A stretch of 57,115 nt of DNA, taken from positions 1-57,115 of the forward strand of contig CAYZEK010000002.1 of assembly GCA_964477805.1 (NCBI GenBank), read 5' to 3'. Positions 1 through 57,115 of this stretch are shown here, piece after piece. How positions within the stretch are numbered: the stretch's first letter is position 1; each line of letters begins with the position of its first letter. The notes below the pieces were generated by a model, which was not told where the DNA came from, ran no database searches, and saw only the letters and a program-made list of their open reading frames with translations. Source of the stretch: an uncultured Candidatus Saccharibacteria bacterium (GTDB lineage Bacteria > Patescibacteriota > Doudnabacteria > UBA920). The position numbers were made by a program, and so were the translations under genes.

Positions 1-407
1 CCCGCGGCCAACATCATAAGACCCATAATACTTTTACCATTAACTTCTTCGCCAAGTATCAATGCTAAAGGTAATCTAGGTAGATATTTACTCAGTAGCG
101 TAGTTTTGCGGTTAATGTTATTTTCTAGCACAACAATATTGACCCCCACTTTACGAAGTTTTGTGACAACGCGAGCCAAAGATTTATTGTGTTCCCAAGG
201 AATAAAATCCTCTGCACCTAAAGCCACTTTATGAATTCTTGAGTCTGGGGGTATGCCTGTATAGCCTGTTAAAAAAATCTTTGCAATACCAAAAGCGTCG
301 GCATTACGAAAAATCGCACCGACATTATGCATTGAGCGAATATTGTGGGCAATCACATATAATTCAGGCTTTATGTGAATTTGAGGTTTAACGTGTTTAT
401 CAATCAA
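1..407 (-). CDS. SpoU/TrmH-family RNA 2'-O-methyltransferase, C-terminus cut by window edge
   Basis: Own minus-strand translation gives ...LYVIAHNIRSMHNVGAIFRNADAFGIAKIFLTGYTG...ALGAEDFIPWEH...LALILGEEVNG. It is absent from the ORF track because it runs off the window. Only TTG (407) or ATT (404) starts are available, so the start is uncertain. Confidence 0.7.
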   Translation of the reverse strand, partial: MIDKHVKPQIHIKPELYVIAHNIRSMHNVGAIFRNADAFGIAKIFLTGYTGIPPDSRIHKVALGAEDFIPWEHNKSLARVVTKLRKVGVNIVVLENNINRKTTLLSKYLPRLPLALILGEEVNGKSIMGLMMLAA

Positions 408-772
408 CGAGCAATCACTTCTTTAACTTTTTCGATAATTTGATCAATAGTCTGCTCACTCTTAAGTAAGTAATCAGTGATCCCGGCTTCCAAAATCTTA
501 CTCAAAGTTTCTGGATCACTCAAGTTAGTAAGCATCACTACTGGCAAAGAAACTGTTTCTGGGTTGGCCTTTAACTCCCAAACAACGCCTAAGCCATCAA
601 GTTTGGGCATCATAATATCTAGCAATACTACATCTGGTTTCACTTCTTTGATTTTGGTAATTGCTTCCTCACCGTCATACGCCGGGGTAACATCAAAACC
701 AGCAGATTTAAAACCCTCAACAAGTGATGCGGAAATTAATTTATCATCCTCTGCGCAAACGATTTTAGGCAT
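404..772 (-). CDS. Single-domain response regulator (CheY-like receiver, no output domain)
   Basis: 122 aa; acidic pocket DD, phospho-acceptor context VVLLDIMMPKLDG, later LTN and K motifs. Confidence 0.85.
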   Translation of the reverse strand: MPKIVCAEDDKLISASLVEGFKSAGFDVTPAYDGEEAITKIKEVKPDVVLLDIMMPKLDGLGVVWELKANPETVSLPVVMLTNLSDPETLSKILEAGITDYLLKSEQTIDQIIEKVKEVIAR

Positions 773-857
773 ATTTTATCAAAATTGTTAATTTATATGT
801 ATATATAGGTATTATACGCCAAATCTAAAAAGATATCCACAAACTGATCAAATTAGT

Positions 858-2525
858 TTAAGTAATTGGCAAACTAAAATAAAACGTTGAACCAAAATTC
901 TCCCCTGAGCTTTCTGCCCAAATTTGTCCACCATGGGCTTCAACAATCCCTTTACTAACAACCAAACCTAGACCAGTCCCCTTGCGAGATGAATCAAAAC
1001 TCTTTAATTGTTTAAACTTTGAGAACAAAACACTTAAATCTTCATGACTAACGCCAATACCACTATCCTTCACAGAAACTACAATCTTTTTCGCATCTGG
1101 TTCAGAAGCAATATTTAAAACAATTTCACCACTATCAGTGTACTTAATTGCATTACTTAATAAATTAGTGACTACTTGAGAAATACGCACTCTATCAAAT
1201 TTAGCTAATTGCTTTTCAGGTCCAATATAGCTCAAACTTAAATGCTTAGCTTGTGCCTGAGGTTCAAATGCCTTTAGTTGTTCCTTAATACTTTCCACTA
1301 AATTATACTCTTGTATGTTTAAGTCAAATTTTCCTGCTTCGATTTTTGCCACATCTAACAAATCATTTACCAGCTCAAGCATATTGGTTGCCGCCAAGTC
1401 TATGGTCGTAATGCCATCCTCCAGTTTGGCTTTCTCTAACTGAGCTTTGGCATCATGCAAACTTTTTAATAATGCTTCACTGGACCACCGCACTGCGGTT
1501 AATGGCGCTCGCAACTCATGCACCATCATGGCTGTAAATTCCTGCCTAAGTTTTTCTAAAGATTTTTCTGTGGTAATATCATGCAGAATCACGGCAACCC
1601 CACGGTAAATCCCCGCTTTATCCCGCACAGGCGTAACGGTAATTTCAATAACTTTATCATGAAGCAATAGTTCTGGTACAGATAACGGTATGTTTTTAGC
1701 CAATGATTCATCAATTTTTGTTCGTAAATCCACTTTGCCAGCCAATGCATCTACGATATCAAAAGTTGTGACTTCTTTTCCAACAGGCAACTGAAGCAGA
1801 TCAACCACCGAGGGGTTAGAAATAACTAACTGATACTCTAGGTCAACCATAAACACGCCGTCAGTCATGGCTGCGATAATACCAGATAGTTTTCCTTTTT
1901 CATTCTCTAGCACAACCTGGAGTTGAGAAACTGCAAAAGATGCTTGGTTGGTGATGGTGTAAACAACAGCGGCCTGGTCCTTTCCAAATAAACCAGGCTT
2001 AACAGACGAAATGTTAATCATGCCTAATAACTGTCCGTCAATAATCACAGGAATGTTTAAATACGACGCCACTTGCACCCCCAAGCTATCATCCAAAATT
2101 GCGCCACTCATTCGTTCGTCTACTTTGACGATTTGCACATCTTCATTACAAATGGCAGTAATGGCAGCCTGCATCTTATCTTTTACTTGTGAAATGAATG
2201 CATGATTAACTGAATTATGAACATGACATTTAAATATGATGTTTTTTGGATCCGTTAACAACATGAACGACACTGTCTCATACTCCAACAAATAACCGAT
2301 ACTGCCTGTAACAATCTCAATAATTTTGCTAGTGTCCAGCGTATAACCAATACGCTCATTAATTTCTTGCAATACCTGAATTTGATATATTCGTTGCTGT
2401 AGTTCTTGAGACTTAGTGGTAGCTCCTTTTGTTAACGCTCGTTCACGCATCAACCTGCGCGCCATGAAAAATGACACCACTCCAAGCAAAATAAAGTCAG
2501 ACACGAGTAAAATTACTATTGTCAT
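858..2525 (-). CDS. Sensor histidine kinase (N-terminal TM, GAF-like and PAS-like regions, HisKA, HATPase_c)
   Basis: H-box HELRAPLTAV, N-box NLLSNAIKYT, G-boxes DSGIG and GTGLGL. I prefer ATG 2525, which forms an ATGA overlap with the upstream stop, over the track start at 2549. Confidence 0.9.
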   Translation of the reverse strand: MTIVILLVSDFILLGVVSFFMARRLMRERALTKGATTKSQELQQRIYQIQVLQEINERIGYTLDTSKIIEIVTGSIGYLLEYETVSFMLLTDPKNIIFKCHVHNSVNHAFISQVKDKMQAAITAICNEDVQIVKVDERMSGAILDDSLGVQVASYLNIPVIIDGQLLGMINISSVKPGLFGKDQAAVVYTITNQASFAVSQLQVVLENEKGKLSGIIAAMTDGVFMVDLEYQLVISNPSVVDLLQLPVGKEVTTFDIVDALAGKVDLRTKIDESLAKNIPLSVPELLLHDKVIEITVTPVRDKAGIYRGVAVILHDITTEKSLEKLRQEFTAMMVHELRAPLTAVRWSSEALLKSLHDAKAQLEKAKLEDGITTIDLAATNMLELVNDLLDVAKIEAGKFDLNIQEYNLVESIKEQLKAFEPQAQAKHLSLSYIGPEKQLAKFDRVRISQVVTNLLSNAIKYTDSGEIVLNIASEPDAKKIVVSVKDSGIGVSHEDLSVLFSKFKQLKSFDSSRKGTGLGLVVSKGIVEAHGGQIWAESSGENFGSTFYFSLPIT

Positions 2526-2845
2526 TGCTTCCGATTTATTAACGAACAACTTAATTTGACATTCGGTAGGGGCTGGTTGTATTCAAGGAAAATATCAGAA
2601 TATTGATCAAGTAAAAGTCGGAATTGCAATAACGCCACTGGCTCTGATAGCTCTTGATAACGGCTGACCAGTTTTTGCATTACCGTTAAAGGTTGCCCGG
2701 CAATAGCAGATATTTCACCAGTGTCATCTACAACTAAACCAGGCACCGATGATGCAATTTCTCGTGCAATATTTGCACCAAAAATTACCATATGCCTACG
2801 CACTAGCTCTGTTAAAAACTTCTTATATGTTTGAACTGGGACCAT
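2522..2845 (-). CDS. Hypothetical 107-aa protein translationally coupled to the histidine kinase
   Basis: ORF preceded by a TGGTATAAT element; its stop overlaps the kinase ATG (ATGA); no recognisable motif. Confidence 0.5.
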   Translation of the reverse strand: MVPVQTYKKFLTELVRRHMVIFGANIAREIASSVPGLVVDDTGEISAIAGQPLTVMQKLVSRYQELSEPVALLQFRLLLDQYSDIFLEYNQPLPNVKLSCSLINRKQ

Positions 2846-2899
2846 TTTATTTTTATCACTCAGGGTGATTTTTGTATCTTCTAGCTAATTCCTCTATTA

Positions 2900-2908
2900 A
2901 TTATACCA
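2900..2908 (-). promoter_or_regulatory. Extended -10 element TGGTATAAT (minus strand)
   Basis: Plus-strand attatacca, about 55 nt upstream of the 2845 start; TTGGCT lies 18 nt further upstream. Confidence 0.5.
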
Positions 2909-2930
2909 TACCTGTCTCTGCTCAGCCAAA

Positions 2931-4280
2931 TTATATGTGATTGTCTAGATTATCTTGTAACAAAGTATTTTTAAATTCTTTCATACGTCCAAACCCAATA
3001 GAATCACGCAAAACATCACGTGCTAAAAAAGCTGGCACACGCGCCACAGTAAAGTCTGCATATTTTGTGTTAATTTTGTCTAAAGCTTGAACTAAACGCA
3101 GTCCTCCCCCTTTACTTTTATCGAACAAACTTACTTGCCCGGAACTCAGCACTAACCCAAACACGGTGACCCCAATCAAATAAACTTCTTTTTCTAAATA
3201 CTCTAAATCACTACTGGATTCTAGTAATCTGATTGTTTCCAGATAAATATCACGCCCGTCCTGTAAATAATAACCCAACTGTGAGCCTTTACTAATTCGA
3301 TTGGTATGATCTTTATTATGTATATGTACATGTACTCCGTTGCCCATCACTTTATTCACACGCAAGCGCGTTGCTACCATTTCGCATAACTTATACAACA
3401 CTGGACGCATTGCATGCTTATCCCGATATTCTTGTGGCAATGTATACATATGTCCAATTGATTTCATAGCCGAAATATCATCACGGGCGTTGATTACCTC
3501 ATTGAAATTTTCTTTCCAACTACCCTCCAATTGACCCATGCTATGCAAGTGATATCCAGAGATACCATAACGCACCACCAGTTTGGTTAATGGATAATCT
3601 CGCAAGTCAGTCAAATTATGTATTCCTAACTTTGCTAGACTATTTTTCGTACGAACACCAATGCCAGGGATATCTGTTAAATCTAACCGTTCATATAGCG
3701 AAGCTTTGTCTGTCGGCCGAACTATAGTTAACCCATTTGGCTTTTGTAAATCAGATGCAATTTTTGCCATCAGCTTGCTATAACTAACCCCAGCCGAACA
3801 CTTAATCCATTCCCCGACTTCCGCAAGCATGCGAGTTTTAATTTCCTTGATAATTCGCTCGGCTTCTTTCCATGGATCAACCAGACGCCATTGGCCATTT
3901 TGCTTGGTCCGCACATTGCAAGATTTAGTTAAATCCAAAAAGGCCTCATCAATACTATATTTCTCAATTCTATCAGTGTAATCTTCAAACACCTTTAAAA
4001 ACCGCGCCGTGTAATATCTATACCGGGCTGGTGTTGTCGGTGTCAGAATGATTTTTGGATAAAGTTTTTTAGCCTCCCAAACCGGCATGGCTGTTTTTAT
4101 CCCCCACTTCTTTGCTTCAATGCTCGGAGCAATAATGATCCCACCCAAATGCTCACACACACCGAGAGGCTTCCCGCGCCACTCAGGCCGATCCTGTTGT
4201 TCACAAGAAGCAAAATACGAATTCATATCTATATGCGCAATGATTGGTTGCGGTATCGGTATACCAATTTTTGTATCCAT
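2931..4280 (-). CDS. dinB: Y-family DNA polymerase IV
   Basis: IAHIDMNSYFASCEQ, SIDEAFLD, GVSYSKLMAKIASD, IPGIG motifs; 449 aa. Confidence 0.9.
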   Translation of the reverse strand: MDTKIGIPIPQPIIAHIDMNSYFASCEQQDRPEWRGKPLGVCEHLGGIIIAPSIEAKKWGIKTAMPVWEAKKLYPKIILTPTTPARYRYYTARFLKVFEDYTDRIEKYSIDEAFLDLTKSCNVRTKQNGQWRLVDPWKEAERIIKEIKTRMLAEVGEWIKCSAGVSYSKLMAKIASDLQKPNGLTIVRPTDKASLYERLDLTDIPGIGVRTKNSLAKLGIHNLTDLRDYPLTKLVVRYGISGYHLHSMGQLEGSWKENFNEVINARDDISAMKSIGHMYTLPQEYRDKHAMRPVLYKLCEMVATRLRVNKVMGNGVHVHIHNKDHTNRISKGSQLGYYLQDGRDIYLETIRLLESSSDLEYLEKEVYLIGVTVFGLVLSSGQVSLFDKSKGGGLRLVQALDKINTKYADFTVARVPAFLARDVLRDSIGFGRMKEFKNTLLQDNLDNHI

Positions 4281-4397
4281 ATCTATATGGTATACGATTG
4301 TTCACCTTTTATCAATAGGTAATGACCACTGCCGCCCCAATCGTCAACCAAACAAACAAAAAGCCACAACAAATGAGTTGTGGCGATGAATCATTCT

Positions 4398-4772
4398 CTA
4401 TTGATTGTTATTCGACCTTCGGGCTTCTACATGTAATTTTTTATGAAAAACAAACAGCACTATTCCAATTAATACATATGTCAGCCAAAAATATCCACTT
4501 GCATAAACACTACGACCAGTAAAATGCGTTGTAACGACAATGTCAGCAATCAAACCAATAATTGTCCAAACCACAACCAGCAAGATTCCTTCAAAATAGT
4601 TTAATGTGCCCATGCGTCGAGAAATCGCTATAGTAATGATTGCCAAAGCAACATAAAACAAAATAACCACTGTCCAACTACTAATATTCAAGTAATTAAT
4701 GAAAATGATTTTAGTAATGATAAACAGGACTTGTGCGGAGATGGTTCCTAAAAGTAACGAAGCAATAGTCAT
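4398..4772 (-). CDS. Small integral membrane protein, unknown function
   Basis: 124 aa with about 4 hydrophobic helices; TAATG one-nt overlap with the upstream gene. Confidence 0.5.
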   Translation of the reverse strand: MTIASLLLGTISAQVLFIITKIIFINYLNISSWTVVILFYVALAIITIAISRRMGTLNYFEGILLVVVWTIIGLIADIVVTTHFTGRSVYASGYFWLTYVLIGIVLFVFHKKLHVEARRSNNNQ

Positions 4773-5428
4773 TATTCGGAAATAATTTTGACGACCTTCT
4801 TTGCAACAGGCTTACGAGCAGTTTTTGATTTACTGCTCTTTTGAACAACTGATGACGCAACTTTTGAAGTCGCTTTAGATGCTACGGTAGATTTTTTAAT
4901 AGTTGCACGCTTCTTTGGCTCTGGAGTGGCTTTTAAAAAGTCTTCAAAACTCCAATTATCACCGCTAACCACAGGAGATTGTGATTCTGATTTAACTGCC
5001 ACACCCTCTACGGCTTTTGGTTTAGATGTTACTTTTTGTGTTACTTTAATTTTTGACTGTTGCGGAGTAAGGTTACTTGCAGGCATGAGACCTGACTTCT
5101 TTTGCTTCTCACCACCGCGCCAATTATGTGGTACAAAGCCATGGAACAATCCTGCCTTAGCTTCTGCACTAGCTCCATAGACTGATGAATACCAGTCCAT
5201 ACCAAGCACAATTCCATACCACCCACCAAAAAATAGCGCAATTAACATCGTAAAGAAATCAACTACCAAGAGAGTCGCCTCGCTCATTCCTAAAGAATAA
5301 GTATTAAAGTCTAGAATTAATACTAAATCATACAGAACAAAAATTGCTCTGTGCAACATTGCAAAAAGAACCATGCCTAGAATTGAGCATAGAAACAAAT
5401 ACAGTGCTTTGGTGACAGCTTTACGCAT
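4772..5428 (-). CDS. Membrane protein with Lys/Ser/Thr-rich C-terminal tail
   Basis: 218 aa; hydrophobic helices in the N-terminal half, then a KKxxK-rich low-complexity tail; TGGTATAAT upstream. Confidence 0.55.
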   Translation of the reverse strand: MRKAVTKALYLFLCSILGMVLFAMLHRAIFVLYDLVLILDFNTYSLGMSEATLLVVDFFTMLIALFFGGWYGIVLGMDWYSSVYGASAEAKAGLFHGFVPHNWRGGEKQKKSGLMPASNLTPQQSKIKVTQKVTSKPKAVEGVAVKSESQSPVVSGDNWSFEDFLKATPEPKKRATIKKSTVASKATSKVASSVVQKSSKSKTARKPVAKKVVKIISE

Positions 5429-5479
5429 AATTTATTTTTATTTTATGATAATTTATTTCAGATCCAAACGTTCGTTTTT

Positions 5480-5488
5480 ATTATACCA
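5480..5488 (-). promoter_or_regulatory. Extended -10 element TGGTATAAT (minus strand)
   Basis: Plus-strand attatacca, about 50 nt upstream of the 5428 start. Confidence 0.45.
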
Positions 5489-5562
5489 TATTTTTCATTC
5501 ATAACAAACTTTTTGGTGGATAAATGAGAGAGTTTAATGAGATGTATTCTTCAAGTAGTTTT

Positions 5563-6570
5563 TTACTTAATAGAAAGTATGCTCTTCTTATAACTATCTA
5601 AGTGATCGAGCGCTACTCCTGTACCTTTTGCCACACACAATAACGGTTCTTCTGCGACATAACAAGGCACGCCAACGGCTTGAGAAATATAATGATCTAG
5701 ATTACGCAACATTGCAGTTCCTCCAGTCATAACCATACCTTTATCAATAATATCACTAGCCAATTCAGGCGGTGTGTCCTGCAAAACAGCCTTAACAGCA
5801 CGCACCATCTCCTTTAGGTCTTCTTGAATTGCCTCTACTACTTCATTAGTCGATAACGTCACAGTTTTGGGTAAACCAGTAATATTATCACGACCCTTGA
5901 TTTCCATGACTTCTTCTTCTGGCAAAGCCAAAGCCGACCCAATAGTAATTTTAATTTCTTCAGCTGTCCGCTCGCCGATAGCTAAATTATATTTCTTTCG
6001 AACATATTCGATAATTGCAGCATCTAGCTTATTTCCAGCCACGCGTGCGGACGTTGAATTAACAATTCCGCCAAGACTCAACACAGCAACATCAGTAGTG
6101 CCACCACCAATGTCAATTATCAAATTCCCGCTGGCAGAAGAGATTGGTATCCCAGCTCCGATTGCTGATGCGACAGTTTCTTTGATGACGAAAGCCGATT
6201 TTGCGCCAGCGGCAACAGCAGCGTCAATTACAGCACGACGTTCGGTGGAAGTAATACCTCCAGGCACGCTAATCATAACTTCGGGTCGGAAAAAACGCAC
6301 CTTACCTAGAGATTTATTGATAAAATAACGAAGCATTGCCTCTGTAACACGATAGTCGGCAATTACCCCATCCCGCATAGGACGGCTGGCAACAATTGTT
6401 TCTGGAGTGCGCCCCAACATCTCTTTAGCTTCTTGGCCGACGGCTAAAACCCGGTTATCATCCAGTGAAATTGCCACTACAGTAGGTTCGTTTATAACGA
6501 TACCAGTTTTGGGGAAATGAACTAAGGTATTTGCAGTACCAAGGTCTATTCCGATTTTACTTTGGAACAT
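5563..6570 (-). CDS. mreB: Rod-shape determining actin homologue MreB
   Basis: IGIDLGTANTLV, DIGGGTTDVAV, MTGGTAMLRNLD motifs. The track start at 6594 is a TTG lying inside the predicted promoter, so I prefer ATG 6570. Confidence 0.9.
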   Translation of the reverse strand: MFQSKIGIDLGTANTLVHFPKTGIVINEPTVVAISLDDNRVLAVGQEAKEMLGRTPETIVASRPMRDGVIADYRVTEAMLRYFINKSLGKVRFFRPEVMISVPGGITSTERRAVIDAAVAAGAKSAFVIKETVASAIGAGIPISSASGNLIIDIGGGTTDVAVLSLGGIVNSTSARVAGNKLDAAIIEYVRKKYNLAIGERTAEEIKITIGSALALPEEEVMEIKGRDNITGLPKTVTLSTNEVVEAIQEDLKEMVRAVKAVLQDTPPELASDIIDKGMVMTGGTAMLRNLDHYISQAVGVPCYVAEEPLLCVAKGTGVALDHLDSYKKSILSIK

Positions 6571-6579
6571 ATACATACC

Positions 6580-6608
6580 ATTATAGCCTGCCAAGCCTGC
6601 TTAAGCAA
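6580..6608 (-). promoter_or_regulatory. mreB promoter: -35 TTGCTT, 17-nt spacer, -10 TATAAT, then 9 nt to the ATG
   Basis: Read on the minus strand: TTGCTTaagcaggcttggcaggcTATAATggtatgtatATG. Confidence 0.55.
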
Positions 6609-6629
6609 TGGGGTAAAATCTGCTACAAT
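6601..6629 (+). promoter_or_regulatory. Promoter of the PEGA gene: -35 TTAAGC, 17-nt spacer, TGc-TACAAT
   Basis: ttaagcaatggggtaaaatctgctacaat; its -35 overlaps the mreB -35 on the other strand. Confidence 0.5.
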
Positions 6630-6647
6630 AATACTAGAAAAATAGTT

Positions 6648-7934
6648 ATGAAATCATCTACCCGTTATTTGTTAATAGCTTTTGGCTTTTTTATTTTTAT
6701 AATTTTAGCCCCATTATTAATTCTATATGTCAGTGGCACTAGACTAAATTTTAGTAGTCGTAACACTGATAGCACAGGAATTCTTGATGCAAAAACTAAT
6801 CCATCGAATGCCACACTATTTATTGATGGAAAAGAACATAGCAAAACCCCCGCCATTGCCAGATTTTTGGATCAGGGTGAATATGTTTTTACTTTAACCA
6901 AAGATGGTTACTATGATTGGAGTAAACGTTTACCAATCGAATCCGATAAAGTAACTTATGCGCAAAGTGGTGTCGAAGAAATTCAACTCATCAAGAGAAG
7001 CCAACCAACACTGATTGTTCCCAAGGGCATAAAAAGTTTTACGCTAACTAATAACGAAGTTTGGTTTACTGAAAACAACAGTGTGGGCTATGCACCAATA
7101 AATGATTTCAGTAACCAAAAATTCATTCCGCTAAAGTTTACCCCTCAAAATATTCAATCACTCCGAGACAAAGGTCATTTATTTATATCTAACAAAGATG
7201 CCTATGCCGTAATTGATACCCAAACACACTCTGTTTTTCCAATTGATTTTAATTTGAATCCTGATGATGCCGTAGTGATTGGTAACGCTTTAATTTTCCA
7301 GGCTGGCACAGAATTACAAAACTACAATCTGATTACTAAAAAATCTGTTACGATAACGAACGATATTACTGGCTTTACAATGCTTGGTAATACTGCATAT
7401 TTTGCCGATAATTCAGGGAATATCAGTATTGGTGTTTGGGACGGTCAACAATTAAAAGATATGCAACCAATTGTTTCTGGACAGGCTATTGCCAAAGGGC
7501 AAAACCAGTTAATAATCACAAACCAGAAACGGCTATTTTTACTAGACAGCTCAAAAAATCTATATCGCGTAAACCAAACTCTAGAATTAGTCGCTAGTCA
7601 AGTTGAAGCAGTGAATTTAGATTTAAAAACTGATGAACTTGTCATCAGAACTTCAAGTGAGTTAGGGTTCTATAATTTTTTACAAGATAAACTACAATTA
7701 CTCACTCGTAGCACTAACCCAGCCTTAAGCTTTTTAATCAGATCAAATATTGGATATGGCTTTGTTGGAACATCAACTGGCTTAGAAGCAATTGAAATTG
7801 ATTCTCGGGATCAACAAAATCGTTATCAACTCCTACATAATGAACCAATATGGCAACTGGCGATCACTGATGACCAAAAAACGATTATTGCATTACAAGG
7901 CGATTCTTTGATTTCAATGGAGATAAGAAATTAA
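6648..7934 (+). CDS. Membrane-anchored PEGA-domain protein with a long beta-rich C-terminal region
   Basis: N-terminal TM (YLLIAFGFFIFIILAPLLILYV) then a PEGA-like NATLFIDGKEHSKTPAIARFLDQGEYVFTLTKDGYYDW. ATG 6648 is preferred because the track start at 6531 overlaps mreB. Confidence 0.7.
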   Translation: MKSSTRYLLIAFGFFIFIILAPLLILYVSGTRLNFSSRNTDSTGILDAKTNPSNATLFIDGKEHSKTPAIARFLDQGEYVFTLTKDGYYDWSKRLPIESDKVTYAQSGVEEIQLIKRSQPTLIVPKGIKSFTLTNNEVWFTENNSVGYAPINDFSNQKFIPLKFTPQNIQSLRDKGHLFISNKDAYAVIDTQTHSVFPIDFNLNPDDAVVIGNALIFQAGTELQNYNLITKKSVTITNDITGFTMLGNTAYFADNSGNISIGVWDGQQLKDMQPIVSGQAIAKGQNQLIITNQKRLFLLDSSKNLYRVNQTLELVASQVEAVNLDLKTDELVIRTSSELGFYNFLQDKLQLLTRSTNPALSFLIRSNIGYGFVGTSTGLEAIEIDSRDQQNRYQLLHNEPIWQLAITDDQKTIIALQGDSLISMEIRN

Positions 7935-8353
7935 CTTCCCGCTATAGCATCTAACGCTTCATTAACTTTTGCATCGGCCTCTGTGTTAAACTCACGACGC
8001 ACATGCACAAAATTATAGCCTTCAAATTTTTTTAAAAGACTCAAGACCTGAGTGGCTAATGTTTGTAACACTGGTTGCTTGATTTTATATACACCGGTCA
8101 TTTGCTTTACAATTAATTCGGAATCCATCTGGATTTTGACCTGTGTTGCCCCTAAATTTATTGCTTCCTCCAATGCCTTAACCAAAGCGCTATATTCCGC
8201 GACGTTATTGGTTGTGGTGCCTATATACGCGCCATACGAATAAAGTAATTCTCCAGCTTCGGTTTTTATCACAACACCAATTCCAGCTGGCCCAGGATTA
8301 CCACGCGCTCCACCATCTGTATTAATTACTAAAAGTTTTTTCTGTTTGATCAT
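7931..8353 (-). CDS. rnhA: Ribonuclease HI family protein
   Basis: NTDGGARGNPGPAGIGVVI, NNVAEYSALVKALEEA, DSELIVKQM motifs; 140 aa. Confidence 0.8.
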   Translation of the reverse strand: MIKQKKLLVINTDGGARGNPGPAGIGVVIKTEAGELLYSYGAYIGTTTNNVAEYSALVKALEEAINLGATQVKIQMDSELIVKQMTGVYKIKQPVLQTLATQVLSLLKKFEGYNFVHVRREFNTEADAKVNEALDAIAGS

Positions 8354-10112
8354 CTTGTTGTTTAATTATCGCTTGAATTGTGTCTTGCGGAAAATGAATA
8401 TCCAATAATCGCATTTTTAATTTTTGGTGCCCATTCCACGAGTCTACCATCAGCTCTCCGGCAATGGAAATTTTACTCCCCAAATCTAACTTTGTAGCCA
8501 AATATCCCATACTAAACCCAATGCAATCTAACATTGATTCTCCTAGCATAACTCTCAACTGCAAATGTTGCTGGGTTGACCCAACAACCTTGAAACTTAC
8601 TATGCGTACATCCTCTACTGAAAAAATTGGTCTTGTATTTCCAGCGCCGTATGGTTCTAGATTTTCTATCTCACTATATACTGAAAGTGAAATATCTTCT
8701 TCTTTTAACTGCCCATCGATCATGATAGTTGGGGCGTTAGATTCGATTGGGTGATTATCAACATAGTGCAGAATTGCTAAATACAGTGCGTCAAGTTCAG
8801 ATGTTTGCGCAGTCAAACCTGCCGCTTGCTTATGACCACCAAACTTTATCAAGTGTGATTGGACAGATTTCAGACACTCTACAATATTGAACTCTGCACC
8901 GCCAACACGAGCTGAACCAGTGCTCTCAGTTTCACCTCGTTCCATAATTATGGTCGGTTTATTGTATATCTCGGCAACACGACCAGCGACAATCCCAACC
9001 AACCCCTTTGCCCAACCATCACTATGTAGCAACAACACGCTCCTATCGCCTAACAACTCAGCTTGTTCTTTTGCCTCAGACACAATCCTATTAGTTAAAT
9101 CACGACGCCTGCGATTAATGTCTTCTAGGCGATTCGCTAAAGTAATCCCCTCAGCAAAATCGGTCGTAGTCAGTAACGCCAAAGCCACATCAGCATGCTC
9201 TAAACGACCCGCTGCGTTTATCCTCGGGGCAATAGTAAAACCAATGGTTTGGGTATCTAAAATATCTTTCTTCAAGTCTATACCTGCATTCTCAATCAAC
9301 TGCCGGAGTCCCATCCATTTACTTTTTTGCAAAACCTTCAAACCAAATTTTACTAAAATCCGATTTTCACCCAATAACGAATGGCAGTCTGCCACCGTCC
9401 CAATAGCCACTAAATCCAACAGCCATTTATCCCACTCAGGCTGATAGTCTTCTGCTGGGATTCCTTTTTGTTGGATGACTTTTTCAGGAGACATCAAGAT
9501 TGCTTTCGCAACTTTATAGGCAACTCCAACACCCGTGATTTGATCGTCAGGGTAAACTTCATTTGGGTTTTTGGGGTTTACTAATGCAAAAGCTTCTGGA
9601 ATCTCCCCAGTAATTTCATGGTGATCAGTGATAATCAAATCAATGCCATTCGCCCGGCAAAACTCTGCCTCCGCAACTGAGTTGGTGCCACAATCTACAG
9701 TAATGACCAATTGAATCCCCTGTGCTTTGATCTTTTGGAAAGCTTCCAGGTTTAGACCGTAGCCTTCTTTGAATCTATCAGGAACATAACTACTCACCTC
9801 AACACCCAAATATCGAAAAGTTTGTTGGAGCAATGCATTAGCTGTAACCGCGTCAGCATCATAATCGCCATATATCAGAATTTTCTCTTTCTGTTGTATG
9901 GCCTGCCAAATCCGATCCACTGCAGTCTGCATCTCTGTAAACAAAAAAGGATTATACAGATTTCGATAATCTGGATTTAAAAATCGCTCTACTTGATCAG
10001 TAGAATACACTCCGCGTGAATACAACAACTGCACCACTAAACTATGTAATTCTGGAAATTGTTCAAGAATTTCGCGTGGGGCGGGGTCAAAAATTTGCCA
10101 GTGTTTCGCCAT
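8322..10112 (-). CDS. recJ: Single-stranded-DNA-specific exonuclease RecJ
   Basis: DHH-family motifs IYGDYDADAVTA, TVDCG, ITDHHE, plus GGHKQAAG (DHHA1). The track start at 10133 is TTG; the first ATG is at 10112. Confidence 0.9.
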   Translation of the reverse strand: MAKHWQIFDPAPREILEQFPELHSLVVQLLYSRGVYSTDQVERFLNPDYRNLYNPFLFTEMQTAVDRIWQAIQQKEKILIYGDYDADAVTANALLQQTFRYLGVEVSSYVPDRFKEGYGLNLEAFQKIKAQGIQLVITVDCGTNSVAEAEFCRANGIDLIITDHHEITGEIPEAFALVNPKNPNEVYPDDQITGVGVAYKVAKAILMSPEKVIQQKGIPAEDYQPEWDKWLLDLVAIGTVADCHSLLGENRILVKFGLKVLQKSKWMGLRQLIENAGIDLKKDILDTQTIGFTIAPRINAAGRLEHADVALALLTTTDFAEGITLANRLEDINRRRRDLTNRIVSEAKEQAELLGDRSVLLLHSDGWAKGLVGIVAGRVAEIYNKPTIIMERGETESTGSARVGGAEFNIVECLKSVQSHLIKFGGHKQAAGLTAQTSELDALYLAILHYVDNHPIESNAPTIMIDGQLKEEDISLSVYSEIENLEPYGAGNTRPIFSVEDVRIVSFKVVGSTQQHLQLRVMLGESMLDCIGFSMGYLATKLDLGSKISIAGELMVDSWNGHQKLKMRLLDIHFPQDTIQAIIKQQDDQTEKTFSN

Positions 10113-10134
10113 ATAGGCATGATAACACACCAAA

Positions 10135-11748
10135 CTAGTGCAGAACAGACAACAAGCTTACGCCATTCATTTCTGGTGGTTTTTCCAACCCCATCAACTC
10201 TAGAATAGTTGGAGCGATATCAGAGACAACTCCAACTGGCACATGACCAGATAGTGATAGATAGTCACGGTCCTTTGGAGGGTCTATCTCAAATTCTTTG
10301 GCCACTAAGATAAAGGGCACTGGACTAGTAGAGTGTTCTTTATCTATTTCTCCAGTCTTTACATTTACCAAGTTCTCAATATTGCCATGATCAGCTGTGA
10401 TAATCAAAGCTGCCCCAACAGATAAAACTGCCTGCGCGATCTCGTGTAAAAACCTGTCTATGTATTGAACGGCCCTGATACCAGATTGTAGATTACCAGT
10501 ATGGCCGACCATGTCTGGATTTGCAAAATTTGCTAGATAAAAATTGAAGTCAGAATTTTTTATTTTGTCTATTAAAATTTCGGTTAATTCAGCGCCAGAC
10601 ATTTCTGGATGTAATGCATAATTTTTATTATTTTCTGGGCTAGCCACGATTTTTCTTTCTTCACCCTTAAAAGCTTCACTTGCACCGCCATTAAAGAAAG
10701 AGGTTACGTGTGCATACTTTTCACTTTCAGCAATGTGGAATTGTGTTAAACCATTTTGGGAAATGTAATCAGCGAGATTATTTTTTAAATTCATCGGAGG
10801 GAAAGCCACGTGCACTGGTAAGCCAAAAAAGTATTCCGACATAGTCACAAAAAACAAATTCGGGATAACATTATGTTTCTTTGGAATATCCATCAATTCT
10901 GGCTGAACGAATGCTTGAGTGATCTGGAGCGCCCGATCAGAACGAAAATTGAACATAATACAAGCATCATTTACTTCAACTTTTGCGACTGGATGCATTC
11001 CACCATGCCCCTCCTCACGAACGATTACGGCAGTTGGTGGAATCATCTCATCATAAACATTCTGGTTGTACGAATTCAACACTGCATCCTCTGCGCTATC
11101 GGCAGCTACCCCTATTCCGTTTACAATCGCCTGATAGGTCATTTCTGTCTGGTCCCAGTGATTCGCACGATCCATAGCGTAAAATCGACCTGAAATCGTT
11201 GCAATTTTACCAACACCGATCTCAGAAATTTTTCTATTAACTTTTTTTACAGTATCAAACGCTTCCTTCTCTCCAGTGTCACGTCCATCTGTAAACATAT
11301 GTACATAAACTTCTTTCACCCCTTGCTCCACTGCCAAGCCAAGTAATGCGTATAAATGATCTTCGCTACTATGAACACCGCCAGAACTAACTAACCCAAT
11401 CAAGTGTAACTTAGAATTATTTTTCTTAACATGCTCGCAAGCATCAATTAAAGCCTGATTCTTAAAAAATGATCGATCTTGAATCGCGGCATTAATGCGA
11501 GGGAGATCCTGACCAACGATCCTCCCAGCGCCAATATTCAAATGCCCAACCTCAGAATTACCAACTTCACCCCAAGGTAAACCAACCACGGGACCAGACG
11601 CTAAAATTGAAATTGTGGGATAAGTAGCCACCAAATGATCCAAAGATTTCGGTTCAGCTAAAGCAATCGCATTCCCGTGACTAAAAGAAGCAACACCAAA
11701 ACCATCCAAAATTACTAGTACGACCTTTTTGTACGGTGGAAAGTTCAT
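10135..11748 (-). CDS. gpmI: 2,3-bisphosphoglycerate-independent phosphoglycerate mutase
   Basis: VLVILDGFG, NSEVGHLNIGAGR, FTDGRDT, ANFANPDMVGHTG, ITADHGN motifs. Confidence 0.92.
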   Translation of the reverse strand: MNFPPYKKVVLVILDGFGVASFSHGNAIALAEPKSLDHLVATYPTISILASGPVVGLPWGEVGNSEVGHLNIGAGRIVGQDLPRINAAIQDRSFFKNQALIDACEHVKKNNSKLHLIGLVSSGGVHSSEDHLYALLGLAVEQGVKEVYVHMFTDGRDTGEKEAFDTVKKVNRKISEIGVGKIATISGRFYAMDRANHWDQTEMTYQAIVNGIGVAADSAEDAVLNSYNQNVYDEMIPPTAVIVREEGHGGMHPVAKVEVNDACIMFNFRSDRALQITQAFVQPELMDIPKKHNVIPNLFFVTMSEYFFGLPVHVAFPPMNLKNNLADYISQNGLTQFHIAESEKYAHVTSFFNGGASEAFKGEERKIVASPENNKNYALHPEMSGAELTEILIDKIKNSDFNFYLANFANPDMVGHTGNLQSGIRAVQYIDRFLHEIAQAVLSVGAALIITADHGNIENLVNVKTGEIDKEHSTSPVPFILVAKEFEIDPPKDRDYLSLSGHVPVGVVSDIAPTILELMGLEKPPEMNGVSLLSVLH

Positions 11749-11754
11749 TGTTGT

Positions 11755-13008
11755 TTACCTATCTAATTCAGATTCAATAGCCAAGAGACGATTATATTTT
11801 GCCAACCTTTCACCTCGGTTAAGACTGCCAGCTTTAATGTATTTTGCTCCCACAGCGACACTTAAATCAGCAATAAAGTCATCTAATGTTTCTCCACTCC
11901 TATGAGAAATGATTACTTCGTAACCATACTTCTGAGCTAATTTAATTGCTACCATTGTTTCGCTGACTGTCCCAATTTGATTCAGTTTGATCAAAACTGC
12001 ATTAGCAATTCCAGAAATAATTCCTGATTCAATTCGTTGAGTATTTGTCACAAATAAATCATCCCCTACTAAAGTTGTTTTATGGCCAAGTTCTTCGGTT
12101 AATTTTTGCCATCCCAAAAAATCATCTTCTGCACATCCATCCTCAATGATTTGTAATCCAAAAGCCTTGATCCATTGTTGATACAACCTGTACATACTAG
12201 CCGGTTTAAAATGCTTGCCATCACCTTTTAAGCTATAAATTTCTTTATTAGCATCAAAAAATTCACTGGCTGCTGCGTCTATCCCTAATGCAAAATCTTT
12301 GCCAACACTAAAACCTGCAGATTTAATCGCACTTGTTAAAACACGCAAAGCCTTTTTGTTCGAACCAATTTTGGGAGCAAAACCACCTTCATCGCCCACA
12401 CCAACACTTAGACCCTTTTTAATCAAAATACGTTTCAATTCGTGAATAACAGCAAAAGATTTTTGGATTTTATCAGAAAATTTCCCCTTAATAGGGATGA
12501 TAAAAAACTCCTGAATATCCAAACCAGAATCAGCATGCACGCCACCATTAATGACATTTAATAATGGGGTTGGCAAGGCAAGATGAGAAAAATTATATTG
12601 GGAAGCCAAATATTTGTACAAAGGTTTATTTGTTAACTTTGCCCCAAGTCTGGCACAAGCCAAAGATACTGACAAAATCGCATTGGCTCCTAATTTGGAT
12701 TTATCTGAGGTTTTATCTAAGTTCACCATTAATTCATCAATAGTCTTCAAATCAATCACTGACTTTCCTTTTAACAAACGTGCTATTACTGTATTTACGT
12801 TTTTACAAGCTCGTCTTACTCCTAAACCTGAATATCTATGTTTAATTCCATCTCTTAACTCCAAGGCTTCGTGAGTTCCAGTCGATGCGCCACTCGGCAC
12901 ACTGGCAATTGCACACACCAAACCTGACCACACTGTGGTTTCTACGGTTGGGTTACCACGACTATCCAAAATCTCCCTTGCTGTTATGCGAGTGATGATA
13001 TTTTTCAT
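11755..13008 (-). CDS. eno: Enolase
   Basis: AREILDSRGNPTVE, SGASTGTHEA, VGDDLFVTN, IKLNQIGT, SHRSGET motifs. Confidence 0.95.
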   Translation of the reverse strand: MKNIITRITAREILDSRGNPTVETTVWSGLVCAIASVPSGASTGTHEALELRDGIKHRYSGLGVRRACKNVNTVIARLLKGKSVIDLKTIDELMVNLDKTSDKSKLGANAILSVSLACARLGAKLTNKPLYKYLASQYNFSHLALPTPLLNVINGGVHADSGLDIQEFFIIPIKGKFSDKIQKSFAVIHELKRILIKKGLSVGVGDEGGFAPKIGSNKKALRVLTSAIKSAGFSVGKDFALGIDAAASEFFDANKEIYSLKGDGKHFKPASMYRLYQQWIKAFGLQIIEDGCAEDDFLGWQKLTEELGHKTTLVGDDLFVTNTQRIESGIISGIANAVLIKLNQIGTVSETMVAIKLAQKYGYEVIISHRSGETLDDFIADLSVAVGAKYIKAGSLNRGERLAKYNRLLAIESELDR

Positions 13009-13015
13009 TCTGATT

Positions 13016-14245
13016 TCATCTTTTTAAAGCTTCTAGCCCCGGCAATTTTGCCCCAGATAAATACTTCAACATTGCCCCTCCGCCAGTGGAAACATGATCA
13101 ATATATTCAAATTGATGTGCCTGACGGATAGCAGCAACGGTTTCACCACCACCAGCAACGCCAAAAGCTTTTCCGCTACTTACTGAACCAACAATTTTTG
13201 CCAAAGCCATAGTGCCTGTCCGAAATGGTTTTTTTTCAAAATATCCCAAAGGACCATTCCAGCAAATAGTCTTGGCTGATTTCAAAATTTTTGAATATTC
13301 TAAAATCGTTTTAGGGCCAATGTCACAAATCTTCTCCGTGGGTTTGATCTCATAACGGTTTTTCACAATGGCTGTTTCTTTTGGATTACTAGTGTCAAAT
13401 ACTGCCACATCTTTGGGCAACACCAATTTATCTTTAAAATTTTGTAGTAACTGCCAAGCTAATTGTTGACTTTCCTTCTCTATGACTGATTCACCTATTT
13501 CTAAACCTTCCGCTGCAAAAAATACATTAGCTAAACCGCCGCCAAGTAAAATATAATCGGCTTTTCTGCCCAAGACTTCTAACGTCTTAGCTTTGTCCGA
13601 AATTTTTATTCCCCCCATCATTAAGACAAATGGGTGTTGCGACTTTGTTAGTACATAATCTAAATTTTTGATCTCCTTTTCCAACACAGGGCCAACAAAG
13701 GCAGGAAGTTCCTGAGTGATTGCCACTATCGATGCCGCTGTTCTATGGTCAACGGCGAAAGCATCATTAACATAGACATCCCCCAAAGTAGCCAAAATCA
13801 TTGCAAAATCTTTGCGATTATTCTCTTCCCCTGGATAAAAACGCAAATTCTCTAAAACTGTTATATCTTTAGCTGACATCTCTTGAACAGCTTGCCGAAC
13901 ATTTTCTAGCTCGATATTTCCATTTACAAAGACAACATGCTTAATTGGATAAGTAACAGGTCGATCTTCAGTTTCAAGAAATTTTACTTTCAACAGTTCT
14001 GCCAGACGTTCCGCCATTGGTTTGAGTGATGCTTTTTTTACCCATCTACCATCTGGGCGACCTGTATGGGAAAGGATCACAATTTTAGCATTGTGCTTCT
14101 GTAAGAATTTTATCGTTGGTAAAATCTCTTGAATCCTAAAATCATCTAGCATCTTTCCTGACTCATCTATTTCCTCATTAAAATCAACACGTAGTAATAC
14201 GGTTTTATTTTTGATATCAGTTGATTTTAGGTATTTATAAGCCAT
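13016..14245 (-). CDS. pgk: Phosphoglycerate kinase
   Basis: LLRVDFN, ILSHTGRP, GGGLANVF, WNGPLGYFE, STGGGA motifs. Confidence 0.95.
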   Translation of the reverse strand: MAYKYLKSTDIKNKTVLLRVDFNEEIDESGKMLDDFRIQEILPTIKFLQKHNAKIVILSHTGRPDGRWVKKASLKPMAERLAELLKVKFLETEDRPVTYPIKHVVFVNGNIELENVRQAVQEMSAKDITVLENLRFYPGEENNRKDFAMILATLGDVYVNDAFAVDHRTAASIVAITQELPAFVGPVLEKEIKNLDYVLTKSQHPFVLMMGGIKISDKAKTLEVLGRKADYILLGGGLANVFFAAEGLEIGESVIEKESQQLAWQLLQNFKDKLVLPKDVAVFDTSNPKETAIVKNRYEIKPTEKICDIGPKTILEYSKILKSAKTICWNGPLGYFEKKPFRTGTMALAKIVGSVSSGKAFGVAGGGETVAAIRQAHQFEYIDHVSTGGGAMLKYLSGAKLPGLEALKR

Positions 14246-14276
14246 TTTTTATTTTAGGATTGACTACTATGCTTTG

Positions 14277-15311
14277 CTATTCCGTCAGACTTTTGCCAAC
14301 TAGAATAGTTTGTTCAACCAACCTATTAGAATACCCAAATTCATTGTCGTACCAAGCAATGACTTTCACAAAATCGCCATCTACAACCTGAGTCAAGGAT
14401 AAGTCCACCACGCAACTAGCTGGATTACCAATGATATCAGAAGACACCAATGGTTCATTACTAACGACTAGTTTATCTTTATATAATGGATGAGAACTCG
14501 CATCAATAAATGCTTGATTTACTTCTTCAACAGTGACTTTTTTCTTAAGGAGAACAGCGAAGTCTGAAAGACTGCCAACTGGAGTAGGTACCCGAAACGC
14601 AAGGCCATTGAATAAACCTTTCAATTCTGGCAAAACTTCTGTCGCAGAAATTGCTGCACCTGTAGAAGTCGGAATGATGTTTACCGCTGCAGCTCTTGCT
14701 CTACGCAGGTCATTACTCTTCCCACCAGGAGGTGGTCCATCTACTAAGTTCTGCTCGGCGGTATAGCTGTGTATAGTACTCATCATCATTTTATTGATTC
14801 CAAACTTGGAAAGTAATACCGCTGCAACAGGAGTTATGCAATTAGTAGTGCAGGATGCATTACTAATAATTGATTGTCCTTTGTATTGATCTTCATTCGC
14901 AGCGAGCACAATCGTCGAAGTTAGCCCTTCATCTTTCGCAGGAGCAGAGATGATGACTCGTTTTGCACCAGCTTCTAAATGTGCGCTAGCTTTCTCACTA
15001 TCTGTAAATCGTCCAGTACTCTCAATTACAACCTCAGCACCAAGTTTTGCCCAAGGCAAAAGCTTTGGATCTTTTTCAGCAAATACTGGATATTTTTTTT
15101 CGCCAATGATAACATGATTCTCGTCAAACGAAACCTCTCGATTAAAACGACCATAGTTACTATCATACTTTAGTAGATGCGCCAAAACCTCTGGACTGGT
15201 TAAATCATTAATCCCAACTATTTCTAATTCTGGTTTTTCTAAAGCAATTTTAAAAGCCTGTCGACCAATTCGACCAAAGCCATTAATGCCAACTTTAACA
15301 ATATGTGACAT
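14277..15311 (-). CDS. gap: Glyceraldehyde-3-phosphate dehydrogenase
   Basis: GINGFGRIGR, active-site SNASCTTNC, WYDNEFGYS. Confidence 0.95.
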   Translation of the reverse strand: MSHIVKVGINGFGRIGRQAFKIALEKPELEIVGINDLTSPEVLAHLLKYDSNYGRFNREVSFDENHVIIGEKKYPVFAEKDPKLLPWAKLGAEVVIESTGRFTDSEKASAHLEAGAKRVIISAPAKDEGLTSTIVLAANEDQYKGQSIISNASCTTNCITPVAAVLLSKFGINKMMMSTIHSYTAEQNLVDGPPPGGKSNDLRRARAAAVNIIPTSTGAAISATEVLPELKGLFNGLAFRVPTPVGSLSDFAVLLKKKVTVEEVNQAFIDASSHPLYKDKLVVSNEPLVSSDIIGNPASCVVDLSLTQVVDGDFVKVIAWYDNEFGYSNRLVEQTILVGKSLTE

Positions 15312-15350
15312 ATCTTCCTTTATACCCTATTGGGTGGTTTAATTTTATTT

Positions 15351-15587
15351 CTAGTTTACGCTGGGCGATGCCTCTTCGACATCAATCTGATATTTGTTGG
15401 ATCGCAGTAACCCAGAATTTTCACTTTTCTCACTTTTGTGAATATCAAATTGCACATATTCCGCATTTGATAACTCTGCCTGCCTCCAATACAAAATAGC
15501 GCCGAATGCGATGATTCCACAAAAAATCAAACCGAAAAAACGCAAACGCACATTTTGTTCAGATAGCCCTGTACCTTGTATTCCCAT
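15351..15587 (-). CDS. Possible 78-aa single-pass membrane protein between fba and gap
   Basis: One hydrophobic helix (FFGLIFCGIIAFGAILYW); fits the intergenic gap; no motif. Confidence 0.35.
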   Translation of the reverse strand: MGIQGTGLSEQNVRLRFFGLIFCGIIAFGAILYWRQAELSNAEYVQFDIHKSEKSENSGLLRSNKYQIDVEEASPSVN

Positions 15588-15608
15588 AACTTTATTATAC
15601 TATAATAA

Positions 15609-16490
15609 TTAACTTTTAATTAAATTTTGTGTTTTAAACGACTTTAGCTTTTTCATAGCCACTTGTTTAACTCCTTCAATGGCAGGATTAAGGTACTTGC
15701 GTGGGTCGACTTCATCCGGATGTGAAGCCAAAAACACCCGAAGCTCATGCGTAAAACCAATGCGTAATTCTGTATCAATATTGATAATTGCAATGCCAGC
15801 CTGAATTGCTTTCTCAATGACATCATCAGGAACGCCACTGGCGCCATGGAGAACCAGCGGAACATTCGGAACAGCTTCACGAATTTTTTGAATACGCTCG
15901 ATATCTACATGTGCCTGCACTTTGCCTGACATTTTTATAATTCCATGGATAGTTCCAACAGAACTGGCTAAAGTGTCTACCCCAGTGGCTTCAAAGAACC
16001 GCTTCGCCTCACTTGGGTCGGTAAGCAATGCCTCTTCGTCGGAAACAGACACCCAATCTTCACTACCACGCATTCGCCCAATTTCCCCTTGTACCCACGC
16101 GCCTTCATTGTGGGCAAACTCTACCATAGCCTTCGTATCTCGCACATTTTCTTCAAAAGACAAACCAGAATGATCAATCATAACGGACGAATAACCAAGT
16201 TCTATGCCACGTTTTAACTGCTCAGCGTTTTTACCATGATCCATATGCAGAGCAATCGGCACTTTAGCTTTTACGGCTAGAGTTGCCATAATTTCATACA
16301 AAGTCTCTAAGCCAGCGTACTTAATAGCCCCTTCGCTGGTTTCTAGAATTACTGGCGTATTCATTTCTTCTGCAGCAGAAATAATCCCAAGAGTGGTCTC
16401 TAGGTTCATGGTATTAAAAGCAGGATAAGCAAATTTACCTATCACATTTTTACCATTCTCAGGAAATAATTCTTTAATATGTACGAGCAT
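15609..16490 (-). CDS. fba: Class II fructose-bisphosphate aldolase
   Basis: PVILETSEG, ALHMDHG, SVMIDHS, LVLHGASG motifs. Confidence 0.9.
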   Translation of the reverse strand: MLVHIKELFPENGKNVIGKFAYPAFNTMNLETTLGIISAAEEMNTPVILETSEGAIKYAGLETLYEIMATLAVKAKVPIALHMDHGKNAEQLKRGIELGYSSVMIDHSGLSFEENVRDTKAMVEFAHNEGAWVQGEIGRMRGSEDWVSVSDEEALLTDPSEAKRFFEATGVDTLASSVGTIHGIIKMSGKVQAHVDIERIQKIREAVPNVPLVLHGASGVPDDVIEKAIQAGIAIINIDTELRIGFTHELRVFLASHPDEVDPRKYLNPAIEGVKQVAMKKLKSFKTQNLIKS

Positions 16491-17513
16491 TTAATCTTTC
16501 TTTTTACCAACCATTGCTGCGACTTTTGACTTTGCTTTCTCAGAATCTAATACAATGGCTTTAAAATTTTTCATTTTTGATAACCGACTCTCAATGTGTT
16601 TGCGAGTCATTAACCCTTCTTGCGGTCCGACTTTCATCACCACGCTACCGGCATTAACTGGTCCCCACTGCAGAGCTACACTGTGTGGTTTGCCATAAGC
16701 CAAAGCAGCTACGTAAGCAGTGGTGAAGCCGTCGCCAGCACCAGTTGCCTCAAAACGTGGACCAGGGAATTCTGGGATATAAAAGTAACCTTGATCACTA
16801 CAACTATAAGCACCACGGCGACCATCAGTCAGCACCACTGCCTTTGGACCAAGCTTGCGTAAGCGTTGACAAAGCTCCTCGGGATCTTCGTAATCTCCAA
16901 CCCAACTTTGTGCTTCTTCTTTATTCAAAGACAGAATTGCCGTACGTTCCAACATCAACTTGTTAAATTTTGGACCTTTTCGCAACTGGAATGTACCAGG
17001 ATTAAATGCCAATTGTGCACCAGTCTTATCTAAATATATAGCTAAGTCTTTGTAAATTTTTTCAAATCCTGTGCCCATGCTAGTCAAATAAACCCATTTA
17101 CTAGGAGCAAGTTTTGGCAACTTATACTTGCGATGCTCATGATACACCAAAATTGTTCTCTCACCTTTGTAAGAAATTACCGTAGAAGCATTGGTAGAAT
17201 GCTTGTCATCAAGCATAATATATTCCGTCGCTACTTTTTCCTTCTTCATTTTGTGGATAATTTCACGGCCACCAACATCCCATGCTAACAAAGTATAGTA
17301 TGCTGTTTTCAAACCCAAACGAGCCGATCCAACAGCATTATTAGCGGCATTTCCAGCAACAGTTCGATAAAGTTCATCTACCGGTAATTTATCTCCCCAA
17401 TTAATCATTGCCTTGAGCTGTTTTCCAACTTTTTTTATCTCAATATCATGAATAAATAAAAATGTGTCTATCGTTGGATCCCCAATGGAGATTACATCAT
17501 ACTTGGTTTTCAT
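16491..17513 (-). CDS. PfkB-family carbohydrate kinase (candidate sugar-phosphate kinase)
   Basis: GGREIIH region, C-terminal ATGAGDGFTTAY anion-hole motif typical of the ribokinase/PfkB family; abuts fba (TAA then ATG). Confidence 0.8.
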   Translation of the reverse strand: MKTKYDVISIGDPTIDTFLFIHDIEIKKVGKQLKAMINWGDKLPVDELYRTVAGNAANNAVGSARLGLKTAYYTLLAWDVGGREIIHKMKKEKVATEYIMLDDKHSTNASTVISYKGERTILVYHEHRKYKLPKLAPSKWVYLTSMGTGFEKIYKDLAIYLDKTGAQLAFNPGTFQLRKGPKFNKLMLERTAILSLNKEEAQSWVGDYEDPEELCQRLRKLGPKAVVLTDGRRGAYSCSDQGYFYIPEFPGPRFEATGAGDGFTTAYVAALAYGKPHSVALQWGPVNAGSVVMKVGPQEGLMTRKHIESRLSKMKNFKAIVLDSEKAKSKVAAMVGKKKD

Positions 17514-17557
17514 AAGCAGTATTTTAATTTCTTGATTAATAATTTAAGTCTACCGAA

Positions 17558-18208
17558 CTATTCGTTCTCAATAATTTTAAACAAAGCAATGTAATTTTTT
17601 TGCAATGTTCCTCCATCATTTAGTTCTGGATGAGGAATCAAGTCCACCAAAGCAATATTCAAACTCACGTCTTTTCTGTCGTCACCTACAGGACCAGTAA
17701 TTTTTAATGGCTTAAATAAATTAGGCTTCAACTCACCAGTAGGTGGGAAACGATTCAATCCTTCTACTCGCATTTCTTCAAAGTAAGCCTTGGTGTAATC
17801 AACACCTATTTGCTGAAACTGTACCTTTACGATAGCCTTCCCAGAAGTCTCACAAACAACTCGTTCCGGACAACGGCTATCACTTAATACAGAATCTACC
17901 CGTAGTTCCCAATTTTCATTCACCTTTACCCAACTACTACCCATTGGAGCAACGATGTAGCCTGTTTGATACCCTTCGGGAAATAAACTTTTGCTTTCTA
18001 CTGGTGGAGGAAAATCTGGTTGGTTAGACGCGGGGTTTTGATTTGCCATATTATTTGCCATATCATTCGTTCGATTAATATTCTGATTATTAAATTGATT
18101 GTTAGGACCAAAACTAGTGCGCGGGCGAAACAGTAACCATCCAGCCAAGGCAATCAAAGCGATTAAAGCAATTATACCAGCTGGGTTAAGTAATTTATCA
18201 GTTTCCAT
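17558..18208 (-). CDS. Hypothetical membrane-anchored protein with an N/Q-rich linker
   Basis: 216 aa; N-terminal TM (IIALIALIALAGWLLF), Asn-rich low-complexity stretch, Cys-containing C-terminal domain. Confidence 0.5.
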   Translation of the reverse strand: METDKLLNPAGIIALIALIALAGWLLFRPRTSFGPNNQFNNQNINRTNDMANNMANQNPASNQPDFPPPVESKSLFPEGYQTGYIVAPMGSSWVKVNENWELRVDSVLSDSRCPERVVCETSGKAIVKVQFQQIGVDYTKAYFEEMRVEGLNRFPPTGELKPNLFKPLKITGPVGDDRKDVSLNIALVDLIPHPELNDGGTLQKNYIALFKIIENE

Positions 18209-19190
18209 TTTTACGTTCCATAACTTTTTTAATTGCTTTTTTAATAGTATTTACATCCATGCCAAATTTCTTGACCAGCTCATCTGGCTCACCACTTTCA
18301 CCAAAATTATCTTGCATGCCAACAAATTCAACTGGAACTGGATAATTCTGCGCCAATACTTCTACTACTGCTGACCCAGCGCCTGCTGATACCTGATGTT
18401 CTTCCAAAGTTACCACTGCTCCAGTCAACTTTGCTGACCATATAATAGTTTCGGAGTCAATTGGCTTGATGGTATGGTTATTTATCACCAACACACTTAT
18501 ACCTTCTTTTTCCAAATCCAAAGCTGCTTGTAGGCCGTGATATAAAATTGGCCCCGAGCCGATCAGAGCAACATCCTTACCTTCTTTAAAGATGCTCGCT
18601 TTACCGACTGCAAATGGAGAATCTTCTGTTGTCATCACAGGAGTTTTCTCACGTCCCAAACGAAAATATGCAGGCCCAATAGTTGTTCCCAGCGCTATAG
18701 TAGTTTTACGAGCCTCAATTGCATCACAAGGCACCACCACCGTCATGTTTGGTAACACGCGAGTTATCGCAATATCTTCTAAGGCCTGATGAGTTGCTCC
18801 ATCTGGGCCAACCGAAAGCCCTGTATGAGAGCCAGCCACTTTAACATTGGCTTGACTATACGCAACGGATACCCGCAATTGATCCCAGCTACGACCAGGC
18901 GAAAAAGTAGCGTAACTAGCAATAAACGGGGTTTTGCCTGTTAAAGCCATTCCCGCTGCAACACCCATCATATTTTGTTCTGCAACGCCACACTCAATAA
19001 AGCGTTCTGGGTATTTTTTTGCAAAGTCTAGAACACGTGTGCTTTCTGCCAAGTCCCCTGTTAATGCAACAACTTCTGGATTATGTTCACCCAAATGCAA
19101 AAGACCATCACCAAAACCATTTCGGCTTGGGACTTGCTCAATATCTGCTTCCCCAATCTTTGGATTTAATTTTTGCTGTTCGTTTAACAT
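18198..19190 (-). CDS. Transketolase, C-terminal (pyrimidine-binding) subunit
   Basis: ERFIECGVAEQNMMGVAAG, GPDGATHQALEDIA; AGGAG Shine-Dalgarno upstream. Confidence 0.9.
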   Translation of the reverse strand: MLNEQQKLNPKIGEADIEQVPSRNGFGDGLLHLGEHNPEVVALTGDLAESTRVLDFAKKYPERFIECGVAEQNMMGVAAGMALTGKTPFIASYATFSPGRSWDQLRVSVAYSQANVKVAGSHTGLSVGPDGATHQALEDIAITRVLPNMTVVVPCDAIEARKTTIALGTTIGPAYFRLGREKTPVMTTEDSPFAVGKASIFKEGKDVALIGSGPILYHGLQAALDLEKEGISVLVINNHTIKPIDSETIIWSAKLTGAVVTLEEHQVSAGAGSAVVEVLAQNYPVPVEFVGMQDNFGESGEPDELVKKFGMDVNTIKKAIKKVMERKNGN

Positions 19191-19227
19191 TTCACTCCTA
19201 AATACTCTTTAATTAGACTGCAATCTA

Positions 19228-20106
19228 TCATTCATGCTCGCTAGTAATCTGCCCGCGCAAAGTACGCAAATCTTTTAAAGCTTCCTTTGCTTCATCTTGG
19301 CTAGGTGGTTTTCCATGCCATTCGTACTTTCCTTCCATATAATCAACGCCTTTACCGGGAATTGTATGCGCAATAATGACAGTTGGTTTTTCATAAATCA
19401 CCTCAGCTTGTTTATACGCGTCAATGATCGCTGGAATATTATGTCCATCAACTTCTAAAACATGCCAATTAAACGATTCATACTTATCACGTAGTTTTTC
19501 TAACGGCATTACGTCTTCTGTATAACCATCAATTTGAATATTATTACGGTCAATAATTGCAGTGATATTATGTAATTTTTCTTTACCTGCTAGCATTATA
19601 GCTTCCCAAATTTGTCCTTCTTGTTGCTCGCCATCAGACATAACTAAATACACTCGATTTTTGAGATGATCCATGCGTAACGCTAATGCAATCCCCACTG
19701 CTTGAGATGCACCCTGTGCTAATGGGCCACTACTGGTTTCTATCCCAGGTAATGCTAGGTTGTGCGGATGTCCTTGCAAACGAGTTCCTAATTTACGCAA
19801 GGTCTTTAATTCCTCAACTGGAAAATATCCCGCTTCAGCCAATGTCGCATATAAAACTGGGCAAATATGACCGCAAGATAAAACCAACCTATCGCGACCA
19901 TGCCAATTTGGATTCTGAGGGTCATGTTTCATGACCTTAAAATACAGAGCAGTAAATACATCAGCCATATCTAAAGGACCAGCACTATGACCAGAGCCAG
20001 CCTCTACAAGCATTTTAATAATATCCTGGCGAATATCGTTTGCTTTATATTGAAGTTCCTGCAGATTCAATGTCTTGAAAATTTTGTTTGATATCTTCTG
20101 TTTCAA
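19228..20106 (-). CDS. Transketolase, N-terminal (TPP-binding) subunit
   Basis: SGHSAGPLDMADV, SCGHICPVLYA, GHPH, MSDGEQQEGQIWEA. The track start is a TTG overlapping rpe by 62 nt, so the exact start is uncertain. Confidence 0.88.
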   Translation of the reverse strand: MKQKISNKIFKTLNLQELQYKANDIRQDIIKMLVEAGSGHSAGPLDMADVFTALYFKVMKHDPQNPNWHGRDRLVLSCGHICPVLYATLAEAGYFPVEELKTLRKLGTRLQGHPHNLALPGIETSSGPLAQGASQAVGIALALRMDHLKNRVYLVMSDGEQQEGQIWEAIMLAGKEKLHNITAIIDRNNIQIDGYTEDVMPLEKLRDKYESFNWHVLEVDGHNIPAIIDAYKQAEVIYEKPTVIIAHTIPGKGVDYMEGKYEWHGKPPSQDEAKEALKDLRTLRGQITSEHE

Positions 20107-20698
20107 ATAATGCAGAGCCGACCACTAAATAATCAGCCCCAGCGTTAATTAACGCGGCTATGTTATGCGCATTTACCCCACCATCTACTTCAATTATAGC
20201 ATTTGGGGCCATTTCCCTCAATTCCCTCACCCGGTCAATTGATTCTGAGATAAATGGATTTCCTTGCCTGCCAGGATGAACTGACATGATAGTGAATTGT
20301 TTAATATTATCTGTAAAATATCTGAGTAAAGACACAGGAGTATCTGGATTGATAGCAATCGCTGGTTTCAACCCCAAATCAGATATTAATCCCAACATCT
20401 CTTCCAGCTCAGACTCACCAGCAAACGCTTCGTAATGCAAAATAATTGTGGTAAAACCGGCATCTTTGTATGCCTGAAGATTGCCTGGACTATTAACCAT
20501 TAAGTGAGCTTCCCAATCATATTTTTTGGGAAGATTACCGATTAACCCGAAGTCTTGAATTAACATTGTTTGGTTTTGCACAAAAATTCCATCACAAAAA
20601 TCTACTTGAATATGTTGGATATTTTTTAAGATTTGGATTTTCGTTATTTTTTCTGCAAACCCATGCGGATTTTTTTCTAAAATTGCTGGAATTATCAT
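20045..20698 (-). CDS. rpe: Ribulose-phosphate 3-epimerase
   Basis: IIPAIL, IQVDFCDG, HLMV, SVHPGRQGNPF, VDGGV motifs. Confidence 0.9.
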   Translation of the reverse strand: MIIPAILEKNPHGFAEKITKIQILKNIQHIQVDFCDGIFVQNQTMLIQDFGLIGNLPKKYDWEAHLMVNSPGNLQAYKDAGFTTIILHYEAFAGESELEEMLGLISDLGLKPAIAINPDTPVSLLRYFTDNIKQFTIMSVHPGRQGNPFISESIDRVRELREMAPNAIIEVDGGVNAHNIAALINAGADYLVVGSALFETEDIKQNFQDIESAGTSI

Positions 20699-20699
20699 A

Positions 20700-20728
20700 T
20701 TGACAAAATTATAAAAATATGGTTTACT
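20700..20728 (+). promoter_or_regulatory. Promoter of the 85-aa gene: TTGACAAAAT class, 17-nt spacer, TGg-TTTACT
   Basis: ttgacaaaattataaaaatatggtttact, followed by the GAGGAG Shine-Dalgarno and ATG 20784. Confidence 0.5.
20708..20713 (-). promoter_or_regulatory. -10 TATAAT placed 9 nt upstream of the rpe ATG (possible leaderless start)
   Basis: Minus strand reads tttttTATAATtttgtcaatATG. Confidence 0.4.
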
Positions 20729-20783
20729 ATTGATGGTCAGTGGTAGTTTACCACCAAAATAGCAAAATAAGAGGAGAAATATA

Positions 20784-21041
20784 ATGGAAACGGAAAGCGC
20801 AGAGTTTTTGTTGACTGAACAAAAATATCAAGAAATCCGCAATAGTTATCAAAAGCTGTTGCTGGAATCTATGGAAACAAGCCGAAGGGAAGATTTGACG
20901 ATTCAAGAAATTGTCTCAAAAGCTCTAAGTTTTAGGGGATCGTCCGAAATGCAACTTAAACTTGGCATCACCGAAGCCGAGTTTAAGGAATTTTGTTGGC
21001 GACGAGACGAGGAGGTTTTAGCAGAAATCCACGCCAGCTAG
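20784..21041 (+). CDS. Hypothetical 85-aa helical protein, stand-alone plus-strand cassette
   Basis: Own promoter, GAGGAG Shine-Dalgarno 7 nt upstream, own terminator; no motif recognised. Confidence 0.5.
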   Translation: METESAEFLLTEQKYQEIRNSYQKLLLESMETSRREDLTIQEIVSKALSFRGSSEMQLKLGITEAEFKEFCWRRDEEVLAEIHAS

Positions 21042-21070
21042 CATCTCTTTTGCCAGCTAGCATCTCTTTT
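21033..21070 (+). repeat. Perfect 19-nt tandem duplication (gccagctagcatctctttt x2) spanning the stop codon of the 85-aa gene
   Basis: Copies at 21033-21051 and 21052-21070, read directly. Confidence 0.9.
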
Positions 21071-21076
21071 TGTCGT

Positions 21077-21107
21077 AGAGATTCATCTCCCATGAATCTC
21101 TTTTTTT
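21077..21107 (+). terminator. Rho-independent terminator
   Basis: Stem agagattcat/atgaatctct, loop ctccc, then T7. Confidence 0.8.
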
Positions 21108-21116
21108 ATTATACCA
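21108..21116 (-). promoter_or_regulatory. TGGTATAAT element pointing antisense into the 85-aa gene and toward rpe
   Basis: Plus-strand attatacca directly after the terminator T-run. Confidence 0.35.
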
Positions 21117-21144
21117 GTTTTGGCTGTCGGTGTTGACGGACTAG

Positions 21145-21591
21145 TTATTTTTCTAACAGACTAATTTTTCTGATTCTACGTAAATGACGAGAATCTGTAG
21201 AGTACGCTGTTTTTAACCACACCTTCACTATAGATCCAGCTTCTTTTGTAGTAATGTAATCGCTTGGCAAACACAATACATTAGCCATATCATCATTTCT
21301 ACTCATCTTTGCTTGTCTATCGTTCCAAACCAAAGCTGCGCGAACATGCCGAAACTTATTCGCAACAATACATACCCCCTGACCACTACGACAAATCAAA
21401 ATCCCTAGGTTCTGCATTGGATTCTGCGACACTTTTTTTGCCACTAACTTAGCATAATCAGGATAATCATCACCTACCTTTAAAGTTTTTGCTCCGACAT
21501 CAGTAAATTCAAGTTTTTTTTGTTGCAAAAACTTTTTTAAGGAAGCTTTCAATTTGTAACCACCGTGGTCTGCCCCGATATAAACCATCAT
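21145..21591 (-). CDS. rpiB: Ribose-5-phosphate isomerase B
   Basis: IGADHGGYKLK, LICRSGQGVCIVANK, the RpiB/LacAB pattern. Confidence 0.9.
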   Translation of the reverse strand: MMVYIGADHGGYKLKASLKKFLQQKKLEFTDVGAKTLKVGDDYPDYAKLVAKKVSQNPMQNLGILICRSGQGVCIVANKFRHVRAALVWNDRQAKMSRNDDMANVLCLPSDYITTKEAGSIVKVWLKTAYSTDSRHLRRIRKISLLEK

Positions 21592-21610
21592 AATTTTATT
21601 TATTCATTAT

Positions 21611-22294
21611 TTAAAGCGCAATTATTTTATTAAAATCATCTGCCAATAAGCTAGCGCCACCTATTAACAATCCTGCAATGTGTGGTTGTGCCAAAAAACC
21701 AATGGCATTGGACCCATTAACACTCCCTCCATACAAAACGCGCTTTACACCATATTTTGTACTGATAAATAATGCAACCTGTTCCGCATGATCAGGAGTT
21801 GCTGGGTTTTTAGAACCTATTGCCCATACAGGTTCGTATGCAACTACAACTTTACTAGAATCAATTTCATCTAAGCTTCTTTTTAGTTGTTCCCCTACCA
21901 CATCCATCACCTCAAGCTCGTCCTCTTGTACGGTTGTCCCAAAACCGACACAAAGTATGGGCGTAATTTTATACTCCAATAAAGATTTTATCTTGGCATT
22001 TATCAGCTCATCAGTCTCACCCATCGCGCGACGTTCACTATGCCCAACAATACAGTACTTAACACCCATGCTCGCCAACTGGGCAGGAGAAATCTCTCCG
22101 GTATAGGCACCTTTAATGTGCGGTGAACAATCCTGTGCCCCAACATGTGGATATTCAATACTTTCCAAAAAAGGCATTGGTGGACAAATTACGACATCAT
22201 TTGTGGTGGAAACTTCAATTTTGGACGCCAAAGCCACTGCTTCGGTAACAGTCATTGGATTCAGTTTCCAGTTTCCTACAATTAATTTACGCAT
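21611..22294 (-). CDS. tpiA: Triosephosphate isomerase
   Basis: GNWKLN, IVGHSERR, AYEPVWAIG, YGGSV motifs. Confidence 0.92.
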   Translation of the reverse strand: MRKLIVGNWKLNPMTVTEAVALASKIEVSTTNDVVICPPMPFLESIEYPHVGAQDCSPHIKGAYTGEISPAQLASMGVKYCIVGHSERRAMGETDELINAKIKSLLEYKITPILCVGFGTTVQEDELEVMDVVGEQLKRSLDEIDSSKVVVAYEPVWAIGSKNPATPDHAEQVALFISTKYGVKRVLYGGSVNGSNAIGFLAQPHIAGLLIGGASLLADDFNKIIAL

Positions 22295-22305
22295 ATTTTA
22301 ATATT

Positions 22306-23307
22306 TTAATCTCCTCTGAGAAACTTAGCTGTTTCCTCAGGTGGCATTGGATTCACAGGAATACCTGTTGAATATTCAAATCCCGCCCATATAGTTAGGC
22401 GTGGGAATACTGTTAAGTGCCAATGGTAACTTCCTTCTTCACGCATGGTATGACGATCTTTTTTGACTGGCATAGTATGAATATAAAAATTCAGGGGCGG
22501 ATCAGACAGTTTGGTATACAAAGTTCCGAGCACGCGTTTTACGGTATGGGCTAAATGAGTAATTTCTTTTTCAGAAATATCTTCATAACGAGCAGAATGT
22601 CGTTTAGGCAAAATCCATGTCTCAAAAGGACTACGGGAAGCATAGGCAGAGATTACCATAAAATGATCATCCTCATAAACTAAACGGTCTTTAGCAAGCG
22701 CTTCTTCCTTCATAATATCGCAATAAATACAAACACTATTATCTTGATAATAATGATATGCTCCAGAAATCTCCGCATGAATATGTGGAGGAACCATTGG
22801 TGTTGATAAAATCTGATAATGCGGGTGGACTAAAGACGCACCAGCATCACGACCGTGATTATGAAACACTTGGACATAAGCAGTTTTTTCATCTTTGGAT
22901 AAAGCGATTATCCGATCTTTGAAATTTTGAAAAGATAAAGCAATCAACTGAGCTGACTGCATTGCCACAGGCTCATTGTGCTTACGAGTAACGATTACCT
23001 CATGATCACCATAACCAGATCTCGAATGATAAAAATCTCGGTTAGAGTATATCTTAGCGTGATCTAGTGCTTTATATTTGTTAGGGATCACACGTAACTG
23101 CCAAGCATCATTATTAGGAATCCGACAAACGTCATCACATAAATCAGGATTTTTATTTTCATTTCCAGGACAAAACACACAACTAGGGTCTAGCTCTGGC
23201 AGACCAGACATAACGCTGTAAGTACGAAAATCTTCCGGACGCTTAGCACGACCAGGAGCAATCAATACCCATTGTTTTGTAATTGGATTCTGACGAAATT
23301 CAGACAT
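22306..23307 (-). CDS. galT: Galactose-1-phosphate uridylyltransferase family (HIT superfamily) nucleotidyltransferase
   Basis: CVFCPGNE zinc motif and HPHYQ active-site motif; two half-barrel organisation. Confidence 0.8.
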   Translation of the reverse strand: MSEFRQNPITKQWVLIAPGRAKRPEDFRTYSVMSGLPELDPSCVFCPGNENKNPDLCDDVCRIPNNDAWQLRVIPNKYKALDHAKIYSNRDFYHSRSGYGDHEVIVTRKHNEPVAMQSAQLIALSFQNFKDRIIALSKDEKTAYVQVFHNHGRDAGASLVHPHYQILSTPMVPPHIHAEISGAYHYYQDNSVCIYCDIMKEEALAKDRLVYEDDHFMVISAYASRSPFETWILPKRHSARYEDISEKEITHLAHTVKRVLGTLYTKLSDPPLNFYIHTMPVKKDRHTMREEGSYHWHLTVFPRLTIWAGFEYSTGIPVNPMPPEETAKFLRGD

Positions 23308-23337
23308 TGTGTTTTTTAAAATTTTTTGATTTTCTGT

Positions 23338-23718
23338 CTATTCCTTGATTTTATCAAGATAATTTTGCAGTATAATTTGGGCTGCCAAACTATCAACATT
23401 TTTTTTACCACCTGGTAAATTCTCAGCCATAACGCTAGACAATCGCTCATCCATATATTCAACTGGTATATTCAACTTCTCTTCTAGGGAGTCTGCAAAT
23501 TCCTGCACTCGACGAGTAGTTTCTGTCTGTTCACCAGACATATTCAACGGCAACCCAATGATAATCCGAGTAATGGTTTCAGCCCCTACTAAATCTTCAA
23601 TTTGTTCCCAAAACTCTTTCGGACTCACAATTAGTAATTCACGCGCTAAAGTTAGAGATTCGTCTGAAATTGCTAACCCAACGCGCTTGCTACCATAGTC
23701 AATGCCCAAAATTTTCAT
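23338..23718 (-). CDS. ruvX: Holliday-junction resolvase-like YqgF/RuvX
   Basis: MKILGIDYGSKRVGLAISD, ERLSS motifs; 126 aa. Confidence 0.88.
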   Translation of the reverse strand: MKILGIDYGSKRVGLAISDESLTLARELLIVSPKEFWEQIEDLVGAETITRIIIGLPLNMSGEQTETTRRVQEFADSLEEKLNIPVEYMDERLSSVMAENLPGGKKNVDSLAAQIILQNYLDKIKE

Positions 23719-24944
23719 TAATTAGTCTCTCCCAAAGTTAACGGGATGGTTTTTTCAACGTCGCCACTAAATACTTTCAGCGATATCTTGTCATTTGGTT
23801 TATATTGTTTCAGGACTTGAGGAAGTGGATGATCTTCATTAATTTGTTGGCCATTTACCTCTAAAACAATATCCCCTTCCTTTAGCCCAGCCTTGTCTGC
23901 TGGACTGCCTGGCACCACTGCAAAGTCAGCGGTAGAATCACCCCGAATAAGCAAAGCACCAAAGTCACGTTTTAAATGCATCTGTTCGGCAATGGATTTG
24001 TTTAACAATAAATACCTAACGCCAATAAATGGTCGAACAATCTTACCAACACGCAAGTAGCTATCTAGTGCAACTTTGGCATCATTAGACGGAATAGCAA
24101 AGCCCAACAACTGCCCTTCTCCTGAGACAGCTGTATTCACGCCTATCACCTGCCCAGCAATATTTAGCAATGGTCCGCCAGAATTACCTGGATTAATCGC
24201 AGCATCAGTTTGAATTACGCCCTCTAACTGTTCACGTCCAGTCCTATCTCCTGCTACAATGCTACGCGACAGTCCTGACACAACACCAGTGGTCACCGTA
24301 TTCTGAAATTGGCCAAGCGAATTCCCAATCGCAATAACATGTTGACCTAGCTCTAAGGCACCAGAATCAGCAAATCCCAAATATGGAGCATTGCTAATAT
24401 CTACTTTCACAATTGCTAAGTCATTTGATGGATCTTGCACTAAGACCTTTGCTTCGTATTGCTTGCCGTCTGTTGTAATGACTGTATACTGAGCTCGGCT
24501 ATCGCTTACTACATGTTTATTAGTCAAAATTAAACCATCCGCACTGACAAAGAAGCCGGTTCCAGCACCAATCTGTTGGATACTCGACCCAGACTGATTA
24601 TCTTGTTGCCCAAAAAATGGAAATGCATTTGCCACGTCTTTGGAAATCACTATGGACACCACTGCTGGGCTAGTTTTCTTTACTACTTCTGTAATGGCCG
24701 AGTCCTCATTCAAAATTATACTTTGATTCAAAGCTTGGTTATTACTAGCAACTCCTGCGTGATTGAATAGTTTTTGAAAGCCTGGTCGATTCGTTAAATT
24801 CAAAGCACCATAAACTCCGCCGGCCATTCCAGCAATCAAACTCACAACAATAATAATCAACAATATTAATTTTTGTGAAATTGGTTTCTGGTCAGAAAAT
24901 TTATCCTCCTTCAAATCATTCATGTCATTATTTATTTCTACCAT
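23718..24944 (-). CDS. htrA: HtrA/DegP-family serine protease with PDZ domain
   Basis: N-terminal TM, TNKHV, DLAIVKV, GNSGGPL catalytic triad contexts, C-terminal PDZ (GDIVLEVNG). Confidence 0.9.
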   Translation of the reverse strand: MVEINNDMNDLKEDKFSDQKPISQKLILLIIIVVSLIAGMAGGVYGALNLTNRPGFQKLFNHAGVASNNQALNQSIILNEDSAITEVVKKTSPAVVSIVISKDVANAFPFFGQQDNQSGSSIQQIGAGTGFFVSADGLILTNKHVVSDSRAQYTVITTDGKQYEAKVLVQDPSNDLAIVKVDISNAPYLGFADSGALELGQHVIAIGNSLGQFQNTVTTGVVSGLSRSIVAGDRTGREQLEGVIQTDAAINPGNSGGPLLNIAGQVIGVNTAVSGEGQLLGFAIPSNDAKVALDSYLRVGKIVRPFIGVRYLLLNKSIAEQMHLKRDFGALLIRGDSTADFAVVPGSPADKAGLKEGDIVLEVNGQQINEDHPLPQVLKQYKPNDKISLKVFSGDVEKTIPLTLGETN

Positions 24945-24969
24945 ATATTTTACTGAATTTATCTAACTA

Positions 24970-24978
24970 ATTATACCA
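24970..24978 (-). promoter_or_regulatory. Extended -10 element TGGTATAAT upstream of htrA
   Basis: Plus-strand attatacca, 25 nt upstream of ATG 24944. Confidence 0.5.
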
Positions 24979-24987
24979 TATTTAAAT

Positions 24988-25008
24988 ACCCCAGTTTTTC
25001 ACTGGGGT
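24988..25008 (-). terminator. Hairpin after the 554-aa gene (probable terminator)
   Basis: Stem accccagt/actggggt, loop ttttc; the T/A-rich tail is imperfect. Confidence 0.5.
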
Positions 25009-25018
25009 AAAACGTTAA

Positions 25019-26683
25019 TTATCTAGGATTAAATGGGGGCGTTGTTGGAGTTGTTGTGCCAGTTGTTTGAGTTCCTGTACTTGGAGTACCAGTGCTTGAG
25101 GTGCCGGAAGGTGTTTCGTACTCCGAAGTCGGCAATGCAGCAATTGGTTTCATCTTGGGAGTTCTTAAGCAAACATTTTGCTCCGCAATCACACCAATTC
25201 CCCCACCGCTCGATGATCCACCGCCAATAGGTGTGAACACAAATTTATTCACCAAACTTTCAACAACAGTGGCCACTAATTGACTAACTGCATTCTCAGT
25301 GTTATTTGTGCCTAAATTGATTGTGCCACTGATGGCTGCCTCTTGGACATTAAAAATTGAAGACATGGTTTTCTTAATCTGTCCATCAACTAAATCACGT
25401 CCGCTCTTTAAACCAGGACTCAAAACTTCTTTTGATGCTGCTGATTCTGCCTCTCGTTGCGTTTGCGCTGCCAAACTAGTATAGTAATCTTCCCACCAAC
25501 CAGCATAATTCTTTTCATCGCCACCTAACCGGGCTAACTTATTCAAATATTGTGGGTCAGACGGATCAATAACAATATCTGTCCCCTGATTCGTTTGTGC
25601 CTTGGCTGTGAAAATCTGTTTGAGCTCATTCCCCGAAGGGTTAATGCAGAAATACTGTGGTAAAAACTTCTGAATAATGTCTTGATCAACTGGGTCAGCG
25701 ACGAATTTTTTCATATACTCTACCGAGTAAAATCTACCTAAATCCTGAGAATAATATAGTTGACTGGCAATCGCAAAACTCTTTTCAATATGCCCAACTA
25801 ATTTATCAAGCATGTTAATAGCAAACTTAGAAAATGCGCGAGCCAAACCAACTTCTATCCCATACCGCACGACAGCCTGAACATCCATCACTGGCCATTG
25901 GGCATTAGCGGTTTTAATTAATCCAAAATTTTGATTGCTGGAAGCAAACTCTCCTGGGATTGGAACGTTTAACGCATACTCCTTGTTAATTTTCGTGTAC
26001 TCTTTATTAGCAGTTGCTAATTGGTTATTTATCACAGCATAAGAAGTGTAAACCTTTGACCAAGGATCAAGATTTGTCCCTTTTGCGTAATCATTTGCAG
26101 TTCCTAAAAATGAACTGTATGCATCATATGCCACCAAATAAGCTTTGTGTAGGCTTATCGCCTCTTGCGGTACAGGTAAACCACGAATATTCGTAGCTAA
26201 CAACTTCGTGCGTTCAACTGCTGAGGTAATTTGCGCAGTGTCTGGATTGTCGCCGAAAGTTTGTGATAAACCCGGCTCAGCTTCTGTGTTGTAGTTACTT
26301 ATTGCTGAACCCAGCTTATTTATATAATTAACCATGGCTGATCGATCATTCCGAGGATTGATAGTCAATTCACTATCAGCAATCTTTGGAATCACAATAG
26401 TCTGGTTAACATCCAAAGAACTATTTACCTCTTTACGCACCAAGTCCTCAGTAGCAATTTTTTCTAACAACTGCTGACTGGCTGTATAATCTGGTTGCAC
26501 GCTTGCTAACAAAGCCTCATATCGCTTGGTCTCATCCATAGCTACCTGGCGTTGAGCATCATAATCCGTATTATCATGAAAAACAAAAGCACCAGGATCG
26601 ATAACTGTTACTGTGACCAAAATTGCCACCATAACGAAAATCAAACCTATTAAATATTTTCGGGGAACGTTTTGAAAATTCAT
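25019..26683 (-). CDS. Hypothetical membrane-anchored 554-aa protein with Gly-rich and Thr/Pro-rich C-terminal tail
   Basis: N-terminal TM (LIGLIFVMVAILVTVTVI); ends ...GGGSSSGGG...TPSGTSSTGTPSTGTQTTGTTTPTTPP; no motif recognised. Confidence 0.55.
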   Translation of the reverse strand: MNFQNVPRKYLIGLIFVMVAILVTVTVIDPGAFVFHDNTDYDAQRQVAMDETKRYEALLASVQPDYTASQQLLEKIATEDLVRKEVNSSLDVNQTIVIPKIADSELTINPRNDRSAMVNYINKLGSAISNYNTEAEPGLSQTFGDNPDTAQITSAVERTKLLATNIRGLPVPQEAISLHKAYLVAYDAYSSFLGTANDYAKGTNLDPWSKVYTSYAVINNQLATANKEYTKINKEYALNVPIPGEFASSNQNFGLIKTANAQWPVMDVQAVVRYGIEVGLARAFSKFAINMLDKLVGHIEKSFAIASQLYYSQDLGRFYSVEYMKKFVADPVDQDIIQKFLPQYFCINPSGNELKQIFTAKAQTNQGTDIVIDPSDPQYLNKLARLGGDEKNYAGWWEDYYTSLAAQTQREAESAASKEVLSPGLKSGRDLVDGQIKKTMSSIFNVQEAAISGTINLGTNNTENAVSQLVATVVESLVNKFVFTPIGGGSSSGGGIGVIAEQNVCLRTPKMKPIAALPTSEYETPSGTSSTGTPSTGTQTTGTTTPTTPPFNPR

Positions 26684-26752
26684 ATTTATTTTAATTTTCT
26701 CACCGATTGGGTGATAAATTTTAAGTTAATTTTTATTTCCTAAAAAGAAGTA

Positions 26753-28360
26753 CTATTCAACAAGTTCTCCACCGAATACCTTTAAGGCATCATTTATTGA
26801 GTCAACGGTTTGAGCAATACTAGACACTTTTATATCAGTTCTAATTACTGATCTTAGAACCAGATTCTTTCCACTTACAGCGGATATAGTTTCGGTAATT
26901 AACGCATTGTGTTTCTTATTGTCTAAATGCTCTTTGTGGAAGAGATATTTCACTGCTACTGTAATTCTACCATTTAAAACTTCAGTCACTGGGGAATTCT
27001 TCAACAATGTCGCAATTGGGCTATTTTTAGCCCTAATTCGATTAATAACGTCTGGCCACCATAATTTAATTTCCTCAATAGTAACATCAATATTTCCACT
27101 ATTAGTCTGCTTATCTACAATAGCGCTAGAAGCCATAACAGTATCTGAGTCTTTAGTAGCATCTGAGTCTTTAGTGGCATCAGAGCTAGTTGTATGACCA
27201 AGATCCGACTCAGCTGACAATGGTTCAGCTGACAATGGTTCAGCTGACAATGGCTGTATGTGTTGCGATTGCTGGTGATGAGTGGTTTTTGGTTCAACGT
27301 CATGCAACGCCGCTTCTACCGAAGCCAAAAGTAAGGGTAGATCCGGAGAAGGCGCTTCTGATAATTCTTTGTACGACCGTAAAAATAACCGAACTACAAA
27401 TAGTAATTTCTGGACTGATAGCGACTGAACATGCGTGTTAAATACAGCATCATCCTTGTGACTATTCATCTGCCCAGTTAGTTTTGCATTCAAAATTTCT
27501 CTCAAGTATTCTAAAATACTACGATTTAACACTGCCACATCTACGCCACTAGCTACCATTGATTCAAAAAAATCTGGCAAACCAGTTGCTTCATTAGTCG
27601 TAATTTTCGTAATCAAAGTTTGGACAATCTCAACCGGAGCGACACCTAACAACTGCTGAGCATCCTCTAAAGTGATTTTTTCGCCCAAAGAAATAACCAT
27701 ATTTAACCGCGACAATGCGTCGCGCATACTCCCATCAGACTGGGCGATAACTGCTTCAATCACTCCATCAGAAAGCTTTAATTTTTGATCTTTTGCGATC
27801 AACTCTAAAGCTTTAGTCATATCTACTGAATTGATTCGCTTAAAATCATACCGCTGAGTACGAGATATAATTGTTTCTGGAACTTTATCAATATCTGTTG
27901 TAGCCAAAATAAACATCACATGTTCAGGTGGTTCTTCTAGAGTTTTAAGCAGTGCATTAAAAGCCGCTTTGGAAAGCATGTGAATTTCATCTATTATGAA
28001 CACTTTTGTCTTCATAACTGTTGGGCGAAATTGCGCATGCTCGATGAGCTCACGGACATTATCTACCCCCGTATGCGATGCGGCATCTATTTCTATAATG
28101 TCCAGCGAACTTCCATTGGCAATAGCGGTGCAAACCTCACACTTACCACACGGATCGCCATTATTAAGATTCTGACAGTTTACTGCCTTTGCTAGTACGC
28201 GAGCAATTGTAGTCTTACCGACCCCACGACTACCAGTAAATAAATACGCATGGGCTAATTCCCTATTTTTAGAAGCATTCAATAAAGTCCTGGTTATTGA
28301 GCCTTGCCCTACTACCTCAGCAAATGTTCGTGGTCGATATTTTTGATATAGCACTGCCAT
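26753..28360 (-). CDS. dnaX: DNA polymerase III subunit gamma/tau
   Basis: YRPRTFAEVVGQ, GSRGVGKTT, zinc module CGKCEVC, IIDEIHML, SRTQRY. ATG 28360 is preferred because the track ATG at 28405 lies in the loop of the upstream terminator hairpin. Confidence 0.9.
   Translation of the reverse strand: MAVLYQKYRPRTFAEVVGQGSITRTLLNASKNRELAHAYLFTGSRGVGKTTIARVLAKAVNCQNLNNGDPCGKCEVCTAIANGSSLDIIEIDAASHTGVDNVRELIEHAQFRPTVMKTKVFIIDEIHMLSKAAFNALLKTLEEPPEHVMFILATTDIDKVPETIISRTQRYDFKRINSVDMTKALELIAKDQKLKLSDGVIEAVIAQSDGSMRDALSRLNMVISLGEKITLEDAQQLLGVAPVEIVQTLITKITTNEATGLPDFFESMVASGVDVAVLNRSILEYLREILNAKLTGQMNSHKDDAVFNTHVQSLSVQKLLFVVRLFLRSYKELSEAPSPDLPLLLASVEAALHDVEPKTTHHQQSQHIQPLSAEPLSAEPLSAESDLGHTTSSDATKDSDATKDSDTVMASSAIVDKQTNSGNIDVTIEEIKLWWPDVINRIRAKNSPIATLLKNSPVTEVLNGRITVAVKYLFHKEHLDNKKHNALITETISAVSGKNLVLRSVIRTDIKVSSIAQTVDSINDALKVFGGELVE
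27143..27178 (-). repeat. In-frame 18-nt tandem repeat x2 inside dnaX (DATKDS x2)
   Basis: atctgagtctttagtagc / atctgagtctttagtggc. Confidence 0.9.
27210..27254 (-). repeat. In-frame 15-nt tandem repeat x3 inside dnaX (PLSAE x3)
   Basis: tcagctgacaatggt x2, then tcagctgacaatggc. Confidence 0.9.
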
Positions 28361-28369
28361 AATATAGTC

Positions 28370-28378
28370 ATTATACCA
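28370..28378 (-). promoter_or_regulatory. TGGTATAAT with the -10 hexamer 9 nt upstream of the dnaX ATG (possible leaderless start)
   Basis: Minus strand reads ctatggTATAATgactatattATG. Confidence 0.5.
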
Positions 28379-28391
28379 TAGCGATTCAACT

Positions 28392-28419
28392 AAAAAACCG
28401 CTCATGATTGAGCGGTTTT
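28392..28419 (-). terminator. Rho-independent terminator after the GtrA-like gene
   Basis: Minus strand: aaaaccgctc-aatcat-gagcggtttt followed by tt. Confidence 0.75.
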
Positions 28420-28426
28420 CTGAATC

Positions 28427-29098
28427 CTAACGTTTAAATACCACAAGCTTATACCCAACGAAGTTCCAAATTAACGAAAACGCAGTTGCGAGTATTTTAG
28501 CAACATTTTTAATCGTATCAACGTTAACGTAATCCTGTAATCCAGGAGTGATAAATTTAGTAGCGATGACAACAATGGTACTATTTATTGCCAAGCCAAT
28601 CAAACTGATAATTAAGAAACTGGTAAATTGCGTACCAGCCCCTTGACCAGCTCCAAATGACAACTGAAACGCATTCCATAGAAGCAGTTCAGTAATAATA
28701 AAAGCCACTAGAATCATCAAAAAGTAAATATTTGAAGCGTCATATGCGGCGCCAATGACGACACCAGCAAAAGCCGCGAAACCCAAACCACCTACCATTA
28801 TTAAACGCAAAGCATTTTGGAATAAACTCACACCACTACCTTCGGAAAAGGTCCACGCACGATTCCAAACATAACTTTGAATTATTGCAGCGCTAAAACT
28901 AATGATATTAAGCATTCCCAAGGTCAGCCCAGAAGTTACATCAAACGACTTTGTGACAAAATTAAGAATAACAAAATCTAATGCAGTATTAAGACTACCG
29001 ATAGCGGCAAATCGTAACAGTTGAATAATCACGGGTCTTGAACGGAGTATTGTTGTAATACGACCATTCAACGAGTTAGGTGCCATTGTTTCTATCAC
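28427..29098 (-). CDS. GtrA-like polytopic membrane protein
   Basis: RFAAIGSLNTALDFVILNF N-terminal signature, multiple TMs, WNFVGYKLVVF C-terminal signature; GTG start. Confidence 0.7.
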   Translation of the reverse strand: MIETMAPNSLNGRITTILRSRPVIIQLLRFAAIGSLNTALDFVILNFVTKSFDVTSGLTLGMLNIISFSAAIIQSYVWNRAWTFSEGSGVSLFQNALRLIMVGGLGFAAFAGVVIGAAYDASNIYFLMILVAFIITELLLWNAFQLSFGAGQGAGTQFTSFLIISLIGLAINSTIVVIATKFITPGLQDYVNVDTIKNVAKILATAFSLIWNFVGYKLVVFKR

Positions 29099-29117
29099 AA
29101 TATATCTAAATTAAAAA

Positions 29118-29771
29118 TTAAAATTCTTCTTGAGGTTCTTCTACAGTAGATGAAAACACGCTCGGAGCTTCTACATCTTGATGCATATCACTGCTCAAAT
29201 CATCGCTGGCTTCTGTGTCTGCATGCCCAGCGCCACGCTTAATAACATGTTCAACCGCGGCCCAATCAGAATCAGTCTCCTGTGGAAGTACAATCGTAAC
29301 TTCATCTCCAGCTTCTGCTTTAAAATAAGTTAATGATGCTAATAAAACTTTGTAAGCTTTCCCATCTGCCAAAACTTTATAATCACCTTTTTCATCCTGC
29401 ATCAAAAGACCCATCACTTTGCGACGCTCCACAGGACTAATTTGCTTATATATAAATGAGCCATCTTCAGCAATGGTTAGTTTTAGCATATCGCCTTCCA
29501 CTAGCTTACTTTTTGAAGCATAATTTGCTGGTACTGGATACTGCTTCCCTTCTGGCCCGATCATGTTCTGTCCATCAAAAACACCTTCAATCACCTTATC
29601 ACCGTACGAAGAAGCCATAGTGCTAGCTTTTTCAAATACTGCACTTGAGCCATTAGAGCGAGGCGCAACCATCGCCCCACCTTCTCTAAGTAATTGCTTG
29701 GCCGATTGAATATTTTTTTCTGCCGCATCAATCATTTGCATAACTAATGCTAAATTAGCTGATTTGTCCAT
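29118..29771 (-). CDS. Hypothetical soluble 217-aa protein with acidic C-terminus
   Basis: ORF with a TGGTATAAT element upstream; no motif recognised. Confidence 0.55.
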   Translation of the reverse strand: MDKSANLALVMQMIDAAEKNIQSAKQLLREGGAMVAPRSNGSSAVFEKASTMASSYGDKVIEGVFDGQNMIGPEGKQYPVPANYASKSKLVEGDMLKLTIAEDGSFIYKQISPVERRKVMGLLMQDEKGDYKVLADGKAYKVLLASLTYFKAEAGDEVTIVLPQETDSDWAAVEHVIKRGAGHADTEASDDLSSDMHQDVEAPSVFSSTVEEPQEEF

Positions 29772-29816
29772 AATTTAATTTATTTTTGTTTGAGTTTCGA
29801 TAGTTATTAATCGTTA

Positions 29817-29833
29817 AAACTATTATACCACAT
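29817..29833. repeat. Left copy of a perfect 17-bp direct repeat, aaactattataccacat
   Basis: Identical 17-mer at 46550-46566; contains the TGGTATAAT element of the 29771 gene. Confidence 0.9.
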
Positions 29834-29857
29834 CCCCCATTCAAAGCAAGTCTGGAC

Positions 29858-29886
29858 TTGACTAAATACTGAAAAAACAGTAAACT
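29858..29886 (+). promoter_or_regulatory. Promoter of the 223-aa gene: TTGACTAAAT class, 17-nt spacer, TAAACT
   Basis: ttgactaaatactgaaaaaacagtaaact; GGAGG Shine-Dalgarno before ATG 29951. Confidence 0.5.
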
Positions 29887-29950
29887 ACTGAGTTGCCTAA
29901 AAAATTAGGTAGCATTCAAAAAAGCTCAACAAATTGGAGGATAAATTTTT

Positions 29951-30622
29951 ATGAACGAAGCACATTCCCAGCAAATTCTACTGGCTGGCGAAAAAGAGCA
30001 ATTACGCTTGATTGCTCGTAGACAACTCAGCAAGATCTACTCCGGACTCGCGGGATCAAAGATGGTCCCTAGCGAATATCTAGCGATGACGCTGGAAGTC
30101 CTGTCAACCCCTGGAAAAAACATCTATGAGGAAATCCTCAGAGAGAGGATAAAGAAAGCGTATCCAAAATACGCCCAATCTTCCGGCCTCATCTCTGACC
30201 CGACGTCCAAAGAGATGAAAGATAAACTCTTCCTTCCTGAAGAGCAAAAATTGCTGGGGGCGTACATTGATCGCGACAGGTCCAGGTTTGCATCGCAGTT
30301 TGAAGGGGTCGAGGAAGACCAACCCATCGATAGCGAATTTTTGCAAAAATGGGTGGAGCATCGAGCTGAGGTGTTCCGGCGTCAACATTTGAGAGTGCTC
30401 GGTGAAGAAGCCGATTCAATCTTTCTCGAGGATCGCGACGATCCCAAGATCACCTTGTTCAAGCACAAACCGACTTGGCTGAGGAACATTCAGGAAGCCG
30501 AGAAAACGGGTAAGGCCGATCATCGCGTTGTCGAAACGCAGAAGAATCGGATCGCCGAACAAGAATCGGCAAAAGCGATGCCAGAGGAACCAAAGGTAGC
30601 CACAGCAACCCCACAAGCGTAG
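29951..30622 (+). CDS. Hypothetical soluble 223-aa protein
   Basis: Strong Shine-Dalgarno, own promoter and terminator; charged and helical; no motif recognised. Confidence 0.55.
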   Translation: MNEAHSQQILLAGEKEQLRLIARRQLSKIYSGLAGSKMVPSEYLAMTLEVLSTPGKNIYEEILRERIKKAYPKYAQSSGLISDPTSKEMKDKLFLPEEQKLLGAYIDRDRSRFASQFEGVEEDQPIDSEFLQKWVEHRAEVFRRQHLRVLGEEADSIFLEDRDDPKITLFKHKPTWLRNIQEAEKTGKADHRVVETQKNRIAEQESAKAMPEEPKVATATPQA

Positions 30623-30652
30623 CTAACCAACAACCAAAAGCATGACAATATT

Positions 30653-30682
30653 GGACAGACCACCCACAGGTCTGTCTTTTTT
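30653..30682 (+). terminator. Rho-independent terminator of the 223-aa gene
   Basis: Stem gacagacc/ggtctgtc, then T6. Confidence 0.8.
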
Positions 30683-30685
30683 CAT

Positions 30686-30717
30686 AAAAAAATCGCCCAG
30701 CAGTTGAATGCTGGGCG
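30686..30717 (-). terminator. Rho-independent terminator of the 642-aa gene
   Basis: Stem cgcccagca/tgctgggcg; the minus strand is followed by a T-run. Confidence 0.8.
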
Positions 30718-30753
30718 AAAATATGAAGAATGAAGAATCTGGTTCACGAGGCT

Positions 30754-32682
30754 TCACGGCACAGGGTCTGTGACTACTGGCGAAGTTCCTGACATCGCCC
30801 GGTCATAAACACCTTCAAGCTCCTGCTGGAACTTTGGGTTGTAAACAAAATGGTCAGCAGTGCCTTCTTTAATGCGGTCCATAACCCCATCGGCACGCAA
30901 ATCCATAATTACAAACTCCAAAGCATCACGGGTTTTTTCCGACATCGGTTCGCCATTAATGCGCGCGCCAATATCAAATGCCACTCCGATCACGTGGGTA
31001 CGAGGTTGTGTCTGAGGGAGACAACCTTGCCCATTTACCCTTACAGGCTTGTCGTACATTTCGTTCGTACGGACTAAGCCTGTAATCTCCAGCGTATTGC
31101 CACCCAATTCTTTAACTCTTGAAGCAAGCAAGTAAATCAATCCTGCTGTCGCTTTCCGAGTAAAATAATAGGAAGCTTCGTTTCCAGAATCACATTCTCC
31201 GATTCGATCTGGACCTTTCGTACGCAGAACAAATCCAGATTTAGAACTGCTTTTAAGTGCGACCAACTCTCCCTGCTTAAACGCATGTTCTACATCTGTG
31301 CGAGTTTGATATTTCGCATCAGAATTAGACCACCACGCGCGCATTGGGCGATTAGCCAAGCCACCATCAGGATCTTGCTGATCCTTGATCATAGCAAGAA
31401 AACCCTTTCGATCAGTTCTCATTAAAGCAAAACCTTCAATAGCTGCCAACCCTGTGTAAACATAGGTAGCAGAACTGTCAGCTAAGCTAAATAGCAATTC
31501 ATAAGTTTTAGGGGTGCGGTTTGGAGTGCTACGAAAGAAGATATCGTCGTAGCTAATACCTGCTTCTCTGACTGCCTTAGCGATAGATCCATTCGGGTCT
31601 CTCGTTTGGCTAAAGTTAGCAGGATATTTTTTTCTCCAACCAGGGGTTGTTTCATCTAGATAATACATAACCAATTTTTTTAGGTTACCCATACCCATAT
31701 GAAACTCTACAAAGCCCCAATTCTCATCACCCCAGTACCTGGCGCTATCGCCAATGATATCGGCGGCAACAGGTATGGCGTAACTTGGATCAAGCCTGCG
31801 ATCCACTATTTTACTACCTTTCGGTATGAACTTAATTTGGTTTTTTGTCCCTGCCCGCTGAAGTACTTCTTTACAGAAACCAGCGTCCATAACCAAATCG
31901 CGCTCACATCCGACTGACAGCAAAAGCTGGGCAAACCCGGCGGCACCAGACTTGGCGTTAACCAAGTCTGTGTTGCAAAATCCTTCCACAAACAGCTGGC
32001 CCTCAAAACGTTCAGGAGTAATGCCTTGTTTTTTTGCTTCTGCATAGATGAGTGGTTGATACTTCTCCATGCATAAAGCACTTTTCTCGGCATTACCTTT
32101 CCCCCAAACAGCAAACTTAGCTTGTTCAACTCTGTTTGCTTTCCTAGTAGCCAACTCTTCAGATGTCATACTGAAGCGTTCTCTACCATAAGGAAGTTTT
32201 GCTCGGACTACCTTGACGGTATTCCAAGTCATAATCCCAGAGACGCCCACAAAAATTACTAGGGCACCCAATGAAATTAATAACTTAGTCTTCCATGGCA
32301 TGGCAATAAATTGCTTGCCAACAACCCTAACAGCTCTGGCATGAATACCATGCAAAGCACCCAGGTACCGATGAAACCAACCCAAAAATTTATTTACTCC
32401 TTGTAAGGACTTCAAAACTTTAGGGTATTCGTTGAACCAGCTCGGGTGGTCAACCAAACGAGCAACGCACCAGCGTGATAACACCAGGGATGCAAAGACT
32501 ATCACTAGTCCCAGCAAACCTGTGCGCCACCACAGGTAAAAATATAGCAGTGCCAAAATGACAGCACTACCGAACGTGAAAGCGAGAAAAATGTAATAAC
32601 TAAGCTTCGTTAAAAGCCAGCTGTAATCTTTCCCAGCCTCTCCTGATTGCCTTTTGGCAATCAAACTTTCTTCATTCTTCAT
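30754..32682 (-). CDS. Membrane-anchored putative cell-wall hydrolase: SLT-like lytic transglycosylase plus M15/LAS-like peptidase
   Basis: About 4 N-terminal TMs. SLT-like motifs FVEG..N....SGAAGFAQLL and FHMGMGN (residues about 205-335). C-terminal THVIGVAFD (HxxGxAxD) and ADHFVY (residues about 505-615). Confidence 0.62.
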   Translation of the reverse strand: MKNEESLIAKRQSGEAGKDYSWLLTKLSYYIFLAFTFGSAVILALLYFYLWWRTGLLGLVIVFASLVLSRWCVARLVDHPSWFNEYPKVLKSLQGVNKFLGWFHRYLGALHGIHARAVRVVGKQFIAMPWKTKLLISLGALVIFVGVSGIMTWNTVKVVRAKLPYGRERFSMTSEELATRKANRVEQAKFAVWGKGNAEKSALCMEKYQPLIYAEAKKQGITPERFEGQLFVEGFCNTDLVNAKSGAAGFAQLLLSVGCERDLVMDAGFCKEVLQRAGTKNQIKFIPKGSKIVDRRLDPSYAIPVAADIIGDSARYWGDENWGFVEFHMGMGNLKKLVMYYLDETTPGWRKKYPANFSQTRDPNGSIAKAVREAGISYDDIFFRSTPNRTPKTYELLFSLADSSATYVYTGLAAIEGFALMRTDRKGFLAMIKDQQDPDGGLANRPMRAWWSNSDAKYQTRTDVEHAFKQGELVALKSSSKSGFVLRTKGPDRIGECDSGNEASYYFTRKATAGLIYLLASRVKELGGNTLEITGLVRTNEMYDKPVRVNGQGCLPQTQPRTHVIGVAFDIGARINGEPMSEKTRDALEFVIMDLRADGVMDRIKEGTADHFVYNPKFQQELEGVYDRAMSGTSPVVTDPVP

Positions 32683-32720
32683 AATACTTCCCCCTTTTTT
32701 TATGTCAAAAAACTAACGAG

Positions 32721-32749
32721 ATAATACCATATTTTGCTGATTTTGTCAA
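32721..32749 (-). promoter_or_regulatory. Promoter of the hydrolase gene: TTGACAAAATC class, 17-nt spacer, TGg-TATTAT
   Basis: Minus strand reads ttgacaaaatcagcaaaatatggtattat; AAGGGGGA Shine-Dalgarno before ATG 32682. Confidence 0.6.
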
Positions 32750-32833
32750 TTTATCTTAATTCCACTTCATAAAAAGAATAAAGAAAAACATTGTCAGATG
32801 TTGCACTTGGGGGTGAAATCCAGTGCTTCGATG

Positions 32834-32862
32834 TTGACAAAATCTTATAAATTTTGTATAAT
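32834..32862 (+). promoter_or_regulatory. Consensus sigma-70-type promoter TTGACA-17-TATAAT (TTGACAAAATC class)
   Basis: ttgacaaaatcttataaattttgtataat; about 137-nt leader to ATG 33006. Confidence 0.7.
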
Positions 32863-33005
32863 ATTGTGTTAAATGCTTTGGGATTATGGCTTGTTTTTTG
32901 CACATACGGTGTGTAAAAAAGGGGTTAAAATCTTAGGAGAATCGTCTTGTCCCCCTAACAAAGACGCCTACACCAAAAAACTTACATTCTACAGGAGGTA
33001 GAATT

Positions 33006-33953
33006 ATGCGTTTACTGAAAATTTCAGGATATGTGTTTGTGCTCTTCATCTTTTTGATGATGAGCATGATCACTAGCTTTGGGCAAGAAACAACCAAAGC
33101 TACAACCGCAACCACGGCCGCCTGCGCCAAAACCGAGTTGCCCACAAGGCAACTACGAACATCCAAGATCGCTAAAGCAAAGCGCGTTAGGCATAAACGC
33201 CCACGCCGTCAAAAAGCAACAGCACAGACGACTCGGGTGATTTATCTGCCCGCACCGACGCCAAAACCGCCAGTTTTAGCAACCAACGCTGATTACAGCG
33301 ACATGGTTGTCAACGCTGGGAACGAAGGAAAACAAACTGGCAAAATCAAACTTGCGAGCGGTAACGATGCAGAAGATGCGGGAACGTATCTGAACGCATT
33401 GGCTAGCCCGAATTTGCAAGCGTGGTTCGCTGGTATGGAATTGCACGTTTTTTCACCCAACGGCGGTGACGGCCGAGTAATCATTTCCGACAAAAACGGC
33501 AAGGTTCTAGATGTCGTTAATGTCTCTGGCGAAAGGCTGGCAACTGTCATAGCGATGGAAAACAACATCGCTGACAACGCCAAATCCAGCGCCGCGACGC
33601 GAGACATGATCTCATCACTTTGGTGGATCGTGCTAGTCGGATTAGCGCTGATCGTGACTTTGTTGATCCTGAGTTACATTAGGCTAAACATCCTCAAAAT
33701 GATCGAGGCTGCAACCTACCAAATTGGAAGCAGGTTAAGTCGGACCAATGAAATGCTGAAGGATCTTCATTCTGAGACGAACAAAATTCGTTATAAGACT
33801 GATGATCTTGCCAGCGACGTTGAGAAGATCATGGCGCACTACGGTATTCATCGTAAGGATCCCAGCCCCATCCAAGCACCAATCGAGACACCCATCATTG
33901 ACGCCGAAGTGGTGGACGACGATGACCCGGACCACCCGGTGGTTGCGGGATAA
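33006..33953 (+). CDS. Hypothetical exported bitopic protein (signal peptide, basic stretch, ectodomain, TM, coiled-coil tail)
   Basis: AGGAGG Shine-Dalgarno 7 nt upstream; signal-like N-terminus; KAKRVRHKRPRRQK stretch; TM WWIVLVGLALIVTLLILSYI; acidic C-terminus. Confidence 0.55.
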   Translation: MRLLKISGYVFVLFIFLMMSMITSFGQETTKATTATTAACAKTELPTRQLRTSKIAKAKRVRHKRPRRQKATAQTTRVIYLPAPTPKPPVLATNADYSDMVVNAGNEGKQTGKIKLASGNDAEDAGTYLNALASPNLQAWFAGMELHVFSPNGGDGRVIISDKNGKVLDVVNVSGERLATVIAMENNIADNAKSSAATRDMISSLWWIVLVGLALIVTLLILSYIRLNILKMIEAATYQIGSRLSRTNEMLKDLHSETNKIRYKTDDLASDVEKIMAHYGIHRKDPSPIQAPIETPIIDAEVVDDDDPDHPVVAG

Positions 33954-34102
33954 AACCTGCAAAAGACTAGCCCATTGCTAGTTTAAGAATTTGGTGAAAC
34001 AGGGTTATTCTGAAGAAGAATATGCACTCCCGGTTGAGCTCCCAGGCCCTTGTTGCTTGGAAGAGCAACAAAGCGGTACAGACAGTAAACGCACCTCAAT
34101 TC

Positions 34103-34142
34103 AAAAAACCCCCTAACACATTTGGTGTTACGGGCGTTTTTT
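34103..34142. terminator. Bidirectional intrinsic terminator
   Basis: A6, then an imperfect stem cccctaacac/gtgttacggg, then T6; serves the 33006 transcript and the minus-strand 34145 gene. Confidence 0.65.
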
Positions 34143-34144
34143 AT

Positions 34145-34477
34145 TTATTTCTTTATTTGTTCAAATCCTGTTTTTAACACCTCCAACTCGCGGGCAATTG
34201 TGATTTGGATTTTAGCGTTTAAACCAGGTATATGAGAGGATAGCTCTTGAACTTTCTGCGACAAAGACACCGGGTCCATTTGCAATGCGTTTTCTAAATC
34301 TCTGGCTTGCTGTTCTGAAATACTATCTAAGAGAGTGTCAATGATTAAATCAGAAAAGTGTTCTGTCATTCCTTGCAACACTTCATGCTTTTGTTCATCG
34401 GAAAGATGCGCCAAGTTAAAATAACTTAACAATTCATCTTGGGATGGAACTAAATCATTTTGTTTGTTTTCTACCAT
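34145..34477 (-). CDS. Hypothetical acidic 110-aa protein
   Basis: ORF 11 nt downstream of the 884-aa gene; no motif recognised. Confidence 0.45.
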   Translation of the reverse strand: MVENKQNDLVPSQDELLSYFNLAHLSDEQKHEVLQGMTEHFSDLIIDTLLDSISEQQARDLENALQMDPVSLSQKVQELSSHIPGLNAKIQITIARELEVLKTGFEQIKK

Positions 34478-34488
34478 GGATTTGGAAA

Positions 34489-37143
34489 TTATAGACCTAA
34501 TTTTTTACGAGAAGTTTTTAAATTAGACTGAGCAATTTTTTCAGCTTTTTTAAAAATATTTATATACCCTTTTGGAATATCTTTGGGTGCTAGCTTTTCT
34601 AGATGTTTAATAATTTTACTAATTCGATCATTATCTACCCCTGGACCTACCTTTTGAGACATCTTGTAAAATGTTTCGTAAATAGAAGCTAATTTTTTTA
34701 CTTCGGGATTATCTAAAGCCGCGTCTGCATCAACTGCGTATTCACTTATTGAACGCAAAGTGTCTTGTATTTTTTTTATATCTTTGGATTTAAACCCTTC
34801 TTTGCTAACTGCACTATTTAGCAAACCACCATCTTGGCGCATCAGGTCAAACCAAATCCCCCTTTGACTCTTTGCTAAGCCTTTTGCCTCCGCTTCTTGA
34901 TATATATCTTCTGGCTTTGTCACTTCTGGTGATTTTTTCTTTGCACCCTTGCGCGATGCTGCGACTGCTACCACTGCTGTATCAACTGCTACATCATTAT
35001 TAGATTCTGCGTCTTCATTTGCGGCTACATCTTCATTCACCTCTGCATCTTCATCAGTTTCTACGTTTGCTGTTGTTTCCACAAGGTCATTTTCTGTTTG
35101 TTCAAGAGATTGATTCTCCGGATCGTGCTTAGCAATTAAATCCTCAAGTTGAGCATCTGCAGTAGCGTTAATTTCACTTAAACTTTTATGTTTTAAATGT
35201 TTTTTAAGTTTATACGCTCCGTAACCTGCTCCAATGCCCAACAACACCTCCACCACATCAACCACACCTGCCCTTGCGTAAGAATCAACAGGCTTTGTAA
35301 TAGCATCGCCAGCTTTTTTTGCAGATTCATCAGCCACAGCCCGCGCAACCTCCTGCTGTGCCTCTATCGTAGCAGAGTCAACAGGTGCTACTTCCACAGG
35401 CTTGGCATGTTCTAGCAACTTTTCAAAAAAGTGATTGCTATCAGACCCAATTTTATCGTTCTTCAGCAAATCCATGCTTTGTTCTGATAACCGATGACCA
35501 GGTGAGTTTAATAATTTCGTTAAATTGGCGATTTTTTCTGGACTGAGTTGATTAGCCTTATCCCATGCGTTTTGGATTTGATCTCCAGTCAGCTCAAACT
35601 TTTGCCCTAATTCCACCACATGCCCAACACCCTTAGTTTGATCCAAAAAATGTTCTTTCATTAAAGTATCTTCAGCAAACACCAATTTAGCTAACTGCTC
35701 TGGACTAAGTTCTGTTGAAGTATCGCCACTTAAATGATTTTTATTTACTAAATAATCATGCAACAGATCTCGAGCAGCATGAGTTGCCCCCTCCCCTTTT
35801 TCTGCCACTGTGATGAATTTTTGTTGCAGTAATTCTTTTTGTAAACTTGCCAAAGATTCATGTGCGTGAGCATTAATAACTTCTTGTTGAAGTGTTCCCA
35901 TTGCGACAGTAGCTTGCTCGGCAACATTTGGGTTGACTTGTAAAATCTTCCCAGTTTTTTCAATGGCCTGTTCAGTAATTTTTTCTGAGCTTTTGTCTCC
36001 TGGCGCCCAACCAAACACTGAACGCACGGAATCGCTATCCAACAAGGCGTGCATACCGTAACCAACCCCACCACCCAATGCGCCAGAAGCAGCCCCAACA
36101 AGAATATTTTTAACTAACTTTGCCTTAAATTGAGGGTTCTTTTGTGTCTCAAACTTTACCTTTTCAGAAAAAAGACGCCCTGATACCAGATTTTTCAAAA
36201 ACTGCCCAGAAGTCTGCCGTTCATTTTTGATACCCTCTAGTTTACGCAAACTTTTACGAGAATCACGAGATTCATGCATTACCGCAAGAAACTTTTTTGC
36301 ATCTGAAAGTTTTTCCAATTTTTCTTTAGATAATTCTAGTCGAAGCAACAACTCTGCTTTTTGCAACTTCACTTTCAACATATTAACCTCTAAGGGTAAT
36401 AGTTTGTCATTCTTAAGTGCCTTGCGACCTTTATCAATTATTTCTGCAATCCTTACTTTGTCATTCCCCTTCAAAGCTTCATCTAATTGTCGCAGTACAT
36501 CATTACTGTCAACTTTTAATCTCTCTTTCCAATAAGTTTCGATAGCTGCGAAACCGCCTCCAATCAATGCGCCAAGACCAATACTCCCACCCAAGCTAGT
36601 CCAACCCAAATATGCTCTCGCAGAGGATTTTACCACACCACGAAGCCCAGCGCCTGCTAAGGCTGGCAAAGTAAATTTTGTTGCAGTGTGTTTTAGAAAA
36701 CCAGCGAGGCGATTTTTAGAAGTCTGTCCTTGCAGTTTTTCGATTAACTCAGCTTTTAGTTTTTTAACAGCTTCCTCACCTCCCTCAAACTCACCTCCCT
36801 CAAACTCTGCCCTGATCTTTTCAAATTCTTCTGCAAAATTTTCATCAATCAACACACTTAACTCATCTACGTTGTTAAGCATGGCTTCGGCAACATCTTC
36901 TGCTTGTTGCTCTACATCTTGTTCTGGTTGTTGCTCTGATTCTTGTTCTACTTCTTGCTCTGCTTGTCGTCCAATTTCTTGTTCTGCTATATCTTCTGAA
37001 TTTTCCTCAATAGCGGTGTCTTGCGTCTCTACCTCCTGAGATTGTTTTTCTTCCTCAACAGCAAATTCAGCAGGGTCCTGTTTTACATCAGTATCATCTG
37101 CCAATTTTTTTTCTTTACCAAAAAACCGTCCAATAAAACTCAT
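34489..37143 (-). CDS. Large hypothetical protein (884 aa): acidic repeat N-terminus and three Gly-rich hydrophobic segments
   Basis: EQEVEQESEQQPEQDVEQQAE and EFEGG x2 repeats; segments GWTSLGGSIGLGALIGGGFAAI, ILVGAASGALGGGVGYGM, VLLGIGAGYGAY. Confidence 0.6.
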   Translation of the reverse strand: MSFIGRFFGKEKKLADDTDVKQDPAEFAVEEEKQSQEVETQDTAIEENSEDIAEQEIGRQAEQEVEQESEQQPEQDVEQQAEDVAEAMLNNVDELSVLIDENFAEEFEKIRAEFEGGEFEGGEEAVKKLKAELIEKLQGQTSKNRLAGFLKHTATKFTLPALAGAGLRGVVKSSARAYLGWTSLGGSIGLGALIGGGFAAIETYWKERLKVDSNDVLRQLDEALKGNDKVRIAEIIDKGRKALKNDKLLPLEVNMLKVKLQKAELLLRLELSKEKLEKLSDAKKFLAVMHESRDSRKSLRKLEGIKNERQTSGQFLKNLVSGRLFSEKVKFETQKNPQFKAKLVKNILVGAASGALGGGVGYGMHALLDSDSVRSVFGWAPGDKSSEKITEQAIEKTGKILQVNPNVAEQATVAMGTLQQEVINAHAHESLASLQKELLQQKFITVAEKGEGATHAARDLLHDYLVNKNHLSGDTSTELSPEQLAKLVFAEDTLMKEHFLDQTKGVGHVVELGQKFELTGDQIQNAWDKANQLSPEKIANLTKLLNSPGHRLSEQSMDLLKNDKIGSDSNHFFEKLLEHAKPVEVAPVDSATIEAQQEVARAVADESAKKAGDAITKPVDSYARAGVVDVVEVLLGIGAGYGAYKLKKHLKHKSLSEINATADAQLEDLIAKHDPENQSLEQTENDLVETTANVETDEDAEVNEDVAANEDAESNNDVAVDTAVVAVAASRKGAKKKSPEVTKPEDIYQEAEAKGLAKSQRGIWFDLMRQDGGLLNSAVSKEGFKSKDIKKIQDTLRSISEYAVDADAALDNPEVKKLASIYETFYKMSQKVGPGVDNDRISKIIKHLEKLAPKDIPKGYINIFKKAEKIAQSNLKTSRKKLGL
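36776..36805 (-). repeat. In-frame 15-nt tandem repeat x2 (EFEGG x2)
   Basis: tcacctccctcaaac x2. Confidence 0.9.
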
Positions 37144-37167
37144 AAATCATGTATTTATATCAATTCT

Positions 37168-37176
37168 ATTGTACCA
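37168..37176 (-). promoter_or_regulatory. Extended -10 element TGGTACAAT upstream of the 884-aa gene
   Basis: Plus-strand attgtacca, about 24 nt upstream of ATG 37143. Confidence 0.45.
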
Positions 37177-37211
37177 CACTTTCAAAAAAACTATGCCCTA
37201 GGGAAATTAAT

Positions 37212-38759
37212 CTACAAAACCCGAAAAATAGCCAGTCCGCCTGCATCAAACCCTAGCTCAAAAAAATCACTATGAACATCATTGGAAAGAAAATTATAAA
37301 TATTTGGGTTTCTAGCTACGTCAACAAAGATAAACTTAGCTCTTAAATCTTGCTTTACCAATTTATGAACAGCTTCGATAGAACCCCAATTCTCAACATT
37401 ATCATCGGCTATCTTCCGCCAATCCCAATACAAATTGGGGTCATAAATGTACATGAAAGTTGGATCTAGCCCCAGCATGTAATAATTTTTGTCATTCCAA
37501 TAAAAGAGTTGCGCCGACTGATCCCATTGCGTGTTTAAAACCAAATCCTTAGGGGCACTGTTTTTTATTAACCAACTAGAGGCATTCTGGTAACGATTAT
37601 TCGCTTCGCCAGATGACAAAGATAAATACACTTTTTGGACATTATAAAAGCCAATTAAAACAACGATGACTACAATCAACATTCCTGCGACTGTAACTTG
37701 CCAAGCAGAGACCATAAGACTTTTACATTTTCCCCATGACAATTGCCGAACATACGGACTTAAAGTAATTGCTGTTGCCAGAACAGTAAACGGCGTCCAA
37801 TACTCAATAAACCGTCGATGCCACAAAGTCAGGACGAAAAAACCAATCGCAATAGTCTGCATCCAAATTGACAGCCAATTCAGTTTGCGATTGAATATTT
37901 TTTTTGCTTCTACCACCAGCGCAATTAACCAACCAGTTAAAACCAAAATATTTGATTCCAAAAACCAATCAAATCTAAACGGCAACCACTCATTGCCAGC
38001 AGGCACTACCCTGCCCGCGCCAAGCCCAGTTTGAAATATTTGATCATATAACAATACTAAAAGATTTTGACTATGTGGATGGATAAGTAACGCAACAACA
38101 ATCCCAAAAATAGAAGAAAGTAATGGCCAAATATCCACTTTCCGTTCTGAGATCATTATTGCCATTGAGTATGCGATCAAAAATAACGGCACACAAACAA
38201 AGCCACCATATGTCCAAGCAAAAATTCCAGACAGAACGCCAATTAGAGCTAATAATTTTTTGTTTTTTTGCTGATGGTATTGATAAGTAATTAAAGTTAT
38301 CAAGCATAGTAAAGCTAGCGAAATAGTGTTGGCTTTCACCACATTAATGCGAAAAATAAAATCAACCGATCCGAGCAATGTTAGCAATAGCCAAAATGGT
38401 TTACCGGGAACCTGCATTTTAGACATCAACAACCAAAAACAAACAAAAAATATTGTACTAAACAGAATGATTGATACAGGTAATAACCCAACTGTATTAA
38501 ATGGCACTAACAACCAATGATATAGATAATGTTGATCTGCGTACCCCTCGCTCCAAGTTGTATAAGCAAGCCATGGAAAAGTATCCCCCAGCCTTCCTTC
38601 TGATACAAGCTGAGAAGCTTTGGCATGATAAAACCCATCTGGATCGGAGAACTTTCCCCAAACAGAAATTTGTAATCCTGTGATTACTAATACTGCTAAT
38701 GCAAGGCTAATCCAAGTTGTTTTGGTCGACTTGATAAATTTTAACATCTGAGTTTTCAT
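37212..38759 (-). CDS. Polytopic membrane protein, GT-C-fold glycosyltransferase-like
   Basis: More than 10 predicted TMs; DPDGFYH acidic motif in the first loop resembles the DxD loop of the ArnT/PMT/STT3-type fold; assignment is weak. Confidence 0.5.
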   Translation of the reverse strand: MKTQMLKFIKSTKTTWISLALAVLVITGLQISVWGKFSDPDGFYHAKASQLVSEGRLGDTFPWLAYTTWSEGYADQHYLYHWLLVPFNTVGLLPVSIILFSTIFFVCFWLLMSKMQVPGKPFWLLLTLLGSVDFIFRINVVKANTISLALLCLITLITYQYHQQKNKKLLALIGVLSGIFAWTYGGFVCVPLFLIAYSMAIMISERKVDIWPLLSSIFGIVVALLIHPHSQNLLVLLYDQIFQTGLGAGRVVPAGNEWLPFRFDWFLESNILVLTGWLIALVVEAKKIFNRKLNWLSIWMQTIAIGFFVLTLWHRRFIEYWTPFTVLATAITLSPYVRQLSWGKCKSLMVSAWQVTVAGMLIVVIVVLIGFYNVQKVYLSLSSGEANNRYQNASSWLIKNSAPKDLVLNTQWDQSAQLFYWNDKNYYMLGLDPTFMYIYDPNLYWDWRKIADDNVENWGSIEAVHKLVKQDLRAKFIFVDVARNPNIYNFLSNDVHSDFFELGFDAGGLAIFRVL

Positions 38760-40305
38760 AAACTACTCTTAAATAATGGCGGGCTGTTGTATCTAAACCA
38801 CCCAATAAACGAACATCGGCATCTTCAAAAATGTAATCAATATCTTCCTGTCTGAGAAAAAACTTCAAAGGGTCGCTGTTATTAATCTTACTGCCAAGCA
38901 TCCCTGTTACTATCTCAGATTTAAGACCATAATCCAAAGTCTGATCACCAGTACCCACAAACACCTTCCGCCCTGCAATTCCAGGGATAATATTACTGGA
39001 AACAAGACTAGAAATCACAATACTCTTAGGCTCAGTGTTATGTTTCAACCAGATTGCTCCAGCATAAATGCCCTCGTCTAAATAAAATGGTGGTTCTCCT
39101 GCTTTAAAAAATTGCATATCCTGATAAAGACGCCACACATTAGTCAATGCGAGCAAACTAATCAAACTCAAAACGACGAAATGCTTTAGCAATTTATTTT
39201 TCAATCCTGATTCTTGCAAAAACCAAACCAATCCCATAGAGGCTAAAATCGCTATGGGAATATGCAACCCCTCACTAAACTTCCTCTGAAATCTGACAAG
39301 TAACGGGAAGTAAAGTAAAAAAGGTATTACTAATATCCAGATCAACAGGAAAAGAATTCTTTGGATATCTTTGTTTATACTCATATTGCTAATGCCGACA
39401 AAAGCAAAGACTAACAAAAACCCATAACCAGACAAAAAATAATACCATGCATACGATGGGACATTAGTTTGTATTGTAGCCCAAACCCCTAACACAGGAT
39501 TAATATTTAGGATATTCACCTGCCATAAAGCAAAAGGCAAAACTAGTATGATCAGATACAAATAATTTCTGAGCCAAAAATAATTTTTCGTCTTAAATGT
39601 TTGTACCAACACATATACGAATAATACTGATGTCACAATAGCCAAATCATATGGGTGTATGATTACCAATACCCCTAATAACAACGCAGGAAGCAAAACA
39701 ACCATCCTCCGTGAGGAGTGAAATAAATTTGTAGATATATGGAAAATTAATAAAATTAAAGTTAGCGAAATAAGATTAAGTGGCGACATATACAAACTTA
39801 AAAATGTGTTTGATTCTACCATCCACATATCAGTAGACAATGGAGACAAAAACAGACCCACTCCAGACGAAACAATTGTAATTACAAAAGTCAACTGCCT
39901 TGCGGTAACATTTTTTATAAAATCAGAGATAAACAAATACAGACTGGACAAAAAAAGCATGCCGACGAACATTTTCCCAACATGATAAATCACAATATTA
40001 GACAAAGTACTGAAATGCCCCAAAACTCCTAAAACATAAAAAAATGGATGAAAAAATAAAGCTGATTGAAGCTCAGTACTATACAGATTTACAAAGAAAA
40101 AATTTCCTTGCCTAGCTTGTTCAAACCATGCTAAGTAAGTATAAGTATCATAGTGACTAATAGTCGTCATCCCTGTAAAAAAACTTCCAGCAGGTGTGTG
40201 TAACCACCCATACAGATACGGTAGATTGATAAGACTAACAAACAAAACTGATACAACGACGACCCAGACCCATTCACTTCTACTAATTTTTTCTAGAGAA
40301 ATCAT
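38707..40305 (-). CDS. Polytopic membrane protein with C-terminal soluble domain, GT-C-like
   Basis: More than 10 predicted TMs; HYDTYTYLAWFEQ loop after TM1; about 130-aa C-terminal non-membrane domain; overlaps the next gene by 53 nt. Confidence 0.5.
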   Translation of the reverse strand: MISLEKISRSEWVWVVVVSVLFVSLINLPYLYGWLHTPAGSFFTGMTTISHYDTYTYLAWFEQARQGNFFFVNLYSTELQSALFFHPFFYVLGVLGHFSTLSNIVIYHVGKMFVGMLFLSSLYLFISDFIKNVTARQLTFVITIVSSGVGLFLSPLSTDMWMVESNTFLSLYMSPLNLISLTLILLIFHISTNLFHSSRRMVVLLPALLLGVLVIIHPYDLAIVTSVLFVYVLVQTFKTKNYFWLRNYLYLIILVLPFALWQVNILNINPVLGVWATIQTNVPSYAWYYFLSGYGFLLVFAFVGISNMSINKDIQRILFLLIWILVIPFLLYFPLLVRFQRKFSEGLHIPIAILASMGLVWFLQESGLKNKLLKHFVVLSLISLLALTNVWRLYQDMQFFKAGEPPFYLDEGIYAGAIWLKHNTEPKSIVISSLVSSNIIPGIAGRKVFVGTGDQTLDYGLKSEIVTGMLGSKINNSDPLKFFLRQEDIDYIFEDADVRLLGGLDTTARHYLRVVYENSDVKIYQVDQNNLD

Positions 40306-40327
40306 GACCTAATCATATCACAGAGAC

Positions 40328-40365
40328 AAAAAAACAGAGTCGATCCTTTTTGGAATCGACTCTGT
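40328..40365 (-). terminator. Rho-independent terminator ending the three-gene operon
   Basis: 11-bp stem acagagtcgat/atcgactctgt; the minus strand is followed by T7. Confidence 0.85.
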
Positions 40366-40379
40366 AAACTCTGAACATT

Positions 40380-41906
40380 TCAGCTAATCCTCCTTGTTCG
40401 AACAGTAAACGCACCATCACCCTGATAACCTTTTAAGCTATCAATGGTGCGGTACGTAATCTCGCCACTTTCTGTAGCTACGATACGTTGTGGTCCGCAA
40501 ATCAAAAATCTTTTACTCGACTTTGAACCGATCCACATTTCTAACCCACCCACATTTTTAGCGAATGGACTGTCAACTGCCGTATCTGCATAACCAGTAG
40601 TTTCTCCGCATGAGCCAACAACTGGTCCATCCGACCGCGCTTGTACTGTCCCCGAAGGTTCGACTTCCACGACATCTCCTTTGTTAACACTAAAGGTCTG
40701 TACTCCTGTCGAATTCTTCTGCGGGACACGCACCACAGACTCTTTAACGGCGCTCGCCTTTATTGGCGCGGGCGCCGTCGGAACAGCTGAAGCGGTTGGC
40801 GAGTGCGAATTGCTTGGGCTAGAATTCAGACTTTGATCTGAAGCAGAAGCAAACGGATTCTTGCCATCGTTTAAGTCCTTTGAGAACTTATTGATCGCCT
40901 CGTTCTTTTGAGCGAAGTTCACAATAGGCCCTAAGGTTAACAGACCGATAAAAAGTACCGTCCCTGCAAAAGCGACAACACCCCAACGTAATTCAAAGGC
41001 GTCTTTACCGGCGTCTTCATCAGTTGCCTTACCCTTCTTCAAGGAAACACCACTAAAAGCAATAGCAGCTACCAAAATGAAGAATAAACCCCAGATCAAC
41101 AGACCGGTGTTGTCGTCCGCCCCCCAATTTACCCTTGCCAAGAGTTTATAAAACCCAAGGTGGTAAATTAAGATCGCAGCGACAAGATACATCAGAAATG
41201 TCTGGACTTTTTCCAGCCAAAATGGTGGTCGTTTCCAGCCATAGATCATGAAGAATAGCCCAGCGATGCAGAGCAAAGCAATGATTAAACTCCCCAGATC
41301 ATGGCTCAGCCACTTCATGGTTAGCAATATAACATTGATCACCATGACATAAGCAAGAAACGCCATAATCCCAAACAGCAATTCTTTCGCCTTTGCCTCA
41401 AAAGCTTTTTCTTCTCGTGCTTCTTTCAAATCACTCAAGAATTTTTCTTCCTTATCAAAAGCCTCTCCGACTAAGTCTGGAATTGCCACCGCTGCAAGAT
41501 GAGCCACAACATTTATTGCGCTCAACACAACCCTTTCAATGCCTGCAACGACACCAGTGACAACCCCAACCTTCGTCGTTACGAGGAGGTAGTACGCCAC
41601 TGATACCAACATCAGAACCAACGGCACCAGGCGGAAGCCATAGTACCCTTCGGTGCAAACGCCGGTATTTGCGTCGCAAAAAGTCCGCGTTGTAACGACT
41701 AACGCTACCAACGCAATCAAATTAACTACCAGCGCAAAGCGCAGTAGTGTCCAGGTTTCAAGAAAATGCTTCGCCCCTTTAGACCAAGTCCAAATGGCAG
41801 CATTCTCAACCTCCAACACTCCCCACTTTATGATGGTTTCCACATGGTCCATAGCATCTGTACCAGAACCCTTCGACGACACCTTACCCTTACCCTTACT
41901 TGCCAT
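40380..41906 (-). CDS. 8-TM membrane protein with a C-terminal beta domain resembling PA-IL/LecA-type lectins
   Basis: GAGGAG Shine-Dalgarno. The last 118 aa (40383-40736) show the pattern GDVVEV..G......GP..G....GGLEMWIG....G.ITY.....GY.GDGAF.V, comparable by eye to LecA. Confidence 0.55.
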   Translation of the reverse strand: MASKGKGKVSSKGSGTDAMDHVETIIKWGVLEVENAAIWTWSKGAKHFLETWTLLRFALVVNLIALVALVVTTRTFCDANTGVCTEGYYGFRLVPLVLMLVSVAYYLLVTTKVGVVTGVVAGIERVVLSAINVVAHLAAVAIPDLVGEAFDKEEKFLSDLKEAREEKAFEAKAKELLFGIMAFLAYVMVINVILLTMKWLSHDLGSLIIALLCIAGLFFMIYGWKRPPFWLEKVQTFLMYLVAAILIYHLGFYKLLARVNWGADDNTGLLIWGLFFILVAAIAFSGVSLKKGKATDEDAGKDAFELRWGVVAFAGTVLFIGLLTLGPIVNFAQKNEAINKFSKDLNDGKNPFASASDQSLNSSPSNSHSPTASAVPTAPAPIKASAVKESVVRVPQKNSTGVQTFSVNKGDVVEVEPSGTVQARSDGPVVGSCGETTGYADTAVDSPFAKNVGGLEMWIGSKSSKRFLICGPQRIVATESGEITYRTIDSLKGYQGDGAFTVRTRRIS

Positions 41907-41917
41907 TTTTTTCTCCT

Positions 41918-42604
41918 CTAGAATATCCTAAACCCTAAAATCAGGGCTATGGTTGGGTGACGATCACGCCAAGTTGCTGGTGCAACTGACTGAACCGATT
42001 GAGCTTGTTGAAGCTTCTTGACCCGTAAACGAGCCCTACGCTCTTTCTGCAATACGCGATCACGCAGCTCCGCGTACTTCGCCATAATCTCCAAAGGTGT
42101 TATTAACCCTTGAATAGCCATTTCCAGCTGAGACGGATCAAATATGCCCATCCCATCAAGCGAGTCCATTACTTCCTTCTGCGTGCGCAAGTTGGCCAAA
42201 AAAGCCAACAGCATCAAACGATGCTTGCGATCACGCTCCGAGACATAGGCTTGCCGGAACTTCGCCTTATGCTTAGGCGAAAGTTGCTTGAAAACATTGA
42301 GCAACCAAAAACCTTTACGATCTTCAATTATCTCACTGTCCACGAGGCTTGCGATGTCGCAACCAAGCCTCATCTCATCCTTCATTCCAAAGGATGTTTC
42401 CCACGCCCCAAGGGCTTCATCCAAGGCCTCAGTCTGTTTGCCCTCTCGCATCAATGTTTCAATGCGATCAGCAGTCTTTCGCTCTTCCGGAGAAGAGCCT
42501 TTGCCCTTGAAAAATTTGGTTACATACCCCAAAACCTGCGAAGCGTCCAAAGCGACGTCCGCGATTTCGAACAGGTCCCTTAATCCTACAAAGCCTACTG
42601 CCAT
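41918..42604 (-). CDS. Hypothetical helical 228-aa protein
   Basis: GAGGTG Shine-Dalgarno; Arg/Lys-rich coiled segment near the C-terminus; no motif recognised. Confidence 0.5.
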   Translation of the reverse strand: MAVGFVGLRDLFEIADVALDASQVLGYVTKFFKGKGSSPEERKTADRIETLMREGKQTEALDEALGAWETSFGMKDEMRLGCDIASLVDSEIIEDRKGFWLLNVFKQLSPKHKAKFRQAYVSERDRKHRLMLLAFLANLRTQKEVMDSLDGMGIFDPSQLEMAIQGLITPLEIMAKYAELRDRVLQKERRARLRVKKLQQAQSVQSVAPATWRDRHPTIALILGFRIF

Positions 42605-42612
42605 AATTCACC

Positions 42613-43347
42613 TCAAAATTCCTTCCGCAATCTTTTGATTACGGGTTTGTTAGCTAAGTACAAAAAAGAAATTTGTACATCGCTAATTGCCTTTGACCTA
42701 ACAAGCAGGAGCAAACCTTTAACAGGAATGACAAGCTTGTGCTTCTTTACCGCTCTAGCAATTTCTGCATCACTTTCATAATCAGACAGTGATACATTCT
42801 TGTTGGCGGTGAAAAAAACTTCCCCAGCAACAGAATTACCTTTTTTGTCCAAACACTGAACTCGGAAAGGATAGTCAATACCGCGAGCGGTAATAACTCG
42901 ATCCTCTTCTCCGAGCAATGTCTCGACGACCAAAGGGTCTTTCTTGGCAGAAGACCCAACTTTACCAGCCCCGCCAATACCATGAACTTCTTGCAAAGCT
43001 TTTAGCTCTGCTTTGTTAAAGTCCTTTTTGACCCTGGCGCCATGTGGAGCCACTACACTAATTGTGGTGCAGTTCGCTGGTAAGCTTTCGATCAAAACTT
43101 CAGATGTGGCCATACCGTTGCTTTGCGTAAACAAATCAAAGGCGAGTCCATCTTTGTCTAACAATCCCTCGAGCGGAAGCTCAGCCGGATTGCGCTTATT
43201 CCCAGCAAACGCAAATAACTTAGCATCGTTCGTAGCAATATTATTCTCATAATAATGCGCAGTGACGTGCAAAGATTTGTTGTCTGCTCCAAACGAAATA
43301 AACAAGTCAATCTTCTCGGAAACACGACTCGTTTTTGCTATGCTCAT
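42613..43347 (-). CDS. Hypothetical beta-rich 244-aa protein, first gene of the operon
   Basis: AGGAGGG Shine-Dalgarno 8 nt upstream of the ATG; no TM; no motif recognised. Confidence 0.55.
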   Translation of the reverse strand: MSIAKTSRVSEKIDLFISFGADNKSLHVTAHYYENNIATNDAKLFAFAGNKRNPAELPLEGLLDKDGLAFDLFTQSNGMATSEVLIESLPANCTTISVVAPHGARVKKDFNKAELKALQEVHGIGGAGKVGSSAKKDPLVVETLLGEEDRVITARGIDYPFRVQCLDKKGNSVAGEVFFTANKNVSLSDYESDAEIARAVKKHKLVIPVKGLLLLVRSKAISDVQISFLYLANKPVIKRLRKEF

Positions 43348-43406
43348 CTCAATATTCCCTCCTATTTTTTAGTTTTTAATGTGCAATTTTAGACAAAATC
43401 TTGCAA

Positions 43407-43452
43407 TTTTGCCAAAAAGAATCACACCTTAATATAAACCTTTTTGGCAAAA
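43407..43452 (-). promoter_or_regulatory. 13-bp perfect inverted repeat (ttttgccaaaaag, 20 nt, ctttttggcaaaa) in the operon leader
   Basis: Read directly; lies between the promoter and the Shine-Dalgarno; tgcaatttt is also repeated at 43382 and 43402. Confidence 0.6.
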
Positions 43453-43476
43453 CCAACACTATGTTCCTAATTTGCG

Positions 43477-43505
43477 ATTATATCAGATTTCAATGATTTT
43501 GTCAA
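43477..43505 (-). promoter_or_regulatory. Consensus promoter TTGACA-17-TATAAT with TGa extension (TTGACAAAATC class)
   Basis: Minus strand reads ttgacaaaatcattgaaatctgatataat; about 120-nt leader to ATG 43347. Confidence 0.7.
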
Positions 43506-43516
43506 GCATGGTTGCT

Positions 43517-43543
43517 CAAAAAAACCTCATAGATAAGAGGTTT
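43517..43543 (-). terminator. Rho-independent terminator after the ATPase gene
   Basis: Stem aaacctc/gaggttt; the minus strand is followed by a T-run; 25 nt past the stop. Confidence 0.75.
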
Positions 43544-43567
43544 AATATGCCAGAATATTGAAATGGT

Positions 43568-46114
43568 TTAGAGCGTCTTCTCTGTCGCACCCTTCCCTGC
43601 CGACATCATGTCAGCCACTCGACTAGCTGTGAGTATTTCCTCTTCCACCTCTAGGCGAGACCGGCCGAATTTTAGCCTAGAAAGCTGCCTGATAGCAGAC
43701 GCTGTACTAGCTTGCTCAGCTGTTGGTTTTAATAACGGATATGTTGCCATATTAAATGGCTTGCTTGCTGTTCCGTTAATCATCAATTTTACAAAGGCAT
43801 TAAATCGGTCAACATTTAGCAAATCAAACTCATTAAACACTGGTGCAAATTCCTTTGCCATTGTTTCCGCATCCTCAACCCCAATCCGAAAACTTATCAT
43901 TGAACCAGCGTTACCAAATACTGCATCGCGCAAATCACTACTCCCTGCTCCATGAGCTCCAGCGCCTTGCGCTAATTGTGCCAAAAACTGATGACCGATA
44001 ATCAAGTTCAATCTATATTTACGTGCCTCACTCAAAATACTGGAAAATGCATCGGTGATAAAGTTTTGGAACTCATCGACATACAAATAAAAGTCTCGGC
44101 GCTGATCTTCAGGAATATCTGCGCGTGACATTGCTGCCATCTGAATTTTGCTTACCAGTATCAACCCGAGTAATTTCGCATTCATTTCTCCGACTTTACC
44201 TTTAGCCAAATTTACTAGCAAGATTTTACCGTTGTCCATGATCTCACGGAAGTTAAAGGAACTTTTACTTTGTCCGACAATGTTTCGCATGGTTGCATTT
44301 TCAACGAATCGTCCCACCTTAGAAACTAAATAACCAAGCATTTCAGATTTATGAAAGTCCGAGGTTTTTGCCATCTCTTTTTCCCAAAATGCCCGCACCA
44401 CCGGATCAGTCACTTTCCCAATTTTATATTTCTGAAATTCAGTATCGGTAAAAATTCTCGGGATATCCACAATAGTACCAGGGTGTTCATTATCTGCCAT
44501 TAACGTGAGCATTGCGTTACGCATATTATGTTCGAACATTGGTCCGAGCATAGCAGGATCTGTAACCAATTTATAAAAAATTGAAATCATTTCTTGTACA
44601 GCAAAATCTTTTTGGTCTTCCGAAAATACTTCCAACATATTTAACCCCATAGGTCTTTCTACGTCAAACGGTTCAAACAAAATGACATCTTCAGCTCGAT
44701 TTTTTGGAATGTGGGGCAAGATGTCTTCAATATAATCACCATGTGGATCAATTACACACAACCCTTCGCCATTTTGAATATCCTGAACAGACATATATTT
44801 CATCAACTCAGTTTTACCAACACCAGTGCGACCCAAAATATACATGTGGCGACGACGATCATCACGACTGGCATGAATTTTTGTTTCTACACCCCGATAG
44901 ATATTACGACCTAACAACACCCCGTCAGTTGGGGTATTTACAGGCGCTGGAGCTTTCTTAGATTGTAACCATTTGATATTAGGGGTTTCCAAAAATGGCG
45001 TTGGCAAGTGCCATAGACTAGCCAATTCTTCGGTATTCAAAATTGTCTTTCGGCCATAACGTCGGTAAATCCGAAACATAAAATCTTTAGCGATATCCCC
45101 AGCCTTACGTTTCTTTACTTTGAAACCATTGAATGGAGGCATGTTGTATTGCAAAAATGAAGACACAATATTACTCAAATTCACAGATGCAACCCCAGGC
45201 TGAGTTGATGAAGCAATAATTCGAATATTAGTTCTAAACCCTGGACGACTAGCTTTTTCTTCAAAGCGCTTAACCATCTCCTGTTGCATTGGCGTCAAAT
45301 TGATTGGGCTGTTCAAGCCAGACAAGTCCTTATGTGCATCTGTTGGTGTTGCCTTACCCAATACTCCATCTCTCACCATACCAAATGTCTCACCAGCCAT
45401 CCGAGCCCCTACACCTTTTACAACAGTGTTAGGGTTTTTCCCTTGTTGAATTTCTAAAGCCATATGATGTGGTTTATTTTGCCAATGATGCCCCGCTGGA
45501 TATAAAATAAACTGAATGGCCGCACCTTCATCCTGACCCAACTTTGACATTGCATTTGTCAAAGAATTTAGAGGATCAGTTTCCATATTTTTGTAAGTCC
45601 GAATTGGAAACATATATGGGCGATTCACTTGTAATTCAGCAGCCGCAATTTGCCCGCCTTTTTGAAATGGGTTATAACCATGCACGATATCAATATGAGC
45701 GTGCGGATATTGTGCCTGTAATTGCTTCTCAACCAACCCGCGGAGATGATTGGGACAATTGATGTAAAAAGAAATCTTCTTATCAGTACAAGCTATCTCA
45801 AAACTGAGATAATCTTTCGGTTGAAAAAACCAATTACTGTGACTTATTTCTGATAAAGATGTAAACAACTGTTCTGCAACTGCAATGAGATTCTTTTTTG
45901 ACTCTTCATTATTTTGAACATTGGCATTCTTATCATCTGAACCTTCTTTAGGCATTTGCACTTCTAAAAATACCCAGTTTTTTGTGCGGGGTAAAATAAT
46001 TCTGGAATAATACCAATGCCGGTGAATATAATATATTAAAAACGCCAAAAAGACCGTTATAAGAACGGTCAATAAGATGCTAGTAAGAACAATTGTACTT
46101 AATTCAAACGGCAT
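43568..46114 (-). CDS. Membrane-anchored FtsK/HerA-superfamily P-loop ATPase, type IV secretion coupling-protein-like (VirD4/TraD/TraG type)
   Basis: N-terminal TM; about 390-aa unassigned domain; Walker A GRTGVGKT (44810-44833); VIDPHGDY; Walker B FYLYVDEFQNF (44060-44089); ARKYRLNLIIGHQFLAQL and GNAGSMISFRIG..DAE typical of the coupling-protein C-terminal module. Confidence 0.78.
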   Translation of the reverse strand: MPFELSTIVLTSILLTVLITVFLAFLIYYIHRHWYYSRIILPRTKNWVFLEVQMPKEGSDDKNANVQNNEESKKNLIAVAEQLFTSLSEISHSNWFFQPKDYLSFEIACTDKKISFYINCPNHLRGLVEKQLQAQYPHAHIDIVHGYNPFQKGGQIAAAELQVNRPYMFPIRTYKNMETDPLNSLTNAMSKLGQDEGAAIQFILYPAGHHWQNKPHHMALEIQQGKNPNTVVKGVGARMAGETFGMVRDGVLGKATPTDAHKDLSGLNSPINLTPMQQEMVKRFEEKASRPGFRTNIRIIASSTQPGVASVNLSNIVSSFLQYNMPPFNGFKVKKRKAGDIAKDFMFRIYRRYGRKTILNTEELASLWHLPTPFLETPNIKWLQSKKAPAPVNTPTDGVLLGRNIYRGVETKIHASRDDRRRHMYILGRTGVGKTELMKYMSVQDIQNGEGLCVIDPHGDYIEDILPHIPKNRAEDVILFEPFDVERPMGLNMLEVFSEDQKDFAVQEMISIFYKLVTDPAMLGPMFEHNMRNAMLTLMADNEHPGTIVDIPRIFTDTEFQKYKIGKVTDPVVRAFWEKEMAKTSDFHKSEMLGYLVSKVGRFVENATMRNIVGQSKSSFNFREIMDNGKILLVNLAKGKVGEMNAKLLGLILVSKIQMAAMSRADIPEDQRRDFYLYVDEFQNFITDAFSSILSEARKYRLNLIIGHQFLAQLAQGAGAHGAGSSDLRDAVFGNAGSMISFRIGVEDAETMAKEFAPVFNEFDLLNVDRFNAFVKLMINGTASKPFNMATYPLLKPTAEQASTASAIRQLSRLKFGRSRLEVEEEILTASRVADMMSAGKGATEKTL

Positions 46115-46119
46115 TTGAT

Positions 46120-46512
46120 TTAAAGGTTATCAGGAGTTTGTGATACTCCCAAACCCAGTTCCTGCATATCATGCAAATCAACTGAGTTATCACCATTTAA
46201 AAAACTTAAAAGTGTTTCTTGAATTTCTTGAGTCTTTGCCAGCGCAACTTCTGGGGGTATTGATTTTTGAGCTTGTTCTGTGGTCGGCACCTCAAAAGCA
46301 GACACTCCCTCTGTTTGCCCGAGCTTGTCCACCTCATCAAATTTCGTACTGCCTAAATATTGTAGCTCTTTTTGATCACTGAATAACTCTGAATTTGGTT
46401 CAGTAAATTCTGATATATTTCCTGAGGCATTCTTTAAAATCTCTTCCGAGCCACCATGCTCCAACTGTTGTGTACGATGAATTTTAGCTCCTATTTCTTT
46501 TTCTTGGGGCAT
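46120..46512 (-). CDS. Hypothetical acidic 130-aa protein co-transcribed with the ATPase
   Basis: Stop lies 5 nt before the ATPase ATG; low-complexity and acidic; no motif recognised. Confidence 0.45.
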   Translation of the reverse strand: MPQEKEIGAKIHRTQQLEHGGSEEILKNASGNISEFTEPNSELFSDQKELQYLGSTKFDEVDKLGQTEGVSAFEVPTTEQAQKSIPPEVALAKTQEIQETLLSFLNGDNSVDLHDMQELGLGVSQTPDNL

Positions 46513-46549
46513 TTTAGTAAAATTTTATTTCAATTGTAGAACTTTGACT

Positions 46550-46566
46550 AAACTATTATACCACAT
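46550..46566. repeat. Right copy of the perfect 17-bp direct repeat, aaactattataccacat
   Basis: Identical to 29817-29833; contains the TGGTATAAT element (46555-46563) upstream of ATG 46512. Confidence 0.9.
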
Positions 46567-46691
46567 TCATCCGATTTTAGGCAAAATAAAAAACCCAAGA
46601 CATTTTCTTATCAGATAGGTCATGAAATCTGCTCCGCAAATCCATACCTAATAGTTTCAAAAGAAATAATGTTCTGAGTTTTTAACAATGT

Positions 46692-47972
46692 CTAGTAACC
46701 TTGATAGTCATGCATTGTGAGTTGAGCCTCAACTTGTTTAATAGTTTCAATGACAACGGAAACTACAATCAATAATCCAGTACCGCCCAAAGTTAAAGCC
46801 CGAGTACCAGTCCAAGCTTGCACAATAAACGGTAGCACGGCAATTAGCCCAAGAAATAATGCGCCTGGTAAAGTAATGCGATTTAACACTTTGTGAAGAT
46901 AATTAGCTGTTTGTTGCCCTGGTCGTAGACCTGGAACAAAACCACCGTTGCGTTGCATATTTTCAGAAATATCATCAGGATTAATCACAATATTGGTATA
47001 AAAATAAGCAAATGCAATCACTAAAACAAAGTATACTGCGCCATACCACAAACCTTGAGTGTTAGTAAAATCAATTACTTTTTGAGCCCATTCTGCTAAA
47101 AAAGCTGACTTGGCACTCAAGAAAAATTGAGCAATAATAGCAGGAAATAACATCAACGATAGCGCAAAAATAATTGGGATTACACCTGCCTGATTAAGTC
47201 GCATTGGCAAGAACGAATCAACTCCCCCAACCTGTCTATCCCCACGTTGACGTTTGGCATAGGATACTGGAACATTGCGCTGTGCTTCTGTTACTAACAC
47301 CACCCCTGCCACAACAGCGATAATCGCTGCTGCAAAACCAATGATCATTGGTAGTTTACTTGGATCATAAAGCTGAATCAAAGACTGTATACTACTTGGC
47401 AACTTAGCCACAATACCAGCAAAGATAATCAAAGAAACACCATTGCCAATTCCATATTCAGAAATAATTTCTCCAATCCACATAATCAACAAACTACCAG
47501 CTGTTACTGCTAACAAAGTTAAAAACCACTGGAATGGGCTAAACACTCCTAGAATTTCTGCACCGCCCTGACTTTGTAATAAACGAATGGTCCCAAAACC
47601 AGACAATACTGCCAAAGGAATAGTCATGAATCTGGTATATTGGTTAATTTTGGTACGCCCCGCTTCTCCACTTTCTTTCTGGAGTTCTTTTAAAGACGGA
47701 ACTACCATTACCAACAATTGCATAATGATTGAAGCGGTGATATACGGCCCAACCCCCAGCATCGCTATAGAGAAGTTAGTCAACCCACCTCCAGAAAAAA
47801 CATCTAACAGATTTAAAAACTGGTTAGCTTGAAAGAAGTTTTGTAATCCAGATACATTTATTCCCGGAATTGGTATATGTACCAAAATACGAGTTGCTAC
47901 TAGCAACAATAATACTGCGCCAATTTTCCAGCGAAGGTCTTTAGTTTTCCAAATAAGCGATAATGTATTCAT
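46692..47972 (-). CDS. secY: Preprotein translocase subunit SecY
   Basis: DLRWKIGAVLLLLVATRILVHIPIPGI, GVGPYITASII and 10-TM layout. The track start at 48005 is GTG; the first ATG is at 47972. Confidence 0.93.
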   Translation of the reverse strand: MNTLSLIWKTKDLRWKIGAVLLLLVATRILVHIPIPGINVSGLQNFFQANQFLNLLDVFSGGGLTNFSIAMLGVGPYITASIIMQLLVMVVPSLKELQKESGEAGRTKINQYTRFMTIPLAVLSGFGTIRLLQSQGGAEILGVFSPFQWFLTLLAVTAGSLLIMWIGEIISEYGIGNGVSLIIFAGIVAKLPSSIQSLIQLYDPSKLPMIIGFAAAIIAVVAGVVLVTEAQRNVPVSYAKRQRGDRQVGGVDSFLPMRLNQAGVIPIIFALSLMLFPAIIAQFFLSAKSAFLAEWAQKVIDFTNTQGLWYGAVYFVLVIAFAYFYTNIVINPDDISENMQRNGGFVPGLRPGQQTANYLHKVLNRITLPGALFLGLIAVLPFIVQAWTGTRALTLGGTGLLIVVSVVIETIKQVEAQLTMHDYQGY

Positions 47973-48048
47973 GTGATGTGATTTTATTACAAGTGTATTA
48001 TACACGAAAAAAGCAAAGCGCGCATTTCCGCGCGCCCAATAGCAATCG

Positions 48049-48486
48049 TTATTTTGCTACGCTACCACCAGCTTTTTCAATAGTTGCTTTAGCTGTCCCT
48101 GACACAGGGACTTTGAAAGTTAATTTTGTTGTTAACTTACCCTGCAAAATTTTTACGCGTTTGGAACCAGTTGGCACTAAACCATGGACCCTAAGTGTTG
48201 TCAAAGTGATTTCATCACCATCTTTAAACATGGTGAAAGCATCAAGTTTGATTGAAGTTGCTTTAGCTGTCAAACTCTTAAAACCACGGCGTTTAGGAAG
48301 TTGTCTGATTAAGGGTTGTCGACCACCTTCAAAGCGAGCTGGCATTTTTGAGTGACCAGTACGTTTGGTTTGGCCCTTGTTTCCCCGAGTAGCATAAGTA
48401 CCGTGTCCGCTTCCAAGACCACGACCAACGACCTTGCGACGTTTGGTTGACTTTGGATGTTTTTTAAGTTGATGTAATTTAATCAT
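48049..48486 (-). CDS. rplO: 50S ribosomal protein L15
   Basis: VGRGLGSGHGTYATRGNKGQ. Confidence 0.95.
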   Translation of the reverse strand: MIKLHQLKKHPKSTKRRKVVGRGLGSGHGTYATRGNKGQTKRTGHSKMPARFEGGRQPLIRQLPKRRGFKSLTAKATSIKLDAFTMFKDGDEITLTTLRVHGLVPTGSKRVKILQGKLTTKLTFKVPVSGTAKATIEKAGGSVAK

Positions 48487-48516
48487 ATATAAAAAATTTA
48501 TTATGCTTAGTAAAAA

Positions 48517-49020
48517 CTACTTTCGCGCATTTAGGATTATTTCTTTGCTACGCATTGCTTTAAAAGCTTCAAAAGTTGCACGAACGTTATTAACTTTATT
48601 ATTACTACCAAGCATTTTAGAAATGACATTCTTTACACCAGCCATATCTAAGACAGAACGAACTGCTCCACCCGCAATTACACCTGTACCAGGTCGAGCT
48701 GGCAACATAATAATTTTGGAAGATTTGTACTTTAAATTAATTTCATGGGGAATGGTATCGTTAACCAACGGCAACACGATCATATTCTTCTTAGCTTGGT
48801 TTACAGCTTTGTTTACACTCTCGGCGACATCAACACCTTTTTTTAAACCAATTCCAACCTTACCCTTGTGATCACCAATCACAACAAGGGCACGGAAACG
48901 CATACGCTTACCACCTTTTACCACACGAGTGACACGCTTAACTTCAACCACCTTTTGGTCAAATTCGCGAACCGGACGGTCGCCACGATTATTTGGTTTT
49001 CGAGATTTCTTTTCCATCAT
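48517..49020 (-). CDS. rpsE: 30S ribosomal protein S5
   Basis: VKRVTRVVKGGKRMRFRALVVIGD. Confidence 0.95.
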   Translation of the reverse strand: MMEKKSRKPNNRGDRPVREFDQKVVEVKRVTRVVKGGKRMRFRALVVIGDHKGKVGIGLKKGVDVAESVNKAVNQAKKNMIVLPLVNDTIPHEINLKYKSSKIIMLPARPGTGVIAGGAVRSVLDMAGVKNVISKMLGSNNKVNNVRATFEAFKAMRSKEIILNARK

Positions 49021-49046
49021 AAAGTTATAAATAAGTTAGCGCTCAA

Positions 49047-49406
49047 TTAAAATTCAAGTCCAGAAGCACGAGCTGCTTCTGCCAAAGCTTTGACTCGACC
49101 ATGATAGCGATATCCAGCACGATCAAATACCACCTGACTAATACCTTTTGCCTTTGCCTTCTCAGCGATCATTGCCCCAACCTTTGCCGAAAGATCACTT
49201 TTAGTGGCTTTATCCTTTAACTCCTGGCTAGATGCTGATGCCAAAGTTTTTCCTGCCTTGTCATCTATCACTTGGGCATAAATATGAGTAGTAGAACGAA
49301 ATACCGATAAACGTGGACGGTTAATTTTGCCAACAATAGTCTGCCGGACACGGTTCTGGCGAAGTTTACGCTTGTTTCTTTTAAGTTGTTCTCTGTTAGT
49401 TGTCAT
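49047..49406 (-). CDS. rplR: 50S ribosomal protein L18
   Basis: [36 protein letters not shown]. Confidence 0.95.
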
Positions 49407-49410
49407 AAAT

Positions 49411-50004
49411 TTACTTTCCTACAGCCTTAACGACTTTACCAGCTTTGCGCAAAATGGTTTCATCGCTGTACTTAATACCTTTACCTTTATAAGGTTCAGG
49501 CTTACGCAGTTCACGAATATTTGCTGACACTTGCCCAACAAGTTGTTTGCTGATACCTGTAATAGTAATAGTTGTTTGATATTGTAAAATTGAAGCTTTT
49601 GATGGATCTTTTTCTACTTTTGCTTCTACCCCAGCTGGGATTTCAAAATCAATCGGATGAGAAAAACCTAAATTCAAAACCAAAGTAGTACCACGAATCT
49701 CCGCTTTAAAACCAACTCCGACAATATCCAACTGTTTTGTATAGCCTGTAGTGACACCGTCAACCATATTTTGCACCAAAGACCGGAATAAACCCCACAA
49801 GGCTTTTTCACGTTTATCTTCTTGCTTCGCAACATCAATGTTAACCTCACCATCATTCACAACAACCAATACCTTCGGATGGATTTCTTGAACAAGCTCA
49901 CCTTTTGGCCCTTTGATCTTTAAAGTCTGACTAAGATTGCCTTTAACAAGCTCGGCGGTTACACCGGCTGGTAATATAACTGGTTTTTTTCCAATACGAC
50001 TCAT
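49411..50004 (-). CDS. rplF: 50S ribosomal protein L6
   Basis: MSRIGKKPV start; the track start at 50052 would overlap rpsH. Confidence 0.93.
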
Positions 50005-50020
50005 ATATTTATTATTACGG

Positions 50021-50413
50021 TTACCAAATTTGGCAAACCACCTCTCCGCCAACCCTATCTTTACGAGCTTGCTTATCTGTTAAAAGACCGCGCGAAGTCG
50101 ACACTACTGTCACGCCATACCCGCCATTAGTACGAGGGATTTTTTGCACGGGCAAATAAATACGCTGTCCTGGCGTAGAAATTCGCTTAATCCCTGTGAT
50201 TACTGGGGCACCTGAATTATCATATTTCAAATTTATTTGTAAAGATTTAACTCGGCCTGGCAATTCATTAACACCATTGATAAAACCTTCTGCTAAAAGT
50301 ACGTTTGCTAAGCTGTGCTTAAACTTGGAATATGGCATTACTAACTCACCCTTGCTGCTAGCTAGGGCATTGCGAATGCGAGTTAACATGTCTGAAATTG
50401 GGTCTGTATACAT
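50021..50413 (-). CDS. rpsH: 30S ribosomal protein S8
   Basis: DPISDMLTRIRNA. Confidence 0.95.
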   Translation of the reverse strand: MYTDPISDMLTRIRNALASSKGELVMPYSKFKHSLANVLLAEGFINGVNELPGRVKSLQINLKYDNSGAPVITGIKRISTPGQRIYLPVQKIPRTNGGYGVTVVSTSRGLLTDKQARKDRVGGEVVCQIW

Positions 50414-50429
50414 ATCGTTTAAATTAGTC

Positions 50430-50624
50430 TTACCACGAAGCCTTTACTACTCCAGGAATCTCGCCACGGCTGGCCAATTCCCGGAAGCAAATACGGCAAA
50501 TGGAAAAATCTCTCATGAAGCCAGCTTTACGCCCACACTTCCAACAACGTCGAATTACCCGAGTTGAGTACTTCGGTTTCACCAAACTTCTATTTGCTTT
50601 TGCGATTAGAGATTTCTTTGCCAT
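50430..50624 (-). CDS. rpsZ: 30S ribosomal protein S14, zinc-binding type Z
   Basis: 64 aa; CWKCG....CRIC; ends GVVKASW. Confidence 0.93.
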
Positions 50625-50629
50625 GTGAG

Positions 50630-51187
50630 TTAATTAGTTTTTTCTACTTCCTTAATAAACGGAAAGTTCATTGCTGTTAAGAGAGCTCGAGCCGGCTCAT
50701 CTTTCCCTGCATTCGTAACTATTGATACCTGTAGTCCAAAAATGTGTTCTAGTGCCTCATTAGAGATTTCTGGGAATACAATGTGTTCCTTTAATCCCAG
50801 ATGGTAGTTACCCCGACCGTCGAATCCTTTTGGATTCACTCCGCGGAAATCCTTCACACGGGGCAATGCGATACTAATGAGCTTATCGAGAAAATCATAC
50901 ATGCGTTGACCTCGGAGAGTAATTGCCATACCAATCACCTGTTGCTCCCGAATTTTAAAGCCAGCTACAGATTTACGAGCCTTTGTTTCCACTGGGGCTT
51001 GTCCAGCAATAGCAGAGAGATCACGCTTAATGCTCTCGACAAATTTGGAATCTTTTAGATATTTTCCAATACCAACATTAATCATAACCTTCTGAATTTT
51101 TGGTACTTCCATATTATTGGAATAACCAAAATCCTTCTTCAGCTGAGGGACAATCTTGTTATTATATTGTTCTAGTAAACGGTTCAT
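50630..51187 (-). CDS. rplE: 50S ribosomal protein L5
   Basis: Position in the operon and the [18 protein letters not shown] motifs. Confidence 0.95.
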
Positions 51188-51224
51188 AAGCTTAAATTAA
51201 ATTTCTCAATAAATACAACTTTGT

Positions 51225-51548
51225 CTATACAGCTTTATCACTTTTCTTTGCTATTCGTTGCTTGGTTCCATCGTTCAAAATCTGATAACTGATCCGGCTT
51301 GGTCTGCCAGAATTAGTATCTATTAACATCACTTTAGAAACTGGTAAGGCTGCCGCGAACACAACTTTCTGTCCAGGCTGACCAGCACTCTTGCTACGGG
51401 CGAACTTAGTATGCATATTGACATTATCAACCACAACTTTTCCTTCAGAAGGAATAGCGCGAATGACAGTCCCTGTTTTTCCCTTATCCTTACCAGACAA
51501 GATTTTCACAGAATCGCCTTTTTTAATTTTCATCTTTGGATTAGACAT
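51225..51548 (-). CDS. rplX: 50S ribosomal protein L24
   Basis: IKKGDSVKILSGKDKGKTG (KOW motif). Confidence 0.95.
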   Translation of the reverse strand: MSNPKMKIKKGDSVKILSGKDKGKTGTVIRAIPSEGKVVVDNVNMHTKFARSKSAGQPGQKVVFAAALPVSKVMLIDTNSGRPSRISYQILNDGTKQRIAKKSDKAV

Positions 51549-51580
51549 AAATATACAATTAGTGCTGTTAAATAATGGTT

Positions 51581-51952
51581 TTAAATGACTTCAGGAGCCA
51601 TGGATACAATTTTGTTGTAACCTTTATCACGAATCTCACGAGCAATCGGTCCAAAAATACGAGTTCCCTTTGGTTCACCTTTTTCCTTGTCAACCAGAAC
51701 GCCTGCATTTTCATCAAAACGAATATAAGAACCATCTTTGCGACGAATTTCTTTCTTTGTCCTAACAATCAACGCATAAACTTTATCACCTTTTTTAACC
51801 TGGCCACCAGGGGAAGCCTGACGAACTGATCCAGCCACAATGTCACCAACGCCAGCAAAACGACGAGCATTCTTCCCGTTCACACTGAAAACGTTGACGA
51901 TTTTAGCGCCAGTGTTGTCTGCGATTTTGATTAAGGATCGTACTTGTAACAT
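51581..51952 (-). CDS. rplN: 50S ribosomal protein L14
   Basis: [17 protein letters not shown]. Confidence 0.96.
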
Positions 51953-51970
51953 ACAGGTTAAAAAAGATGA

Positions 51971-52216
51971 TTAATTAATTTTGATGACAGTAAACTTTTT
52001 ATCTTTTGAGATAGGACGAGATGATTCAATAACTACTTTATCACCAATCTGGCAAGTATTCTCAGCATCGTGAGCTTTGTACTTCAAAGACTTAGTATAA
52101 CTCTTGTGATACTTAGGATGACGCATACGCACGTCCACCTTGACCACAACAGTCTTGTCCATCTTATTTGAAACAACCGTGCCGGTCATTTGTTGTTTTG
52201 TAGACTTCTTTTCCAT
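51971..52216 (-). CDS. rpsQ: 30S ribosomal protein S17
   Basis: GTVVSNKMDKTVVVKV. Confidence 0.95.
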   Translation of the reverse strand: MEKKSTKQQMTGTVVSNKMDKTVVVKVDVRMRHPKYHKSYTKSLKYKAHDAENTCQIGDKVVIESSRPISKDKKFTVIKIN

Positions 52217-52225
52217 AAATATAAG

Positions 52226-52408
52226 TTAGTTAGCTCGAAGATAAGTTAAGATACGAGCAATATCCTTTCGTACAGTAGCCAGTTCATGAATATTTTTAGT
52301 CTGGCGAAGCTTTGTCTTAATACGAAGCTCTCGAACTTTATCTTGCATTTCCTGCAACTCCTTGCGTAGCTGGTCTGCTGATTTAGTTGATAATTCTTTG
52401 TACTTCAT
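52226..52408 (-). CDS. rpmC: 50S ribosomal protein L29
   Basis: 60 aa, helical, operon position between L16 and S17. Confidence 0.9.
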   Translation of the reverse strand: MKYKELSTKSADQLRKELQEMQDKVRELRIKTKLRQTKNIHELATVRKDIARILTYLRAN

Positions 52409-52418
52409 GAGAGTGTTA

Positions 52419-52826
52419 TTATTCTTTAATCAGAAACTTGGTCTTCACTGGTAATTTGTGAGCTGCCAGTCGCATAGCTTCACGGGCCTGTGCTTCGGTG
52501 ACTCCATCCATTTCATACAAAATACGACCTTTTTTAACTACAGCCACAAAATGAGATACAGCACCTTTACCACTACCCATCACAGATTCATTACCATGAT
52601 CTGTCATTGGCTTATCAGGAAAGATGCGAATCCAAATCTTACCACCACGATTAATAGACCGAGTCATCGCACGACGAGCAGATTCTATCTGACGCGCCGT
52701 CACAAATGAACCCTCAAGCGCTTTAAGTGCAAAAGATCCGAATGCGATAAAGTTTCCAGAAGTTGCTTTACCTTTATTATGACCACGATGGTGTTTGCGG
52801 TGTTTAACTTTCTTAGGAATTAACAT
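52419..52826 (-). CDS. rplP: 50S ribosomal protein L16
   Basis: [27 protein letters not shown]. Confidence 0.96.
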
Positions 52827-52832
52827 AAATAA

Positions 52833-53483
52833 CTAGTTAGCTTGTTTCTTTTCAAAAATATCGCCCTTGTAAATCCAGACCTTGATACCAATAGTGCCAT
52901 AAGTTGTGTGGGCAGTTGCTTGGGCGTAGTCAATATTAGCACGTAATGTATGTAACGGGATTTTACCAGCAGATAGATGTTCAGAGCGAGCGATTTCTGC
53001 CCCATTTAGACGACCACCAATAGTTACTTTTACGCCTTTCGCACCAGCTTGCATCACAGCTTCTAGCGTTTGCTTCATCAAACGACGGAATGCAACACGC
53101 TTCTCAATTTGTTCCGCAATATTGTTTGCAATGACTTGAGAATGTAAATTAACATCAGCGACTGGTTCAATATTAACGCGGATTTCTTTTTTGATACCAA
53201 GTTTGGTCTTCAACTTCTTCTTCAATTCTTCAATACCAGCTCCACCTTTACCAATCACCATACCAGATTTTGCAGTCCAAACTATAACGGTAATAGTACC
53301 GTCGCCTTTTCGCTCAATATCAATACGAGACAAACCTGCTTTACGAAGATGAGTTTCTAGATATTCGCGAATACGTACGTCTTCCCGAAGAAGTTCTACA
53401 TAATTGCTCTTAGAAAACCACTTGGACTTCCAGGTGTCTGTAATCTTGAGGCGGAATGAAGTTGGATTGATCTTATTTCCCAT
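52833..53483 (-). CDS. rpsC: 30S ribosomal protein S3
   Basis: MGNKINPTSFRL; KH-domain GKGGAGIE. Confidence 0.96.
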   Translation of the reverse strand: MGNKINPTSFRLKITDTWKSKWFSKSNYVELLREDVRIREYLETHLRKAGLSRIDIERKGDGTITVIVWTAKSGMVIGKGGAGIEELKKKLKTKLGIKKEIRVNIEPVADVNLHSQVIANNIAEQIEKRVAFRRLMKQTLEAVMQAGAKGVKVTIGGRLNGAEIARSEHLSAGKIPLHTLRANIDYAQATAHTTYGTIGIKVWIYKGDIFEKKQAN

Positions 53484-53492
53484 GGTTAGTAA

Positions 53493-54083
53493 TTATTTGC
53501 GTAAATTCTGCGGACTGGTTTTTTCATCAACCAAATCGCTATTATTTTCATTATGAATTTCTTTAACATCACTCTCTACTACTGGAGGAGTCATAACTGA
53601 TTCATCCATAGGCATATCTGTTTTAGACTCAACAGCTTTCGGTTTAGGCTTGACTGCTTTCGGCACTATTGGAGTTTTCTTCTTCTTCACCTTAACAGCT
53701 CGTTCTTCCAAAACTACATTAACGTGACTCATTTTGCGACGAATCATGAAGGCGCTCCCCCGAGCACGCGGGAAAGAACGTTGTAACACCGGCCCCATAT
53801 CGCAAGTAATCGTTTTAATGAACAAACCATCACGATTTAAAGAAAAATTATTCTCAGCATTTGCTGCTGCTGATTGTAATAACTTTTGTAACATCTTTGC
53901 ACCCTTTTTGTTGGTAAACTGCAACTGAGTCATGGCCTCATTCAAGCGCATATTCTTCACCAAGTTTGTTACCAATCGCATTTTACGAGGAGCAATCCGA
54001 AGACTACGAGCATGAGCGCGTACCAAAGGCTTAACTTCTGTATCAGTTTTAGCAGTATTCAATTTTTTGACTTTCTCAGCCAT
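53493..54083 (-). CDS. rplV: 50S ribosomal protein L22 with long N- and C-terminal extensions
   Basis: Core RIAPRKMRLVTNLVKN; 196 aa versus about 110-120 typical; Lys/Pro-rich then acidic tail. Confidence 0.93.
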   Translation of the reverse strand: MAEKVKKLNTAKTDTEVKPLVRAHARSLRIAPRKMRLVTNLVKNMRLNEAMTQLQFTNKKGAKMLQKLLQSAAANAENNFSLNRDGLFIKTITCDMGPVLQRSFPRARGSAFMIRRKMSHVNVVLEERAVKVKKKKTPIVPKAVKPKPKAVESKTDMPMDESVMTPPVVESDVKEIHNENNSDLVDEKTSPQNLRK

Positions 54084-54110
54084 AAATTAGTGCTTATTCT
54101 TTAAATTAAA

Positions 54111-54431
54111 TTATTTCTTCTTTGCCGGAGGGGCTGCTGGCTTAGAGCTTGCTTGAGCTGCCGCAGCTTCTGCTTTCGCGATCTTACCACCATGACGGAT
54201 AAACTTGCGAGTTGGCGCGAACTCTCCCAACTTGTGGCCGACCATTCCTTCGGTGACAAATACTTCAAGATGCTGACGACCATTGTGAACCATGAATGTA
54301 TATCCCACCATTTCTGGGCCGATGGCACAAGCTCTTGACCAAGTTTTGATTTTGTCGCCTGGCTTACCAGCCAAAACCTTCTTCATCAATCTTGGATCTA
54401 TATATGGACCTTTTTTTAAACTTCTAGACAT
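54111..54431 (-). CDS. rpsS: 30S ribosomal protein S19 with Ala/Lys-rich C-terminal tail
   Basis: [18 protein letters not shown]. Confidence 0.95.
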
Positions 54432-54460
54432 AATAATTATTTCACTACTTGTTGTTCGCG

Positions 54461-55303
54461 CTATTTCTTCTGACGGCGCTTAACTATAAACTTACCGCTT
54501 GGCTTTTTCTTATCACGAGTGCGGACACCCATTGCATGTCGTCCCCACGGGGTTTTCGGATACTTCATACCAATTGAGTTACTACCCTCACCACCACCAT
54601 GCGGGTGATCAACTGGGTTCATAACCTTACCGCGCACTTGTGGTCTCCAACCCATATGGCGTTTACGACCAGCCTTACCAATACGGACATTCATCCAATC
54701 CTGATTTGAAATTCGCCCGACAGTAGCAGTACATGTTTCACGTACTTTACGAATTTCACCAGATGGCATCTTTAACAACGCATAACCATTCTCAACGTTT
54801 TGTAATAATAGAGAACTACCAGCGCTACGAGCGATTTTCCCACCATGTCCAGGGATTAGTTCTACATCATGGACATCAGTTCCGATTGGAATCGCTGACA
54901 TTGGCAAACGATTACCAGGATGAATTTCTGCTTTCTCACTAAACATCACTGTAGCACCTACTTTAATCCCTTGAGGAGTTAAGATAAAACGCTTGACCCC
55001 ATCTTTATAAGCAATTAAGGAAATAAATGCTGTGCGGGTTGGGTCATACTCTATTGTTTTTACCATTCCAGGAATATCTTTGCGATCCACACGAGAAAAA
55101 TCCACAACACGAAGCTTCTTTTTTGCTCCACCACCTTGATGGCGAACAGTAATTTTACCAGTGTTATTGCGACCAGCCTGCTTGCCCTTAGAGATAATTA
55201 AACCCTTTGGAGTTTTCTCATCCTTTTGGAGTAGTTCCGCGTAATTGATCACGCTAGCAAAGCGACGTCCTGGAGTTGTTGGTTTGTAAAGTTTAACTGC
55301 CAT
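54461..55303 (-). CDS. rplB: 50S ribosomal protein L2
   Basis: [26 protein letters not shown]. Confidence 0.97.
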
Positions 55304-55312
55304 ATATATAGA

Positions 55313-55717
55313 TTAACTTGGTTCTACTAAATCAATTTTCTTACTTCCAGGGGCTAAAGTGATAATTGCTTTTTTATACGCCTGAGTAACACCAGTGCGA
55401 CGACCAAAACGACGGGTTTTACCATCCATAGTAATCATGTTTACTCGATCAATTTTAACGCCATACTGAGCTTCAATATTCTTGCGAACTTCAATTTTGT
55501 TGGATTTACCAAAAATTGTAAAAATATATTTGTTGAGTTCGTTCATCTTACCAGCCTTCTCAGAAATTCTAGGCACCACTAAACTGCGAGAGCTTACAGC
55601 ATCTAGCTTTATATTTGCAGGAGTAACTTCTGCTACAACAACATCAGTGGTTGAGGCGGTTGTCTTTGCAGTTGCTGCTTCTTTTTCTGTATTCTCTTTT
55701 TTAGAAAATAAGGCCAT
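55313..55717 (-). CDS. rplW: 50S ribosomal protein L23 with an N-terminal extension of about 35 aa
   Basis: VVPRISEKA core; operon position. Confidence 0.9.
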   Translation of the reverse strand: MALFSKKENTEKEAATAKTTASTTDVVVAEVTPANIKLDAVSSRSLVVPRISEKAGKMNELNKYIFTIFGKSNKIEVRKNIEAQYGVKIDRVNMITMDGKTRRFGRRTGVTQAYKKAIITLAPGSKKIDLVEPS

Positions 55718-55720
55718 ATA

Positions 55721-56374
55721 TTATTTAGTGAGTGTCTTAGTAGTTTTTAAATAAGTTTTCTCAATAACATTCAAACTATCCTTCAAAATTAACATGGTAT
55801 CCGCTTTTAAGACATCAGTGACATTTAAACTTGTTGCCAATGCAGAAGTTAAATGTGGAATGTTACGAGAAGCGCGGTCTAAATGAGCATCTTTCTTTGG
55901 CAAGACAAACATTTGCTTCTTACCAAGTTGGGCTTTAAAAGACTTCATAATTTGCACAAATTCTTTAGTCTTGCCTGCCTCTAAATTCATTTCATCAATT
56001 ACAATTAACTTACCATCAACTGCTTTATCAGAAAGGGACATAAATAAGGCTTTAGTTTTTGCCTTCTTGTTAATCTTCAAAGACCAGTTCCGATCAGAAG
56101 TGGGACCAAAAGTAATACCACCATGACGCCAAATCGGACTACGAATAGAGCCAACACGGGCACGACCAGTTCCTTTTTGCTTCCAAGGCTTCTTACCACC
56201 ACCACTCACCTCTCCACGAGTTTTGGTATTAGCCAAACCCTTACGAGCATTAGCCGCTTGAATACGCACTGCTTCAGCCAGTAAATGATGAGATGACTTT
56301 ATACCGAATATCTTCTCATTCAGTTCAATTTCACCTACTACTTCAGCTTTTTGATTGTATACAGAGATTTTCAT
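55721..56374 (-). CDS. rplD: 50S ribosomal protein L4
   Basis: GGGKKPWKQKGTGRAR. Confidence 0.96.
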   Translation of the reverse strand: MKISVYNQKAEVVGEIELNEKIFGIKSSHHLLAEAVRIQAANARKGLANTKTRGEVSGGGKKPWKQKGTGRARVGSIRSPIWRHGGITFGPTSDRNWSLKINKKAKTKALFMSLSDKAVDGKLIVIDEMNLEAGKTKEFVQIMKSFKAQLGKKQMFVLPKKDAHLDRASRNIPHLTSALATSLNVTDVLKADTMLILKDSLNVIEKTYLKTTKTLTK

Positions 56375-56407
56375 GTCTTGAGACTAAAAATTATTGCTTC
56401 TTACTAT

Positions 56408-57079
56408 CTATTTCTTCTTCTTATCAGATTCTGGCTGAGCTTTTACTAATGGCTTTACTTCGCCAGTAGAAATGATTTTGAGCATGCCAGTATTTGGACC
56501 AGGCACTGCGCCTTTTACCATTAACAAACCTTTGTCCAAATCTACATCTACAATTTGCAAGTTTTTAACAGTCACGTTTTGAGTACCCATATGACCAGCC
56601 ATGCGATGACCTTTATTGACGTGCTGTGGATAACGTTGTCCGATGGAACCTACTGAACGGGGTTTATCGTGACCATGAGATGCTGGGAAACCAGCAAATC
56701 CATGTCGTTTCATTCCACCAGCAAATCCTCGTCCCTTCATAACACCAACCACATTGACTATCTCACCTATTTCAAACTTACTCGCATCAATCTTATTGCC
56801 GACTGCATATTCTGCTATATCATTCACCCGAAATTCTACAAATTTTCCAAAATCACCCAAATTCTTACTATGACCGGTTTTTGGCTTATTGGTGTTTTTG
56901 CTACCAGCAACCTTTGCTGAAACTCCAACTTGAATAGCATTATATTTATCTTTGCCATCTGTGGTTTTGACTTGAGTGACTACCATTTCTGGGATTGAAA
57001 CCACAGTTACTGCCATTGCTTCGCCATTTTCTGCGAAATACTGGGTCATATTAAGTTTTTTTCCAACTATGAAATTCAT
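56408..57079 (-). CDS. rplC: 50S ribosomal protein L3
   Basis: VTQVKT, GRGFAGGMKRHGF motifs; first complete gene of the S10-type operon in this window. Confidence 0.96.
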   Translation of the reverse strand: MNFIVGKKLNMTQYFAENGEAMAVTVVSIPEMVVTQVKTTDGKDKYNAIQVGVSAKVAGSKNTNKPKTGHSKNLGDFGKFVEFRVNDIAEYAVGNKIDASKFEIGEIVNVVGVMKGRGFAGGMKRHGFAGFPASHGHDKPRSVGSIGQRYPQHVNKGHRMAGHMGTQNVTVKNLQIVDVDLDKGLLMVKGAVPGPNTGMLKIISTGEVKPLVKAQPESDKKKK

Positions 57080-57115
57080 GTCGTTACTTTTCTTGATACG
57101 AGAGGTCTGAACTTA

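Follow-up and report, generated by a model that had tools for sequence, protein, structure and literature searches.

The twelve consecutive open reading frames between dnaX, with a neighboring GtrA-like gene, and secY in an uncultured, Doudnabacteria-type member of the Patescibacteria raise the question of whether they form a single system or are a composite of parts with different histories. The first-pass annotation had proposed the former: all twelve genes together would encode a single reduced, T4SS-like machine for moving macromolecules across, or attaching to, a neighboring cell envelope. The window (the whole stretch of DNA that was analyzed) is 57,115 nt long. The open reading frame listing and Pfam searches bear out the gene arrangement as described: twelve open reading frames are called over positions 29951–46512 with the positions and sizes given there, flanked by secY on one side (Pfam 2.5e-107) and by the GtrA-like gene and dnaX on the other, with an extra 217-aa gene (g217) between the GtrA gene and the block. 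Six public contigs carry a protein identical to the 642-aa hydrolase, and three independent assemblies among these agree with the window in gene layout and in the length of each gene; thus the block is not an assembly artefact. The loci, including the conserved low-coordinate backbone (26753..29771, reverse strand), are:

26753..28405, reverse strand: dnaX, conserved backbone, low-coordinate side
28427..29098, reverse strand: GtrA-family gene, conserved backbone
29118..29771, reverse strand: g217, 217 aa, 60%–96% identical across the lineage
29951..30622, forward strand: A223, 223-aa orphan soluble protein, GC3 0.55, convergent with B642
30754..32682, reverse strand: B642, 642-aa membrane-anchored (3–4 TM), predicted bifunctional wall hydrolase
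33006..33953, forward strand: C315, 315-aa orphan membrane protein, GC3 0.55
34145..34477, reverse strand: D110, 110-aa small acidic helical protein, DUF5663-like
34489..37143, reverse strand: E884, 884-aa large protein, paired with D110
37212..38759, reverse strand: F515, 515-aa glycosyltransferase of GT-C fold (modeled), family without a Pfam model
38707..40305, reverse strand: G532, 532-aa polytopic membrane protein, 53-nt overlap with F515
40380..41906, reverse strand: H508, 508-aa polytopic membrane protein, about 8–9 hydrophobic segments
41918..42604, reverse strand: I228, 228-aa basic protein
42613..43347, reverse strand: J244, 244-aa soluble near-orphan
43568..46114, reverse strand: K848, 848-aa membrane-anchored ATPase (Pfam, NCBIfam, PDB TrwB 3e-7)
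46120..46512, reverse strand: L130, 130-aa small acidic soluble protein, pI 4.3

The twelve-gene interval is not one unit but a composite of two parts with different histories. It is likely that these are a vertically inherited core ATPase and a clade-specific, fast-diverging envelope island of ~13.4 kb (29951–43347).

The distribution of the genes was followed in the best 80 genome loci by ATPase (58%–84% identical to K848). secY is located upstream of the ATPase in 51 of these and g217 downstream in 58, and the backbone order in the lineage is rplO-secY-(small genes)-ATPase-(0.1–1.5 kb)-g217-gtrA-dnaX. The ATPase–g217 gap is <1.7 kb in 50 of the 58 loci with both genes (median 0.8 kb), and in those 50 the gap holds none of genes A–J (29951–43347). 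All the short-gap loci have an ATPase identity of 72% or less; the gap is widened (4 to >10 kb) in every locus of at least 75% identity that extends far enough. Only the subclade to which the window belongs has the island in this gap, and there it is patchy and rearranged. Recurrent at the same site in the subclade are the J-I-H-G-F order, the D-E pair, and a hydrolase gene beside g217; in relatives the island order is J-I-c16/H-G or PAP2-(GT2)-F, where c16 is the positional family of H508. The 244/228/508-aa trio singled out in the first-pass annotation recurs in this J-I-c16/H order within the subclade. The numbers of protein clusters also speak against co-occurrence of all twelve genes (>5,400 for the ATPase vs. 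77 for F515, 15 for the hydrolase and 9 for J244).

Within the lineage, K848 is an ordinary core gene that lies outside the island, with homologs in >540 species-level genomes. It had been described as a coupling-protein-like P-loop ATPase, and this is correct: Pfam matches are to TrwB_AAD_bind (5e-10), DUF87 and T4SS-DNA_transf, in addition to the PDB match to TrwB. One TM helix (aa positions 8–26) forms the membrane anchor, the N-terminal region has a DUF8128 domain (precomputed Pfam on the identical protein and homologs), and the C-terminus is a T4CP (TrwB/VirD4/TraD)-like P-loop domain with a Walker A motif at 428–435 (GRTGVGKT) and a Walker B-like motif at 676–681 (YLYVDE). K848 belongs to an already known class, the orphan VirD4-like T4CP homologs of Patescibacteria that are unlinked to virB4 (Quinonero-Coronel et al. 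2025, PMC12102498). Across 2,918 genomes of Patescibacteria that work counts 5,713 VirD4-like T4CPs, of which a mere 148 are close to virB4, and considers them possibly exapted. These orphan proteins are the closest known system for K848, with TrwB of plasmid R388 as the structural prototype. Shared features are the P-loop NBD with its TrwB_AAD_bind/T4SS-DNA_transf signatures, both Walker motifs, the membrane anchor at the N-terminus, and a chromosomal location far from any virB4 or relaxase (within the scanned window open reading frames). K848 differs in that its usual two-TM N-terminus is replaced by one TM helix plus a DUF8128 domain of ~350 aa, and in its fixed housekeeping setting (secY, dnaX) without visible partner machinery.

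The stop codon of L130 is 5 nt ahead of the K848 start, thus the two are probably co-translated. In relatives, its position is occupied by genes of ~110–150 aa from several unrelated families; by these comparisons the position is conserved and the sequence is not. K848 and this coupled small open reading frame would have been inherited vertically. The term “accessory” does not suit two of the twelve genes, the core, syntenic ATPase and the small gene upstream that keeps its place.

Predicted transcription signals, all of which are consensus matches only, are:

43477..43505, reverse strand: sigma70-type promoter before J244, 12/12, TG-extended consensus match
32834..32862: promoter before C315, perfect 12/12 consensus match
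32721..32749: promoter before B642, 11/12 consensus match
~43518..43543: hairpin plus T-run after the K848 stop, spotted only by eye, not among the scan's calls
40334..40365: strong terminator-like hairpin after H508
30693..30718: terminator after B642, consensus scan
30653..30677: terminator after A223, consensus scan

The J244 promoter, together with the hairpin after K848, suggests separate transcripts for the ATPase and the J-I-H genes. Its −35 box, TTGACAAAATC, recurs before B642 and C315, and the island appears to consist of several transcription units. GC3 is 0.27–0.35 in the backbone, K, L and D–G (K848, 0.35) and 0.41–0.55 in A, C, I, H, J and B; the island is a GC3 mosaic, with foreign GC3 in two sub-blocks (A-B-C and H-I-J).

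Within the subclade, the island is always directly downstream of the ATPase, and the hydrolase family was found nowhere else. A functional tie between ATPase and island may thus exist as far as synteny alone is concerned. One such proposal is that the core ATPase works without VirB4, as an exporter or as a motor for assembly, with swappable cargo from adjoining fast-evolving soluble proteins (L130, J244, I228, D110, A223 and the small variable genes of other genomes). T4CPs function as substrate receptors, small, poorly conserved genes are present on both sides of K848 in essentially all relatives, and the apparent translational coupling of L130 would suit a cargo gene. The proposal is nevertheless unlikely: no partner that could form the translocation channel has come to light, several of the neighbors would reach the membrane or the Sec route without a T4CP, and in a small clade with conserved synteny genes may be neighbors for historical reasons only. 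Published work does not settle what the orphan T4CPs of Patescibacteria do, which gives room for a cargo locus, but the T4CP homolog of S. epibionticum is non-essential for epibiotic growth, which argues against it (PMC12102498).

The reading preferred here, of a core ATPase next to an envelope island of separate history, is consistent with the predicted functions of the island proteins. The AF2 model of F515 (pLDDT 94.8, pTM 0.92) gives STT3 as the first Foldseek match (1.5e-10, TMq 0.70), followed by PglB, AglB, DPY19 and ArnT; the OST-type matches range from E = 1.5e-10 to 7e-7 (TMq 0.56–0.71). The modeled fold confirms F515 as a GT-C glycosyltransferase. D39-x-D41 follows TM1, E257 and R316 are invariant, and W412-D413 opens the C-terminal soluble domain. 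G532 aligns with the F515 family (hhalign 91%, 9e-7) over the last TM helices and the extracytoplasmic domain, and is a distant paralog of F515 and probably a second GT-C enzyme. The prediction of two GT-C-like proteins was thus right, by structure for the one and by profile homology for the other, and the VirB6-like role suggested for the polytopic proteins is contradicted by it.

Two F515 relatives (P0140 and P0196) are fused to GT2, and others have GT2 adjacent and GtrA two genes downstream. In loci L004 and L015 a PAP2 phosphatase gene occupies the G532 position next to the F515 homolog. This context points to lipid-linked envelope glycosylation rather than translocation. No GT2 is present among the window open reading frames scanned with Pfam (those outside the 48–57 kb ribosomal-protein stretch, apart from a few short ones), thus the proposed Gtr-like pathway is locally incomplete. 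Like gtrABC modules (GtrA flippase-like, GtrB GT2, type-specific GT-C GtrC), the locus has a polytopic GT-C enzyme near a GtrA-family gene, GT2 fused or adjacent in relatives, and a GT-C component that is variable and lineage-specific; unlike them, it has two tandem GT-C genes and lacks GT2 in the scanned window. Compared with GtrC and the ArnT/PMT-type GT-C enzymes, F515 differs in having OST catalytic subunits as best structural matches and no Pfam model for its family. With STT3/PglB/AglB it shares, in addition to the Foldseek matches, the D-x-D after TM1, the W-D pair opening the extracytoplasmic domain, and a PAP2 phosphatase adjoining the homologs in two relatives. However, it is much smaller (515 aa vs. 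640–870), no sequence-level similarity to OST subunits is detectable, it has QWDQ in place of an intact WWDYG motif, and the GT2 fusion in relatives argues for monophosphate-linked single-sugar donors, unlike OST. F515 and G532 would take sugar from a donor linked to polyprenyl phosphate and attach it to an acceptor outside the cytoplasm, either a surface protein or a glycopolymer of the wall. A GT2 encoded elsewhere in the genome would supply this donor, and the neighboring GtrA-family protein would help to flip it.

H508 had been noted to end in a lectin-like beta domain, and this is supported indirectly. The H508 sequence alone shows no LecA match, but its C-terminus (~aa positions 395–508) aligns with the c16 profile (hhalign 95.5%, 1.4e-8); c16 in turn has Pfam PA-IL matches in four of ten members (best 2.6e-7) and matches PllA/LecA in PDB (5e-11). 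The assignment to PA-IL/LecA-type galactophilic lectins is therefore transitive, and H508 would be a divergent member joined to them only via the profile. LecA/PllA is a soluble tetramer, whereas the H508 domain is fused to an 8–9-TM membrane part. It may display a LecA-like sugar-binding domain on a polytopic anchor, which makes it a candidate for adhesion or for the handling of glycans.

B642 shows an SLT-type lytic transglycosylase domain (E233; SGAAGFAQ, positions 245–252); 13 of the 15 members of its family give SLT matches, the best at 3e-7, and Foldseek matches MltE (prob 0.99). The SLT part of the SLT plus M15/LAS-like description is thus firm. The LAS part is only probable: the C-terminal T-H563-VIGVAF-D570 and H611 (H563-x6-D570 and H611 are invariant) suggest a VanY/LAS-type peptidase, and matches there are weak (Pfam DUF5715, 0.003, sub-threshold; LdcB, prob 0.57). 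The family comprises only 15 clusters among 5.8 billion proteins; its genes were inside the ATPase–g217 interval in all seven contexts examined, usually immediately before g217. B642 may cut glycan strands of peptidoglycan, and probably peptide stems too, from its membrane anchor, in wall remodeling or attack on a host wall.

Patchy content, rearrangement, extreme divergence among close relatives and foreign GC3 are consistent with diversifying selection on a locus for surface variation or host interaction. The lectin-like membrane protein, wall hydrolase and glycosyltransferases could help an episymbiont to attach or to vary its surface. The earlier envelope/attachment idea is thus retained for the ten-gene island, but not as a translocation machine.

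The proposal that all twelve genes form a divergent, minimal Gram-positive-type T4SS-like machine, moving macromolecules or docking onto a neighbor, relied on three parts: the ATPase as T4CP, the bifunctional hydrolase as a VirB1 counterpart and the polytopic proteins as counterparts of VirB6. VirB4 is the T4SS signature, and no VirB4, VirB3/6/8, pilin or relaxase is found among the twelve proteins or the other window open reading frames scanned; the first-pass annotation had likewise seen no VirB4, pilin or relaxase. K848 is a genuine T4CP-type ATPase, and on haloarchaeal plasmids a DUF8128-like plus T4CP architecture adjoins a pilin gene, with a neighbor also annotated [quoted passage not shown]. 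B642 is similar to the VirB1-type hydrolases found in monoderm T4SSs, which have two domains and a membrane anchor (PMC12102498), and its homologs keep to the ATPase–g217 interval in the seven contexts examined. The nearest systems are TraG of pIP501, PrgK of pCF10 and MltE/Slt70; shared with the VirB1-type enzymes are a membrane anchor and an SLT domain with catalytic Glu that is combined with a further domain, a peptidoglycan peptidase. However, the second domain is VanY/LAS-like (H-x6-D...H) vs. CHAP or NlpC, the N-terminus has 3–4 TM helices, there are no T4SS genes nearby, and the gene is usually beside g217/gtrA and not beside the ATPase. Also in favor of the model, the T4SS of Patescibacteria is known as repurposed and relaxase-free. 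The model is largely refuted, and is very unlikely, because the ATPase is kept without genes A–J in 50 of 58 loci and both proposed VirB6-like proteins are assigned to GT-C glycosyltransferases; the apparently separate transcription of the ATPase and the compositional mosaic also argue against it.

Least probable, with hardly any likelihood, is a remnant of an ICE, plasmid or prophage integrated behind secY that brought in the T4CP and hydrolase: elevated GC3 in A-B-C and H-I-J, distant homologs on plasmids and the fact that conjugative elements are the usual carriers of T4CP genes are in its favor, but the block shows neither integrase, transposase, relaxase or tRNA genes nor direct repeats at its flanks, there are no PHROG matches and no viral-contig relatives of B642, and the T4CP gene has native GC3 (0.35) and a chromosomal position conserved across hundreds of species.

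In the preferred reading of core ATPase plus envelope island, the remaining six of the ten island proteins, D110/E884, J244, I228, C315 and A223, would be lineage-specific. Pfam, NCBIfam, PHROG and PADLOC give no family for A223, C315, D110, E884, I228, J244 and L130, the exceptions in these searches being two sub-threshold Pfam matches, of E884 to RAMPs and of B642 to DUF5715. Of the eight proteins for which the first-pass annotation recognized no family, D110 is DUF5663-like by profile comparison (its family vs. the DUF5663-positive c42 family, hhalign 91.9%, 6.9e-7). The N-terminus of C315 is a hydrophobic segment, either signal or anchor, and another TM spans positions 207–225; the protein has no homolog in the 80 loci. 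E884 has an acidic, EQ-rich repeat at its N-terminus (12-nt period, 36899–36994) and glycine-rich hydrophobic segments; its RAMP match (0.0018, without a significant domain) was judged spurious. J244 has only 9 relatives among 1.84 billion representatives, with positional homologs in L001, L004, L041 and L050; relatives at the same position have an extra N-terminal cold-shock-like domain that J244 lacks, and the family profile matches a CSD protein in PDB (9e-4). An I228-type gene always follows the J-type gene in relatives. E884 homologs of 950–1130 aa are found in L015, L019, L041 and L081, and small DUF5663-type genes lie beside giant genes at the same site in L010, L011, L019, L041, L081 and L085.

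The block at 29951-46512 comprises 12 open reading frames of 223, 642, 315, 110, 884, 515, 532, 508, 228, 244, 848 and 130 aa, termed here A223 to L130 by a letter and the aa chain length. This listing exactly reproduces the gene count, sizes and span of the first-pass annotation, which had proposed that all 12 genes behind secY form one reduced T4SS-like translocation or host-attachment machine. Ten of the 12 are on the minus strand. The block is flanked on one side by secY (Pfam 2.5e-107), and on the other by a conserved unnamed gene of 217 aa (termed g217), a GtrA-family gene and dnaX. The remaining window carries housekeeping genes, i.e. those for ribosomal proteins, glycolysis and the pentose-phosphate pathway, MreB, RecJ and HtrA; the usual adk-map-infA run after secY is not seen in the window. 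Six contigs carry an identical 642-aa protein, and among these the same gene layout is displayed by three independent public assemblies; thus the layout of the 12 genes is real.

K848, the T4CP-like ATPase of the block, has >540 relatives in a scan limited to one genome per species. The best 80 of these display 58-84% identity and are all from Doudnabacteria/Patescibacteria MAGs. Proteins of the window were placed on the 80 loci with tblastn and phmmer, and the backbone order is rplO-secY-(0.5-3.4 kb of small variable genes)-K848-(gap)-g217-gtrA-dnaX-g554-htrA. In 50 loci, all with a K848 identity of <=72%, K848 and g217 are <1.7 kb apart (median 0.8 kb). The gap is widened to 4 to >10 kb at every locus with an identity of >=75% that reaches far enough, and at a few others. 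The gap sizes therefore show that K848 and the position of L130 are part of a conserved chromosome backbone, and that genes A to J (29951-43347, termed the island) are a clade-specific expansion of one intergenic gap. The ATPase is kept without genes A to J in 50 of 58 loci, and the expected co-occurrence of the block genes across related genomes is thus not found. The division into backbone and island also agrees with the family sizes within the block, which lie two to three orders of magnitude apart: there are >5,400 clusters for K848, 77 for F515 and 15 for B642, and J244 has 9 among 1.84 billion representatives.

The position of g217 is as follows.

29118-29771, minus strand, g217: N-terminal helix and two beta-rich segments; 60-96% identity across the lineage

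It has no significant match in Pfam, NCBIfam, PHROG or PDB. At every locus that reaches that far, the first conserved gene to follow the T4CP-like ATPase is g217, which may be the real conserved neighbour of the ATPase. On the other side of K848, the L130 stop codon is 5 nt from the K848 start. The interval between secY and the ATPase (0.5-3.4 kb; seen at 46512-46692 of the window and in loci L001-L080) also carries variable small genes, and in 23 loci it includes a 121-aa family with a zinc-peptidase-like motif, HEIGHHFG. Within the island, A223 and C315 have no homologue at any locus examined. The J244-I228 pair recurs directly before the gene at the H508 position, which in relatives belongs to a family termed c16. 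Relatives of J244 have a cold-shock-like N-domain that the copy in the window lacks.

The C-terminal half of K848 (aa 400-750) is a T4CP-type P-loop domain, as the first-pass annotation had recognized. Matches are to Pfam TrwB_AAD_bind (5e-10), T4SS-DNA_transf (1e-5), TraG-D_C (5e-4) and also DUF87, to NCBIfam TIGR03743 TraD (5e-16), and in the PDB to TrwB (3e-7 over aa 415-720). The Walker A sequence is GRTGVGKT (positions 428-435) and a Walker B-like sequence, YLYVDE, is at positions 676-681. Among the proteins of the block only K848 gave a match in the PHROGs and PADLOC scans, to a HerA/Mads8-type P-loop. The N-terminal part has a single strong hydrophobic helix at aa 8-26, i.e. a transmembrane anchor; canonical T4CPs have two N-terminal transmembrane helices. 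Precomputed annotation places Pfam DUF8128 in this part, and a literature search for DUF8128 found nothing. K848 thus displays the nucleotide-binding domain of the FtsK/HerA superfamily with Walker A/B and TrwB-type signature, as well as the N-terminal anchor, but neither a relaxase nor T4SS genes were found in the 57-kb window. It fits the definition of a T4CP by sequence, not by context.

The K848 family already carries the name [quoted passage not shown] in public annotation. Full-length distant homologues (~25% identity) are found on haloarchaeal plasmids, where they adjoin a pilin gene and a gene annotated as [quoted passage not shown], and further distant homologues are on plasmids of Streptomyces, Bacillus and Staphylococcus. 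These locations indicate that the K848 architecture derives from real mating-pair systems. In the Natrinema thermotolerans plasmid NZ_CP101874.1 (8851-13105) the homologue is split into a 399-aa N-terminal open reading frame and a 1,021-aa "TraM recognition domain" open reading frame, beside a pilin gene and a conjugative transfer gene, so annotated, of 1,107 aa. The combination of DUF8128 with a T4CP domain is thus shared with archaeal conjugation-like clusters. In Patescibacteria, 5,713 VirD4-like T4CPs have been counted across 2,918 genomes, and just 148 of these lie near virB4; exaptation has been suggested, and the T4CP homologue of S. epibionticum is non-essential for epibiotic growth (Quinonero-Coronel et al., PMC12102498). 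K848 is one of these already reported orphan T4CPs.

A VirB4-family ATPase is the signature component of a T4SS. No match of the VirB4/CagE/TrsE type was found in the 12 proteins or in the other window open reading frames scanned, where K848, of the T4CP type, is the sole T4SS-related P-loop ATPase; the only VirB4-type NCBIfam match is a weak one over 45 residues of the K848 P-loop itself (NF045975, E 9e-4). Pfam and NCBIfam likewise show no VirB3/PrgI, VirB6/PrgH or VirB8/PrgL in the block. The two polytopic proteins F515 and G532 were considered as VirB6-like channel parts and rejected, as F515 is a GT-C enzyme and G532 probably a second one (see below); H508 is polytopic, yet has no detectable VirB6 similarity. 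Membership in a T4SS of the monoderm (MPF-FATA) type thus fails on VirB4, on channel components and on co-occurrence as a cluster. With these results, and with an ATPase retained where genes A to J are absent, the locus does not reveal a new secretion machine made of all 12 genes. It is very unlikely that the core DUF8128-T4CP ATPase drives export or assembly as a motor independent of VirB4, with the hypervariable genes around it (L130, J244, I228, the D110/E884 pair and the other island genes) as its swappable clients; if true, the locus would be a new kind of system for surface variation or host interaction, confined to this lineage of Patescibacteria.

F515 has no Pfam model and no sequence-level PDB match, family profiles included, and a sequence-only PDB search also gave nothing for B642, alone or as a 4-sequence profile. 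Both were resolved only by structure prediction and Foldseek. The AF2 model of F515 (47-sequence alignment) has a pLDDT of 94.8 and a pTM of 0.92, and its top Foldseek matches are GT-C enzymes only: STT3 (1.5e-10, TMq 0.70), PglB, AglB, DPY19 and ArnT, followed by ALG9, AftB and Emb. Among the invariant positions are D41 (within D39-x-D41, which follows TM1), E257, R316 and W412. The predicted polytopic GT-C core and the acidic motif in the first extracytoplasmic loop place F515 in the GT-C superfamily. G532 overlaps F515 by 53 nt and is its distant paralogue; the similarity covers the last transmembrane helices plus the extracytoplasmic domain (hhalign 91%, 9e-7, over only ~180 columns). Two GT-C-like polytopic proteins had been named in the first pass; F515 is confirmed by its predicted structure, and G532 is a probable GT-C enzyme through its profile homology to F515. 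The membrane domain of H508 was considered as a third GT-C and rejected (hhalign probability 2%), and it is unrelated to F515.

Relatives of F515 give information on the possible donor. Two members of the family are fused to a GT2 domain (P0140 and P0196), and P0140, whose context was examined (locus L082), lies inside the same island between the ATPase and g217. At locus L083 a separate 231-aa GT2 is directly upstream of the F515 homologue, followed by g217 and gtrA, and at loci L004 and L015 the G532 position is held by a PAP2 lipid phosphatase. This context points to polyprenyl-phosphate-linked envelope glycosylation. From the GT2 fusion and adjacency and PAP2 in relatives, and the nearby GtrA, we infer that F515 may use polyprenyl-phosphate-linked sugar donors. 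The island is similar to gtrABC-type modules, but the GT2 partner was not found in the window open reading frames scanned, where the GtrA and GT-C genes are present; the triad of GtrA, GT2 and GT-C is complete in L082 and L083. The F515-type family is also found outside Patescibacteria: in Ardenticatenaceae (Chloroflexi; locus L084, 7001-8551) such a gene is two genes from a LytR-CpsA-Psr (LCP) ligase gene, a placement consistent with cell-wall glycopolymers.

As for the OST motifs WWDYG and DK/MI of the extracytoplasmic domain, F515 keeps only the W412-D413 pair (W412 invariant, D413 nearly so; consensus xWDxF), and no sequence-level match to any OST (STT3/PglB/AglB) was found. A correspondence between F515 residues and the catalytic residues of PglB is presumed here. 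OST membership is unproven, and a miniature protein-glycosylating OST-type enzyme in Patescibacteria is an independent but unlikely possibility.

B642 had been described as a wall hydrolase combining SLT and LAS/M15 motifs. The SLT part is well borne out: 13 of the 15 members of its family match Pfam SLT (3e-7 at best), the AF2 model (pLDDT 74) matches MltE in Foldseek (prob 0.99, TMt 0.5-0.58), and E233, S245-G-A and Q252 are invariant. With this fold, the catalytic Glu and the downstream motifs, B642 is a family-1 lytic transglycosylase. The LAS part is putative. The C-terminal part has an invariant H563-x6-D570 within xHxxGxAxD and an invariant H611, with Pfam DUF5715 at 0.003, below threshold, and the VanY-like LdcB in Foldseek at prob 0.57 (E 0.7; local pLDDT 56-87). 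B642 is like the VirB1-type two-domain hydrolases, but its second domain would be LAS-like, not CHAP, and its ties to g217/gtrA are as close as those to the ATPase: homologues are inside the K848-g217 interval in all seven contexts examined, in most cases immediately upstream of g217, and in one case next to K848 itself on the opposite strand. A scan of viral contigs found no relatives of the family.

H508 has ~8-9 hydrophobic segments. Proteins of the c16 family end in a PA-IL/LecA domain (best Pfam match 2.6e-7; PDB PllA 5e-11, LecA 5e-9), and the C-terminus of H508 aligns to the c16 profile (hhalign 95.5%, 1.4e-8). The lectin-like end proposed for H508 in the first pass is thus supported indirectly, through c16, but the H508 C-terminus alone gives no LecA match (phmmer against PDB), and the domain is best termed putative. 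D110 resembles DUF5663 proteins (hhalign 91.9% against a family with DUF5663 matches), and at the island site DUF5663 genes come in pairs with a gene for a very large protein, which is E884 in the window and has 950-1,756 aa in relatives. E884 has a weak Pfam RAMP match (0.0018, no significant domain), which was set aside as noise from its glycine-rich sequence. At the N-terminus of E884, six tandem 12-nt units (36899-36994, minus strand) encode an acidic EQ-rich repeat (…EQEVEQESEQQPEQDVEQQ…). The PHROGs and PADLOC scans yielded nothing for the island proteins.

The GC3 values are 0.27-0.35 for the backbone, K848, L130 and D-E-F-G, and 0.41-0.55 for A, B, C, H, I and J. The block is therefore a compositional mosaic in which two sub-blocks look more recently acquired. 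J244, B642 and C315, all in the sub-blocks of foreign GC3, share a -35 box, of which the window has three exact copies:

43495-43505, minus strand, TTGACAAAATC: -35 region of a perfect or near-perfect sigma70 match before J244
32739-32749, minus strand, TTGACAAAATC: the same, before B642
32834-32844, plus strand, TTGACAAAATC: the same, before C315

The match before J244 is a perfect TG-extended sigma70 promoter and follows a short hairpin with a T-run after the K848 stop codon, which was seen by eye and is outside the set flagged by the scan. Strong terminator-like hairpins follow H508, B642 and A223. An integrated mobile element is rejected: the window shows no tRNA, repeats that could be att-like flanks are short chance-level matches apart from the shared promoter box, and Pfam, NCBIfam, PHROG and PADLOC reveal no integrase, transposase, phage, conjugation or defence family in the island. 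The earlier remark that relaxase, VirB4 and pilin are not visible holds for the other window open reading frames scanned as well. Rfam at gathering thresholds gave no hit over the whole window.

The locus is most likely a composite of a core orphan T4CP-type ATPase and an envelope island. Synteny, domains and folds are results of the analysis, whereas the donors, the acceptors and the biological role are inferred. The GT-C enzymes would decorate extracytoplasmic acceptors with lipid-linked sugars; a GT2 would provide these sugars and the neighbouring GtrA-family protein would handle them; the membrane protein with the lectin-like end would bind glycans, its own or those of the host; and B642, as a membrane-anchored bifunctional hydrolase, would open peptidoglycan. 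What remains plausible of the original proposal, for 10 of the 12 genes, is a locus for the envelope or for attachment; a single translocation machine that includes K848 is not supported. Diversifying selection on the cell surface of a host-dependent bacterium would fit the rapid divergence, the patchy gene content and the foreign composition. Patescibacteria are believed to rely on contact with host cells, and their surface chemistry is almost unexplored. This locus shows where a Doudnabacteria-type lineage gathers variable envelope genes, i.e. an unannotated GT-C family with a predicted OST-like fold, a putative LecA-like lectin membrane protein and a narrow-range wall hydrolase with SLT and putative LAS domains. 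Each of these could reasonably take part in attachment to the host, in setting the host range or in evading phages. It is also a clean example of a T4CP-like ATPase fixed in a housekeeping context with no T4SS nearby, and sharpens the published question of what orphan T4CPs do in Patescibacteria. The novelty is modest: new unannotated families in known superfamilies, in a lineage-specific arrangement, beside an orphan T4CP of the kind already reported.

Among the metabolic genes of the left flank are two further loci on the minus strand, a GAF-PAS histidine kinase (858-2549) and a stand-alone RNase H/RVT_3-type protein (7931-8353).

Follow-up and report, generated by a model that had tools for sequence, protein, structure and literature searches.

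Proteins that cut both the glycan strands and the peptides of peptidoglycan are uncommon, but there are precedents. Monoderm VirB1-like hydrolases are two-domain enzymes in which an SLT domain is combined with a peptidase, and they open the wall of the cell that produces them. Examples of the SLT and CHAP type are TraG of pIP501 and PrgK of pCF10. Tse4 and Tae17 of the Acinetobacter type VI secretion system (T6SS) are bifunctional antibacterial effectors, whose single chain contains a lytic transglycosylase and a hydrolase of peptide or amide bonds. For the single activities, the closest described proteins are the family-1 lytic transglycosylases MltE, Slt70 and T7 gp16 and, on the peptidase side, Ply500, VanY and LdcB.

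The gene described here is located in a 57,115-nucleotide stretch of DNA from an uncultured Candidatus Saccharibacteria bacterium (the whole stretch analysed, in the following called the window). We consider it probable, at roughly three chances in four, that its product, a protein of Patescibacteria, is tethered to the membrane and cleaves peptidoglycan in two ways, uniting an SLT domain with a LAS metallopeptidase, and that it acts on the cell's own wall.

The gene and its transglycosylase domain

An earlier note, made from the letters of the DNA, had described a protein encoded at 30754–32682 and named several motifs in it. The ORF, of 642 amino acids on the minus strand, exists and the motif strings are located where they had been placed: FVEG at residues 231–234 (31981–31992), SGAAGFAQLL at 245–254, FHMGMGN at 327–333 and, in the C-terminal part, THVIGVAFD at 562–570 (30973–30999) and ADHFVY at 609–614 (30841–30858). 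The gene and its flanking signals are:

30754–32682, minus strand: complete ORF, 642 amino acids, with three-helix membrane anchor, SLT lytic transglycosylase and DUF5715 domain (LAS/M15-like)
32721–32749, minus strand: promoter-like site TTGACA-17-TATTAT (11/12; TG before the -10), 39 nt upstream of the ATG, a consensus match only
32687–32694, minus strand: Shine-Dalgarno-like GGGGGAAG, 4 nt before the ATG at 32682, read from the sequence
30693–30718, minus strand: terminator-like hairpin (10 pairs, 7 of them G-C, T7 tail), 36 nt past the stop codon, a consensus match only

Searches of Pfam, NCBIfam and PDB sequences with the window protein alone yielded only a sub-threshold DUF5715 match and no SLT match. 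Since the protein by itself stays below the Pfam thresholds, the domain assignments rest on family-level profiles. An HMM built from distant relatives only scored residues 203–343 with 69 bits and residues 455–634 with 132 bits, and E233, G249, Q252, H328, G330, H563, D570 and H611 are invariant in 15 full-length homologues (50–100% identity). The idea that the motifs are chance matches was rejected on the basis of such family-level statistics.

The transglycosylase part comprises the following features:

31648–32094, minus strand: SLT (family-1 lytic transglycosylase) core, residues ~197–345, from profiles and model
31984–31986, minus strand: codon of E233, the predicted catalytic Glu, invariant and aligned with the ES motif of T7 gp16
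31363–31647, minus strand: conserved helical extension, residues 346–440, with the invariant YVYTGLAA, modelled as helices after the core

The assignment of residues ~200–345 to the family-1 SLT lytic transglycosylases, which the earlier note had proposed, is solidly supported by profile matches, by an MltE-like structure model and by the invariance of E233, G249 and Q252. Pfam SLT was matched at E ≤ 1 by 13 of the 15 homologues, and four of them (50–52% identity) passed the curated cut-off (23–30 bits against 21.3). With a profile that included the window sequence (A6), T7 gp16 was found at 1.4e-16, MltE at 7.5e-12 and Slt70 at 6.6e-10; the ES, GxxQ and YHxGxG blocks align in these matches, and H328-M-G-x-G of the window protein is placed opposite YNQGEG of T7 gp16. 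The full-length AlphaFold model has a mean pLDDT of 75, rising to ~90 in the SLT region. Foldseek matched this model to MltE (2y8p, probability 0.99, TM of the target 0.57) and also to phage LT_GEWL proteins (probability 0.99), and among viral structures transglycosylases were the sole matches. A PHROGs scan of the relatives reported the SLT part alone.

The window protein thus has in common with MltE, Slt70 and T7 gp16 the fold and the motifs (ES-type Glu, GxxQ, DxRxDP and (Y/H)xxGxG), T7 gp16 being the best match in sequence and MltE the best match in fold. It differs from them in an extra insert of ~30 residues, which separates the GxxQ helix from the DxRxDP motif, in the conserved helical extension of ~95 residues, in having EG instead of ES, and in the fusion to a peptidase. 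The Gly in question is Gly234, which stands where Ser is usual after the catalytic Glu; among the close homologues this position is Ser, Ala or Gly. Moreover, the known family-1 enzymes include a lipoprotein and a phage internal protein, whereas the window protein has a three-helix anchor in a monoderm-type envelope.

The C-terminal DUF5715 domain

Four features define the second domain:

30781–31320, minus strand: C-terminal DUF5715-family domain, residues 455–634, LAS/M15-like
30994–30996, minus strand: codon of H563, first predicted zinc ligand (98/98 relatives)
30973–30975, minus strand: codon of D570, second predicted zinc ligand (98/98 relatives; H-x6-D in 95/98)
30850–30852, minus strand: codon of H611, third predicted zinc ligand (93/98 relatives), opposite Ply500 H133 in hhalign

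By transitive homology this domain is a divergent member of DUF5715 (PF18979). It scores 17.5 bits with the whole protein and 20.1 bits with the domain alone, below the curated cut-off of 26.8. An exhaustive profile search with the domain collected 134 cluster representatives, and of 98 relatives scanned, 81 passed or approached DUF5715 (best 3.4e-14), 38 carry an SLT domain in front of it and four matched Peptidase_M15_3 (8.6e-5); in the remaining 94 the similarity to the Pfam M15 models is too low. H563 and D570 are invariant across 98–132 relatives, and R538 is kept in 96 and E606 in 92 of the 98. Only two of the 98 scanned sequences share D610, the neighbour of H611, whereas it hardly varies among the 15 members of the close family. 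A literature search retrieved no paper on DUF5715.

The earlier note had read this part of the protein as an M15/LAS-like peptidase. Its choice of ligands proved apt: H563, D570 and H611 are exactly the conserved residues that hhalign pairs with H80, D87 and H133 of Ply500, which we take to be the zinc binders of the crystal structure. The comparison with a Ply500/VanY-type alignment gave a score of 30.3 (P 3.5e-4) with R, Q, H, D and H all aligned; in 60 column-shuffled controls the score was 12.1 ± 2.5 with a maximum of 22.4, and none reached the real value. The built-in hhalign on raw alignments gave a weaker result (P 0.027 only). When the HMM of the domain was run against 132 M15 sequences, one from a phage matched at E 7.5e-6, and the reverse search gave P 1.6e-6. 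The M15 profile is shallow, since searches for more diverse M15 sequences retrieved only relatives with at least 50% identity. Among PDB sequences, profile searches found no M15 protein. R-x4-Q, H-x6-D and the final His are collinear with Ply500, VanY and LdcB, and the similarity is significant at the profile level.

The two domains read by the earlier note thus hold, with strong support for the transglycosylase and moderate support for a DUF5715-family, LAS/M15-like domain at the C-terminus. The spacing between the acidic residue and the last His is different. In DUF5715 this residue, E606 in the window protein, sits 5–8 positions before the final His, whereas Ply500 has DxxH; VanY-type enzymes have an ExxH motif. 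Of the R and Q that form the substrate-binding pair in VanY-type enzymes, the window protein has kept the Arg (R538). Taken together, the sequence comparisons moderately link DUF5715 to the Ply500/VanY-type M15 peptidases and suggest that the C-terminal module probably cuts peptide links.

It might also be that the transglycosylase alone is catalytic, while DUF5715 has degenerated into a LAS fold that serves to bind peptidoglycan stem peptides or to regulate the enzyme. The window subfamily has lost two residues of the family, the near-invariant Gln (93/98), which is Tyr543 here, and the Ser of the TS(L/V)VR motif, which is Gly535. Because of these two exchanges and of EG for ES, either active site may be altered. 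In addition, the domain-only AlphaFold model is poor (pLDDT 56.6), and Foldseek gave no M15/LAS structure for this model or for the full-length one. The winged-helix regulators and ribosomal proteins that the domain-only model did match are meaningless at this pLDDT. In the full model, the predicted order of strands and helices in the C-terminal domain is compatible with a LAS fold, the confidence of the domain-only model being low. Against an inactive domain, the window protein has all three predicted metal ligands as well as R538 and E606, and 92–98 of the 98 relatives retain them, a pattern typical of active enzymes. There are also proteins of ~250–330 amino acids with DUF5715 as their only domain, preceded by a signal-like segment, which fits a stand-alone enzyme. 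We regard the loss of the second activity as improbable.

Membrane anchor and site of action

The protein begins with one further feature:

32215–32604, minus strand: N-terminal anchor, residues 27–156, hydrophobic at ~27–52, ~54–78 and ~132–156, poorly conserved, from hydropathy

Four transmembrane segments had been suggested before, but hydropathy shows three, and three are likewise seen in 12 of 14 close homologues. Residues 87–127 form an amphipathic, strongly basic helix and not a membrane span. Judged from hydropathy and charge counts only, the N-terminus and the basic amphipathic loop 79–131 would be located in the cytoplasm and the catalytic part outside. Two observations were counted for an extracytoplasmic location: relatives have one N-terminal hydrophobic segment or 2–3 transmembrane segments, and the close family contains four invariant cysteines (C259, C270, C497 and C554). 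The three-helix anchor sets the window protein apart from most DUF5715 relatives, which have a single N-terminal hydrophobic segment. A Bestrophin-like N-terminus was dismissed, since the profile match (E 0.3) is not significant.

Such an arrangement would work as follows. The three hydrophobic helices tether the enzyme to the membrane of the cell that makes it. The SLT domain, which follows directly after the third helix, would cleave the MurNAc-GlcNAc bond of the glycan with E233 as single catalytic acid. The DUF5715 domain would act as a LAS-type zinc metallopeptidase with H563, D570 and H611 as predicted ligands and with R538 and E606 as candidates for substrate binding and catalysis, and might cut the stem peptide or the cross-link. 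Both activities could then open the sacculus locally for growth, for separation of the daughter cells or for insertion of envelope-spanning structures. Since both modules are held near the membrane of the producer, its own sacculus is the most likely substrate.

A different target would be the wall of a host bacterium, which the hydrolase could attack at the contact site between epibiont and host, making a portal for feeding or attachment. The relatives of the hydrolase come from Saccharibacteria or Patescibacteria assemblies, the cultivated members of which are obligate epibionts, and pairs of glycan- and peptide-cutting domains do serve as antibacterial weapons, as in the T6SS effectors Tse4 and Tae17. 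These effectors, however, are secreted as cargo and have domains for delivery and immunity proteins as partners, whereas the window protein is anchored in the membrane and its gene has no conserved immunity-like neighbour. The three-helix tether makes action on a host wall less likely. The catalytic part follows directly after the third helix without long linker, secretion signal or wall-spanning module. The gene is also monocistronic in a housekeeping neighbourhood, and the annotation tables of S. epibionticum, a genetically studied epibiont, list no protein with PF01464 (SLT) or PF18979 (DUF5715). An attack on the host wall thus appears hardly probable.

Gene neighbourhood and distribution

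The hydrolase gene is part of a conserved housekeeping block with GtrA, DnaX, HtrA and RuvX. The same slot is filled in a more distant genome by P0021 (577 amino acids), which is annotated with Pfam SLT and DUF5715, an architecture that it shares with the window protein; the order there is giant protein, ~100-amino-acid protein, hydrolase, ~210-amino-acid protein, GtrA, DnaX, HtrA, RuvX. The ORFs that flank the hydrolase gene in the window are strain-specific. Other SLT+DUF5715 genes adjoin groEL or rpsL/fusA. With tblastn, the C-terminal domain had no match in phages, and a relative with SLT and DUF5715 had none in plasmids. A prophage endolysin was rejected: the protein has a membrane anchor, its gene keeps its place in the chromosome, and no phage gene was seen among those ORFs of the window that were scanned.

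The earlier note had compared the domain layout with that of VirB1-like hydrolases, and we considered whether the enzyme, in the manner of VirB1, punches the hole for a type IV secretion system (T4SS) or conjugation-like machine, with a channel around a VirD4/TraD-like ATPase that exports the giant protein or DNA. Such an ATPase of 848 amino acids is indeed encoded 11 kb away, at 43568–46114. Its distance to the hydrolase gene is 0–8 kb in four related loci, with direct adjacency in one of them (L001), and the giant protein and the ~100-amino-acid (DUF5663-like) protein usually lie between ATPase and hydrolase. The monoderm VirB1 proteins, being SLT and peptidase fusions themselves, also resemble the window protein in pairing glycan- and peptide-cutting domains on a membrane-associated protein. 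The kind of peptidase is different, since the one in the window protein is of the metallo (LAS) type and the VirB1 type has a cysteine CHAP or NlpC/P60 domain. Furthermore, the window gene is located outside any T4SS cluster: with Pfam and NCBIfam, no VirB4, VirB6, VirB3/PrgI, pilin or relaxase gene was found among the window ORFs scanned (~44 of the 57 kb), the VirD4/TraD-like ATPase 11 kb away being the only find of this kind. Published Saccharibacteria T4SS clusters have different hydrolases, and in the studied Saccharibacterium the cluster is separate and has its own, and the homologue of its coupling protein is distant and non-essential. The synteny block that contains the ATPase also holds dnaX, GtrA, HtrA, RuvX and SecY, and its proximity may thus reflect genome-wide gene order alone. 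Together with the SLT+DUF5715 genes beside groEL or rpsL/fusA and the lack of plasmid relatives, this makes a role in such a machine unlikely.

A more speculative proposal, which we rate lowest, is that the hydrolase, the highly conserved VirD4/TraD-like ATPase, the variable giant protein and its ~100-amino-acid companion could be the parts of a minimal device for export across the envelope of Saccharibacteria, not described so far and separate from their VirB4-type T4SS, in which the enzyme would open the wall and the giant protein would be pushed to the surface or into the host.

We therefore prefer the bifunctional hydrolase of the cell's own wall. What the analysis shows are the identities of the domains, the conserved catalytic residues and the conserved place of the gene in the chromosome, while the topology, the binding of zinc, the bonds cut and the role in the cell are inferred. 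Standard Pfam annotation leaves the window protein "hypothetical", and the analysis reveals it as a divergent, conserved chromosomal member of its family. DUF5715 gains a testable function as LAS/M15-type peptidoglycan peptidase that is often fused to a lytic transglycosylase. The gain is incremental, because the general design, in which a glycan-cleaving and a peptide-cleaving domain are paired, is familiar. If active, the protein would be a compact two-activity lysin. To our knowledge, very few cell-wall hydrolases are recognisable in Patescibacteria, and wall remodelling in these tiny epibionts is poorly known; an active enzyme would be a candidate for opening the wall of Saccharibacteria when they grow, divide or insert a machine.

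Transglycosylase domain and membrane anchor

The hydrolase gene and its signals, all on the minus strand, are:

30754-32682, minus: hydrolase ORF, 642 aa (ORF reading)
32749-32721, minus: promoter-like TTGACA-17-TATTAT with extended TG, upstream of the gene (consensus match)
4 nt ahead of the ATG, minus: Shine-Dalgarno GGGGGAAG (sequence reading)
36 nt past the stop codon, minus: terminator-like hairpin, 10 bp, G+C-rich, T7 tail (consensus match)

Since the gene has its own promoter-like site, Shine-Dalgarno and downstream hairpin with T7 tail, it looks like an independent transcription unit in this genome.

All motifs quoted in the earlier note were found at the residues and coordinates claimed, and its SLT-type reading is settled: the hydrolase certainly carries an SLT lytic transglycosylase domain. 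Pfam SLT gave no match for the window protein alone; it matched 13 of the 15 homologues at E<=1, four of them above the curated cut-off. A profile of window residues 195-345 with 19 relatives matched T7 gp16 (1.4e-16), MltE (7.5e-12) and Slt70 (6.6e-10) as well as MltC and MltF, its ES, GxxQ, DxRxDP and YHxGxG blocks lining up with the known motifs, and residues 203-343 scored 69 bits against an HMM made solely from distant relatives. With the full-length AlphaFold model (mean pLDDT 75, about 90 over residues 200-400), Foldseek retrieved MltE at probability 0.99 (TM 0.57) and also phage LT_GEWL proteins. The single deviation of the domain is Gly234 after the catalytic Glu, where family-1 lytic transglycosylases usually have Ser.

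A search of 5.8 billion proteins yielded only 15 full-length relatives (50-100% identity, 630-664 aa); related genes occur in assemblies of Candidatus Saccharibacteria, in one Doudnabacteria-labelled assembly and in one unclassified 943-kb genome. In the alignment of these 15, conservation is poor over the N-terminal ~160 residues and high over the remainder, with E233, S245-G246-A247, G249, Q252, H328-M-G, H563, D570 and H611 among the invariant residues, together with all four cysteines C259, C270, C497 and C554. The description as a four-TM protein was not supported, since Kyte-Doolittle analysis placed hydrophobic segments at three positions (about 27-52, 54-78 and 132-156), a pattern recurring in 12 of 14 close homologues, and the helix spanning residues 79-131 is amphipathic and strongly basic; the anchor thus has three helices. 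Charge counts read from the sequence favour a topology in which the catalytic part faces outward and both the N-terminus and loop 79-131 stay inside.

The C-terminal domain and M15/LAS peptidases

For the C-terminal domain, Pfam gave DUF5715 alone, below threshold; the literature searched does not mention this family. Searching 1.84 billion cluster representatives exhaustively with a profile HMM of the domain recovered 134 relatives. Among the 98 scanned, 81 matched DUF5715 (best 3.4e-14), 38 additionally contained SLT (best 1.5e-21) and four matched Peptidase_M15_3 (8.6e-5). They fall into DUF5715-only proteins of ~250-330 aa, of which about half have one hydrophobic segment at the N-terminus, and SLT+DUF5715 proteins of ~500-640 aa. 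H563 and D570 are invariant in all 98, and R538 (96/98), H611 (93/98), E606 (92/98) and G514 nearly so. The consensus, (L/I)EVTS(L/V)VRxxxYQxxL...PTHxxGxAFDI...E...HVV, from which the window subfamily departs by Tyr543 for Gln and by Gly535 for the Ser of TS(L/V)VR, parallels the Listeria phage endolysin Ply500 (QGYRSTAEQNALY...SNHNYGVAVDL...DYPHFE).

In local hhalign, an alignment of 132 domain sequences scored 30.3 (P 3.5e-4) against an M15 alignment of Ply500 type, pairing R-R, Q-Q, H-H, D-D and H-H; 60 column shuffles scored 12.1 +/- 2.5 (maximum 22.4) and the reversed control 14.9. Unrefined alignments gave a weaker P of 0.027 with unchanged pairing. Run on a panel of 132 M15 sequences, the domain HMM matched one from a phage at E 7.5e-6, and the reverse search gave P 1.6e-6. 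The claim of M15/LAS motifs thus stands at the level of sequence profiles, with H/D/H paired to M15, but not in structural comparison: Foldseek matched no LAS structure with the full-length model or the domain-only model, which was of poor quality, and profile searches of PDB sequences found no M15 entry. The domain is therefore probably a LAS/M15-like metallopeptidase, a call that sequence backs well, and the two-domain reading was right in substance.

Gene neighbourhood

Going upstream from the hydrolase gene, one meets a strain-specific ORF, proteins of ~110 and 884 aa and three 8-9-TM proteins, and beyond these two small proteins and a VirD4/TraD-like ATPase:

34145-34477 and 34489-37143, minus: ~100-aa protein and giant acidic protein (884 aa); the pair recurs in related loci L001, L002 and L087
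37212-38759, 38707-40305 and 40380-41906, minus: three consecutive polytopic membrane proteins, 508-532 aa, 8-9 hydrophobic segments
43568-46114, minus: VirD4/TraD-like coupling-protein ATPase, 848 aa, N-terminal TM segment (Pfam)

The pair, recurrent between ATPase and hydrolase, diverges fast (23-25% identity); the giant protein reaches 1130-1756 aa in other loci, and its partner is DUF5663 in L002. The three polytopic proteins, the first two of which overlap by 53 nt, showed no Pfam or NCBIfam match and no BLAST similarity among themselves; they may be GT-C-type glycosyltransferases, a guess prompted by GtrA nearby. A second raised-GC3 patch (0.42-0.53) covers three ORFs at 40380-43347, with one weak match at most in related loci.

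Outside 33-43 kb the scanned ORFs are housekeeping genes, among them a histidine kinase, DinB, MreB, RecJ, a glycolysis block, TIM, GalT, HtrA, DnaX, GtrA, SecY and a ribosomal protein, with RuvX placed through its match to related loci. The order hydrolase, ~210-aa protein, GtrA, DnaX, ~550-aa protein, (HtrA), RuvX is conserved in L002, L003, L005 and L087. The same slot in L087 is filled by P0021, a 577-aa protein with precomputed Pfam matches to SLT and DUF5715, which is good evidence for regarding the window gene as a divergent positional orthologue. Other SLT+DUF5715 genes adjoin groEL/groES or rpsL/rpsG/fusA.

Opposite-strand ORFs flank the hydrolase gene at 29951-30622 (+) and 33006-33953 (+), with GC3 of 0.55 (window mean 0.35, sd 0.07). 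Neither had a tblastn match in five related loci or a Pfam match, and the latter had no NCBIfam match; they look strain-specific and are possibly acquired insertions. The product of ORF 33006-33953 has one TM segment in addition to a signal peptide, and the ORF has a promoter-like site at 32834-32862 that fits the consensus perfectly (12/12). In most related loci the hydrolase gene is directly followed by the gene of a soluble protein, here of 217 aa (29118-29771, minus), which has no family match and, at 67-78% identity, is better conserved than the hydrolase. DnaX (gamma/tau; 26753-28405, minus) has a linker with short tandem peptide repeats (PLSAE x3, DATKDS x2).

Function of the hydrolase

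T4SSs of Patescibacteria are similar to monoderm conjugation systems, and VirB1 homologues are rarely close to virB4. The proposed VirB1-like role in such a system found no support here: VirB4, VirB6 and PrgI-type genes were absent from the scanned window ORFs, and the neighbourhood is housekeeping. That the hydrolase serves the VirD4-like ATPase is a minority possibility. The ATPase is kept 0-11 kb from the hydrolase gene while the intervening genes vary, and at 73-84% identity across related loci it is conserved far above the hydrolase. It matches TrwB_AAD_bind, DUF87 and T4SS-DNA_transf in Pfam, with every NCBIfam TraD match far under cut-off, and no VirB4 was found near it. In S. epibionticum the coupling-protein homologue lies outside the T4SS cluster (SEML1_0006-0019, which has different hydrolases) and is non-essential; the annotation tables of this species list no PF01464 or PF18979 protein. 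An attack on the host wall is likewise a minority possibility.

Fusions of glycan and peptide hydrolases are well known, with examples among the VirB1 proteins of monoderms and, among T6SS effectors, Tse4 and Tae17; thus the window hydrolase is a variation on a known design. Most likely, this membrane-tethered transglycosylase-metallopeptidase pair would locally cut the producer's own peptidoglycan.

Follow-up and report, generated by a model that had tools for sequence, protein, structure and literature searches.

A three-gene operon (genes A, B and C, coding for proteins of 244, 228 and 508 aa) in a chromosome of Candidatus Doudnabacteria (CPR/Patescibacteria) encodes a polytopic membrane protein, C508, whose C-terminal domain is modelled with the beta-sandwich fold of the lectin LecA. 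We tentatively favour a reading of the trio as a cell-surface glycan receptor or adhesin module, and a device for the recognition of host or envelope glycans is a plausible prediction. The operon is confined to Candidatus Doudnabacteria, where it was seen in about 20 related loci (L numbers below) with B and C as the invariant core; the initial annotation had left it to be seen whether the trio co-occurs in other genomes, and it does. The whole stretch of DNA analysed, of 57,115 nucleotides, is referred to as the window.

Architecture of the transcription unit

Genes A (42613..43347), B (41918..42604) and C (40380-41906) all lie on the minus strand, separated by gaps of 8 and 11 nt, and have the Shine-Dalgarno sites AGGAGG, GAGGTG and GAGGAG. 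The sigma-70-type promoter at 43477..43505 (-) reads TTGACA-17-TATAAT with a TG extension and agrees with the consensus in 12 of 12 positions. Perfect sites of this kind occur twice in the 57-kb window, versus none in 100 shuffles. Both hexamers and their spacing are kept in locus L008, whose protein A is 67% identical to A244. Between promoter and gene A lies a leader of about 120 nt with a hairpin or palindrome at 43407..43452 (-) (TTTTGCCAAAAAG, 20 nt, CTTTTTGGCAAAA), a perfect inverted repeat of 13 nt with an RNA fold z-score of -3.35. Its sequence is mostly kept in L008, and it is a candidate attenuator or operator; Rfam gave no match above chance for leader and operon.

The operon ends with an intrinsic terminator at 40334..40365 (-), a stem of 13 pairs followed by T7. 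A strong terminator directly 3' of gene C was also found in L089, L092, L095 and L009. The gene upstream of the trio, encoding a T4CP-like ATPase, ends with a hairpin and T-run of its own at 43515..43543 (-) (inverted repeat 43522-43531 / 43534-43543, then TTTTTTT), an element conserved in L008 that separates the ATPase from the trio; hence the trio unit is cleanly delimited. The initial annotation had described just such a unit, with its consensus promoter, leader, three packed genes with Shine-Dalgarno sites and terminator, and all of these elements were recovered. From the consensus promoter and the strong ribosome-binding sites one would expect the proteins to be abundant, as suits an adhesin or anchor more than a rare sensor.

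A LecA-like head on a polytopic base, and its partners

For the last 118 residues or so of C508 (residues 391-508; 40383..40736 (-)), a PA-IL/LecA fold had been proposed from the spacing of conserved residues, and structure prediction, profile searches and Pfam matches in homologues all point the same way. The AlphaFold model of this domain has a pLDDT of 96. In a Foldseek search of the PDB it matched LecA (2vxj/1l7l) with a TM of 0.85, an rmsd of 1.8 Å and 24% identity, followed by PllA and EclA; the best 11 PDB matches were all LecA, PllA or EclA (TM 0.74-0.86). A domain profile searched against the PDB likewise returned PA-IL family members as its five best matches (E 0.009-0.047). The Pfam family PA-IL (PF07828) matched 7 of 65 homologues (best 2e-6), and C508 itself gave no Pfam match at E<=0.1, PF07828 and Trans_reg_C included. 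The Foldseek search against viral structures gave nothing significant.

LecA coordinates Ca2+ and galactose through Y36, H50, Q53, D100, T104, N107 and N108. In C508 the equivalent of D100 remains (TID), Y stands in place of H50 and T in place of Q53, and the loop with N107/N108 is shorter (GYQ-GDGAF); DGN.G is kept in most of the wider subfamily. Judged from the alignment, the Ca/galactose site of LecA appears to be kept only in part in C508.

The location of the head was approached through its homologues. In its nearest sequence relatives, ToxR-like regulators (Trans_reg_C - TM - PA-IL-like) and small signal-anchored PA-IL-like proteins with 35-63% identity, the domain comes after a membrane helix and hence lies outside the cytoplasm. 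Among 53 homologues with the domain, nearly all complete ones have a signal-anchor or a single ToxR-like Trans_reg_C TM before it, and in 11 ToxR-like regulators and one Ser/Thr kinase the outer module belongs to this domain subfamily. By its loop charges, C508 should have the loop preceding TM8 inside and the tail that follows TM8 outside. An extracytoplasmic position of the lectin-like domain, which the initial annotation had put up for checking, is thus the most likely one.

The head is preceded by an N-terminal helix and an eight-helix membrane domain (residues 1-330; 40917..41906 (-)) and by a linker or stalk (residues 331-390; 40737..40916 (-)) that, read from the translation, is rich in Ser, Pro, Ala and Thr from about residue 350. 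The family-averaged hydropathy profile has eight hydrophobic segments, and the AlphaFold model (pLDDT 64.5) places helices over the same eight, with TM2 and TM3 merged into one; both support the roughly eight TMs counted initially. A charged loop of about 40 residues between TM3 and TM4 is conserved, W230 is invariant in the family alignment, and R112, A185 and P198 are near-invariant. An eight-helix base with conserved loop residues exceeds the needs of an anchor, a point against a receptor or adhesin. The same holds for its topology, since eight helices would set the Lys-rich N-terminus on the head's side, in conflict with the positive-inside rule. Foldseek with the low-confidence model of the TM domain gave a best E of 0.8 (TM ~0.15), and VirB6/TrwI were absent among the 50 matches listed; the channel-like character first suggested for C508 thus gained little or no support.

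Relatives of C surfaced only in an exhaustive HMMER search, which for the membrane domain gave some 12 distant homologues among 1.84 billion representatives; the word-indexed search gave no match with C or with B, and in a phage collection no relatives of C were found. Within the family the base is conserved and the head varies, being LecA-like, of another kind or absent. Since some members are headless or carry a different head, the conserved function lies in the TM domain together with B. Headless and other-headed relatives, like the partial ligand site, also speak against the receptor or adhesin reading.

Protein B appears to be helical and cytoplasmic and has no TM segment. It is characterized by a conserved N-terminal LDxAQ motif and a C-terminal W...F-R/K-I tail; the L049 homologue terminates in a true TM helix. 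The B-family HMM matched the ORF immediately 5' of C in L089, L090, L092, L095, L096, L097, L098, L012 and L058. B and C are paired in all loci with upstream sequence save three divergent ones (L023, L063 and L035), where no homology to B could be shown for the ORF upstream of C. Neither a search for A-B fusions in L023 and L063 as Rosetta-stone evidence nor an hhalign comparison of the two B-position subfamilies gave a significant result. Designer PPR repeats, obtained when the B-family profile was searched against the PDB, were rejected as spurious summed matches via a single GK..EA..L hairpin motif.

Protein A is a presumably beta-rich protein without TM segment or signal peptide. The family alignments of A and B are consistent with the initial descriptions of A as beta-rich and soluble and of B as helical. 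A single homologue of A244 (67% identity) was found among 5.8 billion clusters by word-indexed search, and profile iteration ties A244 to the ORFs in the same position in L009, L012, L058, L049 and L013. Most members of the family have an N-terminal cold-shock domain. A244 and the L008 protein start downstream of the point where this domain ends in their relatives, and the cold-shock OB fold with its KGFGFI-type motif is found in neither. Relaxed scans of each member of the A and B families detected the cold-shock domain in A relatives and nothing else. Protein A is optional in the operon, being missing from L092 and L096.

Genomic neighbourhood, proposed function and alternatives

Identity between loci amounts to 22-32% for A, B and C versus 69-90% for SecY and the ATPase. 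The trio sits in a variable island with raised GC and shows mosaic variation between strains. The neighbourhood is envelope-related. Polytopic proteins D and E are encoded 3' of C, a GtrA gene lies at 28427-29098 of the window, and the neighbourhoods of relatives contain Thr/Pro-rich proteins with signal peptides as well as giant proteins.

In the mechanism that we propose, C would be an integral membrane protein of about eight helices, and the linker of about 60 residues after the last helix, increasingly rich in Ser and Pro, would hold the LecA-fold head outside. The head may bind carbohydrate, be it that of a host cell or that of the bacterium's own glycosylated envelope, and thereby could serve in adhesion or sensing. 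B, apparently helical, about 210-240 aa long and with ends that seek the membrane, might dock on the cytoplasmic face of C, formed by the charged loop and the N-terminal helix, and A would be an optional cytoplasmic accessory whose cold-shock (OB) domain, present in most relatives, is absent here. A variable head on a conserved base and extreme divergence are both patterns typical of surface-exposed recognition proteins. A and B, which have no signal peptides, diverge as fast as C, and this surface exposure does not explain.

The genes downstream suggest a different role, rather unlikely in our judgement, in the assembly or anchoring of envelope glycans. C would then work with D and E, as GT-C-like glycosyltransferases fed by GT2 and GtrA, and the lectin head would hold or position a glycan or glycoprotein product, for instance so as to tie a glycosylated surface layer to the membrane. 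Genes of the D/E type lie 3' of C in the window and in ten further loci (L089, L090, L092, L095, L096, L009, L010, L012, L013 and L058), and one member of the E family has an N-terminal GT2 domain (2.3e-24). GtrA is encoded in the window, and the first loop of E515 has the motif DPDGFYH, which seems to us to resemble GT-C catalytic loops. Strains that differ by 2% in SecY have almost the same C and D, which suggests that the two travel together. However, in five genera C and D are divided by a strong terminator, and in L021, L022 and L093 C has no adjoining D/E. Moreover, D and E had no family or PDB match, and the E-family profile gave none in PDB and Pfam either, so that D and E are themselves no more than putative glycosyltransferases. 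The use of the head subfamily as the outer module of regulators and a kinase, the conserved cytoplasmic loops of C and the cold-shock domain of A-family proteins would suit transmembrane signalling, in which the head senses an external glycan and the signal passes through the eight-helix domain to B and on to A, which would bind RNA or DNA with its cold-shock domain. We consider this unlikely, because A is missing from two loci and in the window lacks the cold-shock domain, no recognisable signalling domain was found in A, B or C, and a promoter of consensus strength is unusual for a sensor.

The initial annotation had seen in the membrane protein with its carbohydrate-binding module, beside a coupling-type ATPase, an attractive core for a novel cell-contact system. 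In a minimal contact-dependent translocon for nucleic acid or protein, the head would dock on glycans of the partner cell, C would be a VirB6-like channel serving as conduit, A would handle single-stranded nucleic acid, B would be an adaptor and the ATPase would provide energy. In the window, L089, L092, L096, L009 and L021 the ATPase is the gene directly upstream of (A)-B-C, and cold-shock domains, as found in the A family, are typical single-strand binders. In Patescibacteria the majority of VirD4-like T4CPs are orphans, distant from virB4 and of unknown function (PMC12102498). Functional coupling to the ATPase gained little or no support: the link is one of position only, and the ATPase belongs with SecY and a small acidic protein to a backbone that is conserved in Doudnabacteria with and without the trio, is transcribed separately and evolves far more slowly than the trio. 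In L090/L091 the trio lies behind a tubulin-like gene without an adjacent ATPase, and in L012, L013, L014, L049 and L058 other genes intervene. The L001 ATPase has an in-frame stop just before the Walker A motif next to an intact trio, although at a coverage of 5x this stop could be a sequencing error. In the phage collection the ATPase had only relatives of 19-24% identity, hypothetical proteins of Bacillus-group phages. We consider a translocon very unlikely; that no type IV secretion partners were found among the window ORFs scanned (see below) also speaks against it. An anti-phage defence or other conflict system, in which an arms race would drive the fast evolution of all three proteins and which would suit the mosaic island, is hardly probable at all: PADLOC defence models matched none of A, B and C, no nuclease, NTPase or toxin domain and no phage or plasmid relatives of C were found, and the trio keeps its syntenic position from genus to genus instead of being spread over defence islands.

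The general view of CPR/Patescibacteria is that their cells live attached to those of a host. To our knowledge, few factors for attachment or recognition have been described in them, none of these from Doudnabacteria, a group without cultured member. As a glycan receptor or adhesin, the operon is a concrete candidate for such a factor, in which a head confidently modelled with the LecA fold sits on a membrane base specific to the lineage, with B as obligate partner, and it marks a hypervariable envelope island beside an orphan T4CP-like ATPase that is widely conserved. Binding of a host glycan by the head, should it occur, could help to identify the hosts; otherwise the operon is one of many lineage-specific CPR clusters. 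A translocon, if it were one after all, would represent a previously unknown kind of exchange route with hosts for metabolically dependent bacteria.

Relation to described systems

Searches of Pfam, NCBIfam, PHROGs, PADLOC and PDB gave no match for A, B or the TM part of C, which bears out the initial impression that no described system has this architecture. A literature search on DUF8128, Doudnabacteria and Patescibacteria lectins/LecA found no account of the operon. With VirB6 and VirD4 of the monoderm-type T4SS (PMC12102498) the locus shares a polytopic protein of 400-500 aa adjoining a TrwB/VirD4-like ATPase. It differs from a T4SS in its separate transcription units, in the lack of similarity to VirB6 (by sequence, and by fold via the low-confidence model) and in that no VirB4, VirB8, VirB3 or relaxase was found among the window ORFs scanned. 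VirB4, VirB3, VirB6 and VirB8 had no Pfam or NCBIfam match among these ORFs, which lie outside ~15.6-21.6 kb, a stretch with six ORFs of at least 120 aa, none above 340 aa.

The resemblance to three-component glycosylation systems (GtrA flippase, GtrB-type GT2 and GT-C glycosyltransferase) concerns the neighbours of the trio and not the trio: shared are the GtrA gene and the polytopic D/E proteins with one homologue fused to GT2, whereas D and E have no GT-C family match by sequence. We know of no counterpart of A, B or C in these systems.

The other parallels concern the head. The ToxR-like relatives combine it with one TM and a DNA-binding or kinase output, in contrast to C508 with its eight helices and no output domain. 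LecA of Pseudomonas aeruginosa (PF07828), PllA of Photorhabdus and the N-terminal domain of EclA have the beta-sandwich in common with the C head throughout. With LecA the head also shares the spacing GD..I...A.G, GP.G and G.L...IG, the acidic residue at D100 and the subsequent GY..G.F.V. LecA itself is soluble and free, a tetramer of subunits of about 121 aa, whereas the domain described here forms the head at the C-terminus of a polytopic membrane protein of 508 aa and has a shortened Asn107/Asn108 Ca-binding loop, and its subfamily is distinguished from LecA by the near-invariant motif D..VDSPF..NVGGLE.

Delimitation and genomic setting of the operon

The operon comprises three minus-strand genes arranged head to tail with intergenic gaps of 8 and 11 nt, namely A (42613-43347, 244 aa), B (41918-42604, 228 aa) and C (40380-41906, 508 aa). 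Their starts are preceded by the Shine-Dalgarno sequences AGGAGG, GAGGTG and GAGGAG, respectively. The promoter, TTGACA-17-TATAAT with a TG extension (43505-43477, minus strand), agrees with the consensus at 12 of 12 positions; perfect sites of this kind occur twice in the 57-kb window versus none in 100 shuffles. A 13-pair hairpin with a T-run lies directly 3' of C, and a strong terminator is found there in five genera. Since a separate hairpin and T-run (43522-43543, minus strand) close the ATPase gene upstream of the trio promoter, the trio with its promoter and terminator forms a self-contained unit, as the initial annotation had claimed. In locus L008, the only close relative, the terminator of the ATPase gene and the trio promoter are conserved, as is most of the leader, including largely the sequence of a perfect 13-nt inverted repeat (TTTTGCCAAAAAG, 20 nt, CTTTTTGGCAAAA; 43407-43452, minus strand) with a stable fold (z = -3.35). 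This repeat overlaps a second promoter-like site, TTGGCA-18-TAAAAT (43415-43386), and could be an attenuator or operator; no Rfam family matched the leader. The only other perfect promoter in the window (32834-32862, plus strand) begins with the same TTGACAAAATC as the trio site. Downstream of it, a 315-aa Thr-rich protein with a signal peptide and a C-terminal anchor is encoded (33006-33953) in the same variable island as the trio.

The window contains a ribosomal-protein operon, secY, glycolysis genes, mreB and dnaX, and the relatives of the ATPase (58-84% identity) come from MAGs labelled Candidatus Doudnabacteria, Patescibacteria or, generically, Saccharibacteria. It is therefore part of the chromosome of a Doudnabacteria-type CPR bacterium. 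The sequence recurs, with C 100% identical, in seven contigs obtained from different samples. The glycolysis genes (GAPDH, PGK, enolase, iPGM and TIM) form a same-strand run (10135-15311 and 21611-22294, minus strand); MreB, RecJ, a Y-family polymerase, an HtrA-like protease and a GAF-PAS histidine kinase are likewise ordinary chromosomal content.

Fold and topology of protein C

Protein C had no sequence match in Pfam, NCBIfam, PHROG, PADLOC or PDB, and an indexed homologue search with it found none. When 1.84 billion representatives were searched exhaustively with HMMER, 64 relatives were found; the membrane domain is common to about 12 of them, and the last ~118 residues to 53 matches of this search, mostly of other architectures. 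Among 65 proteins scanned, Pfam domains were PA-IL (in 7), Trans_reg_C (in 11) and protein kinase (in 1). For the C-terminal head (residues 391-508), a profile search against PDB returned PllA, EclA and LecA as the five best matches, at marginal E-values. The AlphaFold model of the head, built from a 35-sequence alignment, reached a pLDDT of 96, and Foldseek ranked LecA first (TM 0.85, rmsd 1.8 Å, 24% identity), followed by PllA and EclA, beyond which no match was significant. Model and ranking bear out the LecA fold that had been proposed from the sequence. Heads vary across the family: some members have a LecA-like one, others a different one and a few none.

Family-averaged hydropathy gives eight hydrophobic helices, the approximate number initially proposed, behind a Lys-rich N-terminus. 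The loop between TM3 and TM4 (~40 residues) is charged and conserved; Lys/Arg counts place it and the loop preceding TM8 inside and the tail after TM8 outside. Relatives almost invariably carry the head domain behind an N-terminal signal-anchor or behind the single TM of a ToxR-like regulator, and the translated linker between TM8 and the head of C turns Ser/Pro-rich. Taken together, loop charges, relatives' architectures and linker indicate that the head is likely extracytoplasmic. The weak model of the TM domain (pLDDT 64.5) had no structural neighbour, and the initially suggested channel-like character is therefore putative. Overall, the feature first described is real and was described well, its fold assignment included.

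Conservation of the trio and its variable island

The initial annotation had proposed a co-occurrence check; in loci collected around relatives of the ATPase or around those of C, the trio arrangement recurs in many Doudnabacteria. A B-family HMM matches the ORF directly 5' of C in L089, L090, L092, L095, L096, L097, L098, L012 and L058, and in a second, more divergent C subfamily a helical protein holds the equivalent position. Many loci have an A, most of its relatives starting with a cold-shock domain that is lacking from A of the window and of L008. Since A is missing from L092 and L096 and its cold-shock domain is variable, the system has B plus C as its core. No described family includes A, B or the membrane domain of C. 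In L089, L090, L092, L093, L095 and L096, a recurrent block 3' of C contains a small TM protein (130-153 aa), a signal-peptide Thr/Pro-rich protein (188-219 aa), DUF5663 (105-130 aa) and a giant protein (1342-1770 aa). At this position the window has an 884-aa protein with three Gly-rich hydrophobic segments and a weak RAMP match, and a 110-aa protein.

Downstream of the ATPase, more distant Doudnabacteria encode a small protein, a ~205-aa protein, GtrA and DnaX. In the window and closer relatives, a variable island (about 29.9-43.5 kb in the window), whose content changes from one related genome to the next, separates the ATPase from a conserved block of a 217-aa protein, GtrA (28427-29098) and DnaX. 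Parts of it have a raised GC content (0.44-0.47 versus a background of about 0.36-0.41). The islands of relatives further contain signal-peptide Thr/Pro-rich proteins, DUF5663 and giant proteins, and the region looks like an envelope island.

In pairwise comparison of the window with related loci, identities are 78-90% for SecY, 69-84% for the ATPase (where a full-length match was obtained), 25-57% for the polytopic proteins D and E encoded downstream of C, 26-31% for B (66% in L008) and 22-32% for C; A is undetectable or reaches at most 45% over part of its length, except in L008 (67%). Within the species (L001, L004 and L005 versus the window), variation of genes A to E is mosaic: B has 93% nucleotide identity, with 29 synonymous and 14 non-synonymous differences, non-synonymous changes exceed synonymous ones in A and E, and for C and D just one synonymous difference was seen. 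The ~7% divergence of B, against that one site in C and D and 2% in SecY, suggests recombination; the pattern points to a recent recombination or sweep of the C-D segment.

Possible functions and comparison with known lectins

The ATPase (43568-46114, minus strand; 848 aa, an orphan VirD4/TrwB-like protein with an N-terminal DUF8128) directly follows secY at the end of the ribosomal-protein operon; an acidic, hypervariable protein of about 105-130 aa (46120-46512, minus strand, in the window) is invariably encoded before it. It matches phrog_5156 along its entire length and, at 19-24% identity, hypothetical proteins of Bacillus-group phages. The initial annotation had regarded the membrane protein next to this ATPase as a promising core for a new cell-contact system. 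The ATPase does lie directly 5' of (A)-B-C at several loci but belongs to the backbone, being found in all relatives with or without the trio (542 confirmed in the genome collection, best 80 loci kept, L009-L088), is transcribed separately, and is replaced upstream of the trio by a tubulin-like gene in L090 and L091. The protein at this place in L090 (1549-3474) is a 641-aa tubulin/FtsZ-family member preceded by a 474-aa protein, directly 5' of A-B-C. In L001 (7070-7075, window about 44830), an in-frame stop interrupts the ATPase right before Walker A (HMYI*GRTGVGKT) next to an intact trio; at 5x coverage (strain ERZ795041) this may reflect a pseudogene or else a sequencing error. The scanned window ORFs included no VirB4-like gene. 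In a survey of Patescibacteria, only 148 of 5,713 VirD4-like genes were near virB4, and its authors considered that such genes were perhaps exapted (PMC12102498). Coupling of ATPase and trio is possible but unsupported, and a T4CP-coupled translocon is improbable.

The most economical reading, which we favour tentatively, is a lineage-specific membrane complex of B and C, with A as an accessory, that would display a LecA-type glycan-binding head on the outside of the cell, with a putative role in attachment or recognition; the trio lies within what looks like a fast-evolving envelope island. That the trio assembles or anchors envelope glycans together with D and E appears rather unlikely. Both proteins (532 and 515 aa; 37212-40305, minus strand) are polytopic, lie inside the island and have no family match; E carries a DPDGFYH motif in its first loop and has a homologue fused to a GT2 glycosyltransferase (L013:20596-22542). 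From these sequences, D/E, GT2 and GtrA may constitute a three-component surface glycosylation pathway with an undescribed GT-C-like enzyme family. Transmembrane signalling to a cold-shock-domain protein would accord with most A relatives, less so with A of the window, and is distinctly unlikely. Defence, with C lacking a PADLOC match, is very improbable.

The sugar/Ca site of LecA is only partly kept in C, with an acidic residue at the position of D100 but a shortened Asn107/Asn108 loop. The head subfamily has, in addition, a near-invariant motif of its own (D..VDSPF..NVGGLE). With this head, a known lectin fold gains a new, divergent member, and the feature is best classed as a putative membrane-anchored bacterial lectin or receptor.

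Follow-up and report, generated by a model that had tools for sequence, protein, structure and literature searches.

A T4CP-like ATPase with a predicted VirB4-like N-terminal domain, and the small acidic ORF beside it, in a Patescibacteria genome

Why does a Patescibacteria (CPR) bacterium encode an ATPase that resembles type IV coupling proteins (T4CPs) next to secY, with a small acidic ORF just upstream of it and no type IV secretion system (T4SS) genes within the 57-kb window (the whole stretch of DNA that we analyzed)? The ATPase gene is an 848-aa ORF at 43568-46114 on the reverse strand. From its profile matches and its predicted fold, the protein is membrane-anchored, combines a DUF8128 domain with a T4CP-like domain, and belongs to what we call subfamily A. 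The acidic ORF (130 aa) is at 46120-46512 on the same strand, which leaves a gap of 5 nt. A first-pass annotation of this DNA had described both ORFs, the gap, and five motifs in the ATPase, and all of these were confirmed. The motifs are GRTGVGKT (aa 428-435), VIDPHGDY (aa 454-461), DEFQNF (aa 680-685), RKYRLNLIIGHQFLAQL (aa 698-714), and GNAGSMISFRIG (aa 734-745).

Patescibacteria, whose cells live attached to those of other microbes, represent a large part of bacterial diversity. In the only species of Patescibacteria tested so far, the T4SS genes proved essential, yet no coupling ATPase had been assigned to them. Subfamily A is a concrete candidate for the missing ATPase of this essential secretion machine.

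Domains of the ATPase

The evidence supports a VirD4/TraD/TrwB-type motor in the C-terminal half of the protein, which agrees with the VirD4/TraD-type ATPase module in the first-pass annotation. The T4CP-type nucleotide-binding domain spans aa ~399-795 (43730..44920, reverse strand). It matches TrwB_AAD_bind from Pfam (PF10412; aa 417-724; 39.2 bits vs. a cutoff of 20.5) and PF02534 (25.1 bits vs. a cutoff of 20.1); the T4CP models in NCBIfam all score far below their cutoffs (e.g., 58 vs. 366 for SXT_TraD and 35 vs. 250 for CD1115). Among proteins in the PDB, TrwB is the best match to this half both by sequence (3e-7) and by fold: TrwB chains give TMt of 0.62-0.65 (E ~1e-13, 16% identity), and Cagbeta gives TMt of 0.55. 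The motif coordinates place Walker A at 44810-44833 and Walker B at 44060-44077 (both on the reverse strand). Between them, the helices of the predicted structure form an all-helical insertion (aa ~499-627; 44234..44620, reverse strand). This insertion occupies the position of TrwB's all-alpha domain (it is aligned inside the TrwB_AAD_bind and TrwB matches), so the model is consistent with a TrwB-like fold of nucleotide-binding plus all-alpha domains. The catalytic residues are intact: K434, D680, E681, Q709, and Q713 are invariant across 41 diverse members of the family.

T4CPs are related to FtsK and HerA as members of one superfamily of DNA pumps. The window ATPase does not fit the pattern of the HerA helicases, which have a HAS-barrel and a HerA ATPase and are paired with NurA: its DUF87 match is confined to aa 408-472, the HerA model from NCBIfam scores 17.5 vs. 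a cutoff of 970, and no NurA-like gene neighbors it. Nor does it fit the pattern of FtsK/SpoIIIE, in which an FtsK_SpoIIIE motor domain and a gamma domain are combined with several TM segments at the N-terminus: neither FtsK_SpoIIIE (PF01580) nor the gamma domain was found in the window ATPase, and its TM segment is single. HMMs, the family profile, and the fold all place the ATPase half nearer to T4CPs than to VirB4. T4CP HMMs match 41/41 family members, as compared to 14-21 of the 41 for VirB4 HMMs, and a search with the family profile reaches TrwB and DotL but not VirB4 (TrwK is absent at E ≤ 0.1). The TM-scores to TrwK are low (0.3-0.4). In Pfam, the ATPase has no match to the VirB4-type families CagE_TrbE_VirB, AAA_10, or P-loop_TraG, and TIGR00929 gave no match either. 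Its sole match to a VirB4-type profile is to VirB4_plasma (9e-4), over 45 residues.

The N-terminal half begins with a predicted transmembrane helix at aa 8-30 (46025..46093, reverse strand), as indicated by hydrophobicity and by the model. The only strongly hydrophobic segment of the protein is at aa 8-26 (KD 2.8), and in the predicted structure aa 3-45 form a single long helix. Of the 41 family members, 39 have a hydrophobic segment at the N-terminus. Because basic residues follow the helix, the rest of the ATPase should be cytoplasmic (by the positive-inside rule).

The ~390 residues before the motor, which had been described as lacking motifs, turn out to contain a recognized domain. The precomputed Pfam annotation of an identical protein assigns PF26449 (DUF8128), at aa ~46-395 (44930..45979, reverse strand); our local search with Pfam profiles did not detect it. 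The AlphaFold (AF2) model of this part has a pLDDT of 89 and a pTM of 0.85. When this model was compared to the PDB, the best 14 matches were all TrwK/VirB4 (E of 1e-6 to 6e-4), and the next match had E = 0.018. The TM-score to the N-domain of VirB4 is about 0.4, which is a structural match alone: searches with the N-domain's sequence against PDB sequences and our local Pfam profiles gave no match, so the link is only by fold. Full-length TrwK aligns with the ATPase over ~950 columns. These comparisons show that the N-terminal half, as modeled, is like the N-domain of VirB4, and in the predicted layout of the protein a VirB4-type N-domain stands between a single TM helix and a VirD4-type motor. 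The first-pass annotation had pointed out that Walker A is near the middle of the protein (aa 428-435 of 848), and the VirB4-like domain ahead of the motor explains why.

This layout combines features of both families. Like TrwB, VirD4, and TraD, the window ATPase has a nucleotide-binding domain with a helical insertion and an N-terminal membrane anchor, but the anchor of T4CPs is two TM helices straight before the ATPase, and here one TM helix is followed by a ~350-aa VirB4-like domain. Like VirB4 (TrwK of R388), it has an N-domain of ~400 aa, then a C-terminal ATPase with Walker A in mid-protein, but it carries its own TM helix, whereas VirB4 relies on the separate protein VirB3. Patescibacteria also have a separate, canonical VirB4 beside the DUF8128 ATPase. 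Subfamily A offers a compact case for studying how the architectures of VirB4 and VirD4 are related.

A core family of Patescibacteria

This ATPase had been called an orphan, and that was mistaken: it has over 5,400 homologs, and genes for it are found in at least 600 species genomes from many CPR lineages across the Patescibacteria. The best 120 homologs are all full-length (~850 aa) and are 70-100% identical. The domain architecture of the family is PF26449+PF10412+PF01935 (the identical protein also has PF02534), and the N-domain is found in 2,199 clusters at 50% identity. Such genes have already been counted as T4CP homologs by Quinonero-Coronel et al. 2025 (PMC12102498). The family contains two groups of paralogs, subfamilies A and B. 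The window ATPase is of type A (691 bits to the type-A protein L088_806 vs. 498 bits to type B), and there is no second copy of the family anywhere in the window.

The window ATPase is an ordinary member of this large, vertically inherited core family. In at least six related genomes, the locus is conserved between core genes, and it is passed on together with the ribosomal operon. The identity of the ATPase to its relatives (71-87%; 80-92% for the C-terminal half) is similar to that of SecY (68-89%) and of S5 (68-92%). The surrounding genes are housekeeping genes, and the GC content is normal. In these respects the gene differs from genes for T4CPs: it is part of the core chromosome and passed on vertically, and neither relaxase nor T4SS genes are nearby. 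As first reported, the ORFs of the window that were scanned include no relaxase or VirB4, and linkage to relaxase or T4SS genes was absent from the window and from five close relatives. The genes just downstream of the pair are strain-specific and have no known function; the downstream ORFs of 244, 228, and 508 aa, as well as the 130-aa ORF, had no match in profile searches of Pfam, NCBIfam, PADLOC, and PHROG.

The gene directly upstream of the pair is secY (46692-47972/48005), and the first-pass annotation had proposed a survey of whether relatives share this adjacency. It is lineage-specific synteny rather than a feature of the family. Sec genes are near the ATPase in 9 of 91 loci: seven of these are from a single lineage and have secY adjacent, and SecDF is near in the two others. 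We treat this proximity as a coincidence and rejected a functional link to Sec genes. Across loci, the stable synteny is with ribosomal/secY genes or with gyrBA.

We also considered whether the pair might be left over from a prophage or from an integrated conjugative or mobilizable element, or else be part of an anti-phage defense system with a HerA/T4CP-like ATPase. The ATPase does match mad8 of PADLOC (1.6e-15) and HerA, but these matches are confined to its P-loop core, and a PADLOC search of the neighboring ORFs found nothing. It also has homologs in Bacillus phages, including a full-length match to phrog_5156 (4.9e-88) and a tblastn match to gp156 of phage G (3e-41), but the phage homologs are just 19-24% identical. 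The strain-specific genes downstream also favor such an origin, but our searches of the window found no integrase, relaxase, repeats, or defense partner genes. Given the synteny, the conservation in step with SecY and S5, and the absent partner genes, we rejected a mobile-element or defense origin, which we consider very improbable.

The acidic ORF upstream

The 130-aa ORF is acidic and is tightly coupled to the ATPase gene, as originally described: the predicted pI is 4.34 and the net charge is -15. From its composition, the protein is probably largely disordered, with a short amphipathic segment near the C-terminus (EIQETLLSFLNGD). We considered whether it could be VirB3, which would fit its size and its position. 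But VirB3 has two TM helices, and the 130-aa ORF has no TM or hydrophobic segment and is strongly acidic, so this was ruled out.

It is improbable, but the 130-aa ORF might be a spurious or tolerated frame, or an unrelated and fast-evolving gene in the leader of the operon, with the ATPase just as described above. A database search with its sequence found a single match (98% identity). It is 12-24% identical to its positional equivalents, which is no better than shuffled sequences (14.5 ± 5%). No Shine-Dalgarno sequence precedes it. In the 98%-identical strain there are one synonymous and two non-synonymous changes (three differences are too few for dN/dS). On the other hand, in all seven close relatives (7/7) the ATPase gene is immediately preceded by an open frame of 118-146 codons on the same strand, even though the DNA there can no longer be aligned, and an open stretch that long, in any frame, arises in just 0.4-1.3% of shuffles per interval. 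In six relatives (with ATPases that are 71-87% identical), the upstream ORFs have pI values of 4.1-4.8. The gaps to the ATPase gene are tight as well.

The same arrangement is seen across the phylum. In 63 of 78 type-A loci, there is a same-strand upstream ORF of 80-210 aa (with a gap of at most 40 nt in 45 of them), and the N-terminal part is net negative in 56 of these 63 ORFs. For instance, loci L088, L090, and L091 have a small same-strand ORF immediately upstream of the ATPase gene. The C-terminal modules of these ORFs are conserved within lineages, which argues against spurious frames, and are specific to each lineage. Homology between lineages was not detected: BLAST gives at least six unrelated groups, the hhalign probabilities between clusters from different lineages are at most 0.3, and no Pfam family was found for these ORFs. 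The first-pass annotation had proposed that a lack of conservation would count against the 130-aa ORF being a real gene. Half of this came about: the sequence is not conserved, but the position, the size, and the acidity are retained. Selection seems to act on the length, the charge, and a short helical module at the C-terminus, and not on the sequence.

Signals for expressing the pair on its own had been proposed as well, and candidate sites do exist. A sigma-70-like promoter (TTGCCT-18-TATAAT with an upstream TG; 46555..46584, reverse strand; 10/12 consensus matches) lies in the 179-nt gap after secY. Such sites are not more numerous in this region than in shuffled sequences. A terminator-like hairpin (AAACCUC-8 nt-GAGGUUU and a U-run; 43516..43543, reverse strand) lies 25 nt past the stop codon of the ATPase gene. 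It has a folding energy of -10.2 kcal/mol and a z score of about -2.3 (-2.34), and a scan for consensus terminators did not flag it. Both signals are matches at the level of the consensus only. In our preferred explanation, the two genes would form one operon within the core chromosome.

A candidate role in type IV secretion

Genetic data for what is apparently the same pair are available from S. epibionticum, a cultivated species. At the type-A locus L090, the gene order is Mg-chelatase (-), the small ORF (+), an 11-nt gap, the ATPase (+), two reverse genes, GyrB, and GyrA. This mirrors SEML1_0138 to SEML1_0145 in the published gene table. As in the window pair, a small ORF (SEML1_0141, 139 aa) precedes the gene for a T4CP-like ATPase (SEML1_0142), here with a gap of 12 nt. 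The P-loop domain of SEML1_0142 begins near aa 381. SEML1_0142 differs from the window ATPase in that its 1,019 aa include a C-terminal extension, and its neighbors are gyrBA rather than secY. From the synteny and the subfamily assignment, SEML1_0142 and SEML1_0141 appear to correspond to the window-type ATPase and the small ORF. We did not rely on annotation names to tell the paralogs of S. epibionticum apart, as PGAP names vary within a single subfamily.

In the Tn-seq data of Wang et al. 2023, SEML1_0142 was scored as ES/ES/ES and SEML1_0141 as GD/ES/ES (PMC10633639 supplement). There were no transposon insertions in SEML1_0141, which also argues against a spurious frame; its apparent essentiality could reflect a polar effect of insertions on SEML1_0142. 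The T4SS cluster of S. epibionticum is also essential and was described as having no recognizable coupling protein.

We propose that the pair encodes an essential translocation ATPase of the type IV secretion type and a disordered regulatory or adaptor subunit; we give this a probability of about one half. The large protein would assemble into a ring at the membrane and use ATP to drive translocation. Through its VirB4-like N-domain, this motor would dock onto inner-membrane parts of a T4SS (VirB3-, VirB6-, or VirB8-like) that are encoded elsewhere in the genome; in the only solved case, a VirB4-type N-domain is a T4SS docking module (reviewed in PMC12857230). The ATPase would then be the coupling or energizing ATPase that was not recognized in published accounts of the essential T4SS cluster of Patescibacteria. 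The acidic partner may bind the ATPase through its C-terminal module, as a regulator or an adaptor. There are functional analogies for this: CagZ acts on Cagbeta in H. pylori, and DotL has acidic adaptors (IcmSW), so that in both cases a T4CP ATPase is regulated or adapted by a small accessory protein. Unlike the partner, which is acidic and is predicted to be mostly disordered, CagZ and IcmS/W are folded proteins, and the partner has no detectable similarity to them.

A protein with the same family and architecture might instead have been exapted as a housekeeping pump for DNA or another polymer, independent of any T4SS and acting alone or with another channel, with the partner as a DNA-mimicking gate or regulator. 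Examples would be chromosome segregation at division, as with FtsK/SpoIIIE, or the uptake or export of DNA. We think that this is rather unlikely, but several observations favor it. Conservation is at a housekeeping level, the gene keeps a stable place beside ribosomal/secY or gyrBA genes, the ATPase has its own TM anchor, and the motor belongs to the superfamily of FtsK and HerA and has HerA and FtsK-type matches. Exaptation of the T4CP homologs of Patescibacteria was also raised by the authors of PMC12102498, who found them in 2,918 of 3,035 genomes (96%), as compared to 2,417 (80%) for VirB4, and found only 148 of 5,713 near virB4. This implies that many genomes may carry the ATPase without a T4SS. 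But with just one TM helix in each subunit, the ATPase is unlikely to make a channel by itself, the gamma domain and the Pfam match that would mark an FtsK are missing from the window protein, and the N-domain is, as modeled, of the VirB4 type. Also, comEC-dependent competence is dispensable in S. epibionticum and the presumed ortholog SEML1_0142 is essential, which disfavors a role purely in DNA uptake.

The phage relatives also point towards type IV secretion rather than exaptation. In phage G, the homolog (gp156) follows the TrbL/VirB6-like gp153 and the VirB4-like gp155; in phage TP-84, the homolog (a 754-aa protein) follows a VirB2-pilin-like membrane protein. When compared to phage G by Foldseek, our N-domain model matches gp156 with E = 2e-20; it matches gp155 with E = 2e-7. 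The phrog_5156 proteins of Bacillus/Geobacillus phages are homologous to the window ATPase over their full length, including the N-domain, and their function is also unassigned. They differ in being phage-encoded, in early regions, and in having VirB4-, VirB6-, or VirB2-like neighbors. We saw no acidic upstream partner beside the homologs in phage G or TP-84.

More speculatively, and with low confidence, subfamily-A ATPases and their acidic disordered partners might form an unrecognized, essential, phylum-wide translocation module. The hybrid of a VirB4 N-domain and a VirD4 motor might be the true coupling or energizing ATPase of the essential T4SS of Patescibacteria, or else might pump on its own. 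Its polyanionic partner might mimic nucleic acid, either gating the ring or passing through it as a threaded chain, and the relatives in Bacillus phages might be the same module within a minimal, phage-borne, type-IV-like apparatus.

The leads from this locus are the A and B paralogs, the syntenic pair that scored as essential, the putative VirB4-type docking domain, and the relatives in Firmicute phages, beside VirB4/VirB6-like genes (phage G) or a VirB2-like gene (TP-84). For the paralogs, one lead is that the published, dispensable "T4CP homolog" of this phylum belongs to subfamily B, not A. Among phage proteins, gp32 of SPP1 was described as TrwB/VirB4/FtsK-like and is non-essential (PMC6316719); tblastn did not recover it at E ≤ 1e-3, so we do not claim it as a homolog.

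A widespread and conserved ATPase family

An ORF scan placed both genes where the first-pass annotation had them: the 848-amino-acid ATPase at 43568-46114 on the minus strand and, 5 nt away on the same strand, its 130-amino-acid partner at 46120-46512. All five motifs quoted for the ATPase were found, at aa 428-435, 454-461, 680-685, 698-714, and 734-745, and its sole strongly hydrophobic stretch is aa 8-26. The ATPase had been described as an orphan, which it is not: it has more than 5,400 database homologues, and when we scanned one genome per species, at least 600 species genomes matched. The best 120 of the more than 5,400 homologues are all about 850 amino acids long, are 70-100% identical to it, and have the precomputed architecture PF26449 (DUF8128), PF10412, and PF01935. 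A search with the N-terminal 410 residues alone gave 2,199 clusters at 50% identity; DUF8128 was always N-terminal, and an ATPase domain like that of the type IV coupling proteins (T4CPs) followed it wherever we checked.

The ATPases at 80 loci listed among the genome matches are 40-70% identical to ours. By record title, which looks mislabelled in some cases, these loci include Magasanik-, Uhr-, Falkow-, Berkel-, Staskawicz-, Peregrini-, Davies-, Curtiss-, Levy-, Woese-, Moran-, and Gracilibacteria, all from the CPR. Several contigs (L006, L012, L015, L016, L024, L028, L042, L045, L046, and others) are titled "uncultured Gammaproteobacteria", "Bdellovibrionales", or "Methylomirabilota"; as they carry a Patescibacteria-type gene, they are probably mislabelled or mis-binned MAGs.

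Across five close relatives, the identity of the ATPase (71-87%; 80-92% in its motor half) is similar to that of SecY (68-89%), S5 (68-92%), and L15 (63-86%). By these comparisons, the ATPase is as constrained as those three proteins, at a level typical of housekeeping genes. Within its family, the window gene is unremarkable. The family is already on record, though uncharacterised, since Quinonero-Coronel et al. (2025) counted 5,713 "T4CP homologues", with 2,918 of 3,035 Patescibacteria genomes represented (PMC12102498). Of the 5,713, only 148 have virB4 close by, and exaptation is a possibility that the authors raise.

Architecture of the ATPase and its phage relatives

The proposed class of the ATPase is borne out: its C-terminal half exceeds the cutoffs of the Pfam models TrwB_AAD_bind and T4SS-DNA_transf, and its best PDB sequence match is TrwB. 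A profile of 41 family members matched TrwB and DotL, but not VirB4. The NCBIfam T4CP models matched all 41 members and the VirB4 models matched 14-21 of them, but every score fell well short of its curated cutoff. Motor residues that do not vary within the family include the Walker A lysine and the aspartate-glutamate pair of Walker B. On sequence grounds, then, the C-terminal half appears to be T4CP-like.

The N-terminal half had been called unassigned. It had no match among PDB sequences or in our local copy of Pfam, but it corresponds to PF26449 (DUF8128), and its predicted fold resembles the N-terminal domain of VirB4. An AlphaFold model of this domain, built from 43 diverse sequences, had pLDDT 89 and pTM 0.85. 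When it was compared to the PDB with Foldseek, the only significant matches were 14 chains of TrwK, the VirB4 of plasmid R388 (E from 1e-6 to 6e-4, TM about 0.4; the next match had E = 0.018). Neither TrwB, HerA, nor FtsK was among the significant matches. Because these three have the same ATPase fold as VirB4 and yet go unmatched, we infer that the match is to the N-terminal domain that is specific to VirB4. In a library of viral structures, the N-domain model matched gp156 (E = 2e-20) and gp155 (E = 2e-7) of phage G, and Pfam assigns VirB4-type domains (P-loop_TraG, AAA_10) to the C-terminus of gp155. These model-based matches give independent support for a VirB4-type N-domain.

In the full-length model (pLDDT 85.7), the alignment with TrwK spans about 950 columns; the C-terminal half is closest to TrwB (TMt 0.63-0.65), followed by Cagbeta (0.55). 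Thus the ATPase resembles TrwB in its motor half, by both sequence and fold, whereas it resembles TrwK in its N-domain, by fold. The predicted layout is a transmembrane helix, a VirB4-type N-domain, and a VirD4-type motor, which would explain why the Walker A motif lies near the middle of the protein, a feature that had seemed puzzling. The N-domains of the R388 VirB4 contact the membrane, VirB3, and VirB8 (reviewed in PMC12857230).

The ATPase also has a full-length match to the phage family phrog_5156 (E = 4.9e-88). Matching proteins occur in 49 phage records, almost all of them for phages of Bacillus and related bacteria, and the N-domain is covered in about 20 of the alignments. In Bacillus phage G (L093, 87772-93336), the homologue gp156 follows gp153 (TrbL/VirB6-like), the small ORF gp154, and the VirB4-like gp155. 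(The GenBank record notes gp155 as "VirB-like" and gp156 as "MsbA-like".) Taken together, the four proteins gp153 to gp156 resemble a minimal inner-membrane module of type IV secretion. In Geobacillus phage TP-84 (L092, 30267-32806), the gene before the homologue encodes a small membrane protein that matches VirB2 pilin below the threshold. These two gene neighbourhoods tie the family to inner-membrane components of type IV secretion systems (T4SS).

The acidic partner and the essential pair of S. epibionticum

The partner is acidic, as had been claimed (computed pI 4.34 and net charge -15). Its sequence has just one database match, at 98% identity. All five close relatives, and locus L007 as well, have an ORF of 118-132 amino acids immediately before the ATPase in the same orientation; its pI is 4.1-4.8 in the five relatives and near neutral (6.3) in L007. 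The window protein is 12-24% identical to these ORFs, which does not exceed the level for shuffled sequences (14.5 ± 5%), and a few colinear BLAST matches (E about 0.01-0.1) may reflect homology that is very remote. Such low similarity would fit a spurious ORF, which we consider improbable: when each interval was shuffled, no more than 1.3% of the shuffles gave an open frame as long as the partner's, so the ORF appears to be kept by selection, with its sequence drifting at least ten times as fast as that of the ATPase.

Phylum-wide, 63 of 78 loci have a same-strand upstream ORF of 80-210 amino acids, with a gap of at most 40 nt in 45 of the 63. The N-terminal 60% is net negative in 56 of the 63 and is rich in disorder-promoting residues, and the C-terminal part is the more hydrophobic. 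These ORFs form several groups. Homology is not detectable from one group to another, and inside each group a C-terminal helical module is well conserved. The lineage-specific families are cluster c1 (L008-L057), c2 (L029-L074), c3 (L037-L073), and the L090/L091 pair; examples of the module are ...WLKxIPGVNKFFLEQEAKIKTDKI, ...KGVxxAVxVAKKMNDPYILDxLHD, and DDVDVIEKxWxxKAKQIxxETxDDPRAQE, and none of the modules is in our local copy of Pfam. The partners seem to share a recurring design, with an acidic disordered arm and a short lineage-specific docking module, and we predict that the C-terminal module binds the ATPase.

Reciprocal scores divide the full-length family members into subfamily A, which includes the window gene (mostly 800-860 amino acids), and subfamily B (mostly 920-1,130 amino acids). 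This agrees with the published figure of about two homologues per genome. The window has an A copy and no B copy. All 80 of the listed genome loci are type A, and five have a type-B gene on the same strand downstream, either adjacent (L027, L068, and L088) or 2-3 kb away (L031 and L047), which suggests that A and B can work together. L088 has three tightly coupled genes, for a 102-amino-acid acidic ORF and DUF8128 ATPases of 806 and 994 amino acids.

Tn-seq data for S. epibionticum (Wang et al. 2023, PMC10633639) include two relevant loci. SEML1_0293 (921 amino acids, PF10412 at aa 402-719) is downstream of rpoS and scored non-essential. SEML1_0142 (1,019 amino acids, P-loop domain from aa 381) scored ES/ES/ES, where ES denotes an essential score; 12 nt upstream of it is SEML1_0141, a hypothetical protein of 139 amino acids that scored GD/ES/ES. 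L090 contains a Mg-chelatase gene (-), then a 145-amino-acid ORF (+), 11 nt, a type-A ATPase (+), two reverse genes, GyrB (+), and GyrA (+). SEML1_0138 to SEML1_0145 have the same order and orientation and roughly the same sizes; L091 is similar to L090. In L089, a sigma-70 gene lies upstream of the type-B gene at a distance similar to that for SEML1_0293. Given this synteny with the published table, we infer that the window pair is the counterpart of the essential pair SEML1_0141/0142. If so, it would be subfamily B to which the published description of a dispensable T4CP homologue applies. The essential score of SEML1_0141 may simply reflect polar effects of insertions on SEML1_0142.

We propose, with a probability of roughly one half, that the ATPase forms an essential membrane-anchored ring that would serve the chromosomal T4SS of Patescibacteria as its coupling or energising ATPase, with the acidic partner acting as a regulator or adaptor. 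Wang et al. reported that the essential T4SS of S. epibionticum lacks a recognisable coupling protein. The main rival is that the same machine was exapted for housekeeping translocation that is independent of the T4SS. In its favour, the family occurs more widely than VirB4 does, and its genes are hardly ever found beside virB4; the phage neighbourhoods point towards type IV secretion, and we regard T4SS independence as somewhat unlikely. In the literature that we searched, we found no description of a hybrid VirB4/VirD4 layout, of two subfamilies, of a disordered partner that recurs, of a connection to the essential pair, or of relatives in phages.

Chromosomal setting

The pair lies 179 nt beyond the end of secY, with a promoter-like site in the gap (TTGCCT-18-TATAAT with an upstream TG, by consensus match). 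The ATPase stop codon is followed by a hairpin and U-run (-10.2 kcal/mol, z = -2.3), beyond which the next gene has its own perfect consensus promoter. These signals, which are matches at the consensus level, make a separate two-gene transcription unit plausible. The mechanical ORF of secY starts at GTG 48005 (437 amino acids); an internal ATG at 47972 matches the 425-426 amino acids of SecY in all of the relatives. Adjacency to secY is not strict, since in L002 an IS-like pair (DDE_3 transposase and HTH protein, 8343-9390) and NUDIX, HAD, and zincin genes lie in between. Sec translocon genes are near family members in three lineages (secY at 46692-48005 in the window; secDF at 8493-10723 in L088 and 1006-3230 in L089). 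This is probably a coincidence, as it holds for 9 of 91 loci and a single lineage accounts for 7 of those.

The window contains a ribosomal-protein operon, secY, dnaX, htrA, ruvX, mreB, recJ, and glycolysis and pentose-phosphate genes; its GC content is uniform, nearly all genes share one strand, and no tRNA or Rfam features were found in it. It belongs to the core chromosome of a bacterium with a small genome. We consider it very improbable that the pair stems from a mobile element or a defence system. Elsewhere in the window, transketolase is split into separate N- and C-terminal ORFs (18198-20106).

Beyond the ATPase, a block of about 14 kb (29118-43347) could represent an accessory region or one for variable surface proteins. 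Its ORFs, of 217 to 884 amino acids, had no Pfam, PHROG, or PADLOC matches, and GC rises to 0.44-0.47 at 30-34 kb and 40-44 kb, versus a background of 0.38-0.41. The ORFs of 244, 228, and 508 amino acids (the last multi-TM) at 40380-43347 had no match in relatives L001-L005 or in any library; among the fetched loci, the first two recur only in the near-identical strain L086. The 244-amino-acid ORF is preceded by a perfect sigma-70 promoter (43477-43505, minus strand; TTGACA-17-TATAAT with TG, 12/12) and a strong AGGAGG ribosome-binding site. Other ORFs are patchily common to the relatives: those of 642, 532, 515, 884+110, and 217 amino acids recur in some. The 532- and 515-amino-acid ORFs (37212-40305) overlap by 53 nt and are again neighbours in L004.
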